DNA from: Malacoraja senta
Taxonomy: Eukaryota
Assembly: GCA_038087875.1 (NCBI GenBank)
Contig: CM075991.1
Span: 10,666,001-10,730,000 of the forward strand
Direction of reading: 5' to 3'
Length of the DNA: 64,000 bases
The position numbers were made by a program, and so were the translations under genes. Under the pieces are notes generated by a model. The model did no database searches. It was not told where the DNA came from and saw only the letters and a list, made by a program, of their open reading frames with translations. Shown here one piece after another: positions 1-64,000 of this stretch (positions within the stretch are counted from its first letter, which is position 1; every line of letters begins with the position of its first letter).

Positions 1-1310
1 CGGCAACCACCAAACCACACAAGCAAGCCTTTAAGGCACAATATCTTTAAAATGGCCATCTCGTTTCCATTAAAGCATGCGTCTTGCCACCAGTTATTTA
101 AGCAATTCTTATTGGCAAGCAGTCGCCATCACAAACAGTGGACTGGAAATCGAGAAGGTAATTCAGAGTATGTCATTCGAGACAAACATCACAAGTTATA
201 ATTTTCCCGTAAAAGTAATATGTATAAACCAAAACCATGGCATTCTTATAATGTTTCAAATAAATTGATCAAAATTCAGACACACTATGATCTAAAAATT
301 GTTACTGCAACACACAAGTACACTTCCTATGATATAAAATTCTAAATAACGTATGGAGCAATCCGTCATTCCATACCATCAAAAGCTTAATGTTGTTATT
401 TTCAACAAATGCAAACACCATAACAAAGGAAAATGGGTAACAGGCAAAGGTCATTGTAAAGTAGTCAAGATTTGTAAACGTCAGGAAGCAAACACAGCAG
501 AAAATAATGAAGGAAGATAATTGAAACCTACAGTTTTCCTTCCTGGTGGAGGCAGAGGGAAAATGAAGGAGAGAGGTAAATTATTTTGAAGTCTATTCAT
601 TCAACATGAAACACAAATGGGTAGTTGCAGCTGGCAAACATACTATTGCTGGGGATGGGATTCGGGGGTGGGTGAGGGTGGGGAAAGACTCTTGCAAACA
701 TATGACCAAAAATACAGACAACAACCAAGGAATCCACATGGAGTAATCAAACACGATGCTTCACGAGTAGAGCTCCCATCTTCCCCAAAAATTGAGAAAA
801 ATTGAGATTACAACCCACGTTCTGGGTTGTGGGTATAACAATCGATCAGAACAGATCGAACATCACAGAATCGGTTTATTGCCAAATGAAGGTCGTGGTT
901 AAAATAAACCATAATACTCCAGCACTTGGTGTTTAAAAAAAATAAAATAAACAATACTTGTTCCATGAAAGAAATTGGGATCAATGATAAAGATAACTCG
1001 AGGTTTCAAAAAAAAATTTTTTTTTAAAATAGGGAAGTCTGTCCAATTGTGGGATTTTCTTTTTGCTGATAAAACTGTATTTTCAATCAACAAACGTACC
1101 AATCCAACAGAAGATTAGTGCGGCAGCTTGTCGTGTGGCGCTCTAGGAGAAGAAGGTGCAGCAGCCTCAGTAAAGACAGCAACGACAAAAAATAAAACAA
1201 GAGGTGAGGTGGAGAGAAGGAGCAGGCCCAGAGTCAGCACAGTTCAGCAGTGAAACAGGAAGAATGGAGGAGACACACTCACCCACACACATACATACAT
1301 ACATACTTAC

Positions 1311-1324
1311 AATAGGAAGCTCAT
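1311..1324 (-). CDS. MOB1A: MOB kinase activator 1, first coding exon (MSFL + 2 nt); rest of the gene lies left of the window
   Basis: The minus strand reads ctagcagaaa ATG AGC TTC CTA TT|gtaagt. This is a 14-nt coding first exon with a perfect donor, matching the MSFL(F) start of MOB1A/B. A versus B is assigned only by linkage to MTHFD2 and SLC4A5. Confidence 0.75.
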
Positions 1325-2109
1325 TTTCTGCTAGTTTGTTCCACTCGAAATGGGCGGAAAAAGTCTGGGGTTATTTTTTTAAGGTTTTGAGTAGCGTAGA
1401 CATTACAATCCGATCCACTTTCGGGAGGCGGGAGGCGGGAGGTGAGTCCAGGCCTCTCTCTGCCTCTGTGTGTGTGTGTGTCTCTCCCGTCACAACTTGA
1501 CCAACTCTCTCCGCCTCAGGCCGACAAGCCTCGCGAGACCCGCCCCCCTCCCCCCCCCTCGTGGGGGAGGGACAGCGACTATGCAAATCACGCCGCTGAT
1601 CGACATCCATCCGAGCCAATCGGAGGCCGCCAATTCACGGCCGGGGCTCCAGATCCACCAATGGGAAGAGGGCGGGGGCGGGGACTGGCGGCCGGGGGGT
1701 GGGGGGGGGAAACAACCTACACTTTATTCAAAAAAACAAAATGTCTTTACTTCCCAGTGGGATAGTTTTTTTAAAACTCTCTAACCGTGAGGCGACGAAG
1801 CAAAAACAAAACAAAAAACGAGCGTCGTTGTTAAAATAAAATATATATAAAGGTTTTGATTGACATGTTGGCGAACCAATAGGCATCTTGAACGCTTCAA
1901 CCTATCAGCGGTAGGGAGAGGCGGGCTTTGTGGAAATGTTTGAGAGAATAGTAATATCTTATACAGGAAGGGTGGTTCGGTGTGTTTTTTGTGATGTTTT
2001 GGATAAACAAAATTCAATAAAAATAAATGTTTGGGCGTCTCAATAAAAACGGTTTGTTTTTTGTGGTGACGACATAATGGGGGAGGATTGTACCCGGCGT
2101 GTGACGTCA

Positions 2110-2149
2110 GCGCGCCGGGCGGAGCAGTCGGCGGGCGGGCGAGCTGAAG
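2110..2149 (+). other. candidate non-coding first exon (1a) of the hnRNP H-like gene; 5' end approximate
   Basis: Strong donor AAG|GTAAGA at 2149/2150, just downstream of the CRE in the CpG island. Confidence 0.45.
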
Positions 2150-2344
2150 GTAAGATGTCGCGCCCGACCCCCGCCGCCGTTTGGCCGCTCCTCCCTCCCC
2201 CCCGGTTATCCCCAGGCCCGAAACCATCCTGTGCGTTCGGGAGGATGTCTGTAGTTTTAAGAAAATGTCTCTGTACGGTGGGGGCGGGGGGGTTGTGAGG
2301 GGGGTGGGTGGCGGGGATGGACCGGGGCCGACACGAGGATGCCT

Positions 2345-2385
2345 GGCGTTGTGAGGCGCGGCCGCCATTTTGCTGCGCTCTGGGG
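2345..2385 (+). other. candidate non-coding first exon (1b) of the hnRNP H-like gene; 5' end approximate
   Basis: YY1 motif followed by donor GGG|GTGAGT at 2385/2386, a typical housekeeping first-exon layout. Confidence 0.55.
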
Positions 2386-2854
2386 GTGAGTGTGAGTGTG
2401 TGTGTGTGTGTGTGTGTAATGGACGGTGGACGCTCACAAACTCGCCTTCGCTCGACGGCTCCAGCGGTTTGGGGGCACCGATTATCCACCCCCCGCTCGT
2501 TTACTTCCCGTGCTCGACTGGTTCTGGGGAGCTTATCCCCGCTCGTTTGAGGGAAATACCTCCGCCTTCCCTCTCCCTCTCTCTCCCCCCCCCCCCCCCC
2601 CCCCCACGGTGGGGGTGTGTTTGTAATGAAACGTTGGAGGTGTTCCGGCCAAAGGTGGCCGAGTGTGTGCCCCCGCCTCGTGAAGCTTTGATGGGAGCTG
2701 CTGATCCTAACTGTTTCTTCCATATGTGTATATATAAAGACACACACACACACACACACACTTGAAATACACTCTTTCGAATGACGCCAGAGATGTTTGT
2801 GAGTCTAGTGTGCCTGCCTCGAGAGGCTTTTATCGGAGCTGCTGACCCTAACAC

Positions 2855-2990
2855 TTTGTTTAAGAAGGAACTGCAGATGCTGGAAAATCACAGGTACACA
2901 AAAATACTGGAGGAACTCAGCGGGTGCAGCAGCATCTATGGAGCGAAGGAAATAGGCAACGTTTCAGGCCGAAAACCTCCTTCAGACTGA
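2855..2990 (-). mobile_element. Penelope-derived short element with degenerate hammerhead motif
   Basis: Matches the ttaagaaggaactgcagatgctgg...ccttcagactga family found throughout the window. Confidence 0.7.
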
Positions 2991-3564
2991 CACTTTCTTC
3001 TGTGCAGCCTAACACTTTCTTCTGTCCAGCCCTATAGTTTATTTATTGTCTCGTGTACCCGAGGTACAACAAAATGGGGGGATTGTAATAGGTGGACCCA
3101 AAAATGCTGGAGTAACTCAGCGGGACAGACAGCATCTCCGGGGAGAAGGAATGGGTGACGTTTCAAGTCGAGACCCTTCTTCAGACTGATGTCAGGGGAG
3201 TGGGTGTTTTATTACAACAGAACCATTCACAGTGTACAGGTCAAAGATAATCCCAGGATCTCCACACACACGCACACACACATGACATCCACTCTTTCCA
3301 ATGATGTCAGATATATTTGTGGGTCTTCTGTACAAAGCTTCACCCTTGAAAGGAACAAGTTTATATTACTTCTGCATCTGAAGTTTGGACTAACGAGTAG
3401 CACGAAAACTTATAAGATCACAAGACGTAGGAACAGTATTGGACTATCGAGTACTTCTCAGTACCTGCTTGATGAAGGATTTTTTTATCATCTTATTTCG
3501 AAACTGTCCACCACTTCCAGACACAATGAAAATCTGTGATAGTTTTCCACGTTTCAATTAGTTT

Positions 3565-4155
3565 ACGTCTAACAAGACATTGGTGAGGCCACATTTAGAG
3601 TATTGATTTCAGTTTTAGTCACCCTGTTTTATCAGAAAGATGTTAAGTTTGAAATAGAGTGCAGAGAAGATTTGGAAGGATGACAATAGACAATAGGTGC
3701 AGGAGTAGGCCATTCGGCCCTTCGAGCCAGCACCGCCGGCTGTCAATGTTGCCAGGACTCGAGGGCTTGAGATATAGGGAGAGGTTGAGCAGGCTAAGAC
3801 TATTCTTTTGAGCACAGGGGTGATGGGGTGATCTAATGTAGAGTACACAAGATCATGAGAGGAATCGATAGGTTTAAATTGCAGTCTTTTACCCAGAGTA
3901 GGGGAATCGACAACCAAAGGCATAGGTTTAAGGTGAGGGGAGAGAGATTTACGGGGAACCTGAGGGTAACTTCTTTACACAAAGGGTGGTAAGTATATGG
4001 AATAAGCCGCTGGAGGAGGTAGTTGAGGCACGCACTATTACAATGTTTAAGAAACATTTGGACAGGTACATGGAATAGGATAACTTTACAGGGATATGGG
4101 CTAAATGCAGCAGGTAGATCTAGTGTAGATGGGGCATGTCGATTGGCGTGGGCAA
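3565..4155 (+). mobile_element. CR1-type LINE 3' fragment, with a short oppositely oriented CR1 tail at about 3682-3738
   Basis: Degenerate ORF2 C-terminus (LVRPHLEY...LERVQRR...GNFFTQRVV) and CR1 3' tail. Confidence 0.75.
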
Positions 4156-4649
4156 GTTGTTCCCTTGCTGCATGACTCATTCTCCAAAATGAATATATAT
4201 GGCCGATTTATTTATCCTCTTTTCCATGAGCATCAAGCCTCCATTAGCATCAATGGGAGCTCTTGGTTGCTCTTCCCCTCCTTTAACTGTATCCTCTGCA
4301 TTGCCTTCTCGTCTTTGCGTGTGTGTGTATAATCCTGGAATGCTCTTATATATGCTTTATTTAATTGCAGTGAACTATCTTCACTCATGTTCACTGGTTA
4401 GTAAAGTCTGAAGTGCTAAGCTATTAGCTGAGCACATTAAAGACCCAACAGGTTTGTGCAGCACCATCCAATGAAATGTAAAACTAACCTTAAGGTTTTA
4501 ACTTGACAGCCTTGTTCCAATCAGAATGTATAGTAATACATTAGGTATTTGCTTTTAATTTTTCAAAAAGGATTGTTATGGCAGACCTATCATTTTAAAT
4601 TTTCTATTTTTTCAGACATTTTCTTGAACATCCATAATCAGGCATTCAA

Positions 4650-4728
4650 ATGGAGGAAGATTTTATTGTCAGAATTCGTGGACTTCCATGGTCATGCACT
4701 GCCGATGAAGTGTTGCGGTTTTTCTCAG
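4650..4728 (+). CDS. hnRNP H-like coding exon 1 ([26 protein letters not shown]); exon begins 4616
   Basis: Acceptor ttttttcag ending 4615, ATG at 4650, donor at 4729; start of qRRM1. Confidence 0.92.
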
Positions 4729-7700
4729 GTTTGGTGAATTTATGTGAATGGTTTGGAACTTTGCGTTTCAAGTGCAGGGGGCTGACTTAAAATTTGAACT
4801 CCAGACTGAATGGATTTTCAAATACATTTGATCAGTAATGTTGATGTATGGGGTGGGGGCTTATTTTCACACTGAAAGGCAGCCATCAAACAGGCAGTAG
4901 CTGCCCCAACAGGATGTTTCCAACATTTATTTCTCCCTCTTATTTCCATGTACCCTAACTGCCTATTTTATTAGAAGCCCATCAACCATTGATAGTATTA
5001 CCATTTATTAACTCTAGGTAAATTACAATAACCAAGTAACCTGCCAACATATTTAAGATAGATCTGAGTTTGATCTTACTGGAGCATTCTTAGTTCTCTA
5101 CTCACTTCAAAACTATCGTTGAGAGTATGGAAATCCTGGCCTGGCAGCTGATTATGACCAAAGGAGGGAAGGCATACTTGGCACAGTTTTAATTGTAAAA
5201 GTTTTGCCATTGAGTGACAATGTTAATTGCTAGATTAATAAATTAATCCATTTTAAATGTCCTAATGTGCCCACTATTTCTCCTACTCCCCTCGGTTGGT
5301 TGATTTGACATTAAGGTCAGCTTTAAAGATGGAGATAAATGATACTTGCCACCATTTATATTGGCTTTCAGTTTTGATGATAGCCAGCACTTTTAACGTG
5401 TCTTTTCATTCAGAACATAGCTTTTTTTTGTTTCCCTGCTTTTCAGAAAATATGCCAGTAATTCATGTATTTTCAGATTGCAAGATAGTAAACGGAACTG
5501 GTGGAATACACTTCACTTATTTGAGAGAAGGACGCCCAAGTGGAGAAGCCTTTGTTCAGCTACAAACCGAGGAAGATGTAAAAGTTGCCCTTGCAAAAGA
5601 TCGTGAAAGCATGGGACATAGATACATTGAAGGTAAGCTTGTTTCAAATTGGAGGGACACAGCCTAAGCTTGGGTCTTTATTTACTGAATTCCTTGTGCT
5701 ACATTAAGTAATGAGTGAAGTTTAATCATTCTGCTTTTGAAGCAAGTAAGTAGTTTTGGGGGGTGTTGTTGATTATTCCAGTGATCTTTCGGTTGTCTTC
5801 CACAAATTCTGCTCTAAACTTCAAACCTCTTAATAACGAGCACTAAATCCAAAGGTTATTTTATTGTCACGTGTACCAATTAAGGTATAGTGAAACATGA
5901 TTTACCATACAGTCATACTTTTAAAAAAAAGCAACAAAGCACACAACTACATAAAAGTTAACATAAACATCCACCACAGCGGATTCCTCACTGAGATGGA
6001 AGGCAATAAAATCTAATCTTCACTCTTTATTCTCCCGCGGACGGGGCAGTCGAACCATCCGCAGTTGGGGCGATCGAAGCCCCCACGTCGGGGCGGTCGA
6101 AGCTCCTGCGGCCTGGAGCTCCCGAAGTCTGTCCCTAGCTAAGGGACCGCGAGCTCCACGATGTTAAAGTCCACAGGCTCCCGCAGCTGGAGGTCCAAGA
6201 TCGATCCCCTAACGGGGATCGCCAGCTCCACGATGTTAAGTCCGCAGGCTCCCGTGGTTGGAGCTCCCAAAGTCCATCCCCAGCAAGAGGCCACCAGCTC
6301 CTTGATGTTAGGCCGCAGTGTGGACGGAGATACGATACGGAAAAAAATCGCGTCTCCGTCGAGGTAAGAGATTTTTTTAAAGTTTCTCCCACCCCCTACA
6401 TAAAACAAAGCTAAAGAGCACTTAAATGTACATTTACCACAAACTAAAAAGCAACAAAGAAGAAAAGGACGAGACAGACTGTTGGTTTGGCAGCCACTGT
6501 GGCGCCACCCGGTGGAGTTTCCTATTCATCAATTGCTTCTTTTCGTGCTGACTTAGAAAGGTTTCTGCTTAGGTAAAATTATTTTTGAGTTTGAAACCTT
6601 TTCAATTATCGTTGTGGCCTACCCTCATTTCTAACCTTTCCTTTGTGAATTTTTGCAGAGTAGCTAATTCTAAAGTTTGGCTTCCTTCACTTGAATTTTC
6701 CTGGCATTTTAAGTGGGGATTGGGAGGGGAAATACCCTTGCAGATGAACTGTTAAGATCCTGCAGTTTTCCCTGCATAGTTCCTTTACAATGTTGTTTAA
6801 GCCCTGTCTGACTGCATTTCTGACCTCCTGTATTCCTTTTATTCCTGGATGTTGTTATTGTTTGGTGCCTAGGTGATATTTGTGGTCAAGATGCTGGCTG
6901 CACAAGAAGACGACAATGTTTGAGTGCAATGAATCCATTTATTTGCTATTAAGTACTGGGATAGGTAATTGAATGTATGGGAAGGTAATGTGTGCATGGT
7001 GTACTTTAAGATGGACCTGTTAAAAACTGACACGTTTGGCTGATCAGGAAAATAATGGAACTTCTGTGTGACTTATTAGTGTCTCAGGATTAGGCATACG
7101 TTTTGTTTATACTTGAATGATTCGTGAATCATCTTATATTTAACCCATGGTACAGAATTTGATGGCTGTGTCTTGTGCAGAGAGTGTTTATGCAATTCAT
7201 ATTTTGGGATTGAATTGGGTTTCTTCAGCCAGTGAACTTTAATTTTAGTGACCACTTACTCTCCTTTATTGAAAAGTTTGAATCATTTAAATTGTTGGGC
7301 ATTGAAATCACACATTCAATAATTAAAAGATAAGTATGCATGTTTTGAATGGGATCAGCTGGGTGGGAATTCGTAATAAAATTGTTTGTTTTCATTTAGC
7401 AGATTGTTCATTTCTTGGTTCCCTTGAATTTGTTTGGCTTAGCAACTGCAGAGGATGTGATTTTGTTTTGAGCAGATTTTGATCTTGAGCTGTTCGATTT
7501 TGAGAAAACCGAACGCTTGAATCTACAATGGAATTAAGCCGAAAGTCTATTCATAAGGTGGCAGTTATACAGAAAAAAATAAATGTGAAATATCCAGGGA
7601 AGTATCTATACTACCTGTGTGTAGGAACGATGCAAAAGTTGGATAACAAAGTTGGTGTGAACGGTGACCAAAAGTCACAGTGGGCTCAGCTAATGAGCCT

Positions 7701-10700
7701 GTTCCATGCTAGATCTTTGAATCTTCAGTTTTGTATTTTATGGGGCAAATGTCTGTGCTATCTGAACTAATCCAGCAGATTATTGTAATTAATGCAAATG
7801 GGATGTTTATCTCTGGTCATTGATATTTCCTCGTTGATGTTTTGCAGAAATGATTGTAGATTAAGATTTTTGTTAGTATTTTAACTTGTATTTACAGTTT
7901 TTGAAACGAAAGCCACTGAAATGGACTGGGTACTAAAACACGTTAACCCAACTCAAACGGAATCAACAAGCGATGGAACAGTACGCCTTAGAGGCTTACC
8001 CTTTGGATGCAGCAAGGAGGAAATCTTGCAGTTTTTCACAGGTACTCATTGCTTGTTTATTTTCTCCAGTAATGGAACACCAAATACTTGGACATATTAG
8101 CTGGCGAGGTGTTGATGTCATAGTAATGTTAAAATAAATTGATTTGTGGGAAAAGATTGGGTGTATTTGTTTTGTAATTTTGTATATTCTTTGTTTTGGG
8201 TGTTGCTGTCCAAGGCTGATATAGAGTATTTTGTTAACTGGGTGTGGGATAGTTAAATCACTTTTTTTAACTTGGCACATAGCATTGGGCACAAGGGTTT
8301 TTTAACGGCTTTCAAAAAGAAGTTCTACAATTCAGCAGTTATCTCCAGTGAAGGCATTTTTTTATGACAATGCTTAATGTAATTACAGCAAATGTGCAGA
8401 CTACAGAAAACTAATGGCTGGTTTGAGTATTTGAGGTACATTGTAGAACAATGTTAGCTTCAGTCTAGCAAAAGGTATTGGACCAGGTTTTGAAGGCACA
8501 TTTCTATATCGTAGTGACTTTTGATTTTCAAAGTGAAAATTATATTTGTTGGCGAAATGCTAACATTTTAAGCTAGTTTCATTGAATGCATTACTTTTTT
8601 TTTTAAAGGCACCTAGGGCCACTATCACAAGTTCTATTTTTACTTTTCCATGCCTCGATTTAAAACCTCATAAATATCAATCCTTGAGTCCAATTTTGTG
8701 AGCCAGCGGCTATAAATGTTATTTTAATATTTGAAGGAATACTTTAGAAAAAGTTGCTCTGGCATAGGAATTACTCAGAAGCATCGCCTTGTAAGTTCAT
8801 AAATAATAGCCTGGTGTTCCATGCATGTTTTTTTTTTAACGGATACAGTTTATCTGACTTTGAATTGTTTTCACTCTTTTTGTAGTTTTATAAATATTTG
8901 TATTGTAGAATTGATAATTTTAATACTAAAATGCAAGTAAAACATATTTGGTGTTGTTATTCTAAACTATTCCTTCATCACTGGGTCAGCTAAGATTTGG
9001 GTCAGTTGAGCTAAAAATTTGGAATCTGATGTGGCACTGCAGAATGGTAGATGCAGATATGTGTCTGCTGTCCTGAGTGTTTCTAACTTTGCCAATGTGG
9101 GGGGGTCTCTTAAATGTTGGGTCACTTACTCTTAACAGGAAGGGTAGCCTGGGATGGTGCACCTCTAGCCGTTGGCTACAGTGTTGACTGTTCCTGTCAA
9201 CGCTCCAAGCCTGCGCCGCCAAAAGTGGCAACACAACGGGATAAGAATGTAGTGGTTCTCCCTTAAATTGGGTTATTTGTATCCATGTTGACCTTTTCAA
9301 AAGAATGTAAGATTTTATTTTTCTGCTGATACCTCAGTTACTGTCTGTGAAGAATTTGTAATGGGGCCCAAATGTCTGCAGTATTTATAAAAGTAGAATG
9401 CCTCGGACTCTTTAGATGATTAGTGGACTACGTGTACAAATATGCCAGGAGGGTCCAACCATGCTTTTGACCTTGTGTTGTTCTCTCCCTCTCCCCATCT
9501 GAAAGTACCAACTGTTTTGAGTTAAGTGTCACGTTGGTGGTTCCTTGCTCATATGGCTACTTTATCAGGTGTTAAACCTTTCGATAAAGATTATCAACCA
9601 TGGGGTGAGGTCGAAATCCTTGCTGTAATTATTAAGTCTAATTGAGATAACTGGGTGGTAGATATAGGAATTCTGGCGTAGTGGTTTAGTGCAGTAAGAA
9701 GTTAGCTCTGGGGCCGAGTGATTTGACAAGTTGCGCCATTGGTCTGCTCTGTGATTATTTCAAGAGATTAAGCAGTTTAGTTGAACTTGTTGCTGTAATT
9801 TAAATCCATTTAAAAGTTCAATTAGATGAAGTATGGTTGAGGTACTAGTTCAGTGATTATTTAGCTAGTCTAATGTCCTAGCTAACTTTCTTCACAGTCA
9901 GTAACTTGGAGCTTGTAATGTAAGTGAGCACTTATTTTTTTTTTTAAGACCTTGCTAAATTTGTGTATTGACACAGAGTTTGCTTGGTGAATGCACTGTC
10001 TGTATGATGCTAATTATGTAAAGCAAATGGATCTGGATTGGGTTTCTGACATAACTCTAGAGGTTTTTTGCATCTTTTATCATTGCAAGACTTAAACAAT
10101 TCATTCACTCAGTTTGGTACTGTGTAAATGATTTGTTTCCATAGTCAATTCCAGTTGGATATTGTTGACCTTTTTCTTGATCAGATGCATTAGTTTGGGT
10201 TATTTTTCTCCCCTTTGGGTTTGCGGGTTTAAAATCGCAGTGTAATTTAATTTGTCACAATCCAATTAAACGATGATTTGCTTTGTTCATCCTGAGAGCA
10301 ACAATGGAGCAGGAGTATGGACGCCCAACTAAGATGCTTCACTCCAAGTCACGCACCTGTTGACTTGGAAATGCAACTCTTTTGTATTCATTATTGATCT
10401 AAATCTATCGAACAGCGCCGAGTAGACTGCTAGTAAAGCTGATGGCTAGATACTACCATCTTGATCGCACCTGGACACAAATACTGGGCATGGCAGAGAT
10501 GTCCACGTCCTGTGCAATATTTTTTCAAGGACAAATTAATCATCCTTTCATAAATTGTACTTTTTGGTTAGTCAATTGTTTTTATTCCAGGTGTAATGCT
10601 AGGAATCAGTTGGAATGTTGTCAATGTGGCTGCATCCATGTTCCATAGCTGCGTTTACTATTCGAGATGGTTTTTAAGCATCCGCATTCTTTTCAAACTT

Positions 10701-13700
10701 TTTTAATTTGAAATTGTGTTTATTTTGTTTTTTGAATCTTTGCTTTATTTAATCAGCATTATACTGCCTATTGCCTCATTAGTCAATTCTGATATCATTA
10801 CTCAACATTTGATATTGCTGTAGTATGTGTATAAGAGTAGGAATGTTTCAACTTTTAATATTGTTCCCCTTGTGGGGTATTTGTCCTTGGGTTGAAGGGT
10901 TGGAAATCGTGCCAAATGGGATAACATTGCCGGTGGACTACCAGGGGAGAAGCACGGGGGAAGCCTTCGTGCAGTTTGCCTCAAAGGAGATAGCTGAAAA
11001 AGCACTGGGGAAACACAAGGAAAGAATAGGGCACAGGTGGGGCTGGACGGAAGGGTGGCTCATATGTCTTTAAGCCCACATGTTCAGGTTGCAGAATTAA
11101 TTCATTCTTGAAGAGAAAATAGTCGAACCACCCACATGCCTTTGGAAAACAGTGGGGACTCAACTGATTTTTCTAAATTGTGTAAAAGATGTCCTATACT
11201 GTAGAGCCCTCAGTTTAGAGTTGAAAGTTAATGACAAATGTAATCTGTTGGGCATTTGGAAATCTGCACTTGCATAATTTAAATTTCAATAATAAATTTG
11301 CAGAATTTTGATCGTCCAGGGGGGCTCCACAGTTTAGGATTATCTGATGAGAATGCGGAAATTGCAATTGTTTAAATTTGATTCAATTTTTAAATACTTT
11401 GCTACATTTGGATAAACTAAATTATATATGCAAAATTAAGTTACATTTATGTAACAAACCAATATTACATTGTCAAGCCTTTGTTGTAAACAATTTTCTC
11501 AGCTTAGTGCGTGCAGCGCACAGCACTGCAGGCTTCAGTCGTCATCTAACCTAATGGGAAGGTGATGACTAGTCAGCTTGCTAATTTGTATTTAATTCAA
11601 ACATTTCAGATTTGATTGATTCAGTATTTGGATTTGCACTTGGAAGCGTCGGTATAGTCAAATTAATGAAATATGTAGCATTTGCTTATGTTGTGTTTCA
11701 CAAACTTGTTCTGCTTTTTTAAAAGCAAAATGTCTGACTTGGTCTTGCACAATTTGGAATCTTGTCACATTTGTGTTGAAAGTCCAGGTTTGTGTTGGCC
11801 TCAAGCATTATGTCCCATATGTTTAGATCATACGTAATAGGAGCAGAATTATGCCATTCGGCCCATCAAGACTACTGCGCCATTCATTCATGGCTGATCT
11901 ATCTCTCCCTCCTAACCTCATTCTCCTGCCTTCTCCCCAAAACCTCTTACACCCGTACTAATCAAGAATCTTATCTAAGGTAGACACAAAATGCTGGAGT
12001 AACTCAGCAGGACAGGCAGCATCTCTGGAGAGATGGAATGGGTGACGCTTTGGTGACGAGACTGTTCTTCAGACAGACCATTCCTTCTCCGGTAATGCTG
12101 CCTGTCCCGCTGAGTTACTCCATCATTTTGTGTCTACCTTCGATTTAAAGCAGCATCTGCAGTTCTTCCCTACACATAAGAATCTTATCTATGTCTGCCG
12201 TGAAAAATATCCACTGACTTGGCCTCCACAGCCTTCTGTGGCAAAGAATTCCACGGATTCACGACCATCTGTGATTGTGATGAAATAAATTTCTCTTTGT
12301 CTCTTTCCTAAAAGAACGTCCTTTAATTCTGAGTCTATGACCTAGATTCTCCCACTAGTGGAAACATCCTCTCCACATCCACTTTATCAAAGGATTTCAC
12401 TATTCTGTACGTTTCAATGGGGTTCCCCCTCATTCTTCTAAATTCCAGTTAGTACAGGCCCAGTGCTGTCAAGTGCTCATCGTATGTTAACCAACTCATT
12501 CCTGGGATCATTCTTGTAAACCTACTCTGGACCCTCTCCAGGGCTAGCACATTCTTCCTCAATTTTGCCCAAAATTGCTCAACATTCCAAATGCAGCCAG
12601 ACCAGCGTCTTTTCGAGCCTCAGCATTACATCCCTGTGTTTATACACAAGCCCGCTCACAATAAATGCTAGCATTCTGTTTGCTTTCTCTACCACCAATT
12701 CAACTTGCAGATTAATTTTTTGGGAATCCCGCACAAGCACTCCCAAGTCCCTTTGCATTTCCGGGAGCTTGTTCTGGATTCTCTTATTTGAGGAGGGTGG
12801 GGGTGGCAGCAATGGAAGGACAATATTTCATGGGGATATAGTACAAATTATGGGATGTGCTGCCGCTGGGCTTTTATGTCCTTAAGGATATAATTGCCTT
12901 GTAGGTGAAACGGTGGTGAATCGGTGCATATTGCATGTTCATTTCCTTCCTTGGATGAAGAGAAAAATTTAGTAAACTGGGCCTCTATGCTGTGTTTCAG
13001 AAGAATGAGGGACAATCTTATTTATGTTTGGTCCCCTCACAGAATGTTTGTCCACAAGGTTAATTCCCTGGGTGGAAGAATTATAAGGTTTGGTGGAGGT
13101 GTCTTGGAAAGGAAAGGTCATTAATGTCAGACATTTCTTTTTGGGGATTCTGAATCTTGGAAAGTGTTGCCCCAGTGACTTGTGGATGCTGAGTGCTACT
13201 GGACCACAGTATTGTTGGGGTTGGGCAGGAAAGTAGAGTTGAGGCCGATCATTGGAACAATCATAATCCTGAAGATAGACATAATATGCTGGAGTAACTC
13301 AGCGGAACAGGCAGCATCTCTGGAAAGAAGGAATGGGTGATTCGGGTCGAGACCCTTGTGAGTGTGTGTGGTATGACCTGCTCTGGCTTGTTCTTATTTC
13401 ATCTTGAGTGCTTTTCCAATTTGGCCGTGAAAGTGCACACATGCCTCTTCAAATGATCCTATAATTTTTCTGTTTAGCTGTTCAATCCCTCCATTCCAAT
13501 GTGTTCTAACAAGTCAGACATTTATTCTAATTTATAGATATATTGTTAACAGATATTGTGGATATCTTCATGGATATAGTTTATTTAAATGTTAATGATG
13601 CCAAGTCCAAGTAGATTGATTGCTCTGGTGAAAAGTTAACTGAGTTTTTCAATTTAGTTAATTAACACTTGTTACTATGATTCCCAGTGGCCTTGCCAGA

Positions 13701-16700
13701 GAAGATCTGATTTTATGGTTGACGTTGTACTTATTTCAGTCAGGTAAAATATGAGAGCATTTGGAAAAAGCTGTTTCATGTTTCACTCAACTAATGCAAA
13801 CTACCACTAGTTTTCTGCCACGTAACTAGATATTAAAGTATGTAAATACCACTGAGGTGTCATTGACTGGGAGTCAAGTGTGCTCCATCTTTAATAGCCA
13901 TGTTGTTAGCATTGATATTCCAGTCAGATTCTGTAACAGTGACAGAGGCTGTCCACTGTTCCTTGAACATGGATAAGGAGTTAACTATTTAGTACTGATG
14001 TGGCCCTGGTGACATTGTCTTGTAGTGTACTCGGCTGATGTGGGTAAAAACAAAAAGGGGGGTCTTCTGATTCTTTTCACCAGAGGAATCTACAATTGTG
14101 TGATTAACATTTTAAACAGATTTTTAATATGGTCATGACCATAAAGTAAATGTATTAATTGTGGCTGTTCAGGTATATTGAAATCTTCAGAAGCAGTCGA
14201 GGAGAGATTCGAACTTATCAGGATCCTCCGCGAAGGTTAATGGGACAACGTCCAGGACCATATGACAGACCAATGGGTGGAAGAAGTGGGTATGGTGGTC
14301 CAGGCCCTATGCGAGGGGACATGTATGACCGTTCACGCCGAAACTCTGCTTATGGCGGTGGTAAGATTGAGGAGTTTTTTTCAAGTCTGCAACTTCAAAC
14401 GACTGTTTAACTGAAATGCTGTGTGTTAATAGGCATGATTTTTTACTCTGCCTATTTTCCCCCATGCTTATCCATCTTGGATTTGTACCAAATGGATAGA
14501 TAATCATGATAGGGTCGACTTGGTCGTATCCATAAGTTATAAGGTCATAAGTGATAGGAGTAGAATTATGCCTTTCGGCCCATCCAGTCTACTCCGCCAT
14601 TCAATCATGGCTGATCTATCTCTCACTCTCCACCCGATTCTCTTGCCTTCTCCCCATAACCCCTGACACCCGTACTCAGCACCCTCATTACCCGTTACAC
14701 ATCTTTGGGGTGTGGGGGGAAACCCTCGCGGTCACAGGAAGAACGTGCAAACTCCACATAGACAGTGTCGGAGTACAATAGATCCTTGTCTGGAACAGCA
14801 AGCGGAGAGTCGCCACTTTGCAGTGCCATCTAGCAACTTCCATAGAAACATCCAGGCAATACCGTTCATTGATACTTTAAACAAGGGAGGGCACAACTTG
14901 TGTTTCGTACAGACTCTCAAGTTTATTTCTCCTCCAGGCTACGGCAACTATGAGGATTACGGTTATAATGATGGTTATGGGTATGGACGTGATGGATATG
15001 GACACAATATGAGAGCAGTTGGAATGATGGATAGAGGTATGAATCTCGTGTTGGCTTAAGTTTTTATTGTTCTGTGTGTTGTGGATAAGATATAGTTATA
15101 TAGAGCGGGAGCAGATCTTTCAACCCACTTGAGGACAATGCTGGAGTAATGCAGCAGGTCAGGCAGCATCTCTGGAGAATATGGATAGGTGATGATTTGG
15201 GTTGAGACCCTGAGTTATTCCAGCACTGTGTCCTTTTGTGTATTAACCAGCATCTGCCGTTGTTTGTTTCTATATTTCAACCCAGTGTCCACAATGACGA
15301 GGTATTGATTTATATAAATTCTACAGCGGTCTCCATATTTGATCACTCCAGTGTACCTGCTGGTACATCCTTGGGATACGGTCACTGGGAGAACATAAGA
15401 ACTCTGCATAGCACTGGAGGTTAAGATTGAAAATGGATTGATGTTAGTGTGAAGCCACAGCTCTATGAGCTCCCCATACTGCATTTCTCACCTGCCGCAC
15501 AGTGAAGCTTGTTTTTGTTTTTTAACTGGGGGGGGGGGGGGGTAAAGAAAAATTCTGCCATTGAATAAGATACTCAATGACACCAAGTGTGTTTTAAATA
15601 ATTTGATCTTGGAGTTGCATGTTCAATGTAGTTGGGGGATTGGATGTGCAGCATTGGGGAAGTACTTCTCTCTGAGGGAGACCTGCTCGGATATAACAAG
15701 ATAATTAGTTTGATTTGTTTTTTTAAATGTTTCATCGTTTTGTTCTAGACTTGGTGGCTTTCCAGCCTTGGTTTGGTTTCTGGTGTTTTGAATGCTGTCT
15801 TCTTTGTTGTTTGCAGGGATGAGTAACCGTGGTTATGGTGGAGCAGGAGATGCCAGTCCACTTTTCCAAAATGGTACAGGTCATTATGTACACATGAGAG
15901 GACTACCCTTTAGAGCTTCGGAAGGTGATGTTGCCGATGTAAGTGGAATATGGGGTATTGTATTTAACCTAAAATGGGAAATGTTTTGGGAAAATCCTGA
16001 TGGCATTTTCCATTACATTTGAGATATGATTGTTAATAACTTAAGATAGAGGAGAGCACTAAAACACTTGCTGGAGTGGGATTTCACCATAAAACATCTC
16101 GAGCTAAATATTGGATGAAGCTCCTGTGATATCAAGGGCCCACAGTAGAAAACTTCACTGGCATTGACACTGATTTATTAACTGCTTAGCTTTGCAGTTG
16201 AGACTGTATATTGCTGCATTTCACGCTGGGATAAGAATATTTACCTGGTTTTGCTTTGTACGGATATAAATAAGGTGCATATTTCTAGTGTCAGTTCTGA
16301 GTTGGCACATGTGGTAAAAATGGGTGGAAAAAAATATTCTTGCTATTTATTACTGCTCAACTTTTTTTCTCTGCAGTTTTTTTCACCGCTCATTCCCGTT
16401 AAGATCAACTTTGAATATGGCTCTGATGGGCGTCTGACTGGAGAAGCTGATGTTGAGTTTGCCACTCATGAAGATGCTGTTGCTGCCATGTCTAAAGACA
16501 GAGCACATATGCGTGAGTGATTAAAATCATAAGTTGCTGGAGCAGGATTAGACCATTCGGCCCATCAAGTGTGCTGCACTGTTCAATCATGGCTGATCTG
16601 TTTCCCTCGCAACCCCATTCTCCTACCTTCTCCCCAGAATACCCTTGCTAATCAAGATTTGTGCAGTTTTATAAATGTTAACGCTATTATATTATAAGTG

Positions 16701-17242
16701 TACTGCTCAAAGCTGATGTGTCAATTTGAGCGTACAACCTTGAAGCAGAGGTCATTAGTTAGTCTCTTACCTTTATAGTTCAAGGTTTATTAATGAAAGC
16801 TAGCTGACAGCTGCATTCCTCATTTGGGTTATTATGGTGTCATGTGTAGTTATGAATTTAACTTGTCTTTATTTTGCCCTGCTCCAACTTTTCTAATTCC
16901 AATACCAATTCTCCGTCTACACCGCATCTGCACCCAGGGTGAGGTTTTCCATACTAGGTCATCGGAGATGTGCTAATTGTTTTGGGAACTGGGAATTTCC
17001 CCCCCCCCCTTCCATTATAGATGAGGTTCTCACTAGGGTCTCCTCGATATCCCGCAGCTCTGCTCTTGCTCCCCCTCGCCATCTCCAACGGGATCCCACT
17101 ACTGACCACATCTTCCCATCTCCACAGCTTTCCGCAGGGACGATTCCCTCCGCAACTCCCTGGTCAACTCGTCCCTTCCCATCCAAACCATCCCCTGCCC
17201 GGTACTTTCCCCAGCAACCGTAGGAGATGCAACTCCTGTCTC

Positions 17243-17276
<34 letters not shown>

Positions 17277-20200
17277 TGTCAGTTAGGCCCAATTTCCTCC
17301 CCCACCCCCGTATATCGGCGAGACCAAGTGCAGGCTCTGCGATCGTTTCGCTGAACACCCCTGCTCAGTCTGCCTTAACCTACCTGAACTTCTGGTTGCT
17401 CAGCACTTTGGTTGCTCCCCCTCCCATTCCCAATCTGACCTTTCTGTCCTAGGCCGCCCCCATTGTCAGTTAGGCCCAGCTCAAATTGGATGAATAGCAC
17501 CTCATATTTCGCGTGGGTAACTTACACCCCAGCAGTATGAACATTGACTTCTCTAACTTTGAATTGCCCTTGCTTTCCCTCTCTCTCCATCCCCTCCCCC
17601 TTTCCAGTTCTCCCACTAGTCTTACGGTCTCTGACGACATTCTTACTCTGTACCCCCCCCCTACTCTCCTGACATGTCTGAAGAAGGGTCTCGACCCGAA
17701 ACATCACCCATTCCCTCTCTCCAGAGATGCTGACTGTCCCGCTGAGTTACTCCAGCATTTTGTGTCTACCACCAACTTTCCAAATTCTGTTGTATCTTCA
17801 ATTGTCATTATTCAAGAGTGGGCTAATTAATTTTGACCACATTGCTTATTCTGAGACTGCTGCTTTGCAATTACAAAGTATTAATTTTTGTCTTTTTAGA
17901 ACATCGGTATATTGAGCTCTTCTTGGATTCTACTGTCAATATGGCAAGTGCTTATGGAGCTCATCGAATGAGTGCTATGGGCCTTGATCATTACGCTACA
18001 GGTAATTGTCAATTCTTGTTCGAACTTGACGATTGGTAATTGGTGCTTGAGAATGTAATGAGTGTAAGGATGAACGAATGTTCAGTTTGTTTAGCCATTT
18101 TTTCCCCACATCTCAGCTTTCTGGAAACTGGCAGCTGACAATTCTGTTTACTGATAGTAAACTGGTAATGCTTATTGCACCTTCAAGCTGTAAAGCATGG
18201 GAACATAAAACATTTAAAACAAATACGCGTTGGAATTAGGCACAAACTTAACATGTCCTCGTTCTAAATCCACTTTACACGACAGAGCTAAAGTGGAGAT
18301 AATTGAAATGATCTTTAATTGAAATAGTTATGCCCTCAAGCTTCCTTGGTTTCTGTGTTCAAATTAATTCCCATTTTTCCAATTAATGTGGGTAGGTGTT
18401 ATTCTGACTAGAGGTCTGGCCTGCAGGCACTAGTGATGGAAATATATTACTTGGATGTAAATGTAGATAGGTCGGTTAGTAAGTTTGCAGGTGAGGCAAA
18501 TTGGTGGAGATGCAGGCTGTCAAAGTACGCAGGACATGGATTAGCTACAGAAATGGATGGAGAGGTGACAGAATCCGAGCTAGTGTGTTTTTTGATGATT
18601 TAGTAGTTTGATTTAAAGGGAAAAGTATTCAGTTAATGGCAAGACTCTTCTAGGGTTCCAAGTCTGCAGCTCCTTTAAAATGGCAACACCTCGTGGTAAA
18701 GAGAGCATCTGCTTGCCTTCATTGGGTGGGGCATTGGATAGAAGCCAGGAAGAAATGTTGCAGCTTTGTTGGATTTTGGCTAGATCCCATTTGGCGTATT
18801 GTGTGCAGTGCCCCATTAAGGGAAGGCGTGGAGGCTTTGGAGAGGATGCAGAAAGGGTTTACCAGAATGCTCCCTGTATTAGAGGATTATTGGATATAAG
18901 GAGAGGTTGGACATCTGAGATGTTGGAGTTTAGGGGAGTCGTCATTGATTGTATAAAATTGATAGGCTTGGGTAGGGTTCTCAGTCAGAACCTTTTTCCT
19001 TGGATGGAAATTTCAAAGATTAACGTGTCTACCTTTACGGTGAGGGGCACTGTTTAAAGGAGTTGTGCAGGGCAAGTTTTATTAAATGACAGGTGTCTGG
19101 AATGTGCTGATGATGGAGGGAAATACGGAAGTGGCATTTAAGATACTTTTAGATAGGCGCATGTATATGCAGGGAATGGAAGGATATGGGTCACATGCAG
19201 GCGGAGGAGATTAGTTTAACTTTGGACAACGTTCCGCAAGAACAATGTGGCCAGAAGGGATTGCTCCTGTTTTATCTGAGCAATTGAAGTTATTCTAGAG
19301 TTGTTTGCTTTAAGAATACATACATCTAGTAAGACTCCAATAATTCGGCATCCTTGCTGCTAGGCTGGTTGGCAGATTTACCAGTCTGTTGGATATTACT
19401 CCAAATGCCCTATACCTTGCAGATTTTACCCTAGTAAAATAATCCAGTGAGTTTAAAGGGACTACAGGAAACTGCTCTCGTGCGCTAGTTGGATAGCAGG
19501 TTATCAATTTAACTTTGTGCCTGTCTTATTGTCCTGTTGATGTTGACATTTCATGGCTGTGGTGGCATTAAGAGAAGTTCTTAATTCATGTTAAATTGCA
19601 AGGCTGAACTATGTTGCACTGAAAGGGCAAGTGGCTGAATTGCAAATAACTGTAGTGCAGAAAGCAAATTCCTATCATTGTCCATTTTCTTTTAACCCAC
19701 AAAGGGAAGATAACTTTACTAAACACATTGCGGCTCTTAAGTGGCATGCAAGTTGTCAAGTATGTGGCATGTTTTTTAGAGCAGTTGAATGGGTAGTGCT
19801 CTTTATTAAAGAGAGGGTGAAATTAATGAAACATCTGTTTCAATTATTTTTGACAGGTAATCAAGGAGGCTATGGGCATAATGGTCAGGGTGTGGGAAAT
19901 AGCTATGGCAACATAGGAAATAGTTATGCAGGCTATGGAAATTCTGGAACCACACGTGGATACGGTAAGTGAAGATCTTCTCTTGAGGACAGCTTTGGGG
20001 AGTTGTTGGGTTACTAGAGGTTATCGTAATATTCTTGTTGAAATGGGCGAGGGTGGGTTGGTGAACCAATTGATTGCAGATCATTTCATGAACAGTAAAG
20101 AGAGACAAAATGCTGAGTAACTCTGGGATTGGCCACATTTCTGGAGAGAAGGAATGAGTGACAATTCGGGGTTTTTGGGTGGATTTTGACCGGATCGTCA

Positions 20201-20526
20201 CTTATTCCTTTTCTCCAGAGATATGCTGCCTGTCCTGCTGAGTAGCACTGGTATTTAGTTTATCTTCAATGTAAACCAGCATCTGCAGTTGTATTTCCAT
20301 ACACATTTCAACGGTTGCATCCCTTGTATTTTTATGGAGGCTTTCTGCATCTTGAGCTTCAAACATTGCACAAGTTGAACAATTGTAACTCTGCAAACGG
20401 ATATTTTGGGATAAGTTTTATTTTTGAATTGCAGGCTATGGTGGTTTATCAGGATATTCCAGTAATCCAAGTCAGAACATGGGAATGGGTAACTTGGACG
20501 CTAACATGACTGGATGGAGAATGTAA
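4650..20526 (+). CDS. heterogeneous nuclear ribonucleoprotein H-like (hnRNP H/F family), 11 coding exons, 1365 nt, 454 aa
   Basis: Join 4650-4728, 5477-5632, 7898-8041, 10898-11036, 14173-14360, 14938-15036, 15817-15938, 16377-16512, 17900-18001, 19857-19964, 20435-20526. All introns are GT-AG and all phases are consistent. Three qRRMs (RGLPW, RGLPF, RGLPF), PY-NLS motif RPGPY, GY-rich regions. The exact paralog is uncertain. Confidence 0.95.
5477..5632 (+). CDS. hnRNP H-like coding exon 2 (DCKIVNG...MGHRYIE)
   Basis: 156 nt with tttcag/gtaagc boundaries; qRRM1 motif GRPSGEAFV. Confidence 0.95.
5848..6515 (-). mobile_element. unclassified non-coding retroposon-like element with internal ~72-bp tandem repeats
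   Basis: The minus-strand 3' tail ...gtacacgtgacaataaaat resembles tails near 3040, 22930 and 30130. The core is CpG-rich, with three imperfect repeats at about 6114-6320. Confidence 0.5.
7898..8041 (+). CDS. hnRNP H-like coding exon 3 ([15 protein letters not shown]...[17 protein letters not shown])
   Basis: 144 nt, tttacag/gtactc boundaries; start of qRRM2. Confidence 0.95.
10898..11036 (+). CDS. hnRNP H-like coding exon 4 (GLEIVPNG...KERIGHR), 139-nt frame-shifting exon
   Basis: Purine-rich acceptor ttgggttgaag, donor gtgggg; encodes the qRRM2 core. Confidence 0.95.
11826..12765 (-). mobile_element. CR1-type LINE fragment interrupted by a fold-back Penelope-derived insert
   Basis: Minus-strand ORF2 remnant (QRDLGVLV...KANRMLAFI) and CR1 3' tail. 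Confidence 0.75.
11978..12177 (+). mobile_element. fold-back Penelope-derived short element with 14-bp TSD
   Basis: TSD aagaatcttatcta at 11964-11977 and 12178-12191; internal inverted repeat. Confidence 0.8.
14173..14360 (+). CDS. hnRNP H-like coding exon 5 (YIEIFRSSR...RPGPYDRP...YGG)
   Basis: 188 nt, ttcag/gtaaga boundaries; contains the PY-NLS. Confidence 0.95.
14938..15036 (+). CDS. hnRNP H-like coding exon 6 (GYGNYEDYG...MMDR)
   Basis: 99 nt, ctccag/gtatga boundaries; GY-rich and phase consistent. Confidence 0.88.
15817..15938 (+). CDS. hnRNP H-like coding exon 7 ([14 protein letters not shown]...[16 protein letters not shown])
   Basis: 122 nt, ttgcag/gtaagt boundaries; start of qRRM3. 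Confidence 0.95.
16377..16512 (+). CDS. hnRNP H-like coding exon 8 (FFSPL...[20 protein letters not shown])
   Basis: 136 nt, ctgcag/gtgagt boundaries. Confidence 0.95.
16896..17770 (+). mobile_element. Penelope-like element (Neptune-type) 3' remnant: RT thumb, Cys-rich linker, GIY-YIG endonuclease, then hammerhead-bearing terminus
   Basis: Degenerate QFLRLHRIC (~16906), [13 protein letters not shown] (~17201), [16 protein letters not shown] (17311) and [21 protein letters not shown] (~17498). These are followed by CTGAAGA...GAAAC at 17678-17702. Confidence 0.85.
17900..18001 (+). CDS. hnRNP H-like coding exon 9 ([12 protein letters not shown]...DHYAT)
   Basis: 102 nt, tttttag/gtaatt boundaries; end of qRRM3. 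Confidence 0.93.
18440..19265 (+). mobile_element. old CR1-type LINE fragment
   Basis: Degenerate ORF2 (SKFAG..., [25 protein letters not shown]) plus 3' tail. Confidence 0.7.
19857..19964 (+). CDS. hnRNP H-like coding exon 10 ([10 protein letters not shown]...TRGY)
   Basis: 108 nt, tgacag/gtaagt boundaries; NQGGYG as in HNRNPH3. Confidence 0.88.
20435..20526 (+). CDS. hnRNP H-like last coding exon ([10 protein letters not shown]...MTGWRM*)
   Basis: ttgcag acceptor and in-frame TAA at 20524-20526. The GWRM end resembles the HNRNPH3 terminus GWRGMY. Confidence 0.85.
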
Positions 20527-21665
20527 CCTGTTTCGCAATCGGTCCTTGAGTCTAAAGCTTCAAGAACCTAATCTGCCACAGTTTCATAATGGATGACCAA
20601 TGCAGCAACACTGCTATTTTCTTCCAAGATCAAAAGCAGTAATATTTTTACTAATAGAGCTACTTTGCAATTCTTTTTATTTTTTTACATGTTTTGGTGT
20701 AAAAGTCTGGAAATGTTGCTCAACATTGGGTGACTTAATTTGTTTGAAGCTTCAGGTATTTTGCCTGATGCCACGGGGGGAGAATTTGTTTTTGATAAAT
20801 TTTGACTCGAGTGAATGTGGCAAATCAAAGTAAACATCTAGTGCAAAGCTTTCTTTTGAACTCGTGTTTGTTTTAAATCTAACTTGGATCATTTAAAGCT
20901 CAAATGAGCAAGTTGTGTGATTGTAAGTTATCTTCTACTTTGGTGGTACCATTGGAAATGGAGAGGTTCGATGGTATTTTTGTCAATACTATTACCAGAA
21001 CATCAACTGAAATGTCTGTAAATTTGCTCTGTTTTTAGCACACATGCAGTAATGGGCAATAGGTAAAATATCTTCTGTTCTCTTGAAAGCAGTTTTTTTA
21101 CCATGTTTTCTCTTCAGCCCAGTATTGTTCCACGTTCTAGTTTGTTGAATGTTTTTTTTTTTTGTCATCCTGTTCACATATTTTCTCCGTTGCCCTCTCC
21201 CCATTTAGTTCTGACATTCAGTCGGGTTCAGATAAAGCAGCTCCCAGCATTTTCATTTTGGCTTCGGTTAAAGCATTTCGCCCAGTTTCGACTTTCTGGA
21301 ATGCACTTGCGATTAAGCTAGCGAGTAAGTGTTGGGGGCTGAACCGTCACCTGTCCACTTACTTCAGCTGATTCTTTGGCATTGGAGTTCCACAAAACAT
21401 GTTTTTCCCAGCAGTTGCTATGTTAATTTTTTCTATCTGGTTCACATGGTATTTTAACCTTGATTCTTAATTTTTTTGATTGTTAGCATGTAGTTTTAAA
21501 AATGAGAAGTATCTTTGTATCTTTTTACAGGTGCTTCTTGAGTTACCATTCTTTGACCAGTAGGATCGATTGACTTTGATACTTCAATGTGCAGCTTCTG
21601 AAACATGCACGTTTTGTCAAACATTTGTGAAAGATGATTTACTGTACATTTCTAATGGTAAATAT

Positions 21666-21671
21666 AATAAA
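21666..21671 (+). terminator. polyadenylation signal of the hnRNP H-like gene
   Basis: AATAAA followed by U/GU-rich sequence, about 1.1 kb after the stop codon. Confidence 0.65.
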
Positions 21672-23297
21672 GTAATTTCAGAACCAATGTGCTACTGAGA
21701 TTTGTTCATGGTGTGAAAGGAAAAGTTGCTCAAATGAACCAGTTAAGTTTCTTTGCAAAGAAAATTTAAGCTTGCACAGCGAATCTTCTGCCCTTTGCAG
21801 GGTGAAAGCTGAAGCTTTCAGGAACTGACACCCCTGTGGGAATGCTGTCTGCACAACTTGAGTGCCATGCTTGGTGTGGTGACCTTTTTTTTTTACCGGT
21901 CCAAGTGTCTTTTGGCAAAATGTTACCCTTGGGGTCCCTCTTAAATCTTGCCCTCTAATTTTAGATGGGGGGAAGACTGGCTACACACCTTTACCTCATC
22001 TCATGTCCCTCTTTAGCCCTCCTGGTTTCCCTTTTAAAGTGTATTTTTACATCTCCTTTACTCTGAGGTATTCTAAGTGATAAGGAGGGTAATTTGAGCA
22101 GGGCGCCTCTTGCCAAATACCTAAATTAAAAACTTGAATATCTGTAATAAAATGCTCTGAAAACTCAACAGGTCAGGTGGCACCTGTGAAAAGAGTCAAC
22201 ATTTCAGCTCTTTGTTGGAACTGGGAAAAGGAGAAATGCATGTTGTGAGAGAAGGTGGGGAGGGCTCTATCCACAATCCTGGAACCTCAGTGTTCGATGG
22301 CTCTCCAGTTCCACTTGGTCAGGATGCATCTACACCTGTGAGCCATAATGCATTTAAAGACTGCCGTCATTCAGTTAATGCTTTACCACCTTGTGTTGAT
22401 TTCAATCCAAATGACACAGATTAAGTTCAGTGGTTAACTACTTTTGTATTAAATTCTACTTGCTGTAACTCTTCTAAAGCTGTGACCTTGCTTTGCAATC
22501 TCATCCACAGCACTGTGCACCTCACTTTATTCCCCACAATTTGATTCAGCGTTGCATTTTGGCTGTGTGAAGCTCAGGTATACTTACAAGTTTCAGGAAT
22601 TCCCCCTTGTACGTTACACTTGCCAATAGTCAGTATTGGGTATTTACATTATCACCACACTATGCATCTTGTGTTCTCCCTGAAACGGGTCCAGTTGTAA
22701 AGGCTTCTCTGTATTTTCTGGATCCAAGATGGCGCCCAAGCCATGCATCTGTTTGTGTGCTCCTCACAGAAATGGATCGGCAATCATGCATTATAATTGC
22801 TCCACTCTTTGAAACTCCCACAGCAGCATTTCTTACTTGATTCCCTTTATCATGTGTCTGCACATAGTGGATGGCCCGATTGTAATCATCCATTGCCTTT
22901 CTGGTTAGCACGCAACAAAAGCTTTTCACTATACCTCGGTATATGTGAAAATTAACAAAACTAATTGCCTTTGCAATTGAGTCCAGAATTTCATTTGCCT
23001 TCCTAAATACTTAACATTGTGTGTATGCTAACTTGGTGTGGTGGTATGGTGCTCATTGACAATCAGAAGGAAATGCTCAGGCAATTATCTTGATTGCCGA
23101 TACAACCTGGAAATATTTGTAATATAATATACTCCAAGCTAATTATATTTCTGATTGCATAGCACTGGAGAAACAGGATTATGCAATCCAATTATAAGGA
23201 AATATTTCTCCAGACCACTGGAGAATTTTAAGCACCTTGTGTTGTATTTACATTCGTCTTATTGCTAACCTCATCCCAAGTGTGATGTGTCCACCAG

Positions 23298-23480
23298 GTA
23301 GACAAAAATACAGCAGGTGAGGTAGCATCTATGGAGCAAAGGAAATATGGAGCGAAGGTCGAAACCCTTCTTCAGACCAGAAACGTTGCCTACTTCCTTC
23401 GCTCCATAAATGCTCCCTCACCTGCTGAGTTTCTCCAGCATTTTTGTCTACCTTTGATTTTCCAGTTCCTTCTTAAACAT
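23298..23480 (+). mobile_element. fold-back Penelope-derived short element
   Basis: Inverted partial copy followed by a forward copy ending ttcttaaaca; short flanking repeat tccaccag. Confidence 0.65.
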
Positions 23481-24768
23481 GCAGCATCCACCAGTCGTTT
23501 TTACTGTTAAAAATAAAGTGTTTTTATTCCCCCCCTTCCCTTTGCCCTCTTCACCTCTCCCTCCCGCCCTCATACTTTCCTTCCTTATCATTTTGCACAT
23601 TCCTGCCTTTCCTCCTTCCAGTTCAGATCCAATTTAGAACTACAAACTAATCTCACAGAGGTAGAAATAATGGGCACTTGTCAAAAAGGTGTGATAAACA
23701 ATGGGGATTTAAATCCATTTTTGGCAAAGTAGACTTGATCTGGAGTTACGGGACAGTTACTTAGAATAGCACATTCTGGAGCCAAGGATAAAGTAGGTTC
23801 CACTGAGCCTGGAACAAGATAAGATTAATTTAGAAGCACGTCGTGAAAGTAGAAGTGATAGTGATGTAATTAACTTTCATATTCGGTTTGAGTGAGGGAA
23901 GAATGGTCCACAGCGAAGAAATCTCTGAAGACATGAAAGCAGAGTCAGGTAAATTAAGGCAAGGGGTGTATTGACCCAGTTCCCGCATTATAATCGCGGT
24001 GGAAGATATTTCTTCTTGCGTTGAGGCAGCAGAGGTTATGTAACGCCCTCCAGGCGCTGTAGCCAGTTCAATGTGCTGTTGGCGAGGGCCGTCTGGTCCA
24101 CCCCTCCACCAGGGGGGCGGAGGACAGTGCAGTCGAAAATGACGTTCGCTGTGCTGTTTGTTGGTCTGCTCCACACCAGCAGGCTGCTGGTGAACGCAGC
24201 CCCCCAGCCATGTTTACAGGGATCTCTCAGAATCTATCAAGAAAGGAAGGTTCCAAAGGGGAAGGACCCACCAACCAAGGTTAACTGGAGGTTATAGTTT
24301 CAAACTTTAAGAAAATACTATAATGTAGCTAACTACAATTATAATTATCAGGTCAGAAAGTTGGTCTAAATATTGGAGACAAAAAGGCAAGGAATGACTG
24401 AAAGACAGGACAAATTAGAGTACAAGAAAGAGCTAGCCTGAAATATGGAGGATAGGAAGACTTTAAAAGTTGAATACAGTGAGTGTGTGTTCTGTAGATA
24501 GCAAGTCTGGAGAATCAGTAACGCAGGAAATTGCAGCCTAATTAAACAAGTACTTTGTGCTAGCTCGAAGGCCGAATGGCCTCCTCCTGCACCTATTTTC
24601 TATGTTTCATTATAGTGTGGGTACAAACACAATCTCAGAAATGGTTTGTGAATTGGAATGGTAGAAGAATGCAGGAAATGATCAAATGTGTTGGTGCTGT
24701 GGGCTGACGTGTCCGGTTGCTGATAGATTTTATCTTGCAGTCTTTAAAGAAAAGGTTAGTGAGATGGT

Positions 24769-24891
24769 AGACAAAAATGCTGGAGAAACTCAGCGGGTGC
24801 AGCAGCATCTAAGATGCTGCTGCACCCGCTGAGTTTCTCCAGCATTTTTGTCTACCTTCGATTTTCCAGCATCTGCAGTTCCTTCTTAAAC
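24769..24891 (+). mobile_element. fold-back Penelope-derived short element with 16-bp TSD
   Basis: TSD aggttagtgagatggt at 24753-24768 and 24892-24907; perfect 45-bp hairpin at 24766-24856. Confidence 0.85.
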
Positions 24892-25889
24892 AGGTTAGTG
24901 AGATGGTTGATTAGTTGGTTTTCCTAAATTTGGAGTATTGGGTTGGAAAATAATAAATATAAATCCTTTATTAAAATGTGAGGCAGACGACAAGCCAGTT
25001 GGCCATATTTGTCACAATTTTATTAGAAGCTATTATTAAAAACCATATAGTTGAGCACATAACAAAGCAATGTCATTAAGCAAATAAAGTTTTGCAGAAA
25101 GGGATATCACGTTTAATCAATTCATCGGATTTCATTGAAGGGAGTGCTCTGGATAAACGGGAGCCAGTGAATCAGATTCCTAGATGGCATTTATTCGATA
25201 GGTGCGGCATTGAAGTTTGTTGCCGAAAATAAAAGATAATAAATTGGTGTGGAATGAAGATTAGACTGCTAGCAGGAAACAGTCGGCAAGATATGACGTT
25301 TGGTGCTCAGTGATCTGTGCTAGGGGCCCAGTTTAAAAAAAAAAAAAATTAATTACATGAATGACTTGGTCGAAGATATCAAGCTATGCTTGCTAAATCC
25401 ACTGGCAAATTTGTTTTTTTTTTTACAAAAGTAAGTTGTCAAGAGGACATCAGAAAAGCAATCTAAACAGGTGAAGTGGGAAAGGATTTGGCAAATGGAA
25501 TACAAGGTGTTACATTCTCCATTTGGCTGAAAAATAATTTAAAAACATTTATTTCGAAAGAAATATAAAAGTAGAGAGGTTATGCTTAAGTTTTCAGGAC
25601 ATAAGGTAACTTTTTTTTACTGTAACTTAGTACATGTAACAATAAACTAAACTCATCTTGGACCACTGTGGGCTCCACCTTTCCTGGGTCGTCGGTGCTG
25701 GTTCTGATTTATTCTCTACCTTTTTATACCTCCAGTTTTCCCTCTCCACTGACTCTCAGCTTGAAGGAGGGCCTCGACCTGAAACGTCACCCATTCCTTC
25801 TCTCCAGAGATGCTGCCTGAGTTTCTCCAGCATTTTTGTCTACCTTCGATTTTCCAGCATCTGCAGTTCCTTCTTAAACATAGCATGAC

Positions 25890-26525
25890 AATAGAAAATA
25901 GGTGCAGGAGTAGGCCATTCGAGCCAGCACCGACCGCCATTCAATGTGATACATAGATACATAGAAAATAGGTGCAGGAGTAGGCCATTCGGCCCTTCGA
26001 GCCTGCACCGCCATTCAATATGATCATGGCTGATCATCCAACTCAGTATCCCGTACCTGCCTTCTCTCCATACCCCCTGATCCCTTTAGCCACAAGGGCC
26101 ACATCTAACTCCCTCTTAAATATAGCCAATGAACTGGCGTCAACTACCCTCTGTGGCAGAGAGTTCCAGAGATTCACCACTCTCTGTGTGAAAAAGTTTT
26201 TCCTCATCTCGGTCTTAAAGGATTTTCCCCCTTATCCTTAAGCTGTGACCCCTTGTCCTGGACTTCCCCAACATCGGGAACAATCTTCCTGCATCCAGCC
26301 TGTCCAACCCCATAAGAATTTTGTACGTTTCTATAAGATCCCCTCTCAATCTCCTAAATTCTAGCGAGTATAAGCCATGGCTGATCATCCCCAATCAGTA
26401 CCCCGTTGCTGCCTTCTCCCCATATCCTTGACTCTGCTATTTTTAAGAGCCCTATCTAGCTCTCTCTTGAAAGCATCCAGAGAACCTGCCTCCACTGCCC
26501 TCTGAGGCAGAGAATTCCACAGCAT
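25890..26525 (-). mobile_element. clustered CR1-type LINE 3' fragments
   Basis: Repeated CR1 tails (ctactcctgcacctattttctat) and ORF2 C-terminus (LWNSLPQRAVEA). Confidence 0.75.
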
Positions 26526-26651
26526 AAAGCTCTGTACCATACTACCATACCATAGCATAAAGTACAATAGCATAAATCACCTGAAGTGCCATAGCACAAA
26601 GTGCCATAGCATACATAATGCGCTATAGAGCAGAACACTATAATATAATAG

Positions 26652-26691
26652 ATGGGTCTGAAGAAGGGTTTCGGCCCGAAACGTTACCTAT
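26652..26691 (+). ncRNA. minimal type-I hammerhead ribozyme motif, Penelope-associated
   Basis: Stem I AUGGGU/ACCUAU; core CUGAAGA plus an extra A; stem II GGGU-UUCG-GCCC; GAAA; loopless palindromic stem III ACGU; predicted cleavage after GUU at 26685. Activity is untested. Confidence 0.6.
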
Positions 26692-26770
26692 TTCCTTCGC
26701 TCCATAGATGCTGCTGCACCCGCTGAGTTTCTCCAGCATTTTTGTGTACCTACTATAATATAGTATCAGT

Positions 26771-26798
26771 CTGAAGAAGGGTCTCGACCCGAAACGTC
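26771..26798 (+). ncRNA. second tandem minimal hammerhead motif
   Basis: CUGAAGA-A-GGGU(CUCG)ACCC-GAAAC-GUC, 113 nt after the first core; stem I is weak. Confidence 0.5.
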
Positions 26799-26959
26799 TC
26801 CTATTTCCTTCGCTCCATAGATGCTGCCTCACCCGCTGAGTTTCTCCAGCATTTTTGTCTACCTTCGATTTTCCAGCATCTGCAGTTCCTTCTTAAACAG
26901 AGTATAAAAAGCACCATAGCATAAACCACTCGTGTTTCAAGCACCAGACCCATCAACCC

Positions 26960-27116
26960 GGCCTCTGACGTCTGCCCGCAGCGCGGAAACTACGTTGGAT
27001 ACAGCTGATTGATGGCAGTGCAGCCAATAGTCCGCAGCGAGGGGCGGTTACCGGGTTGCGTCGGCGGCTGTAAAAGGCAGGTACCCGCGGCCTCCCTTCC
27101 AGCGGCGTTCATCATT

Positions 27117-27147
<31 letters not shown>
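26960..27147 (+). promoter_or_regulatory. MTHFD2 promoter and 5' UTR (CpG-rich)
   Basis: CRE-like TGACGTCT about 26966, CCAAT 27024-27028, GC box about 27041, CpG-rich sequence up to the ATG. Confidence 0.6.
27120..27146 (+). repeat. (CAG)9 microsatellite immediately before the MTHFD2 ATG
   Basis: Nine perfect CAG units, then c-ATG at 27148. Confidence 0.95.
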
Positions 27148-27148
<1 letters not shown>

Positions 27149-27242
27149 TGGTCCCGGCGTGCGGCAGCACCACCTCCTCCACCCTCCGCCTCTTCAGCGC
27201 CGCCCTGCTCAGGGCCTGTCGCCTGCACACCAGCGCGCCCAG
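27148..27242 (+). CDS. MTHFD2: MTHFD2 exon 1, mitochondrial targeting peptide ([31 protein letters not shown])
   Basis: Arg/Ser/Ala-rich with no acidic residues; donor CAG|gtagga; phase 2 fits exon 2. Confidence 0.85.
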
Positions 27243-30200
27243 GTAGGACATAGACCCGGGGATGGGTCGTGGCAGAGGGCGGCGAAAATCCTCCCGGCCC
27301 GGCTCCAATTCACTCACCCCAGCTCATTACACACCGCCAAACCCTTCACCCACCCCTCCTCTCCCCAATCTACTCCCCTTCCTGCTCCCCCACCATTCTT
27401 GTCTTCTCTCGCACCCCATTGATTTAGTTTCCCTCTCCCCCCTTTTTTTCTCCCCCTCTCTCTTCTCCCTCTTTCTATCTCTTTTTCTCCCCCCCTTTCT
27501 TTTTCTCCACTTCCCCTTTCTCCTCTTCTATCTCTCCTCCCCTTTCTCTTTTATTTTCTCCCTCCTTTCCTCTCTACCCCCTTTCTCCCCCCATTTTTTC
27601 TCCTGTTCCCTTCTCTCTCTCTCTCTCTCTCTTTTTTTCACCCTCTTTCTTTTTTTCCCTCTTCCCCTTTCTCTCTTTTTTTTAAATCTTCCTTCTTTCC
27701 CCCTTTTCTCCCCCCTCCTTCCACTCCCCTCCCTCTCCTTCCCTTCTCTCTCTCTCTCTACCCCTTCCCCTCCCCTGTCCACTCCTCCGGGATGCGAGCC
27801 CACAGCCCCGGCAAGACGGCTGATGAAATATCGAGAGTTGGTTACGTGGTTCATTGTGTGAAGCCGCCGTGCAGGCTCATCGGGCGTGGAAATTGAAAGC
27901 TCCCGATCGCATCTAATGCGTGGAGGAGCGGGGCAGGGCTCAACGAGGAGCCGAAATGGAAAAAATAGTTGCAATAACTCTGTCATTTCTATTTGACCTT
28001 GTTTCTCTCTGCTCTCAGCCCATTCCAATCAGCCGCGTTAGAAACGCAGTCTCCAAGACTGGCTGCTCTCTTTTCTGTACTGGTGTGTGTGTGTTTAGTC
28101 TTTCTTAAAAGCGTGTCATTTTTGTTGGCGTTTCTGATGTAATCTCGTGTCGAGGTTGCACTGGAATTTCCCCCAGTGACGCCGACCTTCCACTAACTAA
28201 AATTACACTTGAAATGACACCGGGCGTCTGGAACCGCTCGCCATTCACCACTACCGGTTCTGCCTGCGAGACTTGTCATCGCAGTCACCGTTTCCTCGCT
28301 CGATTGGCGAGTTGCTGGCAAAATAATGCGACGTCTGTTAAATGCTGGCAGTACACTTCAATAAGTTATATCCATGCCTCGATATATGAAAGGTTAGTCG
28401 GTGCTATCGATTGCATATCAATTGACGGGCTTTTCATCAAACCTCTCCTTGCTCTCTCTCTATCAGTAAACAAGGGCCCCGCCAATTTTGCAGTTAATTT
28501 GCTCATCTCCAATTGACGTCCTTTAAAGATGCTTCAAAAAATAGCAGCTGCCAATACCAAACCAGGAACCTGGGCTATTACCTTGCCTTTGCCTACAGGA
28601 GTTGTCTGCCAAGAGATGCTAGTCCAACTTATAACATCATATCTTGTAGTTTTATATTTGTTTAAAACGCAGGAAGCCAGTTAGCCCATCTAGTCTATGC
28701 CAGTTCTCGGATCAATTCCATTCACTGACATATTCAAGAGATGTATTCAAGAGAGAGTTAGATTTGGCTCTTGGGGCAAATGGAATGAAGGGTTATGGGG
28801 TGAAACAGGAACAGGGTACTGATTCTGGATGGTACACAAAAATGCTGGAGAAACTCAGCGGGTGCAGCAGCATCTATGGAGCGAAGGAAATAGGTAACGT
28901 TTCGGGCCGAAACCCTTCTTAAGACTGATAGGGGGTGGGGAGAAGAAAGGAAAAAAGGAGAAAGGCGGAGGAGGAGCCCAAGGGCTGGGGGAGGGGAGGA
29001 GACAACCAGAGGGCTGATGAAGGGGAGGGGACAGCAAGGGCTAGCAGAATTGGGAGAATTCAATGTTCAAGCCCCCAGGATGTAGACTGCCCAAGCGGAA
29101 TATGAGGTGCATTTCCTCCAATTTACGGTGTTGCTCGCTGTGGCCATGGAGGAGACCCAGGACAGAGAGGTCAGATACGGAATGGGAGGGGGAGTTGAAG
29201 TACTGAGCCACCGGGTACGGAATGGGAAGGGGAGTGGGCCACAGGGTCTCCTCCATGGCCACAGCGAGCAACACCATAAATTGGAGGAAATGCACCTCAT
29301 ATTCCGCTTGGGCAGTCTACATCCTGGGGGCTTGAACATTGAATTCTCCCAATTCTGCTAGCCCTTGCTGTCCCCTCCCCTTCATCAGCCATCTGGTTGT
29401 CTCCTCCCCTCCCACAGCCCTCGGCCTTTCTCCTTTTTTCCTTTCTTCTCCCCACCCCCTATCAGTCTGAAGAAGGGTTTTGGCCCGAAACGTTACCTAT
29501 TTCCTTCGCTCCATAGATGCTGCTGCACCCGCTGAGTTTCTCCAGCATTTTTGTGTACCTTCGATTTTCCAGCATCTGCAGTTCCTTCTTTAACACAATA
29601 CTGATTCTGGATGATTGGCCATGATCCTGGCACAAAGGATGTATGGCCTCCTGCACCTATTTTCTATATTTCTATTTTTCTATTCACCTGCCCTTTCATT
29701 AACTGCTTTTACTGCACCCCCCTCTACGCTGCAGAAACCAACCTCCCTTCCACTGACTTCATCTGCACTTCACGCTGCCTCGGCAGGGCCAACAACATAA
29801 TCGAGATCCAGTCACAGCCCTCTTCTCCCCTCTCCCATCGGGCAAGAGGTGCAGAAGTGTGAAAACGCACACCTCCAGATTCAGGGATAGTTTCTTCCCA
29901 GCTGTTATCAGGCAACTGAACCATCCTGTCAACAACTAGAGAGCGGTCTTGAGCTGCCATCTACCTCATTGGAGACCCTCAGACTATCCTTAATCAGACT
30001 TTATCGTGCACTAAATGTTATTCCCTTTATCATGTATCTGTACACTGTGGACGACTTGATTGTAATCATTTGTAGTCTTTTCACTGACTGGTTACCACAC
30101 TACAAAAAGCTTTTCACTGTACATGAGACAATAAGGTAGACTAAATAATTAGGGTGATCTAGATTACATGGCTAGTCTACCAAACCTCATGCCTTTGTGG

Positions 30201-33200
30201 CGTTGGAGGCAACTGGAGCACTTTGAGATGGCGGGGGAGGGTGGAGAAACCCACCTGGTCACAAGGGGAACATGCAAACTCCACACAGACAGCATTGTGG
30301 ATCAGGATTGAACCTGGGTCACTGGAGCTGTGAGAAAGCTGCACTTTCTTCATTCCCATCCATTGCCGTCTGAATAGTGACACCCCATGGAAAAGATGTG
30401 GTGCGGTCGGAATGTAGAAATGAGGAACTGCAGATGCTGGTTAATACACAATAGGACACGGAGTGCTGGAGTAACTCAGCAGGTCAGGCAGCATTCCTGG
30501 TAAAAATAGGTGACATTTTGGGTTAGGTCTGATGTCTGAAGAAGGCTCCTGACCTAAAATGTCATCTATCCATGTACTCCAGAATGGCTTACTCCTTATT
30601 CTTAAACTGTGGCCCCTGGTTCTGGACTCCCCCAAACATCGGGAACATGTTTCCTGCCTCTAGCGTGTCCAAACCCTTAACAATCTTATATGTTTCCAAT
30701 TTGCTTCTGCCGTACAAATTGAGTCAAAATAATAATTTGGTCTGTGCAGATTTCTTTCTCCTATTAATAATACCCCAGTCTCATCCTCGAAAGGGACCTG
30801 TCTCAGTTTGTCTGCCCCTGTGGGCGCGGACTCGCGGGGCCAAAGGGCCTGGTTCCGCGCTGTATCTCTTAAAGTCCAAAGGACAGCATCCCCTTTCCTA
30901 AAGAGATGCTGCCTGACCCGCTGAGTTACCACAGCACTTTGTGTCTATCTTTGGTGTAAAGTTTTATTGAATGTCTATTTCTTTTAGGCCATTCAGCCAC
31001 AGGTGTTTCTTTCCCTTCCCACTTGTAGTGCTAAACTTGTAAACGTAAGAACAGCGCGGAAGATACAGGACCTTCAGCCCACTGAGTCCGCGCCGACCAG
31101 CGATCACCCCGTACACTAGCACTATCCTACAGACTATGAACAATTTACAAATTAACCTACAAACCTGTACGTTTTTGGAGAGTGGGAGGAAACTGTAGCA
31201 CCCGGAGAAAACCCACAGGGCCATGAACGTACAAACTCCGTACAGACAGCACCTGTAGTCAGGATCGAACCTGGGTCACTGGTGCTGCAAGGTAGAACTC
31301 TACCTCTGTGCCACCTTTAATATCTCCTCGTACATTACTGCCAATGTCTCTCCGATTCTGCCAAGTCACGAGTTTGCAGAAATTTACAGTACAGACAATT
31401 ATTCCGTGCTACTGAGAATAGGGCTGTTTGGCCAATTCTACATCTCATCAATCCATCTGTAATCCATTCAGTCATGAGATGTGGATGTCACTGCCAATGC
31501 AGGGCATTCAGACCATCCCCAATTGTCCTGAAACTGTGGAGGCTAAGGATCGATCACGTCAGGGTTGGGTACAGGCCAGAATGATCACGGACGTCTGAAT
31601 ATCTTAAAGATCATTTGTAAAACATCGCGACACAAGAAACTGCAGATGCTCGAATCTTGAGCAAAGTGCCACGTGCTGGAGGAGCTCAGAGGGTCTGGCA
31701 ACATTTGGTGAGGGAATGGACAGGCGACTTTCCACGTTGGGGTCTGCAGAAGGGTCCTGATCTGAAAAAGCATCTGTCCATTCCCTCCCCAGATGCTGCC
31801 TGACCTGTTGGGTTGCGATTTGTAAGACACCATCTGGTTCACTAATACAGTAATTTAATGTGAGTTTTTAAGTGAATTCCACATTTATTTAATTACTTAA
31901 ATTTAATCTTCCCCAGATGCTGTGGTGGGATTTGAACACGGGTTTCTGATAGTAGTCCAGAGCTCTAGTTTCGAGTCCATTAGTACAACCAGCAGCTCCA
32001 GTTTGGAAACAAGTCAGATTCGAGAGTCAAGAGTGTTATCATATGTCCCAGATAGAACATGACATTCTTACTCGTAGCAGACATTCTTACTCGTAGCAGC
32101 ACAACAGGATCTGTAAACATAGTACACTGTAAACAATATAATAAACGAGAAAAAATGTATATATATATATATATATAAATATATGCACATGTACCCACAT
32201 ATTCACACGCATGCACGCACGTACACACGCGCACGTTCACACACACACACTTACGCACGTACACACACGCACACACACACACACGTACACGTACACAGAA
32301 AAACGTACAATACAATAGTTTAAGAAGGAACTGCAGATGCTGGAAAATCGAAGGTAGACAAAAAGGCTGGAGAAACCCAGCGGGTGAGGATAGATCTATA
32401 GATGCTGCCTCACCCGCTGAGTTTCTCCAGCCTTTTTGTCTACGTACAATACAATAGATTTTATCCATGTACAAAAGGGTGCAATGAATTTCCATGACGT
32501 TTGCATGAAGCTGCAGCATAAACAATATTCATGATACTGATAGATACAGAAAATGCAACTGGGAATAGAAAACAGCAGAATAATGCAAAGATTGTAATGC
32601 AATCTGAAGTAGAGGGGAAGAAAGATTGAAGTGCAATAATGAAAGAACAGGACGAATTTGATTGAAGAGTAATGGGCCTGTCCCACTTAGGCAGTTATTT
32701 TGGGCGACGACAGGCGACTGCCTCAATAATTTTGAACATGTTGAAAGATTTTCCCCGACAGTGGCGATAATTTTTACTGTCGTAGGTTGTCGTAGCTGAA
32801 TTCCATTAAGGGCCTGTCCCACTTGCCCATTTTTTTTCAGCGACTGCCGGCGTCATATCAGGGCCGCCAAAAGATTTTGGGCATTTCAAAATCCATCCGC
32901 GACAAAAAAAATGATACGGCACTTGAAAAAACATCATACGTCATCACGCCGCTAATTTTTCGGTGACCTGATACTTCGGTCAATGATGCCGGCAGTCGCA
33001 GAAAATATCGCCAAGCGCGACAGTCCCTTTAAAACCTGGCAGTTGCCTAAAGAGTCGCTTAAGTGGGACAGGCCCATAAGAGTCCAGCTATTTTTTTAAA
33101 CTGCAGTCAGAGTTTCTCCTTCCTCTTTCAGCCAGTTCCAGACCCATGCTGTTCCATGGGAGTGGAGGAAAATCTTTATCCATCGAATCCATATGCCTGC

Positions 33201-36200
33201 GCATCTTAAATCAATTTTTTTGTTTAGAGATACAGCACGGAAACAGGCCCTTCGGCCCACCGGGTCCGTGCCAACCAGTGATCCCCGAATATTAACACTA
33301 TTCTACACACACCAGGGACAATTTTTACATTTACCAAACCAATTAACCTACAAACCTGTACGTCTTTGGAGTGTGGGAGGAAACCAAAGATTCCGGAGTA
33401 AACCCACGCAGGTCACGGGGAGAATGTACAAACTCCATACAGACAGCATCCGTAGTCGGGATCGAACCTGGGTCGCCGCATTCGCTGTAAGGCAGCAACT
33501 CTACCGCTGCGCCACCCTACCGCCAATTATTGAGGGGAAATAGATTGTCTATCTAAGCCTTGTTTAAGTTCCCTTCGACCTGTTTGTTTGTTTATCGCCA
33601 GTCTCTCCTTATCGCTCACATTTTCGAGCCCTGGCGGCATCCCTGGAAATTTCCCCTGCACCCCAGTACTCATCTCCTTGATCGGAACTGACGCACGCCA
33701 TCCTCGATGTGAGCTGGTTTGTGGAAGATGCTGTTCCAGAAGGACTCGCGGCTCGACATTTTAAGCACCTTGCCTGACCTGCTTACGCCACTGATCTGTG
33801 TGGATGTGCGCATCCAGATCCATCTATCCCCGTCCACCTTAATCCTTCCTAAATGCATAACCTGTCATTCTTCAAGATGACTTTCATTTGTCATTCTTTG
33901 TTTGTATTTCTATTGTTATCTTTTAGGTCTCATTTTTTCCCCCCCTTTGCAATCAGTCCCACTGATTAGTTTTAATATAATCTGCTAACTGCTTAATCCA
34001 TGGGGTGATGCCTTGATGCAAACTATTGAGCATCAGACAGTCTGCCTGGGTTTGCATAAGTGTTCTGTTCCATTCCTGAGAACTAGCCATCAGCTGATTT
34101 ACCTAAGCTGCAAACATATGTTTAATAACCTGTTATTGTATCTTTCTCTGCATACACCTGCGGCAATTCTGCCACCTCATTACACAATAACCCGATTTGT
34201 CATCGTTGAACACATTAGCGACCCAGTGGTGCTGGCTTCCAACAGGAAGAACCTGATCAATTAAACTGATGGAATAGTCAGACTGCAGATGGTGGTTTAA
34301 ACCAAAGATAGACACAAAAAGGGTCTCGACCCGGTAGAACTAGTGTACGCGGTGATTGTTGGTTGGCGCGGACTCGGTGGGCCGAAGGGCCTGCCTTGAC
34401 GCTGTAACTCCAAATTTTAAACTTTAAGCACCTTTGGCCTCTTTTTGGTTCCAGAAATGATGCGGTGGTCATCTCGGGGAGAAGGCTCGCCAGGCAGATC
34501 CGAGGGGAAGCCAAGCTCGACGTGGAGAACTGGGTGGCTGATGGGAACAGGAGGCCACATCTCAGCGTTATCTTGGTGGGCGAGAACCCAGCCAGCCACT
34601 CCTACGTGAAGAACAAAACCAAAGCTGCTGCCGACGTGGGTATGTATCTCGCCTTCTACTTTACGGAGAACGCTGCTGTGGCCTGGAGCACTTGTTCCCC
34701 CCCCCCCCACAGAAAGTTAGTTGATGGAGATGCTGCGAAACAGGCCCTTCGGCACAACTTGCCCACACCGGCCAACATGTCCCAGCTACACCAGTCCCAA
34801 TTGCCAGCTTTTGATCCATTTCCCAAATATTTCGCTTTGGGCATCTTGCAACCCAGCGGTATGAAAATCGACTTCTCTTACTTCAAGTAACCCTTACTTT
34901 CCTTCTCTGCTAACTGCAGTTCATTGTCTCTGTACTTGTACACTGCACATTGACAATAAAGTTTGAATCTGAATCTCTCCATCCCTCCCCCATTCTAGTT
35001 CTCCGATTAGTTTGACTGTCCCCTGATTAAAATGTTATCTTTGTTACACCTCATGGTCACCTTACCTCGGCTAACAATGATCTATTCTACATTTTCCTTG
35101 AACTTTGTCCCCTTATCTCTGTGTCTTCCTCGCCCCTGATTCCTCCATTTCTTCCGTCACCCATTCCTTCTCTCCGGAGATGCTGCCTGTCCTGCTGAGT
35201 TACTCCAGCATTTTGTGTCTTCTTAGATGTTGCTTTATTGGAAGCTGGCGTTTGGGTGACTTGGCTGCTTTCTTACTTGGTTCCACCATGTCCCTGGCTG
35301 TGAAGGGTCTTGGTATCAAGTTCTGTTAATATCATTGCATTGTTCCAACTGTGAATACCGTGCTTCAAAGTCCACGTCTAAAATCGTTGGGCGGCAAAGT
35401 GGCGCAGCGGTAGAGTTGCTGCCTTGTAGCGCCAAAGACCCAGGTTCGATCCTGACTTGGGGTGCTGTCTGCACGGAGTTTGCACGTTCTTTGTGACTGC
35501 GTGGGTTTTCTCTGGGTGCACCGGTTTCCTCCTGCACTCCAAAGACGCACAGGTTTGTAGGTCAATTGGCTTCTGTAAAAAAAAATTTTTTTTTAATTTA
35601 AATAAAATAAAATAAATTATCCACAGTATGTAGGATGTAGTATGTACAGGGTGATCGCTGGTCGGCGAGGACTCGGGACAAAAGGCCTGTTTCTACGCTG
35701 TATCTCTAAAGTAAAGCATTAGCTCATGCCTTTGGAAACAAAATGCGATCTCGAAATTGGAGGTTTTTAAAGCACAAAATGTTGGATGAACTCAGCAGGT
35801 CTGGCAGCATCTATGGAGGGAATGGACAGGTAACATAACCTTTCCGCTTGGTACCCTTAAGCCCCTGTCCCACTTAGGAGACCTAAACAGCAACCTCTGG
35901 TGACCTTGCCCGCCACCCAAGGTTTCCATGAGGTCACCGGAGGTTTTGGGTCACTCTCCCTAATGGTTGAAAGTGGTTTCCGCGTGGTCGAGGCTTCATC
36001 TAGGTTGCTGCTATTTTTTCATCGTGATTAAAACCGGCCTCGACTAAAAATAGGTTGCCGTTTTAAAAATCGATCATTTTTTAGTCGCAGGTCTAGTCGA
36101 AGCCGGATTTCTTCATAGTCGAGGAAGGTTTTCAACATATGCGTGGGAGGTGGGAGGAGGTTGCAGGTCACCTCGACCTTGATTTTTTTTTGGGTGGCGG

Positions 36201-39200
36201 GCAAGGTGACCAGAGGTTGCTGTTTAGGTCTCCTAAGTGAGACAGGGGTTTTACTCAGACTGTTGGTCAGATACTGCCTGACCAGCTACGTTCCTCCAGC
36301 TCTTTACGTTTTACATAATGTGTAGGAATGTTTTGGGAGCATTGACCTTGTGGGCAGAAGAACTAATTTCTGTTCTGTATCACTGTGACAATCTCTCCAT
36401 TTATATTTGACTGTTGCATTTACCAAGTGGACTTCCTCATATTTCCTGGTGACGTTGGGCAATCAGCTCCAGCTCCCCGCCATCCCATTTCATTGAGTCA
36501 CAGAGTCGTGCGGCATGAAAACAGGCTCTGCGGTTCACCACACAGATGCAGACAGTCCCACCTGTCTGCATTTGGTCCTTATCCCTCTAAACCTGTCCTA
36601 TCCATGTACCTGTCTAAATGTTTCTTAAACGTTTCGATAGTAACTACCTTCTCTGGCAGCCTGTTCCATGTACCTACCATTCTTTGCGTGAAAAAGTTAC
36701 CCCTCGGGTTCCTATTAACTCTTCTCTCCCCCACCCCTCACCTTAAACTTATGTCCTCTGGTTCTCGATTCCCCTACTCTTGGTAAGAGACTGTAGGTTG
36801 ACGTGATCTATTCCTCTCATGATCTTGTACACCTCTATAAGATCACCCTTCATCCTCCTGCGCTCCAAGGAATAGATTCCCAGCCTGCTTAGCCCGATAG
36901 CTCAGGCCCTCGAGTCCTGGCAACATGCTCGTAAATCTTCTCTCCTTGTAACCCATTTCCTTGCATCCTCTTCTCTCACACACTTGCCCATTAGCTCCCG
37001 ACTCTCCCACAATCCACATATGTCAGAGACTGCTCTCTCGGGCCAATTAACCTACTGACCCGCACGTCTTTGGGACATGGTTGTCGGAGGTTATGGGGAG
37101 AAGGCTGGAGAATGGGGTTAGGAGCGAGAGATAGATTAGCCATGAATGAATGGCGGTTTAGACTTGATGGGCCGAATGGCCCATTTCTACAATCACTTAA
37201 GGAAAATATGAATTTATCAACCCTCATGGTCGCGGGGAGAACATGCAAACTCCACACAGACAGCATGGGAGGTCTGCATTCAACCTAGATTGCTGGATCT
37301 GTGCCACCAGGAAGTTCTTTGGAGCCGGTTGTTTGACAGTTATTGGAATTAGACACGCAAGGTCTGGCTTATTCAGCCTTTCCTACTTCCTGCAAAACCA
37401 GTAGATCGACAATTAGAACATTCCTTAATCCTCGGAGCAAATCACGCACACATTCGCAACCCCTGTCTGCTGTCAGGATTGAGAAAAACCTTTCGAAGTT
37501 GTTGTGCAAGAATAGACAGGAAATGCTGGAGTAACTCAGCGGGTCAGGCGGGATCTCTGGAGAAAAAGGGTGGGTGATGTTTCAGGCTGGGACCCTTCTG
37601 ACTGAAATTGTGGGGGGGGGTTGAAGAGATGGAGGCGAGAAAAGGCCTGGAGCGATCAGGGATGACCAGGGTGAAGCCATGGTTAGCTAGGGAAGGTGCA
37701 ATCTCCAGAGAGATACAATATGGTGAATGGTGGAACTGGCTAAACGACTAGGGTGGAGGAAGGGAGGGGGAGGGGAAGTGGAGGTGGAGGTGGAAGCTAC
37801 TTAAAATTAGAGAATTAAGCGTCCATACCATTGTGCTGTCAGCCAATCTAGCGAAATATGAGGTGCTGTTCCTCCATTTTGTGTGTGGCACGAGGTTGGA
37901 AATAGGGTCGCCAACTTTCTCACTCCCAAATAAGGGACAAAAGATCAAAATAGGGGACTAATTCCCGACAGCAATTCGTTGACCGACTCGGCTGTGGCTG
38001 GGTGAACGATGAGTTGGCCCCGGGTGCTGGACTGTACACAAAGCCCAGCCGGCTGGGCCAGCTGAGGAGCTTGGGCCTGCAAGTCCGGCACCCCATCCAA
38101 CTCATGAACCGATGGTCGGCCATGAGAAGGAGGGGTGGTGGTGGTGTCGGCGGGCAAGCGAAGGTCCGAAGGTCGGACAGCTGGCCGGGCTGCCGACCGA
38201 CGGGGCCACGGGCGAGGTGCTGCTGCTGCACTCCATAGGCTGCACTACGTCGGGACGGGTGAGGCAGGGCCGGTCGCGGCGCTCCCCTCGACCCGATTAG
38301 TAGCAGTCAAATACGGGACAAGGTCAGTCCCGTACAGGACAAACTAATTTAGCCCAGTATACGGGATGTCCCGGCTAATACGGGACAGTTGGCAACCCTA
38401 GCTGTCAGCCACTCAAGCAAAATATGAGGTGCTGTTCCTCCATTTTGTGTGTTGCACGAGGTTGGAAACGTCTGCGGTATCAATGTGTAGAATCTGCCGA
38501 CTTCCAATGTTCTTGGCAGCTGGGCATGGAGAACAGGCGCAGGAAGGAATTGTGCCTTCTTGCTTAATGTGGCTCCTTTGGCCCTCTGTCAAGCTCTTGT
38601 CTAAAAGGCCTTTGTGGAAGTCAAGTTGTGTATCGTCCTGGAGGAGCCAGTTGTGCAAACGCAACCTCCTGCAATAATACACGGGTAACTCGGGCTTCCT
38701 CCTTCCGGAGAGCAGGAACTCGAATGAATGGTCCAAATTAAGATGAATTAGCGTTTATTGAATTCATGCTCACAAAAAAATGCGTATAAATAGGAGAAAA
38801 AGTGCGAGAGGGCGAAGGGGAGGGGGGGAGATAATTGAATGTGTATTTTCTTTTAAGAGCAGCTTTGAATTCTCAGAAAAGGCTCCCTTGTTCGAAAGGG
38901 TGCTGCTGCTAGATCGGGTGGTTGATCTGCCAAGTCACGAGTGCCTATCAGTAATGGCTCGCTGTGAGCAAGTGAACATGCTTCTCATTAGCAGGGAGGC
39001 TTCAATGGTCGGAGCGCGCAGCGATCCAGTACAATGGGGTATCCTTGGTGGAAAACAATGTACAGCTTGTCTGAAGGACTGCTGCTGTTATCTCCACCTC
39101 CAGGTTGACTTCGAGATTAAAGCGGACTGATAGTTCCATATACAGCAGTTAGTTTAATTTGGAGATACAGCACGGAAATGTATCTAGTTGATGCTAATTT

Positions 39201-42200
39201 TTTGTTTATCTTTTATGAGCAACTAAACATTAAACCTGCAAGTGATGCGTTCTAATAGCCGTTTAGATTGGCTGTTCTTGTAGAGTGAGTGTGGCGGAAC
39301 TTGTCTCACATTTCAATTTTGTTCTACCCCTGTTCACACCATTTTGAGGCGAGAATCCAAGATGGCCACCAGTGACCGTCTCTTTCTCAGAAAAGAAATG
39401 GCTTCCTGTGCTGTTCCAGAGATGGGCGGGCCGAAGGGCCCCGTTTATTCACTGCACTTTTTAAGTCTGAATTAAAGTCTGAAGTATGTATTTACACACT
39501 TGCCGCCCAATTCCAGAACTATCCAGCTTATATAGAAATTATAAACTGGTCACCCACAAACGATAATTGACGTTAAAATGGCCGACAGTGGGGTTAGTTC
39601 ATAAGTGATAGGAGCCACTCGGCCCATCAACTCTACTCCGCCATTCAATCGTGGCTGATCTATCTTTTCCTCTCAACCCTATTCTCCTGCCTTCTCCCCA
39701 TTACCCCTGACACGCGTACTAATCGAGAATCTATCTATCTCTGCCTCCATTGACTTTGGCCTCCACAGCCGTCTGTGGCAATGAATTCCACAGATTCACC
39801 ACTAAATACTGACTAAAGAAATTCCCCCTCATCTCCTTCCTGAAGAAAGGTCCTTTAATTCTGGGACCATGGCCTCTGGTCCTAGACTCTCCCACTTGTA
39901 GAAGCACCCTCTCCAACATCAACTCTACCTGGGCCTGCATCGATCAACAGGCATTTGTACCTGAGACGATCGCTTTTTATATTAATTGTTCTTTTAACTT
40001 GTTGGAACAGGGATCACGAGCGAGACCATTCTGAAACCGACTAACATCACCGAGGAAGAGGTCTTGGAGTTGATCACGAAGCTCAACAATGACAGCAGAG
40101 TGGACGGGTTGCTGGTCCAACTTCCTCTACCAGGTAAGGACCTTGCTCTGTGATGGAGCTCTAGGGTCATCTCTGCCAGCTCCTCCTCACTGGAAGTTCT
40201 GTTTGTTGACCCCCTTGGTGTAGCCAGTAGATATGGAAGTTCTTCTTAGGCCCCCTTCAGTCGTGGCTGTCTCCAGGGTGCTATTCCCTATATGGAGGAC
40301 GCCTGTGCGTGACTTTGTTTAACGTGGGGAGACTGGTGCACAGACAGCCACCCCACGGTACTTGACACATCTGGGTCAGGATCCAGTGGCGTGGAGTCCA
40401 AGATGACCAGAGACCCTTTTCTGCTGCAGCCTTCATCCGCCTTCCCAGGCGTTGTGACGCTCCACTAAGGTCGGCCATCATCCTCCGCCTGTTCCACTGT
40501 TGAGGTCTTGGTTGGATTGGCTCTTTGTCAGGGACCTCCCCCTCCACCTTACCGCCATGGGTGGCCCTACCAGGAGCATAGCTCCAGACGGCATCGCTCT
40601 CAGGATCTCGGGACCACACAAGCTTCTCCACCACGACAAGGTGACAATCCACGGAGTAGTTGCAGACATTACATTAGTATAGACATTGAAATGAACAATA
40701 GAAGATAGACACAAAAAGCTGGAGTAACTCAGCGGGACGGGCAGCATCTCTGGAGAGAAGGAATGGATGACATTTCGGGTCGAGACCACTCTTCAGACTT
40801 GACGATTCTTTATCCATTCTGATCTTTTATCTATTTTAATTCTTGATTTTTTTGTTCTCCAAAAATATATTTGGAATGCAAATATATACAAAACAAGGAC
40901 AGGTTTCTGTCCTTAAAGCTTATACATTCATAGGGTCATGGTGGAAAAAACATTACCCCTCAGTTCCCCTTCACCTTAAACCAATGTCCTCTGGTCCTCG
41001 ATTCGCCTACTCTGGGCTAGAGACTCTGTGCATCTATCCAATCTTTGCCTCATGTATTTTATACCCCTCTATAAGATCACCCCTCATCATGGGGCAACAG
41101 GTATTGAACGTCTATCCTATCATAGGGTGATAAGGAATAAAAGTAGAATTAGGCCATTCAGCCCATCAAAGCTACTCCGCCATTCAATCATGGCTGATAT
41201 ATCTCTCCCTCCTAACCCCATTCTCCTGCCTTCTCCCCATAACCTCTGACACCCGCACTAATCAAGAATCTATCTATCTCTGCCATAAGAATATCCACTG
41301 ACTTGGCCTCCACTGCCGTCTGTGGCAAAGAATTCCACAGATTCACCACCCTCTGACTAAAGACATTTCTCCATCTCCTTCCTAAAAGAACGTCCTTTAA
41401 ATTCTGATTCTATCTACGCTGCTCTCAATATGCTCCATTTCGATCAAGTCCAGAGTTGCTGCCTTACAGCGCTTGCGGCGGCGGATACCCGGGTTCGATC
41501 CCGACTACGGGTGCTGTCTGTGCGGAGTTTGTACCTTCTCCCCGTGACCGCGTGGGTTTTCTCCCGACATCTTCGGTTTCCTCCCACACTCCAAAAGACG
41601 TGCAGGTTTGTGGGTTAATTGGCTTGTTATAATTGTATAAATTGTCCCTAGTGTGTGTGTGTGTAGGACAGTGTCAATGTGCGGGGATCGCTGGTCGGTA
41701 TGGACTTGGTGGGCCGAAGGGCCTGTTTCCGTGCTGTATCTCTAAACTAAGTGTATGGAGCCTGGGGACAGAGTGCTGGACATGCCCGCGTGGTTAGCAT
41801 TGCTGAATGCTGGTGTGTAGCCTGGTCTGATGGAATGCCTGAGCTTGCTGGAAGGGGTCAAAAATAGACATGAGGCGTTGGTTATAGCCATCTACTCACT
41901 GAATGCTCACTACTGTATACAGGGGGACCTGCACATGTCGCGTCACTTCACTTCAAGAAGGGGTGTTGATCCCGTTACGCAACAGGTGCCCTTTTATGCT
42001 CGGGGTGGGGGGGGGGGGGGGTGTCCTAGTGCCGATGCGAGGGTGGCTACAACCAGGAGAGACGGTGATTTATGAGGACTTCTGTACGTAACTGGATTAA
42101 CGAGCCCGTCAGGAAGGCTGGCTCCGTCCTGGGGGCGGAGTTGGATTCACTGGAGGTGGGTCTTGGAGGGGAGGATGCTCCACAAACTGCGGAGCATCCT

Positions 42201-45200
42201 GGACAATACTAGCTCACCCCCTCCATGACACACTGGTCAACCTGAGGAGCACCTTCAGCAACAGACTGGTTCCACCAAGATGCAGCACAGAACGCCACAG
42301 GAGATCCTTCTTCCCTGTGGCTATCAAACTGCACAACTCCTCCTTCAGTCATGATCATATTGAATGGCGGTGCTGGCTCGAAGGGCCGAATGGCCTACTC
42401 CTGCACCTATTTTCTATGCTCTCCTCATGCACTCATCTTGGCGTCCACTCCCTACACACTAGGCGCAATTTACAGATGCCAGTTAACCTTCAAACCCACA
42501 CGTCTTTGGCATGCGGGTGGAAACTGGCGGAGGTCACCCATATGGGTAGAATAAAATGAGACGAGTGTAAATGGATTTTCGATGGTTGATGTGAGGGGGT
42601 TGCTTCCGTGTTGTACGATCCTGATGCCAAACCCTTGCACTGGGAGTTGTTCCCGTATCACGCAACTTAACACTGTAAACGGCTGGGTTGTGATCGTGTG
42701 TTGTCCGACTGGCCAGCGTGCTAGAAAGGTTTTTCCGACTGTACCTTGGTACGCCTGGCGATAGACTCAACGGAAATAACTGAACCAAACTGAAATCCAC
42801 TTCTGCTGCGAGGCTCGTACACTGAGACGCAATTAGCAGCCTGCAAGTTGCGGAGAAGCTTGCAGTACTTCTCAGAATCTGCGGGGGAAGGGGAGAAGCC
42901 TGGGCCGCACTCCCTAGAGGCTGCTGACAGCTGGGAGAAGCTCGGCGTGGCCCCCAGCATGGCCCGTGTCCAGTTTCTCTAAGAAGGAACCTACTGTGAT
43001 TTCATGTGACCAAATTAGGGCCAGGAAGCGCTGGGAGTTAGTGTGGCTCGAAATGTTTCGTTTGGGTTAGAGATACAGCGCGGAAACAGGCCCTTCGGCC
43101 CACCGGATCAGTACCGACCAGCGATCCCCGCACACTAACACCATCCTTACACCCACTAGGGACAATTTACACTCATACCAAGCCAATTAGCACACAAATC
43201 TGTACGTCTTTGGCGTGTGGGAGGAAACCGGAGCACCCGGAGAAAACCCACGCGGGTCAGTTTAGTTTATTGTCACGTGTACCGAAGTACAGTGAAAAGC
43301 TTTTGTTGCATGCTGACCAGTCCGCGGAGAGTCAATGCGTGATTACAATTAAGGGGAGAACATACAAGCTCCATACAGGCAGCACCCGTAGTCCGGATCG
43401 AACCCGGGTCTCTGGCGCTGTAAGGTGGCAACTCTACCGCTGCGCCACTGTGCTGCCTCGGTGCTCTGGGTGAACATAAGGAAGAGGGGGTTAGGGCGTT
43501 GGAGAAAATAGCTGTGCAAGATATCCTTCAGTGCTGCCTGGTGCGGGACGGAAAAACTGAATGCGTCGAGTGTCCGAAACATGCCCATGGCATTAAATAG
43601 TAGCTTTGGGCTGAAGTCGTCGTCTTAGCACTGTTTGCTGGGAAGACTATTGAGAGCAGCAGGTCTCCGATGACATTTCAGTGTGTGTGTGTGTGTGTGT
43701 GTGTGTGAGTGATTGGGTCTAAAATTAGCTCTCAGCAAGTAGTTCCAGGCTAATGGTTTTATCATCTCTCAGTGTGGGGCAGGGAATAGTTGGACTCAGC
43801 GGCAGAGTTGATGCCTTGCAGTGCCAGAGACCGGGTTTCGATCCTGACTATGGGTGCTGTCTGTACGGAGTTTTACGCTCTCCCCGTGACCCACGTGTGT
43901 TTTCTCTGGTTTCCTCCCGCACTCCAAAGACCATATAACCATATACCAATTACAGCACGGAAACAGGCCATTTCGGCCCTTCTAGTCCGTGCCGAACACT
44001 TACTCTCACCTAGTCCCATCTACCTGCACTCAGACCATAACCCTCCATTCCTTTCCCGTCCATATACCTATCCAATTTATTTTTAAATGATAAAATCGAA
44101 CCTGCCTCCACCACTTCCACTGGAAGCTCATTCCACACAGCTACCACTCTCTGAGTAAAGAAGTTCCCCCCTCATGTTACCCCTAAACTTCTGTCCCTTA
44201 ATTCTCAAGTCATGTCCCCTTGTTTGAATCTTCCCTACTCTCAATGGAAAAAGCTTATCCACGTCAACTCTGTCTATCCCTCTCATCATTTTAAAGACCT
44301 TTATCAAGTCCCCCCTTAACCTTCTGCGCTCCAAAGAATAAAGACCTATCTTGTTCAACCTTTCTCTGTAACTTAGGTGCTGAAACCCAGGCAACATTCT
44401 ACAAGATGTGTCGGTTTGTAGGTTAATTGGCTTCGGTAAAAAAAATTGTGAATTGTCCCCCGTCTAGAGGTCAGTGCTGTGGCATGGATTGGTGGCTGGT
44501 CGGCGCGGACTCAGTGGGCCATATCAATGAGTTGTACAGTTGTTACACAGCAGCCCAACTCCTGTACTCGATGCCCTGATCGATATAAGCCCCATCACCA
44601 GGGAACTGCATAGTATTTATTCCCACAGCTTTGATGCAGCAGAGTAAGACGATGTACAAGAAATCGCATGCAAAGTGCATGAAAAATGTTTGCAAGTTGT
44701 GGAAATTGTAGCAGATTTATTAAAAATGAGTCCGTAGTCCATCTGGGACTCTCCTGATGTGTAAAGGGCCTGTCCCACTTGGCGATTTTTTTTCCGACGA
44801 CTGCCAGCGACATTGATTGGCGTATCAGAGTCGCCGAAAGATTTTGAACATTTCAAAATCCAGCGTCGACAAAGAAAATGTTGTGAAACCCGAGGAAACA
44901 CCGCACGTCAATACGTCGTCACCGCCGCGACTTTTTCGGTGACCTGATGCGTTGGTCGATGATGCCGGCAGTCGCCGAAAATATCGCCGAGTGTGACAGG
45001 CCCTTCAATGTTCAAATGTTTAGTGTGACCTTGAGTTCCCCTTTACTGAACGATGCAGCGGCAAGCAAACGTGATACGTGGGATGCTTCCATTTTGTACT
45101 TGAATTGTTGGACTGTCCTCAGCATGGTTCGAATCGGAGTCGATGATATGCACTCACTCTAAATCGATGGGGTCAATGCACACAGTCTTGTGGCCAGAGT

Positions 45201-48200
45201 AGGGGGGGGTCAAGAACCGGAGGGCATGAGTTTAAGGTGAGGGAGGGAAAGACAATAAATACCTAAGGGGCAACTTGTTTATACAAAGGGTGGTGGGGAT
45301 ATGGTACAAGCTGCCGGAGGAGGTAGTTGAGGCAGGTAATATCGCAACGTTTAAGAAGCGTTTAGACGGGTACATGGATTGGGCAGGGTTGGAGGGATGT
45401 GGGCCAAATGCAGGCAGGTGGCACTAGTGTAGCTGGGACATGTTGATCGCTGTGAGCATGTTGGGCCGAAGGGCCTGCTTTCATGCTGTATGTCTGACCC
45501 CGTGGTGGACATGTCCAATACTAGAGGGCGTAGCTATAAGGTGAGAGGGGGGAAAAGTTTAATGGAGATGTGCGGGGCAATTTTTTAAAAATTACACACA
45601 GAGAAGGGTCTGTTTCCATGTTGTACCACTGACACTTGTGTGTAGGTCGGCATTGGAAAGTTGGGCCGAAGGGCCTTATGGTTTGGTTCATTGTTGACTT
45701 TTTTTCCTCAGAACATCTCGATGAGCGCAAGATCTGCAACGCCGTGTCTCCCACGAAAGATGTGGACGGGTTTCACGTCATCAACGTGGGCCGCATGTGT
45801 CTCGACCAGAGCTCCATGTTGCCCGCCACTCCCTGGGGCGTGTGGGAAATTATCCAGCGCACAGGCAAGTAAAATACCTTTGAAGGCGCATCTGTAGAAG
45901 TTGGTGAGGGTTGTTGGGGACATGCCGAACTTTCTAAGCCTTCTAAGGAAGAAGGGAAGATGGTATATGGACACACTGATCAGTTCTGTAGTCATGCCTA
46001 CCATATTCTGTTGTGCTGAAGCAAAGCAAGAATTTCATTGTCCTATCTGGGACACATGACAATAAACTCTTTGAATCTTGAGGAAGGTTCATGAGTTAAC
46101 AGTGCACCGTTATGTCCTTCAGGAATTGCGACCCTCGGAAGAATGTGGTAGTTGCTGGGCGGTCAAAGAACGTTGGGATGCCCATCGCCATGCTGTTGCA
46201 CACAGATGGTGGGCACGAACGGCCAGGAGGTGAGTTGATAAATAATTGTCCGGTCAGATACATGGATAGGACGGGTTTAGAGGGATATGGGCCAAACGCA
46301 GGCAGGTGGGACTAGTGTAGATGGGCGACATGTTGGGCGGTGTGGGCAAGTTGGGGCCTGTTTTCCTCACACTATGGCTCTATCTATATTTAAAACTGTG
46401 TGTGTTTCTGCCTGTTTTGTGGGTGCCAGCCTTCCTTTGATTCCTTGCTACGCCAACACCACACGCAGAAACGCCGAGATGTTTTCCATTTCAGTAGAGA
46501 TTTCACTTTTCATTCCAAGTATCCACTCCTGATTAGATTTAGTCGTGTTTATGTACACATTTTTAATAAAATCCTTCCTCCCCCCCCCCCCCCCCCCCTA
46601 CTCGCTCATTTTGTCTCCTCCTGCTGGCCAGCCACCATAACGGCTGCTGCCGTCCGGCTCTGCTCCAAAAACAACGCCATTTTTTTTCTTTCGCTAGCGA
46701 TTTTCTCCCCGGGGTCTGAAGCACGTTCGGGGTCCAGACCCAACGGGTCTGCACTTGGTCTAGTGAGTCTATGTACGTGTTGGAAATGGAATCTAAGGCG
46801 TGTATTGTTTTGCAGGTGATGCCACCGTGACCATCTCGCATCGATACACCCCCAAAGACCAGCTGAGGGAGCATACGAAGCTTGCTGACATCATTGTGGC
46901 CGCTGCAGGTGAGTGGACGGGTGACTGGGAACGTTGAGGCTACAAGGCAGTCTTCCTTAAGGTCGTAAGGTCATTAGGAGTAGAATTTGAATAAGGAAAT
47001 TCCTGCGTCTCCTTCTGAAAAGAACATCCTTTAATTCTGAGGCTATGACCTCTAGTCCTAGACTCTCCCGCTCGGTGAATTGGCTTCTGTAAATTATTCC
47101 TCATGTGCGTGGGATAGTGTGTGTGTACGGGGGATCCCAGGGAGTGGACAAGAAGGTGGGACAACATAGAACTAGTGTAAACGGGTGATTGATGGTCAAG
47201 ACGGACTCGATGGGCCGAAGGGCCTGTTTCCGCCCTGTATCTCTAAACTGAAACTGGGACCATTGTCATAAGTCGAAATCCTGACCTCGGATGCTGTCTG
47301 TATGGGGTTTGGCCCGCTGAGTTACTCCAGCATTTTGAGTCTATCTTCAGTTCAAACCAGCATCTGCTGTTCCTTCCTACACCATTTGAATTGATCCCTC
47401 CAAGTGGAGGAAACGAGTGGTCTGAAGAAGGGTCTCGACCCGAAACGTCGCCTATTTCCTTCGTTCGATAGATGCTAACTCATAATAGCCCTGTCCCACG
47501 GTACGAGTTCATTCCAAGAGCTCTCCCGAGGTTAAAAAAAAATCAAACTCGTGGTAAGCACGGAGAATGAACGTAGCGGGTACGTCGGAGCTCGGGGACG
47601 TCTCTCAGCGGCTCGTAACGCAAACGGCAGGTACTCGGGAAGACTCGCTAACGGCAGGTAAGCGCGGGAAGACTCGTGAAGATTTTTCAACATGATGAAA
47701 AATGTCCACGAGAGCCCCGAGTACCGACGAGCGGCCATTACCGTAAATCTCCGAGTTCGAATCAGGGCAAACTCGGGAGAGCTCTTGGAATGAACTCGTC
47801 CCGTGGGACGGGTTTTACCCACTGAGTTTCTCCCGCATTTTTGTCTACCTCCAAGTGGAGGTGTTGCTGTTTGTGACCCCGAGCCTTGTTCCTTGCAGGT
47901 ATTCCCAACTTGATCACCGCTGACATGATAAAAGAGGGAGCTGCTGTCATTGATGTTGGCATCAATCGTGTCCAAGACCCGGTCACTGGCAAGCCCAGAC
48001 TCGTGGGCGACGTGGATTTTGAAGGTAAAGGAATGAATCGTATGGTAATAGACCTATTGTCTATTGTAATGTAGCACAGAATCTGTCCCAAGCCAGAAAC
48101 ATAGAAAATAGGTGCAGGAATAGGCCATTTGGCCCTTCGAGCCAGCACCGCCATTCAATGTGATCATGGCTGATCATCCCCAATCAGTACCCCGTTCCTG

Positions 48201-49299
48201 CCTTCTCCCCATATCCCCTGACTTGGCTATTTTTAAGAGCCCTATCTAGCTCTCTCTTGAAAGCATCCAGAGAACCGGCCTCCTCCGCCCTCTGAAGTAG
48301 AGAATTCCACAGACTCACCACTCTCTGTGAGAAGTGTTTCCTCGTCTCTGTTCTAAATGGCTTACTCCTTATTCTTAAACTGTGCCCCCTGGTTCTGGGC
48401 TCCCCTAACACTGGGAACATGTTTCCTGCCTCTAGCGTGTCCAAGCCCTCAACAATCTGGAGACATGATGGCAGGAACATTACAGCAAGCACAACGATTC
48501 ACTCTGGAATGATAATGTGTTTCCCCCCCTCTGGGTGGTCACTACTAATTGCTGCCTGCCTGCCTGGATTACTCGGCCTTATTTAATGGCCAGTGTAACA
48601 TAGTCAGTGGGCCATCTAATGGTCTTGCTAACCTGGGGAAGTCTTACCTCTGCATCAGTAGGATAGCATGCTGCAATGGATAGCTCTCTGCAGCTATCCT
48701 GATACAAACTCTCGACCATTATTTGAATGTCCTAGATCAAGGGTTCCAAACCCAGGGGTTGAATTTCCACTTTCACTTTAAATTTTCATTTTCACTTTCG
48801 AGGAACCTTTCACTTCCTTATCTCTGTATCTCCCTCTCCGCTGACAGCAGTCTGAAGATGGGCCTCGACCCGAAACGTCACCCATCTTCCTTCTCTCTGG
48901 AGATGCTGCCTGTCCCGCTGAGTTACTGCAGCATTTTGGGCCTGATCAGTTCGAATGGGGGGGGCTGAGTTTGGGAGTGGGTGACGTTTCGGGTCGACAC
49001 CCTTGCAGTCTGAAGTCGCCCATTCCTCCTCTCCAGAGATGCTGCCTGTCCTGCTGGGTTACTCCAGCATTTTGGGTCTATCTTGGTGCATGGATTGAGG
49101 TAAGGCAGGAAGCTACCCCACCCCTTCCCCCATCCCCCCACTCTAACCTCCGGACCTTTTGTTGCTTTATCCAGGGGTGAAGAAGAAAGCCAGTTTCATA
49201 ACACCGGTGCCAGGCGGGGTTGGCCCCATGACGGTGGCCATGCTGATGAAGAACACCATCATCGCAGCCAAGAAGCTTCTGAAACAACGGGACAACTGA
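27148..49299 (+). CDS. MTHFD2: mitochondrial bifunctional methylenetetrahydrofolate dehydrogenase/cyclohydrolase, 8 exons, ~335 aa; 1-nt deletion in exon 5 as given
   Basis: Join 27148-27242, 34455-34639, 40011-40133, 45712-45864, 46123-46229, 46816-46908, 47899-48024, 49175-49299. Motifs [41 protein letters not shown] and [19 protein letters not shown]. Residues match MTHFD2 better than MTHFD2L. Confidence 0.93.
27340..27790. repeat. ~450-bp low-complexity polypyrimidine tract
   Basis: Almost exclusively C/T on the + strand. Confidence 0.9.
27821..27829 (+). promoter_or_regulatory. candidate ATF4/CEBP (CARE) element TGATGAAAT in MTHFD2 intron 1
   Basis: Matches TGATGxAAx; a second match, TGATGTAAT, is at 28135-28143. 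Confidence 0.4.
28832..29598. mobile_element. palindromic Penelope-like element terminus with 15-bp TSD, inserted in a CR1 tail
   Basis: Inverted arms 28831-29158 and 29244-29559 both encode the GIY-YIG C-terminus [27 protein letters not shown] tactgattctggatg at 28817-28831 and 29599-29613. Hammerhead core at 29467-29494. Confidence 0.88.
29760..30140 (+). mobile_element. Rex1/Babar-type LINE 3' fragment
   Basis: [30 protein letters not shown] followed by a 3' UTR tail. Confidence 0.65.
31040..31315 (-). mobile_element. HE1-type (V-SINE) tRNA-derived SINE
   Basis: A/B boxes (ggttcgatcc), V-core gtttgtacg...tttcctcccac, CR1-like tail. Confidence 0.75.
32319..32441 (-). mobile_element. fold-back Penelope-derived short element with 16-bp TSD
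   Basis: TSD acgtacaatacaatag at 32303-32318 and 32442-32457. Confidence 0.85.
32673..33076. mobile_element. PIF/Harbinger-type MITE (outer), TAA TSD
   Basis: TIRs tgggcctgtcccactta / taagtgggacaggccca flanked by TAA at 32670-32672 and 33077-33079. Confidence 0.8.
32809..33028. mobile_element. PIF/Harbinger-type MITE nested in the previous one, TTA TSD
   Basis: agggcctgtcccacttg ... caagcgcgacagtccct flanked by TTA on both sides. Same family as 44765-45004 and 62737-62966. Confidence 0.78.
33222..33524 (-). mobile_element. HE1-type V-SINE
   Basis: tRNA head (ggtggcgcagcggtagagttgctgcc), V-core and tail. Confidence 0.8.
34455..34639 (+). CDS. MTHFD2: MTHFD2 exon 2
   Basis: 185 nt, ttccag/gtatgt boundaries; [10 protein letters not shown]...NKTKAAADV. 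Confidence 0.95.
35390..35715 (+). mobile_element. HE1-type V-SINE
   Basis: tRNA head, V-core, tail ...ctgtatctctaaa. Confidence 0.8.
35860..36250. mobile_element. PIF/Harbinger-type MITE with ~60-bp TIRs, TTA TSD
   Basis: agcccctgtcccacttaggagacctaaacagcaacctctgg...cgccacccaa is mirrored at about 36189-36250; TTA on both sides. Confidence 0.8.
36525..36945 (-). mobile_element. CR1-type LINE 3' fragment
   Basis: Minus-strand ORF2 C-terminus and tail, similar to 53320-53795. Confidence 0.7.
37903..38400. mobile_element. non-autonomous hAT-like DNA transposon
   Basis: 14-bp TIRs tagggtcgccaact / agttggcaacccta (1 mismatch) and subterminal (a/c)gggac repeats. Confidence 0.75.
40011..40133 (+). 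CDS. MTHFD2: MTHFD2 exon 3
   Basis: 123 nt, aacag/gtaagg boundaries; [10 protein letters not shown]...[11 protein letters not shown]. Confidence 0.95.
40240..40650 (-). mobile_element. RTE-derived SINE / non-autonomous element
   Basis: The minus-strand head ggattgtcaccttgtcgtggtggag...gggccacccatggc resembles RTE (BovB/Expander-type) 5' UTRs as recalled. It ends in aagaagaa and has no ORF. Confidence 0.6.
41450..41750 (+). mobile_element. HE1-type V-SINE
   Basis: B box ggttcgatccc, V-core and tail. Confidence 0.75.
42092..42345 (+). mobile_element. Rex1-type LINE 3' fragment
   Basis: RKAGSVLG...[42 protein letters not shown]. Confidence 0.7.
43064..43456 (-). mobile_element. HE1-type V-SINE with a short internal insertion
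   Basis: tRNA head near 43450 and tail near 43065; about 90 bp of foreign tail at 43260-43350. Confidence 0.7.
43930..44400 (-). mobile_element. CR1-type LINE 3' fragment inserted in a V-SINE (about 43795-44520)
   Basis: ORF 44128-44397: [29 protein letters not shown]. Confidence 0.8.
44765..45004. mobile_element. PIF/Harbinger-type MITE
   Basis: TIRs agggcctgtcccact / agtgtgacaggccct. Confidence 0.75.
45712..45864 (+). CDS. MTHFD2: MTHFD2 exon 4 (GC donor)
   Basis: 153 nt; [14 protein letters not shown]...[10 protein letters not shown]; donor CAG|GCAAGT. Confidence 0.92.
46123..46229 (+). CDS. MTHFD2: MTHFD2 exon 5 (107 nt; apparent 1-nt deletion near 46137-46140)
   Basis: GIATLG reads in one frame and [30 protein letters not shown] in another; ttcag/gtgagt boundaries. 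Confidence 0.88.
46816..46908 (+). CDS. MTHFD2: MTHFD2 exon 6
   Basis: 93 nt; [17 protein letters not shown]...ADIIVAAA. Confidence 0.95.
47486..47814. mobile_element. PIF/Harbinger-type MITE, family with agccctgtcccacgg termini
   Basis: ~45-bp TIRs; near-identical copies in the opposite orientation at 59709-60038 and 61268-61597. Confidence 0.78.
47899..48024 (+). CDS. MTHFD2: MTHFD2 exon 7
   Basis: 126 nt; [25 protein letters not shown]...VGDVDFE. Confidence 0.96.
48098..48455 (-). mobile_element. young CR1-type LINE 3' fragment
   Basis: ORF 48184-48492; near-identical to 57687-58060. Confidence 0.8.
49175..49299 (+). CDS. MTHFD2: MTHFD2 exon 8 (to TGA)
   Basis: [41 protein letters not shown]. 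Confidence 0.95.
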
Positions 49300-50663
49300 G
49301 CGCCTGCTTGCCCTGTGCCAGCGCGGTGGAATCGGGGCCCGCGGCCCCTGCTGAACATTCCGATGTACTTGTTTGCACCTCCCCGTACCAAAGGCTGATA
49401 GTTGAGCAGTTGTTGCTTGCACTGTCCTTGAGGGAATTGTGTTTTCCTGTTTACAGTGATTGTAACTTATTTGGGAGGACCTCGGTCGAGAGGTTAAGGA
49501 ATGTGCAATTTTTTAAAGTTTGTTACAAATAGGCTTCCGACGCCCACGCTATTCTCGGCTAATTGCTCGAGATGTTCCAACAAGATGGGGGGTGGGGGTG
49601 GGGGTGGGGGGGGGGGGGGGTGGTGGAAATAGCTTGTTTTATCACCAGTTTCTTTTGAAGTTATAATGAGGAGACCAAAGTGGAGAGAAGGCCCATTATG
49701 CTTTATGGGCTTTGGTGTCGGGAATCCAATGCAATCCTCAATGTGCATCTCTTTAGGAATGCTGTTAAGTATATATTGGCGCAAAATATTGGGATCTTGC
49801 ATTGGAATGGTAAATTATCTTTAGCACTTGGCAGTAACCTGGTTTGGGGCCAGTGGAGGTGAAATGAAGTGAGTGTTTGGAGTTGTGATCTTATGGTCAA
49901 TGCAGGCCACATGTCTTAACAGCCCATATTAAAAGCCACCCTTGAGATTGGAGATTAGATATATTAACACTGCAGCTTGTTGGCACACGCTGCAATGGGA
50001 GCTTCTAGCGTTGGCCGAAGACCTAACTCTTCTCCTCCTCCTGTTTAAGAAAGAACTGCAGATGCTGGTAAAGTCGAAGGTAGACAAAAATGCTGGAGAA
50101 ACTCAGCGTGTGAGGCAGCATCGGTGGAGCGAAGGAAATAGGTGACCTTTCGGGTCGAGGCCCTTCTTCAGACTCCAGCTGCTCAAAACCGTGCAGGCTG
50201 AGGAAAGCGCCTCGAGAGTTTTAAGCAAAAGCCACCCCTCTGTCCCAGAAAGGCCTCGCAGCGAAGGCTGTCGGTGCAGTGAGCTGCAGTCGTCCTCGTG
50301 TTTCTTGTTGTCAACTGACGACGTTGTGGCGCTTTTGACTTCCGTTGAAAGATAAAGGTGGACCTAGTGGTCGGACGGGGCAGGGTTCACTTGCCATAGC
50401 CGTCGATCGATTGTCACCACCATTACCGTTGATCGATAGTCAACATCATTATTGCCAACGCCATTAGCGTTGATCAATAGTTGCAAAGGGCGCCGAGCCT
50501 CCAGGTTTAGCGGCCGATTTGCGGGATCGTTATCGTGTTGACTTGGTGACTAGGCCCGAACACTCCAGTAAAAAACTGAATCTCATCACTTTTGTCACAT
50601 GTCCAAATATTGGCAAAGCATAATGTTTGACACGCGTTGTCACGGGAACGCAGCGAGCTGTGA

Positions 50664-50669
50664 AATAAA
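50664..50669 (+). terminator. candidate MTHFD2 polyadenylation signal
   Basis: AATAAA about 1.36 kb after the stop, just before repeat-dense DNA resumes. Confidence 0.5.
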
Positions 50670-51359
50670 GCTGTTAACTGTTCTAAAGTAAATCACCCGA
50701 GTCTAGTCAGTCGCAGAGTGGTGAGTGCCTGGAACACGTTGCTAGGTGTGGTGGTGGAGGCAGATACGATAGTGGTGTTTAAGTGGCTTTTCATAAGTTA
50801 TAGGAGCAGAATTAGGCCAGTTGGCCCATCTAGTTACTCCGCCATTCAATCATGGCTGGCCTATCTTTCCCTCAACCCCATTCTCCTGCCTTCTCCCCAT
50901 CACCCCTGACACCCTTACTAATCAAGAATCTGTCGATCTCCGCCTCGTAAATATCCATTGACTTGGCCTCCACAGCCGTCTGTGGTAAAGAATACCACTG
51001 ATTCACCGCCCTCGGACTAAAGAAATTCCTCCTCGTCTCCCTTCTAAAGGTATGTCCTTTAATTCTGATGTACATGGATAGGAAAGGTTTAGAGGACATG
51101 GGCCAAATGCAGGCAGGTGGGACTGGTGTAGATGGGTCATGTTTGTCGGCATGGGTAAGTTGGGCCGAAATGCCTGTTTCACCTGTTTGACTCCAAACCC
51201 CTGGATGAACTTAACGGAGCAAGCAGCTGGAGGAGAGGAATTGTTGACGCTTTGGTTTGAAACCTTGGATCAGGATTGATTGAGAGTGGAAAGGAAAGTG
51301 GAGAGGGGGGGTGTTGGGAAAGGGGGCTGTATATGCAGCATAGTGGCGTTGCAAATAAG

Positions 51360-51536
51360 ACTTAAGAAGGAACTGCAGATGCTGGGAAATCGAAGGTAGA
51401 CAAAAATGCTGGAGAAACTCAGCGGGATCTATGGAGCGAAGGAAATAGGCAACATTTCGGGTCGAAACATTGCCTATTTCCTTCGCTCCATAGATGCTGC
51501 TGCACCCGCTGAGTTTCTCCAGCATTTTTGTCTACC
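51360..51536 (-). mobile_element. fold-back Penelope-derived short element with 11-bp TSD
   Basis: TSD ttgcaaataag at 51349-51359 and 51537-51547. Confidence 0.8.
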
Positions 51537-52259
51537 TTGCAAATAAGGCTGCTGCCTCGTAGTGCCAGAGGCCTGAGTTCAATCCTGACCTTGGGTGCTG
51601 CCTGTGTGGAGTCTGCATGCTCACCTGACTACGAGTGCTGTCTATACAGAGTTTGTACGTTCTCCCTGTGACCGCCTGGGTTTCCTCCGGGTGTTCCGGT
51701 TTCCCCCCCACACTCCAAAGGTTTATTGCCTTCGGTTAAAGTCGTTAAAATTGTCCCTGGCGCGTGTGTGTGTAGGTTAGTGCGTGTGGGGATCGCTGGT
51801 CGGCACGGACTCGATGGGTCGAAGGGCCTGTTTCTGCGCGGTATCTCCAAAGTCTAAAGGGTGATATCCTAGGAATGCAGGACAACTTAAATCACACTCT
51901 CAAAACCACTCCTGTTGTCAGGGAGTGCTAATGGGAATGTAATTTGAATCATGTTGATTAAGGGAGGTCAGGAAGCAGAGACAGCCACACACATTTAATC
52001 ACATGCAATTTCTTATTGTCATAGCACCCAACGGGACAAAACCCTGCCTAGGCGAGAAGCATATTGATCCAGACAGGCAAACTGAGCCTCTCTGTAATTG
52101 ATAACCTGCCAGCAACACAATAGGTACTGGCAATAGGTGTTGAAGACAATAGGTACCGATGTCTTCAACATGTCGGGTTTTTTTATGCTGTGATCCTAGG
52201 ATACACTTATTGGAAGACACAAAGTGCTGGAGTAACTCAGCAGGTCAGGCAGCATTACA

Positions 52260-52555
52260 GGGTGGCGCAGCGGTAGAGTTGCTGCCTTTTGGCGCCATAG
52301 ACCTGGGTTTGATCCTGACTACAAGTGCTGGCTGTACCTTCTCCCCGTGACCACTTGGGTATTCTATGGGATCTTGAGTTCCCTCCCACATTCCAAAGAC
52401 GTACAGGTTTGTAGGCTAATTGGCTTCAGTATAATTGTAAATTGTCCCTGGTGTGTGTGTGTTTGTGTAGGATAGTGTTAGTGTGTGGGGATCGCTGATT
52501 GAAGTTGGCTCGGTGGGCCGAAGGGCCTGTTTACACGCTGCATTTCTAAACTAAA
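52260..52555 (+). mobile_element. HE1-type V-SINE
   Basis: tRNA head ggtggcgcagcggtagagttgctgcc, V-core and tail. Confidence 0.75.
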
Positions 52556-52568
52556 TCTCTGGAGAAAA

Positions 52569-52918
52569 GATGTTTAAGAAGGAACTGCTGATGCTGGAAA
52601 ATCGAAGGTAGACAAAAGTGCTGGAGAAACTCAGCGGGTGCAGCAGCATCTATGGAGCGAAGGAAATATATTCCGCTTGGGCAGTCTGCACCCTAGCGGC
52701 ATAAACAATGACTTCTCCAATTTCCGGTAGCCCTTGCTGTCTCCTCTCCTTCTCAGCTCTCTCTCGGCCCTCGGGCTCCTCCGCTTCCTTTCTCCTTTCT
52801 TCTCCCCGCCCCAACCCTACATCAGTCTGAAGAAGGGTTTTGGCCCAAAACGTTGCCGATTTACTTTGCTCCATAGATGCTGCTGCACCCGCTGAGTTTC
52901 TCCGGCACTTGTGTCTAC
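52569..52918. mobile_element. fold-back Penelope terminus
   Basis: Inverted arms; GIY-YIG end atattccgcttgggcagtctgcac; flanking repeats ctctgga(g/c)aaaa at 52557 and 52919. Confidence 0.72.
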
Positions 52919-53319
52919 CTCTGGACAAAAAGGTGTAGGTGACCCTTCATCAGACTGAGAGTCGGGGAGGGTGATCTCAACCCCACTCTTGTGTTTTTAC
53001 CATCCGCTCTGACCCCTTTTCCTCACACAGAACTCACTCCTGTTCTCAACAAGGGCCTCGCCTTTAAAGTTATTTAGCCTTTGAAGGAGTTCCAGCAAAA
53101 GCAGAATAGAGACCTCTGCCTGGCAACCGTTGACCAATGGCGCAGCACGCTGTCTCGGGAAGTCTTGGAGTGGTTCCAGGCTGATGAAACTTATGAAAGG
53201 TTGCCAGCGTTGTGGCGTTAACAACCAACCTGTGATCCTCAGATCTCCTGACCACCAGCTGGGCGCCAGACCCCCTTCTAAACCACATGTCAATGATGTC
53301 TGATGAGAAAATATTGGTC

Positions 53320-53795
53320 ATAGTCGTACAGCGTGGAAACAGGCCCTTCGACTCAACTTGCCCACACCGGCCATCATGTCCCAGCCACACTAGTCCTACC
53401 AGCCTGCGTTTGGTCCATATATCCCTCTAAACCTGTCGTACCCATGTACCTGTCCAACTGTTTGTTAAACATTGCAATGGTCCCAGCCTCAACTGCCTCT
53501 TCTAGCAGCTCGTTCCAAACACCCACCATCCTTTGCGTGAAAAAGTTACCCCTCGGATTCCTATTAAATCTTTTCCTCTTCACCTTAACCTGTCCTCAGG
53601 TCCTCGATTCACCTACTCTGGGCAAGGGTCTACCCGATGTATTCCCCTCATAATCTTATACACCTCTATAAGATCACCCCTAATCCTTCTGCGCTCCAAG
53701 GAATAGAGTCCCAGCCTACTCAACCTCTCCCTAGAGCTCAGACCATCAAATCCTGGCAACATCCTCGTAAATCTTCCCTCTACCCTTTCCAGCTT
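53320..53795 (-). mobile_element. CR1-type LINE 3' fragment
   Basis: KLERVEGRFTRMLPG...[15 protein letters not shown] and [15 protein letters not shown]. Confidence 0.78.
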
Positions 53796-56700
53796 GACGA
53801 TGCATTGGTCTAAGTACCTCTTAAAGTGGTACCTTGCACCCCCCCCCCCCCCTCCTCGGAGATCCCATTCTATCTCTTCAACTTCTCGTGTGGCATTGAA
53901 GATGTGGTCTACACTCCCCATTCCATCTTCCCAACCCCATTGAAGAATATCCCCATGGATCGGAAAGGTTCGAGGGATAAGGGCGGAGTCCAAGCATTTG
54001 GGATGAGCTTGGATAGGGCATCTTGGTCGGCGAGGGCTTTTTCTCCATGCTGTCTGAATTTATGACTCAATCTGCCCCACTTTCCCCAATTACATCTCCT
54101 CAACCCTTCAAATCCCCAGCATGGACAACAGACCTTCGTGGTCAGATCACGATCCCTACACTACAACAATTGCAACTTGAAAACGCCGCCAAACTGGTCA
54201 CTCTGTACACTGTGTTGAGGTGCTGCTGCTATACACTTGTACTGTCTCGTGTTATCCAAGTGCTTATGTACAGAAACTTGTACTGAACTGTATACAAAAA
54301 TGATTTTCACTGTACTGACGCATGTGAGAAATAAAGTATAACACAAGATGTCCCACCCCCACCATTGCATCTCCTCACCCCTTGGAAGTTGTGTTCGATC
54401 CTCCCCATTTCATCTCCACACCCCCTCAGTGTATCACACACTTCCCATTACATCTGATCAACCCTATTCAAGATTTGCCCCCATCTCCTCGCCCCATTGC
54501 AGAACATATTCCACGCTCCCCATTCCATCTCCCCGACCGTACTGAAGAAAATGTGTCGCACCTTCCCCATTCTATATCCTCATTCCCACTTAAGCAGATG
54601 TCCCGCACTCTCCGCCCCATTGAAGGTGTGGCCCACCCTTCTCCGCACATCTCCTTGAGCCCATGGAGAGGTGTGCATTTGTCTTTTGCCGTTCCCAGTT
54701 TGCAGAAGCACATTGTCTTTCTGTACATTTTCCTTTGGCTGACTGGCACCTGTCCCACTGTTGAACGAACACGCCAGTGGCTTTTCACTATGTAACGCAG
54801 TGAACTCCTGGCAAGACGTTTTCAGCAGTTTGTTCTGTTCCGCAGCAGATTGAGATTGTTTAATTGCAAGGCCAAACATTTAATCCCTCCCATGCCAAAA
54901 ATAACTTCGTGACTGGCAACATTTTTCTTGTTCACTTGAGTTTGTGTTCTTCAGATGAAATGAGTGGTGATTTTATTGAAAGATAGAAGATCGTAAGGAG
55001 TCATGGCTGGGTAGATGTTTCCACTTGTGGGAGAGTCTTGAACGAGGAGTCATCATTTCACGATAAGGGTCTGGTCGTTTACAACTGGGCTTCCCAGAAA
55101 TTTCTTCTCCTAAAGTATTGTGAATCTCTGGAATTCTCTACCCTGGGAGGTTGGATCATCAGAAGTATTTAAATGGGGTGGCACGGTGGTGCAGCGGTAG
55201 AGTTGATGCCTTACAGCACCAGAGACCCGGGTTTGATCCTGGCTATGGGTGCTGTCTGTAAAGAGTTCGTACATTCTCCCTGTGACCGCGTGGGTTTCCT
55301 CCGGGTGCTCCGGTTTCCTCGCACGCTCCTAAGACGTGCAGGTTTGTTGGTTAATCGCCAAAGAGGATGTTTCCACTAGTGGGAGAGTCTAGGACTAGAG
55401 GTCTTAGCCTCAGAAATAAAGGACGTTCTTTTAGGAAGGAGATGAGGAGAATTTCTTTAGTGAGAGGGTGGTGAATCTGTGGAATGCATTGCCACAGAAG
55501 GCTGTGGAAGCCAAGTCAGTGAGTATTTATAAGGTATGTAAGAAAGAACTGCAGATGCTGGTTAAAATCAAAGGTTGACACAAAATGCTGGATTAACTCA
55601 GCGGGTGAGGCAGCATCTCTGGAGAGAAGGAACCCGCTGAGTTACTCCAGCATTTTGTGTCTGTCTACCTTCGAGTACTGATAAGGTGCAGATTGACAGA
55701 TTCTTGATTAGTACTGGTGTCGGGGGTCGTGGGGAGAAGGCAGGAGAATGGGGTTGAGAGGGGAAGGTAGATCAGCCATGATTGGATGGCAGAGTAGATT
55801 GATGGGCCAAATGGCGTAATTCTGCTCCTAGAGCGTATTAACTTATTTTACCATAGCGATGGGATTTGAACTCGTATCTCCCAGACCATTATTCAAGGAT
55901 CCGCATTTTTTAGGGCCAGTATCACAACCACCGGACTACAGTACACGTGCTTGAAGGGCAAAATTATTTTTACATTCAGAACAACAATATTACAGAGACA
56001 TTTAGTTACTAACAAATAATGATCCTTACATCTATCTATTACCTCATCACACAGAGGTTGTGCGTACAATGTATTAATTTTGACTCTCGTCCAAGTATAA
56101 AGGCATGACATTGGCAATGTTGCACGAGTAATAGTGGTTTGATTGGCCAACTCCCATGTTATCTGGCCACAACACGCTGCAGTCGTTCGACTGCTCCCCG
56201 TGTGGGTTTGTTGGGTTCTCTGAGATTAAACTCTGAGTGGTGGGTATCACTGATAACCTCCATTCCTTCCCTCAGGATCAGTACCTGTGGGGGCCCAGAT
56301 TACAAGTTTGTACTGTGTCACGGAGAATGACACAGTAATCATTGCAAGCCCAGGAATGAGATCTAAAATAACGAGCAGTAAATGACTCTTGATTTGTACG
56401 GGCGACAAAGGTTACGGGGAGAAGGCAGGAGAATGGGGTTGAGGGGGAAAGATAGATCAGCCATGATTGAATGGCGGAGTAGACTCGATGGGCTGAATGG
56501 CCTCAACTGTGCTCCTATCACTTATGGAAATCCAAAAACCTCTAGATGTCAAAAACCTGAAATAAACAAAGGGACATCGACCTGAGATAGTCACTGCTCC
56601 TCTTTCCACAGATGCGGTCTGACCTAGTACGCTTTTCCACCATTTTTTGTTTTGATTTCAGATTTCCAGCATCTGCAAGTTTAAAAAAATATATATTTTC

Positions 56701-56946
56701 TTAAGGACAACCATCATATGTCATCAGTAGTAAGGATGCTATTGGAGCCAAAATTGTTCAACTCAGTGTAATGTTCCAACTGGGCAGAGGGTGGGAGGTT
56801 TTCCACTCCACTGGTTAGGTCGGGAGAGAGTTCACCACTGATACCTGTATTCCCACTCCAAAATGATGTATGTATGTAGAGTTTGGAAACTCAAATATAT
56901 CAGCAGTAGCTTTCAGAGATCGGCACTGGCCAAGTTCACATAACTT

Positions 56947-57080
56947 GTTTAAGAAGGAACTGCAGATGCTGGAAAATCGAAGGTAGACAAAAGTGCTGGA
57001 GAAACTCAGCGGGGGAGGCAGCGTCTATGGAGCGAAGGAAATAGGCAACGTTTCGGGCCGAAACCCTTCTTCAGACTGAT
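56947..57080 (-). mobile_element. Penelope-derived short element with an intact hammerhead core on - (57047-57074)
   Basis: The reverse complement reads CTGAAGAAGGGTTTCGGCCCGAAACGTT. Confidence 0.75.
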
Positions 57081-57686
57081 TATCTATGGAGCGAAGGAAA
57101 TAGACAAAGAGATTTTTTCTTTTCTCTCTAAACTGAATTAAAAGCCGAACAATCAGGTCTGTTCATAAGTAAAACACGGAGTGCTGGAAGAACCCAGCAG
57201 GTCAGGTAGCATCTGCAGAGGGAATGGGCGTGTGTCGTTTTGGGTTGGGACCCTTCTTCAGGTTGATGGAGTTGGGGGAGAGAAAGATGGAAAGGAATGG
57301 TGATGAAGGAGCAGAGTGGATTCGGGCTATGGTTATTGTGGTGCAGCGTTCAAGAGCTGGATGGCTGCTGGAAAGAAGCTGTTCTTGAAGGAAGGAGATA
57401 GTATTCAACAGCCAAAAAAAGAAAAAAAAAGAAAAAAAACTTCCTTCCCTCTGCAGGGATGCTGATAACTTTTTTCGTTATATTTTGCTCTTCCTGGTGC
57501 TTTGAAGCTATCGGTTTTCTGCATCTGACCTCTCTCATAGAGTTAAACACAAACATGACACTAACCACCAACTCAACCCACTTTGGGCCGATCTCCGTCA
57601 CTCTTTTTCAGCGATGTAATGAACTGCAAATGCAGGAATCTTGTGCTGAACACAAAATACTAGAGGCGCACAGCAGGTATCAAACG

Positions 57687-58060
57687 TAGACAATAGGTGC
57701 AGGAGTAGGCCATTCGGCCCTTCGAGCCAGCACCGCCATTCAATGTGATCATGGCTGATCATCCCCAATCAGTACCCCGTTCCTGCCTTCTCCCCATATC
57801 CCCTGACTCCGCTATTATTAAGAGCCCTATCTAGCTCTCTCTTGAAAGCATCCAGAGAACCTGCCTCCACCGCCCTCTGAGGCAGAGAATTCCACAGACT
57901 CACCACTCTCTGTGAGAAAAAGTGTTTCCTCGCCTCCGTTCTAAATGGCTTACCCCTTATTCTTAAACTGTGGCCCCTGGTTCTGGACTCCCTCAACATC
58001 GGGAACATGTTTCCTGCCTCCAGCGTGTACAAGCCCTTAACGATCTTATATGTTTCATTG
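57687..58060 (-). mobile_element. young CR1-type LINE 3' fragment
   Basis: ETYKIVKGL...[11 protein letters not shown]...LWNSLPQRAVEA plus tail. Confidence 0.8.
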
Positions 58061-59361
58061 AGAGTCAACAGCAGCAACAATGACCTTATGTTAGAGTGCA
58101 CCAAATTGGCATCTATGCCAAACCTGTAATGTCTTAATAAAAACAACGTTAGTACGATACGTTTGGACTCTCTACCCTCTCTTTTCAAAACATCCAGTGA
58201 ATTGGCCTCCACCGCCTTCTGTGGCAGAGAATTCCACAGATTCACAACTCTCTGGCTGAAAAAAGTCAAGGACCACGACAGCTGATGTTTTTGGGTCGGG
58301 ACCCTTCTTCAATCCTGCTCCGTCAGTCTGAAGGAAGGTCACAACAAGCGAAACATCGGCTGTCCATTCCCTCCCCAGTGGCTGCCTGACCTGCTCCAAT
58401 TCCTCCGGCTGTTTGCGTTCGGCTCAAGATTCCAGCATCTGCACTTCTTGGTGGCTCCAGGTCTATCCATGGGAACGTTACCATGCAATTCCTCACCAAG
58501 CACGAAGTTAAATTGGGGAAGGCCACTGCGTTAATTTGCCATGCCTGGTACTTTCTACGGGTAATTGTAATCTCAAACACAACAATTACAAAATAAATTA
58601 AAAAAAAGAGTAAAGAAAAACATGGTTGATTTTTGTAGAGCATTCTTGATCTGTCAAGAATTTTCATCAAGTATTTCCACATTTGTGGCGCTTAAATAGG
58701 AATAACGTGAATCAAATGATACATCTAGGAATCTTTAAACTGCCACATTAAAATCAACTGGATGGTTAATAGCTACCTGACAGACCATCTAAGTTCTGCC
58801 TACTTTGCGCAAAGTGCAATATGATTAAAAATATATTTTTTTGTTGTAAAAGCAGAAAGTTGCTCTCACCATCAAAGCAACCCTGCAGACATGCATAGAG
58901 TAGAGAAGAGAAGACCTGCTTTTAATGGTATGGGTCTTAAAGGAAAGCTAGGCAAAACCGGGGCAAAAGATGCATGTACATCAGGGTCAACCTCTTCAAA
59001 ACATCCAAGTTAAAGGTCAAAAGAGAACTTACAATTGCTTAAAGCAACTTCCTAATGCCTGGGATCTCTTGCAATGTCTTGTCTTCTCATCTCAGCGGCA
59101 CTACCTGTTGTTTCCTAATCTTTAATAATAACGTCTTTGTCCGTTAAAACAAATTTTACACAGCACAGTTAAAGCGGGACACAGAAAGCGTAGAAGTCTT
59201 TGCTGGCAAGACATACTCAGGTGTGGGCAAAGAGCAGTTCTCGGGTGGGATGGACGCACACAAACACTGTCGGCTCGTCAACACTCCGCGAGGTCCGGGA
59301 GCTACCAAAGTCTCGCTGGTGGGACCTGTCGCAATGCTGAAGGGGGGGGCTGCCGAACAGG

Positions 59362-59527
59362 CTACAAGGTGGTCTCGCCGCCCAGGTCTCTCCGGCCCCT
59401 CTCCGTGTTTGCGTCGTTGTAATCGGACTCCATCTCGATCTTGAACTGCGGAACTGAGCAGGTGGTGCTCCGGGCGTGGCTGAAAGCAGGCGAGGGCGGG
59501 CAGGAAATCTTGAGGTGTAGAGTTATA
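59362..59527 (-). CDS. SLC4A5: SLC4 electrogenic Na+/HCO3- cotransporter, last coding exon (ITLHLKISCPPSPAFSHARSTTCSVPQFKIEMESDYNDANTERGRRDLGGETTL*)
   Basis: Strong minus-strand acceptor tttcctttcctaatctctcaacag. The open frame ends ETTL-TAG, and VPQFKIEMESD resembles the recalled NBCe1-C tail (VPQIRIELEPED...ETTL). A5 is assigned by tail-to-tail linkage with MTHFD2. Confidence 0.7.
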
Positions 59528-59708
59528 CTGTTGAGAGATTAGGAAAGGAAACATTGTCTTGGCGGGCGGTAATCGTAGAGTCACGGCGTCACAGAATCGT
59601 AGAGCGTGGAACCAGGCCCTTTGGCCCAACTTGCCCAAACCGGCCACCATGTCCCATCTACACTGGTAGATGGTCCCACCTGCTTACGTTCAAGATTCAA
59701 GAGATTCA

Positions 59709-60038
59709 AAGCCCTGTCCCACGGTACGAGATCATTCCAAGAGCTCTCCCGAGTTTGCCCTGATTCGAACTCGGAGATATACGGTAATGGCCACTCGTCG
59801 GTACTCGGGGCTCTCGTGGACATTTTTCAACGTGTTGAAAAATCTTCACGAGTCTTCCCGTGCTTACCTGCTGTTTGTGAGTATTCCCGAGTACCTGCCG
59901 TTAGCGTTACGAGCCGCTAAGAGACGCCCCCGAGCTCCGACGTACCCGCTACGTTCATTCTCCGTGCTTACCACGAGTTTGAATTTTTAAAAACTCGTGA
60001 GTGCTCTTGGAATGAACTCGCACCGTGGGACAGGGCTA
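59709..60038. mobile_element. PIF/Harbinger-type MITE
   Basis: TIRs agccctgtcccacgg / ccgtgggacagggct. Confidence 0.78.
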
Positions 60039-60065
60039 GCAAGATTAAAGTTTGGTTTATTGTCA

Positions 60066-60390
60066 AATGTTCCCGATGTTGGGGGAGTCGAGAACCAGAT
60101 GACACAATTTAAGAATAAGGGGTAGATCATTTAGGACTGAGATGAGGAAAAACGTTTTCACCCAGAGAGTTGTGAATCTGTGGAATTCTCTGCCACAGAA
60201 GGCAGTGGAGGCCAATTCACTGAATGTTTTCAAGAGAGAGTTAGATTTAGCTCTTAGGGCCAACAGAATCAATGGATATGGGGAGAAAGCAGGAACGGGG
60301 TACTGATTTTGGATGATCGGCCATGATCATATTGAATGGCGGTGCTGGCTCAAAGGGCTAAATGGCCTACTCCTGCACCTATTTTCTACG
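60066..60390 (+). mobile_element. CR1-type LINE 3' fragment
   Basis: MFPMLGESRTR...[19 protein letters not shown] plus tail. Confidence 0.78.
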
Positions 60391-60562
60391 TTACCTAATT
60401 AAGTCTTTCTGTAACCTCCATTCTATAATCAAGAGCTGGTTTTATTGATAATCAAGTTTCTGGGTAATCTTGTCAGCTGAGAATATAAAAACTGCACCAA
60501 AGTCGCACTCAGGAGATCAGCCTTGACTGGTCTCCTGGTACGCATGAGTTTATATAAATTAC

Positions 60563-60637
60563 CCATTACTTCGAACACCAACACCGCGTGGCCTTCCCAT
60601 TTGCTCCATCAGTGGGGAAGGCTCGTAGCAGATCTGA
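60563..60637 (-). CDS. SLC4A5: probable penultimate SLC4A5 exon (75 nt, QICYEPSPLMEQMGRPRGVGVRSN)
   Basis: Minus-strand pyrimidine tract ending ttccag; donor TGG|gtaatt; open in the phase 2-2 frame that joins the ETTL exon. Confidence 0.55.
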
Positions 60638-60679
60638 CTGGAAGAGATATAGATAGGGGGGGGAAATAGGACAGGGGGT

Positions 60680-60720
<41 letters not shown>

Positions 60721-61267
60721 AAATGCTGGAACCACGAGGTACACAGAAGATTGGAGAAGCAAGATACGGCAGATGCCAGAAACCTGAAATAAAAACCGAT
60801 ATGCAGGAAATACTCAGGTAGTCAGGCAGGCTCTGTGGAGAGAGAGAGAGAGAGAGACAATGAATCAGGTCACAGTTCTGAAAGATGGTTGAGCTGAAAC
60901 AGTATTTGGCACTAACCTGCGGTCGAGTGAATCAGAGTTGCTCGGTGATATCTCAGCATGTACAGCTCCAATTGGAGGACCTTTCTCCTGGAAACCAATC
61001 ACATTCAAAGTTCAGATGAGGTCAAGGCATAAAACAGGCTCCATGGCGACCTCAAGAAAAGCTGCATCAGATGCAGGAAATCCGAAGTAAAAGCCGGGAT
61101 TGCAGGAAATAGCCAGCGGTCCAGGCAGCATTTGTGGAGGGAGAAACAGAAGAATCTTTGACCTGAAAAGTTAACTGTTTCTCTCTCCACAGATACTGAG
61201 TGTTTGCAGCATTAACTGTCTTTATGTTGTTCTTCGCCTCTTGTTTCTATAGATTTGTCCTTGGTAA

Positions 61268-61597
61268 TACCCCTGTCCCACGGTACGAGTGCATTCCAAG
61301 AGCTCTCCCGAGTTTGCCCTGATTCGAACACGGAGATTTACGGTAACGGCCGCTCGTCGGTACTCGGGGCTCCCGTGGACATTTTTCATCGTGTTGAAAA
61401 ATCTTCACGAGTCTTCCCGTGCTTACCTGCCGTTAGCGAGTCTTCCCGAGTACCTGCCGTTAGCGTTACGAGCCGCTAAGAGACGTCCCCGAGCTCCGAC
61501 GTACCCGCTACGTTCATTCTCCGTGCTTACCACGAGTTTGATTTTTTTTAAACTCGGGAGAGCTCTTGGAATGAACTCGCACCGTGGGACGGGGGTT
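61268..61597. mobile_element. PIF/Harbinger-type MITE
   Basis: Copy of the 47486/59709 family. Confidence 0.78.
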
Positions 61598-62075
61598 TTA
61601 GGCATGGGAAAATGGCAGAAGACACAAAGGTGGCCAAAAACAAAAATGGAGACACATGGAACTGCAGATGTTGGCTTATATTAAAAAAAACACACAAAGT
61701 GCTGGAGTAAATCGGTAGGGCAGCTCAGGGGGGGGGGGGGGGGGGGATAAAGCCTGGCAAATGACAGATAGGTACAGGTTGGGGGAGGGGGCTAAAGATG
61801 AAAAAGACAAAAGGGTGCGAGAGAAGGAGAGAAGAGGTGTAATCGGCATCCAATTGCCTGCCCAATTCTACCCACATTGGGCAACTGAGGTAAACATACA
61901 AAGGGAAAAGGCTGGGAACACTCCGCAGGTCAGTCAGCTCGTGTGTGTGGAGAGAGAGAAAAACAAAGTTAATATTTCATGGGAGTGGTAAAATGTTACC
62001 GATGACGCTGGCCAATGGGAGGCGAAGAATGAATGGCAGGGGAGGTGACTAGTTCAGAAGTAGCACTGATCATTA

Positions 62076-62304
62076 AGGGCCTATACCACTTACGCAATTT
62101 TTTCGGCGACTTGCCGGCACCCGTCATAGTCCCAGCAGGTCTCTGAAGATTTTCAATATGTTGAAAATCCAGCGGCGACCAGAAAAAAGTACGACTCTTT
62201 GGGCGACTTCTCACGACCAAATAGGCGTCACCCCCGCGACATGTTGCCTGTATGGTCGTGAGCCGGCAAGTCGCCGAAAAAATCGCGTAAGTGGGACAGG
62301 CCCT
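62076..62304. mobile_element. PIF/Harbinger-type MITE
   Basis: TIRs agggcctataccacttacgc / gcgtaagtgggacaggccct. Confidence 0.7.
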
Positions 62305-62736
62305 TTTACAGTTCCCCTGCCTCCTAGTTGTGTTGAAAGCTTTTAACTCCAGGGTCCCTGGAGCTATGTGGCAGCAACACTATGCAACATAGGAGACGCA
62401 TGTACCGCTAAAGTTACTTTTATTGATCCTTAAGGAGATCACTGATCAATTGAGCAAAGTGTCTGAGGATTTGCACAAAGCAGAAAGAAAAAAATTGGAA
62501 GGAAGACCAAAGAAATGGTTCAAACACCATAAAGACTGCCCACTGGTTAGTGCGTGCGTTAAAGGCTTCAATAGTTAGTGAAGCGTGGAGATGGTTAAGA
62601 TGTAGACTCAAGGAACTGCAGATACTTTAGAGATAATTAACTTGTTAAAAGGTTTAATGAATGAATCTGGTTGTTGGCATTAAATGCTTGACGGAGACCA
62701 GTAGATTAGTCTTTAGAGCGTCCGGTGAAAACATTA

Positions 62737-62966
62737 AGGGCCTGTCCCACTTGGCGATTTTTTTCGGCGACTGCCGCCATCATTGACGGACGCATCAGGT
62801 CATTGAAAAATACGTGGCGTGATGACGTATTGACGCGCGGTGTTTTTCCAAGTGTCGCAACATTTTTTTTTGTCGCCGCTGGATTTTGAAATGTTCAAAA
62901 TCTTTTGGCGACACTGATATTACACCGGCAGTCGCCGAAAAAACCCCGCCTAGTGGGACAGGCCCT
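62737..62966. mobile_element. PIF/Harbinger-type MITE
   Basis: TIRs agggcctgtcccact / agtgggacaggccct; same family as 44765-45004. Confidence 0.75.
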
Positions 62967-63349
62967 TGAGTTAATAAGCCACCGTTGCCGGACATTTTAC
63001 TCACTAGATGGGCCCTGAGAGCCATTTTTCTGTGTTTCAATTAGTTCCATAGGGATCTTTACTGGAGCTGGGCGAGTGCAAGTCTTGCGCTGGGAGGAAA
63101 CCTGGAATTTTGGGAAAAAACATTTCGGTCTTCAACGGACAACTCTTCAAACTGGCGGCAATGTATCAAACAGAACAACGAGTACGACAATGTGGAACAC
63201 TGTTCTCAAAGCATCGTACCCAAGTGCAATGGTTGCAGAATACTATCTTTTAATTTAGTTTGAGTTTAGTTTAGTTTAGTTAGAGGTACAGCATGGAAAC
63301 GGGCCCTTCGGCCCACCGAGTCCGCACCGACCAGCGATCCCCGCACATG

Positions 63350-63900
63350 AACATAGAAACATAGAAAATAGGTGCAGGAGTAGGCCATTCGGCCCTTCGA
63401 GCCTGCAGCGCCATTTGATATGATCATGGCTGATCATCCAACTCGGTATCCCATCCCTCCTTCTCTCCATACCCCCTGATCCCTTTAGCCACAAGGGCCA
63501 CATCTAACTCCCTCTTAAATATAGCCAATGAACTGGCCTCAACTACCTTCTGTGGCAGAGAGTTCCACAGATTCACCACTCTCTGTGTGAAAAATGATTT
63601 CCTCATCTCGGTCCTAAAAGTCTTCCCTCTTATCCTTAAACTGTGACCCCTAGTTCTGGACTTCCCCAACATCGGGAATAATCTTCCTGCATCTAGCCTG
63701 TCCAACCCCTTAAGAATTTTGTAAGTTTCTATAAGATCCCCCCTCAGTCTTCTGAATTCCAACGTGTACAAGCCGAGTCTATCCAGTCTTTCCTCATATG
63801 AAAGTCCTGCCATCCCAGGAATCAGTCTGGTGAACCTTCTCTGTACTCCCTCTATGGCAAGAATGTCTTTCCTCAGATTAGGAGACCAAAACTGTACGCA
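63350..63900 (-). mobile_element. young CR1-type LINE 3' fragment
   Basis: ORF 63424-63813: [33 protein letters not shown]; (tttctatg)n tail. Confidence 0.85.
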
Positions 63901-64000
63901 ATAGACACCTCCTCATCCCTACCCCCTTCACCATGATCGCACAGACGAACACCAGACCATCATCTGTTTCTGATCTTATTGTCTCTGGCCATCTCTCACC

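Follow-up and report, generated by a model that had tools for sequence, protein, structure and literature searches.

Genes at the locus and structure of the H3-like gene

The contig of this rajid skate carries, in order, a TET gene (+), MOB1A (−), a gene of the hnRNP F/H family (+), MTHFD2 (+) and SLC4A5 (−). The window, i.e. the whole stretch of 64,000 nt that was analysed, contains the following features of this array.

1311..1324, minus strand: MOB1A coding exon 1 (ATG plus 14 nt), GT donor next to it
1501..2500, no strand: interval rich in CpG that lies between MOB1A and the hnRNP gene; CpG observed/expected 0.92–1.04, GC 0.51–0.61
2100..2149, plus strand: candidate non-coding first exon (predicted), start approximate, ending at an AAG/GTAAGA donor
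4616..4728, plus strand: H3-like coding exon 1; acceptor 4615, ATG 4650, in-frame TAA just 5' of the ATG
5477..5632, plus strand: coding exon 2, qRRM1, 156 nt, the same length as in skate H1 and GRSF1
7898..8041, plus strand: coding exon 3, 144 nt
10898..11036, plus strand: coding exon 4, qRRM2, 139 nt, rich in G-runs, GAAG acceptor
14173..14360, plus strand: coding exon 5, 188 nt; encodes the GYR region, including an R-P-G-P-Y nuclear-localisation motif
14938..15036, plus strand: coding exon 6, 99 nt
15817..15938, plus strand: coding exon 7, 122 nt; qRRM3 starts here
16377..16512, plus strand: coding exon 8, 136 nt
17900..18001, plus strand: coding exon 9, 102 nt
19857..19964, plus strand: coding exon 10, an in-frame cassette of 108 nt
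20435..21687, plus strand: last exon; stop 20524–20526, then 3' UTR, AATAAA at 21666
27148..49299, plus strand: MTHFD2 with 8 coding exons, the fifth of which contains a one-base frame break that is probably due to the assembly
59362..59527, minus strand: SLC4A5 last coding exon

The remaining exons of MOB1A lie upstream of the window and the rest of the SLC4A5 gene body just downstream of it. The first-pass annotation had given the order MOB1(−), hnRNP H-like(+), MTHFD2(+), SLC4(−), with MOB1A and SLC4A5 as the flanks, and both the order and the strands are borne out on the contig. Among solved chains, MOB1 exon 2 matches MOB1A better than MOB1B (66.6 versus 63.8 and 61 bits; 36 identical residues). 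For MTHFD2 exon 2 the score is 86 bits with MTHFD2 and 71 with MTHFD2L. Human SLC4A4 is matched better by the SLC4 gene on another contig (C1) than by the one beside MTHFD2 (105.8 versus 97.5 bits), so that the latter is a paralog of SLC4A4; by its neighbours it is SLC4A5. The TET gene, located ~33–42 kb upstream, is presumably TET3, judging from its residues and from its neighbours. In cattle, SLC4A5, MOB1A, MTHFD2, BOLA3, TET3 and DGUOK are listed together, and no hnRNP H is named. The synteny around the H3-like gene was seen directly in this skate only. The CpG richness of the interval 1501..2500 and the head-to-head orientation of the genes on its two sides suggest a bidirectional promoter common to MOB1A and the hnRNP gene, from which the latter would be transcribed.

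The hnRNP gene is intact, as the first-pass annotation had it: its 11 coding exons (4650–20526, plus strand) are separated by introns that are GT-AG in 10 of 10 cases, and the 1365-nt coding sequence specifies 454 amino acids without an internal stop, 450 of them identical in the RefSeq 'H3-like' protein of little skate. Skipping of exon 10 yields 418 amino acids, as many as RefSeq isoform X2 has in three skate species. Four of the 24 listed sequencing runs were compared with the gene, repeats dominating their joint table; at the 3' end, contigs from three runs stop at 21673–21687. A 651-nt contig of another organism, from run X12, which was taken as RNA by a software guess (no listed run being recorded as RNA), matches exon 5 at its positions 1–190 and exon 8 at 413–548, and the 222 nt between them equal exons 6 and 7 (221 nt) plus one exon-5 base; exons 5–8 of the gene are spliced in a relative.

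Three quasi-RRM domains are present according to the alignment and to the three Pfam RRM_1 stretches of a 99% identical protein (P0001), and exon 5 encodes the GYR region with the PY-NLS motif by which the hnRNP F/H family is defined (10.1101/2025.11.04.686541). Because an in-frame TAA stands just upstream of the ATG, the protein appears to have no mitochondrial leader. With these three traits together it would be a nuclear splicing regulator like H1 and H3, and its core identity to them of 77–79% suggests that it may also bind G-tracts.

Place of the H3-like gene among its paralogs

In every tree the H3-like proteins form a clade of their own (100/99, 100/100 and, under the mixture model, 100/99). 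The H1 clade and the H3 clade each contain sharks and bony vertebrates, and the latter excludes H3-like (94/89, 98/96, 80/55). One tree comprised 52 rows after 20 near-redundant or long rows had been dropped, and the mixture tree 30 after the removal of 22 more. The trees hold neither cyclostome nor amphioxus sequences, no lamprey, hagfish or amphioxus family member having been identified among the nameable matches. A gopher 'F-like' row was left out as too diverged, and the chimaera 'H2' record P0019, which looks like an H1/H3 chimera, was replaced by P0200. The four vertebrate clades stand together against the invertebrates (99/97 and 86/94). Nesting of H3-like with shark H1 is rejected on the full-length alignment (AU p = 2.6e-9); the core alignment, outgroups included, gives p = 0.0545. 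The pairing of H3 with H3-like has a support of 72/39, and H3 is probably the closest paralog. The shape expected from two rounds of genome doubling (2R), ((H3,H3-like),(H1,GRSF1)), was the best tree in no analysis and was rejected in none; the branching among the four clades appears to stay ambiguous across models.

Over 276–278 core columns, orthologs of skate and chimaera share 89.6–91.7% of residues, those of skate and tetrapods 82.6–85.3%, and paralogs 77.0–79.3%. Since the paralogs are less alike than the skate-tetrapod orthologs, the H3-like split looks older than that between sharks and bony fishes.

With HNRNPH3 (hnRNP 2H9) the gene shares three qRRMs, as in H3 of sharks, fishes and amphibians, ~79% core identity and low-complexity motifs, and H3 is probably its alpha/beta partner from the second doubling; it differs in its separate clade, in 28 diagnostic residues and in its place beside MOB1A and MTHFD2, where tblastn with skate RUFY exon frames over 284 kb found no match under E 0.15. 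HNRNPH1 resembles it in intron positions, equal where compared, in the nearly identical DNA of the 139-nt exon and in the PY-NLS motif, whereas core identity is 77% and this genome has H1 as a gene of its own, on contig C2322. GRSF1 likewise stands head-to-head with a MOB1 paralog and has the exon lengths 156/144/139 in common with H1 and H3-like, but its core identity is 57%, the trees set it apart, and it has a pyrimidine-rich acceptor at the 139-nt exon and an N-terminal extension, the mitochondrial leader. HNRNPH2 and HNRNPF belong to the same family, but they are retrocopies that arose from H1 in mammals and their coding regions lack introns, of which H3-like has 10 in its coding region.

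Proteins of the H3-like clusters come from 21 cartilaginous fish species, chimaera included. Among the matches listed in four protein searches, ranked as the best 120 of 2044 and the best 120 of 633, there is no bony-vertebrate member. Each of 9 H3-like clusters has 24–28 of the 28 diagnostic residues; all 113 other proteins have at most 2, and all 49 further ones at most 1. The 50%-identity library, which supplied the outgroups and GRSF1, yielded no H3-like relative, the best of 150 having 7 of 28. Automatic names of the gene vary between sharks (H-like, H2-like, H3-like). All examined proteins with the zebrafish-type name 'hnrnph1-like', considered as possible bony-fish orthologs, fall in the H1 clade. 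The first-pass annotation was right in that the gene is kept in cartilaginous fishes and is neither H1 nor H3; its 'lost in mammals' looks too narrow, the loss having probably occurred in the bony-vertebrate ancestor.

Exon 4 and a proposed dose control

In mammalian HNRNPH1, skipping of a 139-nt exon leads to nonsense-mediated decay (NMD). Exon 4 of the H3-like gene has the features of that exon, i.e. the length of 139 nt, a stop upon skipping, raised DNA conservation and G-runs. Its DNA is identical to that of skate H1 at 128 of 139 nt (92%), and of the degenerate codons shared with H1, 35 of 40 are identical in exon 4, compared with 50 of 101 for exons 2, 3 and 8 taken together (Fisher p = 2e-5). 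Were the exon skipped, the predicted product would have 148 amino acids, and the premature stop would lie 687 nt upstream of the last junction. By analogy with mammalian HNRNPH1, family members may bind the G-runs around exon 4 and cause its skipping, and the resulting frameshift would direct the transcript to NMD, limiting the dose of H3-like. As exon 4 is 92% identical in DNA to that of H1, although the two genes would stand on opposite sides of the first doubling, such dose control in the family may predate that doubling.

Origin of the gene and its implications

In little skate, the tables of PMC10115646 place Mob1a and Mthfd2 at 11.70 and 11.73 Mb of Leri_35C, Rufy1 and Hnrnph1-1 at 44.02 and 44.08 Mb of Leri_11C, Hnrnph1-2 on Leri_15C and Grsf1 on Leri_1C, and SI Table 3 of that paper, for linkage group I/Q, gives LER15 as 1-alpha, LER35 as 1-beta, LER1 as 2-alpha and LER11 as 2-beta. 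If, as we infer, Hnrnph1-2 on LER15 is H3 and H3-like lies on LER35, these tables set the four family members one on each 2R segment of a single linkage group, among paralogous neighbours; the paralogon Hsa4/5/10/2-8 matches this quartet. Of the RUFY links claimed earlier, that of H1 agrees with the Rufy1 position tabulated on Leri_11C and that of GRSF1 was seen in our skate, where GRSF1 (contig C5513) stands tail-to-tail with a RUFY gene. The divergent arrangement of GRSF1 and MOB1B, also claimed there, has its counterpart in zebrafish, where grsf1 is head-to-head with mob1ba (PMC9210284). The HNRNP family of PMC2453138 proved to be HNRNPD/AB, not F/H.

The reading that we favour, with a probability of about 0.85, is that the H3-like gene is the fourth 2R ohnolog, on the 1-beta segment, probably sister to H3, kept in cartilaginous fishes and lost in the bony-vertebrate stem. 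The first-pass annotation had already proposed the remaining whole-genome-duplication copy, which the separate clade, the MOB1A flank and the four segments, as tabulated in PMC10115646, support. An ancestral RUFY-hnRNPH-MOB1 block would have been quadrupled by two genome doublings, the H1 and H3 copies retaining RUFY, the GRSF1 copy both RUFY and MOB1, and the H3-like copy MOB1 but not RUFY. The passages of PMC10115646 on retained ohnologs, a paper whose list of differentially kept ohnologs has 68 entries, describe 19 that chondrichthyans retain but bony fishes have lost, with wnt6b and cspg5 as retained examples, and a heavier gene loss from beta segments; H3-like has the same retention pattern and is not named in those passages.

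A duplicate of HNRNPH3 specific to cartilaginous fishes, formed before the chimaera/shark split, moved beside MOB1A and evolving faster thereafter, would agree with the restriction of the listed H3-like matches to these fishes, with the shared low-complexity motifs and with shark H3 as the closest paralog (78.6–79.3%), and a clade of H3-like and shark H3 is not rejected by AU tests (p = 0.128 and 0.119). This grouping, however, appears in only 23 of 500 bootstrap trees, the H3 clade at 98/96 is that of all gnathostomes, and shark H3 is nearer to frog H3 (82.6%) than to H3-like; moreover, the duplicate would have had to land head-to-head with a MOB1 paralog, in the position of GRSF1, on the sole 2R segment without a copy, and we regard such an origin as improbable. 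Slightly less credible still is an ancient paralog in a quartet that is not cleanly of 2R origin, GRSF1 being separate (e.g. an earlier tandem copy) and H3-like one of three H-type ohnologs. The position of GRSF1 does shift between models, from outside H1+H3+H3-like under LG+G4 (407 of 500 bootstrap trees) to beside H3 under the mixture model; yet GRSF1 is long-branched, its pairing with H1 (4 of 500 trees) is only 0.95 log-likelihood units worse (p = 0.23), and it lies on the fourth segment, with the same exon lengths and adjoining RUFY.

It is very hard to believe that a translocation in this genome moved the canonical HNRNPH3, or H1, to the place of H3-like. The same-genome check proposed earlier, for separate H1 and H3, was answered here for H1 only: searches of this assembly yielded no canonical H3, RUFY1, RUFY2, TET1 or MOB1B. 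However, the trees contradict a translocation, all three genes occur in little skate and in thorny skate, on records that differ in length, and these two and Rhinoraja each have separate H3 and H3-like proteins. The expected H3 neighbours RUFY2 (which we take to adjoin HNRNPH3), TET1, DNA2 and PBLD are absent from the matches along with H3, which points to a missing block, and the assembly measures 1.94 Gb against 2.19 Gb in little skate; an assembly gap is the likely cause. Family searches of this genome (dNK, Dna2, PhzC-PhzF), weak in that exon-split genes escape them, gave no matches.

The hnRNP F/H family, tied to neurodevelopmental disease and lymphoma, has been described as five genes, from mammals. 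If the H3-like gene is the fourth ohnolog, it would explain the origin of the family, link the mitochondrial role of GRSF1 to genome doubling and correct the automatic gene names in sharks. We put slightly more than even odds on the wider picture in which this 'HNRNPH4' completes the 2R quartet, GRSF1 is a re-purposed ohnolog, the loss happened once in the bony stem, NMD dose control preceded the first doubling, and sharks have three cross-regulating genes as against two intron-containing genes kept in bony vertebrates. The conserved exon 4 would offer a testable date for splicing-factor autoregulation. Ohnologs kept in sharks and lost in bony fishes are a known class, of which H3-like would be a further case, and the gene would provide a natural test of why one lineage can lose a dose-controlled regulator that another retains.

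Gene structure and neighbourhood

The window (G000:C15:10666001-10730000, from a skate assembly of 1.94 Gb in 6182 contigs) contains an intact hnRNP F/H-family gene, as the first-pass annotation had observed, with GT-AG boundaries at all introns (10/10) and a stop-free frame of 454 aa.

1324-1311, minus strand: exon 1 of a MOB1 gene, exon 2 of which has MOB1A as its best match
4650-20526, plus strand: hnRNP gene, 11 coding exons
59362: end of an SLC4 gene, which runs on beyond the window

The protein differs from little-skate XP_055518283, named 'H3-like' (the name used here), at 4/454 residues and from its thorny-skate counterpart at 5, which places the animal among the rajid skates. Read contigs of related organisms, from 4/24 sequencing runs of which none is on record as RNA, were compared with the region 13900-21700. 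One of them, 651 nt long, matches both exon 5 and exon 8, the distance between the two matches being compatible with exons 6 and 7 spliced in, a 358-nt contig is consistent with exons 6-8, and the last exon is covered by contigs from three runs, which end 2-16 nt past the AATAAA at 21666-21671. Skipping of exon 10 gives the same product length as the 418-aa RefSeq isoforms of three skates.

MOB1A and the hnRNP gene are divergent, with a CpG-rich kilobase between them, and the gene that follows is MTHFD2, not MTHFD2L. The neighbours named at first pass were borne out, MOB1A and MTHFD2 by best matches and SLC4A5 by its neighbours and by exclusion, because the SLC4 gene on contig C1 is nearer to human SLC4A4. 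In human, the order used for comparison is MOB1A, MTHFD2 and SLC4A5, with no hnRNP H gene known between them. The TET gene lying 33-42 kb upstream is presumably TET3, judging from its residues. No BOLA3 motif was seen from TET to MOB1A (window -120 kb to 0), and Bola3 of the little skate is located on Leri_17C, unlike the mammalian order. Within MTHFD2, the 107-nt exon 5 (window 46123-46229) loses its frame by one base within a short stretch of purines, probably through an assembly sequencing error; intron 4 opens with GC (window 45864/45865) and is thus a GC-AG intron, and a (CAG)n run lies immediately 5' of the start codon (window 27118-27147).

Phylogenetic position and origin

H3-like formed a clade of its own in all three trees, in agreement with the earlier statement that it is neither H1 nor H3. 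In the core tree (52 rows x 278 columns, LG+G4, outgroups included) the support was 100/99 for H3-like, 94/89 for H3, 100/96 for H1, 100/100 for GRSF1 and 99/97 for vertebrates versus invertebrates. The full-length tree (36 rows x 420 columns, outgroups left out) gave 100/100, 98/96 and 100/100 for H3-like, H3 and H1, and the mixture-model tree (30 rows) 100/99, 80/55 and 97/91, with GRSF1 adjoining H3 (87/82). The paralogs share 77-79% identity, less than shark-tetrapod orthologs (83-85%). Placement of H3-like with shark H1 had AU p values of 0.0545 (core) and 2.6e-9 (full length).

Human chromosomes 4, 5, 10 and 2/8 have been described as a single paralogon of the two vertebrate genome doublings, 2R (PMC2453138, PMC3112091). 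The order rufy3(+), grsf1(-), mob1ba(+) is reported in zebrafish (PMC9210284), and in cattle RUFY3, GRSF1, MOB1B and DCK are close to SLC4A4 (PMC8328317); the accessible part of another cattle study, which leaves some genes unnamed, names no hnRNP H in the block SLC4A5, MOB1A, MTHFD2, BOLA3, TET3, DGUOK (PMC8505495). In the little skate, Mob1a and Mthfd2 are spaced by 30 kb on chromosome Leri_35C and Rufy1 and Hnrnph1-1 by 60 kb on Leri_11C, while Hnrnph1-2 is at 43.3 Mb of Leri_15C and Grsf1 is on Leri_1C; SI Table 3 of the same paper assigns the copies of linkage group I/Q as LER15 1-alpha, LER35 1-beta, LER1 2-alpha (marked with some doubt) and LER11 2-beta (PMC10115646). Since the little-skate RefSeq entries place H3 on a 46.0-Mb record and H3-like on a 15.6-Mb record, we infer that Hnrnph1-2 is H3 and that H3-like lies on LER35.

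Each segment would then carry one family member, with H3-like on the partner segment of H3, as a 2R quartet predicts, and this is the main reason to prefer a 2R origin over a shark-specific copy. The earlier reading of the gene as a fourth ohnolog is thereby supported and sharpened, two of the placements being deduced from the RefSeq records, and we assign it a probability of about 0.85. Duplication of H3 within the shark lineage appears improbable on the same segmental evidence, even though the AU test did not reject H3-like with shark H3, at p of 0.12-0.13 (0.128 core, 0.119 full length). A non-standard quartet seems a shade less probable again; the trees give no firm branching order among the four clades, with H3+H3-like in 361/500 bootstrap trees, H1+H3-like in 95/500 and H1+GRSF1 in 4/500, the last arrangement being worse by only 0.95 log-likelihood units.

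A translocated H3 is the least credible origin. The family search of the assembly (queries: exon 4, exon 5 and one skate H3 protein) recovered the hnRNP gene, distant qRRM genes, H1, almost identical to its RefSeq skate counterpart, on the 38-kb contig C2322, and GRSF1 on contig C5513, tail-to-tail with a RUFY gene. Of the two genes in the same-genome check, H1 was recovered, whereas these queries found no H3 in this assembly, although H3 exists as a separate gene in three further skates. Because of those three skates and of the one-base breaks that this assembly has in MTHFD2 and GRSF1, a missing assembly block is the likely cause. Searches of the assembly for a further RUFY1/2/3-type exon, TET1, MOB1B, DNA2 or PBLD were also negative.

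The qRRM3 exon of GRSF1 (C5513:98478-98540) has 135 nt versus 136 in its paralogs, likely another assembly indel, and the adjoining RUFY gene has a C-terminal FYVE-like exon (C5513:77699-77872). One H1 exon start is present twice, about 170 bp apart (C2322:22246-22275 and 22074-22103), through local duplication or an assembly artefact. Two genes that we take to be MOB2-like lie on separate contigs (C20, 2.42 Mb; C3, 18.27 Mb) and are possibly another retained ohnolog pair.

Distribution among vertebrates

H3-like proteins fall into 9 clusters (15/16 members listed for one of them) from 21 cartilaginous fish species, comprising skates, rays, sawfish, sawshark, sharks and the chimaera Callorhinchus. 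Three word-based searches, which listed 34 hits, the best 120 of 2044 and the best 120 of 633, respectively, and an HMMER scan against 50%-identity representatives (the best 150 of 5057) showed no bony-vertebrate member; a fast-evolving or unannotated copy would escape all of them. The qRRM3 search scored the nine H3-like clusters at 279-310 bits and the next protein at 262. Of 28 diagnostic residues, defined on these same nine clusters, other proteins had at most 2 (113/113), at most 1 (49/49) or at most 7 (150/150 representatives, distant proteins). Among the matches listed, bichir, gar, bowfin, sturgeon and lungfish had H1 or H3 only, and coelacanth GRSF1 only. Retention in cartilaginous fish, as first proposed, stands; since no search gave a bony-vertebrate member, we argue that the loss, earlier ascribed to mammals, probably took place in the bony-vertebrate stem.

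In Cetorhinus, the source records of the H3-like and H3 proteins (P0133, P0187) are of the same length (97,051,927) and the accession numbers lie close together, which suggests that the two partner chromosomes have fused. The Callorhinchus protein P0019, named H2, has by appearance an H1 N-terminal half and an H3 C-terminal half.

Predicted function and probable place among retained ohnologs

Three RRM stretches, a GYR region with a PY-NLS motif, as described for the family (bioRxiv 10.1101/2025.11.04.686541), and an in-frame stop upstream of the ATG point, at the level of sequence, to a nuclear splicing regulator of H1/H3 type. Over 199 nt, exon 4 plus flanking sequence shares 90% identity with skate H1 (128/139 nt within the exon), as against 70-79% for other exons. 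Synonymous sites are kept at 35/40 in exon 4 and 50/101 in exons 2, 3 and 8 (p 2e-5), and the 9 G-runs inside and around exon 4 are the highest number among the 11 exons. Its skipping would lead to a stop 687 nt ahead of the last junction. In mouse and human HNRNPH1, skipping of a 139-nt exon is controlled by H1 and H2 and directs the product to NMD (10.1101/2025.11.04.686541); by analogy, the skate gene may be subject to similar feedback through exon 4 skipping and NMD. The high exon 4 identity may instead be due to gene conversion between paralogs.

RefSeq automatic annotation already covers the gene under varying names; the open full-text literature, judged by result lists, the opening lines of abstracts and the accessible part of PMC10451939, yielded no description of it. 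A class of 19 ohnologs that chondrichthyans retained but bony fishes lost has been published (PMC10115646), and that set may include the hnRNP gene.

Follow-up and report, generated by a model that had tools for sequence, protein, structure and literature searches.

The tandem hammerhead units upstream of MTHFD2 are most probably two 5'-truncated Penelope-like element (PLE) pseudo-LTRs (pLTRs), each with a minimal hammerhead, that were inserted successively and are likely inert now. The locus is of an ordinary known kind, a PLE pseudo-LTR relic bearing a known minimal hammerhead motif. Within the window, the whole 64-kb stretch of DNA that was analysed, Tandem Repeats Finder reports the pair with period 113, 1.8 copies and 92% matches. 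The landmarks given by the original prediction are present: sequence and pattern scans place the cores at 26658 and 26771 as CUGAAGA-A-(4-bp stem II, 4-nt loop)-GAAAC-GUH; the repeat said to precede each unit is ACTATAATATA, at 26637-26647 and 26752-26762; the predicted cuts fall after 26685 (GUU) and 26798 (GUC), 113 nt apart; the ACGU palindrome proposed as stem III is found in both units; and the distance to the MTHFD2 start, put at about 250 bp, is 248 bp (26900 to the ATG at 27148). The unique segment between units 1 and 2 is ACTATAATATAG. Coordinates of the features are collected in Table 1.

Table 1 Features of the hammerhead pair, of related PLE copies and of the host gene in the window.
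Feature	Position	Strand	Remark
Left copy of the 11-bp direct repeat ACTATAATATA	26637..26647	+	Probable target-site duplication of unit 1
5' junction filler ATAGATGG	26648..26655	+	Gives the non-native 5' arm of unit 1's 8-bp helix I
Unit 1: PLE pseudo-LTR, 5'-truncated, without tail	26656..26751	+	
Core 1: minimal type I hammerhead, C3 to U17	26658..26685	+	Predicted cut after 26685
Right copy of ACTATAATATA, between units 1 and 2	26752..26762	+	
Unit 2: PLE pseudo-LTR, 5'-truncated	26764..26864	+	Different subfamily from unit 1
Core 2: minimal hammerhead	26771..26798	+	Predicted cut after 26798; published helix I requirement not satisfied
Optional 35-bp PLE tail of unit 2	26865..26899	+	Basis: bimodal 3' ends
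MTHFD2 coding exon 1	27148..27243	+	tblastn with skate and sawfish-like MTHFD2
Longest PLE remnant: broken RT C-terminus/linker and GIY-YIG endonuclease, then pLTR (core 17678)	16911..17770	+	
Head-to-head endonuclease-end and pLTR copies in MTHFD2 intron 1	28829..29597	.	15-bp TSD; closest relatives of unit 1
Head-to-head pairs	11978-12177, 23298-23480, 24765-24892, 28829-29597, 32318-32444, 51362-51538, 52571-52921, 55535-55676		

Comparison of the pair with its sibling copies identifies the repeat, on sequence grounds, as the 3' pseudo-LTR of a PLE with a C-terminal endonuclease, because the repeat follows, on the same strand, remnants that resemble the whale-shark protein P0003. A profile built from ten copies, and seeded with core-bearing ones, recovers 55 fragments that amount to 3961 bp, or 6.2% of the window; the reversed window yields none. 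A broken reading frame with YIGET...RFAEH lies 5' of the core at 17678, and two of 22 candidate homologues matched at E<=0.001, one a skate protein and the other P0003. The latter carries RT motifs, a CX4CXXC linker and a GIY-YIG domain, and Pfam returns RVT_1 and GIY-YIG for it. Its alignments to the window (16911-17563, 29214-29023, 29245-29379, 52629-52727, 37889-37800 and 34831-34887; E 1e-17 to 0.006) mark six remnants in five insertions, and each time the repeat lies directly 3' on the same strand. The pair at 26656-26899 is itself truncated and holds no endonuclease remnant. Pfam gave no match for the short endonuclease remnants, whose identification rests on the homologues, and scans of the sequence collections found no further relatives of P0003. 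The clade is probably Neptune-type, as judged from sequence; the CX2-5CxxC linker is present in P0003, has lost its first Cys in the window remnant and is a motif common to Nematis. The Penelope-type character that had been proposed for the minimal hammerheads is thus borne out by the sibling copies, in which the pLTR follows GIY-YIG ends. The longest remnant (16911-17770) lies in the sense direction inside an intron of the upstream RNA-binding gene.

The cores were scored with the published descriptor, CUGANGA(N), a stem II of 3-7 bp, GAAANNUH and a helix I of at least 3 bp (PMC4209133 Fig. S7). Nine cores in the window fit the core and stem II pattern, against a mean of 0.1 (maximum 2) in 30 shuffles. 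Adding the helix I condition leaves two of the nine, 26658 and 47422, and both satisfy it only via non-native 5' junction sequence. CUGANGA(N), stem II and GAAANNUH occur in unit 1 and in unit 2, and the palindromic 15.1-16.1 that permits a dimer is ACGU in both. Unit 1 alone has a helix I of at least 3 bp (8 bp, built on the junction filler); in unit 2 helix I is 0 bp, its first pair being U-U, and the full descriptor fails. The native helix I of the PLE family is 2 bp, short of the canonical type I motif, which has a helix I of ~6 bp and contacts between loop 1 and loop 2. The 6-bp stem I described earlier for unit 1 holds in so far as six Watson-Crick pairs form, but the full helix is 8 bp with two G-U pairs, its 5' arm is junction filler, and it is a within-unit helix that goes unused in a dimer. 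Besides pairing with helix I's 3' arm, the filler at 26648-26655 repeats in its first 7 nt a piece of the pLTR interior; upstream of the copy at 57074 a comparable stretch of re-copied internal sequence lies at 57082-57103.

The variation of stem II, which had been read as keeping its pairing among copies, is a one-sided change from U-A to U-G and is not compensatory. In 17 copies, none of six stem pairs is altered on both sides; 88% of stem cells pair, above the slid controls, and the power of this covariation test is low because the copies are close kin. All of the other cores listed originally are there, with two corrections: the core at 17678 has lost the palindrome (ACAU) and the one at 48852 has a stem II of 3 bp. 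The earlier list lacked the cores at 3184 and 50171 on the minus strand. Rfam returned no match at gathering thresholds, and the core pattern had no matches in the metagenome and viral contig collections. Residues follow the standard hammerhead numbering; that NUH triplets are not cut equally well, and that CpG sites decay, is treated as background. A second same-strand pair of cores lies at 2857-3204 on the minus strand (3184 and 2985, 199 bp apart); its members are of different subfamilies, with none of five diagnostic sites in common, and the core at 2985 is damaged, with an 11-bp repeat of its own on either side.

The two units differ in the way that copies of different subfamilies differ. 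They are identical at 86 of 93 positions, and six of the seven differences are subfamily markers found in other copies. Units 1 and 2 agree at none of the six subfamily sites, compared with 27 of 28 between the arms of inverted pairs. On the strength of these sites, simple tandem duplication of a single unit was rejected. At position 1.1 unit 2 has a private change from A to T that is seen in 0/38 other copies. Unit 1 is identical at 92 of 93 positions (98.9%) to the copies at 29462 and 28928, and the best matches of unit 2 reach 93.5-94.6%; this identity gap suggests that the units have different ages. The 11-bp repeat starts exactly at the end of unit 1 and recurs 8 bp before the 5' end of that unit. 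An anchored repeat of at least 11 nt was met at 7 of 20000 random positions, a count that includes self-hits, and at none of 121 local positions, and the size of the repeat fits the repeats that surround inverted pairs of the PLE family. The tail is present on unit 2 and absent from unit 1. Because the units agree at no subfamily site and a TSD-like repeat encloses unit 1, two insertions are likely, and not a rolling-circle dimer.

The course of events would then be as follows. The PLE endonuclease would have nicked AT-rich DNA. The reverse transcriptase would have begun at either of two start sites inside the PLE RNA, one that includes the tail and one that omits it, and would have ended at most a few bases upstream of the hammerhead core. 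Unit 2 would be the earlier insertion, and unit 1 would have landed later, 12 bp upstream, duplicating the repeat in the process. For unit 2 itself no clear TSD was found, the best candidate being 5 bp.

This order was set against sequencing runs in a search for the empty site, in which contigs of four of the 23 listed runs were aligned to 26440-27300 at 88%: three DNA-like runs (X1, X2 and X4) and one RNA-like run from another organism (X15). Among the joints listed for the contigs of these runs, there was no empty site and no joint that skips unit 1 or the whole pair, which counts against the two-step order and leaves it, like the target-site duplication, no more than probable. Between 130,000 and 180,000 contigs mapped per DNA-like run, mostly via the repeat, and in X1 the summed depth of the repeat exceeds that of the unique flank by five to six orders, a figure that does not count copies. 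Contigs of X1 cross the left junction unchanged (26498-26679). Those of X15 span MTHFD2 coding exon 1 and do not reach the unique sequence on either side of the pair; since a missing contig proves no absence, X15 says nothing on the empty site. Head-to-tail joints that lead from 26899 back to 26769 occur in 28-48 contigs per DNA-like run, elsewhere in related genomes, and these count against successive insertion as the best explanation. Contig depth is also high at 26440-26522. The segments 25885-26522 and 63424-63912 are other high-copy repeats, the first of them directly left of the AT-rich target region; presumably they are of CR1-type LINE origin, given their resemblance to the 3' parts of such elements.

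The other copies in the window show how members of this family insert. When 3' ends are counted from C3 in 19 matches at >=85% identity, eight fall at +90..96, ten at +124..134 (one of them the query) and one at +55; this bimodality defines the 35-bp optional tail. In all eight head-to-head pairs examined, one arm is tailed and the other untailed, with the 3' ends facing outward. The arms belong to the same subfamily, and all eight pairs sit inside direct repeats of 7-19 bp. These flanking repeats score 7-17, six of them at least 10, compared with 0/400 random pairs. Such a pattern is expected if a dimeric PLE protein primes both target strands and there are two RT start sites. Seven copies (2985, 26658, 26771, 40796, 47422, 50171 and 57074) are 5'-truncated no more than ~6 bases upstream of C3, at points that differ from the predicted cleavage site (+29); RT drop-off at a C-rich tract or AT microhomology may account for them. 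Re-copied local sequence is often found at the 5' junctions of the family, as in the 2985 and 57074 copies.

These habits also make room for a one-event origin. An untailed unit beside a tailed one is the pattern of single inverted insertions too, and therefore a one-step template jump fits as well: the reverse transcriptase would have passed from pLTR RNA to the 11-bp target overhang and on to a second pLTR RNA, leaving a direct partial tandem that is still a PLE relic and not a retrozyme. The junctions with re-copied local sequence agree with such a jump, and partial tandems are typical of PLEs (PMC8557442). We nevertheless regard a single complex insertion as unlikely, since arms made in one event share their diagnostic sites while units 1 and 2 share none, and since the greater similarity of unit 1 to its nearest copies suggests different ages. 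By either route, two insertions or a template jump, the pair is not the product of rolling-circle copying of one monomer.

Upstream of the core, the native sequence is a pyrimidine tract ending TATCAGT. In less truncated copies (29430-29466 and 28925-28960) a long pyrimidine tract ends in CAG one base before the core, and the tract with its CAG resembles a splice acceptor. Splicing could, on this analysis of the motif, rebuild a short helix I in the master element. The idea that unit 1 is a copy of spliced PLE RNA was set aside: no matching donor was found by eye in the remnants, and the CAG is retained in several truncated copies.

With successive insertion as the preferred reading, what can the pair do as RNA? 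The original prediction of a retrozyme-like dimer that releases a 113-nt monomer does not hold up: the units come from different subfamilies, the 11-bp repeat lies around unit 1 alone, helix I is defective in both dimer cores and the predicted fold is strongly disfavoured. We modelled a double hammerhead in which the 5' arm of each core pairs with the 3' arm of the other unit. Dimer core A (cut after 26798) begins with a U-U at 1.1-2.1 followed by seven pairs; dimer core B (cut after 26685, triplet GUU) has a helix I of 2 bp; and the 8-bp helix within unit 1 competes with the dimer. By nearest-neighbour energies, which hold no tertiary contacts, protein help or known active dimer control, the dimer fold lies 23 kcal/mol (19 for a trimmed RNA) above the free ensemble, and forcing a single core costs 8.5-13 kcal/mol. 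The free fold has no extra stability against shuffles (MFE z=-0.54). The pair is predicted from these models to cut RNA poorly or not at all, and it would rarely form the double-hammerhead fold, without efficient release of a 113-nt circle.

A working or newly born non-LTR retrozyme dimer, transcribed and processed through the double hammerhead into 113-nt linear or circular RNA, is accordingly very unlikely to us. It can draw on two intact catalytic cores with ACGU palindromes set 113 nt apart, on the seven pairs behind the first mismatch of core A, and on the proposal of a preprint that retrozymes derive from pLTRs and are present in a chondrichthyan (bioRxiv 10.64898/2026.07.22.740005). Both cuts are required, though, and the mismatch in core A, the 2-bp helix I of core B, the GUU triplet at the first site and the unfavourable fold all speak against them, as does the origin of the units from two subfamilies. 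One repeated monomer with a complete hammerhead per unit is not what the locus presents (1.8 copies, two subfamilies, an incomplete unit 2). One of nine predicted dimers in Xenopus was cleaved (Li et al., bioRxiv 10.64898/2026.07.22.740005), classical retrozymes have canonical type I motifs in 150-450-bp repeats (PMC7229834), and a 113-bp monomer falls below that range and inside the 51-972 bp of the preprint. A version of this reading would see a retrozyme at birth. We give the whole of this scenario very little chance: a young pLTR would have come to lie 12 bp upstream of an older one, with filler supplying a helix I of 7-8 bp that the family normally lacks, and the hetero-dimer, if transcribed towards MTHFD2, would self-cleave with help from PLE protein or chaperones, cut transcripts from upstream and perhaps set free a 113-nt circle. 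Cleavage by the pair, should it occur, would reveal a route by which retrozymes arise from two pLTR insertions.

Whether the core is more conserved than its flanks, a point on which the prediction had staked itself, received a split answer, for the core is spared from subfamily-level change only. Among 18 core-spanning copies (a small sample, from a profile seeded with core-bearing copies), differences from the majority at non-CpG positions amount to 12/180 (6.7%) in the core and 143/1045 (13.7%) in the flanks (p=0.007). Taken overall, this higher conservation favours selection on the motif, as far as sequence comparison goes. When columns with a common second allele are set aside, the counts become 9/162 for the core and 51/781 for the flanks, and private change without the three oldest copies is 8/150 (5.3%) against 39/753 (5.2%; p=1.0). 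G12, which is CpG-linked, is missing from 4 of 18 copies, or 3 of 15 without the three oldest. Because core and flank rates are equal once shared-allele columns are set aside, selection is likely at work in the master elements rather than on copies once they are inserted. Active masters would keep the core, which, probably aided by protein, would cleave their tandem precursor RNA in dimer form; inserted copies such as this pair would decay neutrally.

Nor did the suggestion that sense copies in introns cut pre-mRNA find support, as 12 of the 20 fragments within MTHFD2 are in sense, with no bias. Over MTHFD2 and the upstream gene together the count is 14 of 25 (p=0.69, a small sample), the limits of the upstream gene being set by exons that look hnRNP H/F-like. 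Three intact cores lie in sense among the genic fragments, and in the absence of a strand bias there is therefore no sign of purging. The upstream exons (about 5400-19970, plus strand) resemble those of an RNA-binding gene of the hnRNP H/F kind. Pfam gave no match for four ORFs of this gene and one LINE-like ORF.

Exon 2 of MTHFD2 is 100% identical to the skate (Leucoraja) mitochondrial MTHFD2 protein cluster, and exon 1 is 82% identical to the N-terminus of the skate (Leucoraja) cluster, which makes a relative of skates the likely host. A (CAG)9.7 repeat at 27120-27148 stands immediately 5' of the ATG. The GC-rich, CCAAT-containing proximal region begins about 100 bp past the pair, a nearness that, with the short distance to the ATG, invites the thought that the MTHFD2 promoter recruited the pair as a cis element, either as a pLTR promoter or enhancer or to cut RNA that reads through. 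With 55 fragments in 64 kb, however, any promoter should have a copy no more than a few hundred bases away; unit 1 is young and unit 2 has a private damaging change, and we hold co-option to be extremely unlikely.

The pair itself is of little consequence, one among many dead pLTR ends. With the window, the hosts of Penelope minimal hammerheads come to include a skate-like genome, in which their density is very high, and the eight head-to-head pairs offer a natural test of the model of two start sites and priming on both strands for PLE insertion. It also carries a warning, that calling any two adjacent hammerhead units an active retrozyme counts chance neighbours of different subfamilies. Our literature search on elasmobranch PLE hammerheads and twin priming returned nothing relevant. 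Within these searches and the text and figures of the papers cited here, the PLE family was not found in print; the preprint (bioRxiv 10.64898/2026.07.22.740005) reports retrozymes in one chondrichthyan.

Set beside animal non-LTR retrozymes (Cervera and De la Pena 2020, PMC7229834; bioRxiv 10.64898/2026.07.22.740005), the pair is similar in its head-to-tail units with a hammerhead core each, its lack of coding capacity and its pLTR-related sequence. It differs in that its units are of different subfamilies with host target sequence between them, that the ribozyme is minimal and not canonical, that unit 2 has no helix I and that the pair is known from DNA sequence alone.

The likeness to minimal hammerheads of metazoan PLE pLTRs is closer. 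Such motifs were described in 2014 (Cervera and De la Pena, PMC4209133), and according to that paper they cleave weakly even as dimers, and the intron of D. virilis Penelope ends at helix I. Shared with them are CUGANGA with one extra nucleotide, the G10.1-C11.1 pair, the loopless palindromic stem III (ACGU), a U-rich upstream tract, a site just past the endonuclease stop codon, and copies that are mostly solitary and truncated. The native helix I of 2 bp is below their 3-bp descriptor and resembles the D. virilis variant, and stem II is 4 bp here in contrast to 6-8 there. Table S1 and Fig. S3 of the same paper list no cartilaginous fish.

The manner of insertion is that of PLEs. These elements are reported to show 5' truncation, partial tandems, inverted copies, a 30-40-bp tail at one end and 8-10-bp TSDs (PMC8557442, PMC3846280); the tail is explained by two RT start sites, with AT-rich targets and extension on both strands, and the pLTR hammerhead is said to cleave only with the element's protein (PMC11167929). 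C-terminal EN+ PLEs of the Neptune/Nematis type (Craig et al. 2021, PMC8557442; Arkhipova et al. 2013, PMC3846280) share with the present family the order RT-linker-GIY-YIG, the CX2-5CxxC linker (in the closest long homologue), 5' truncation, an optional 30-40-bp tail, head-to-head inverted copies and TSDs. Unlike them, the pair keeps only the last ~100-135 bp and stands in direct orientation with a duplicated target between its units, and the TSD-like repeats are somewhat longer, mostly 10-16 bp.
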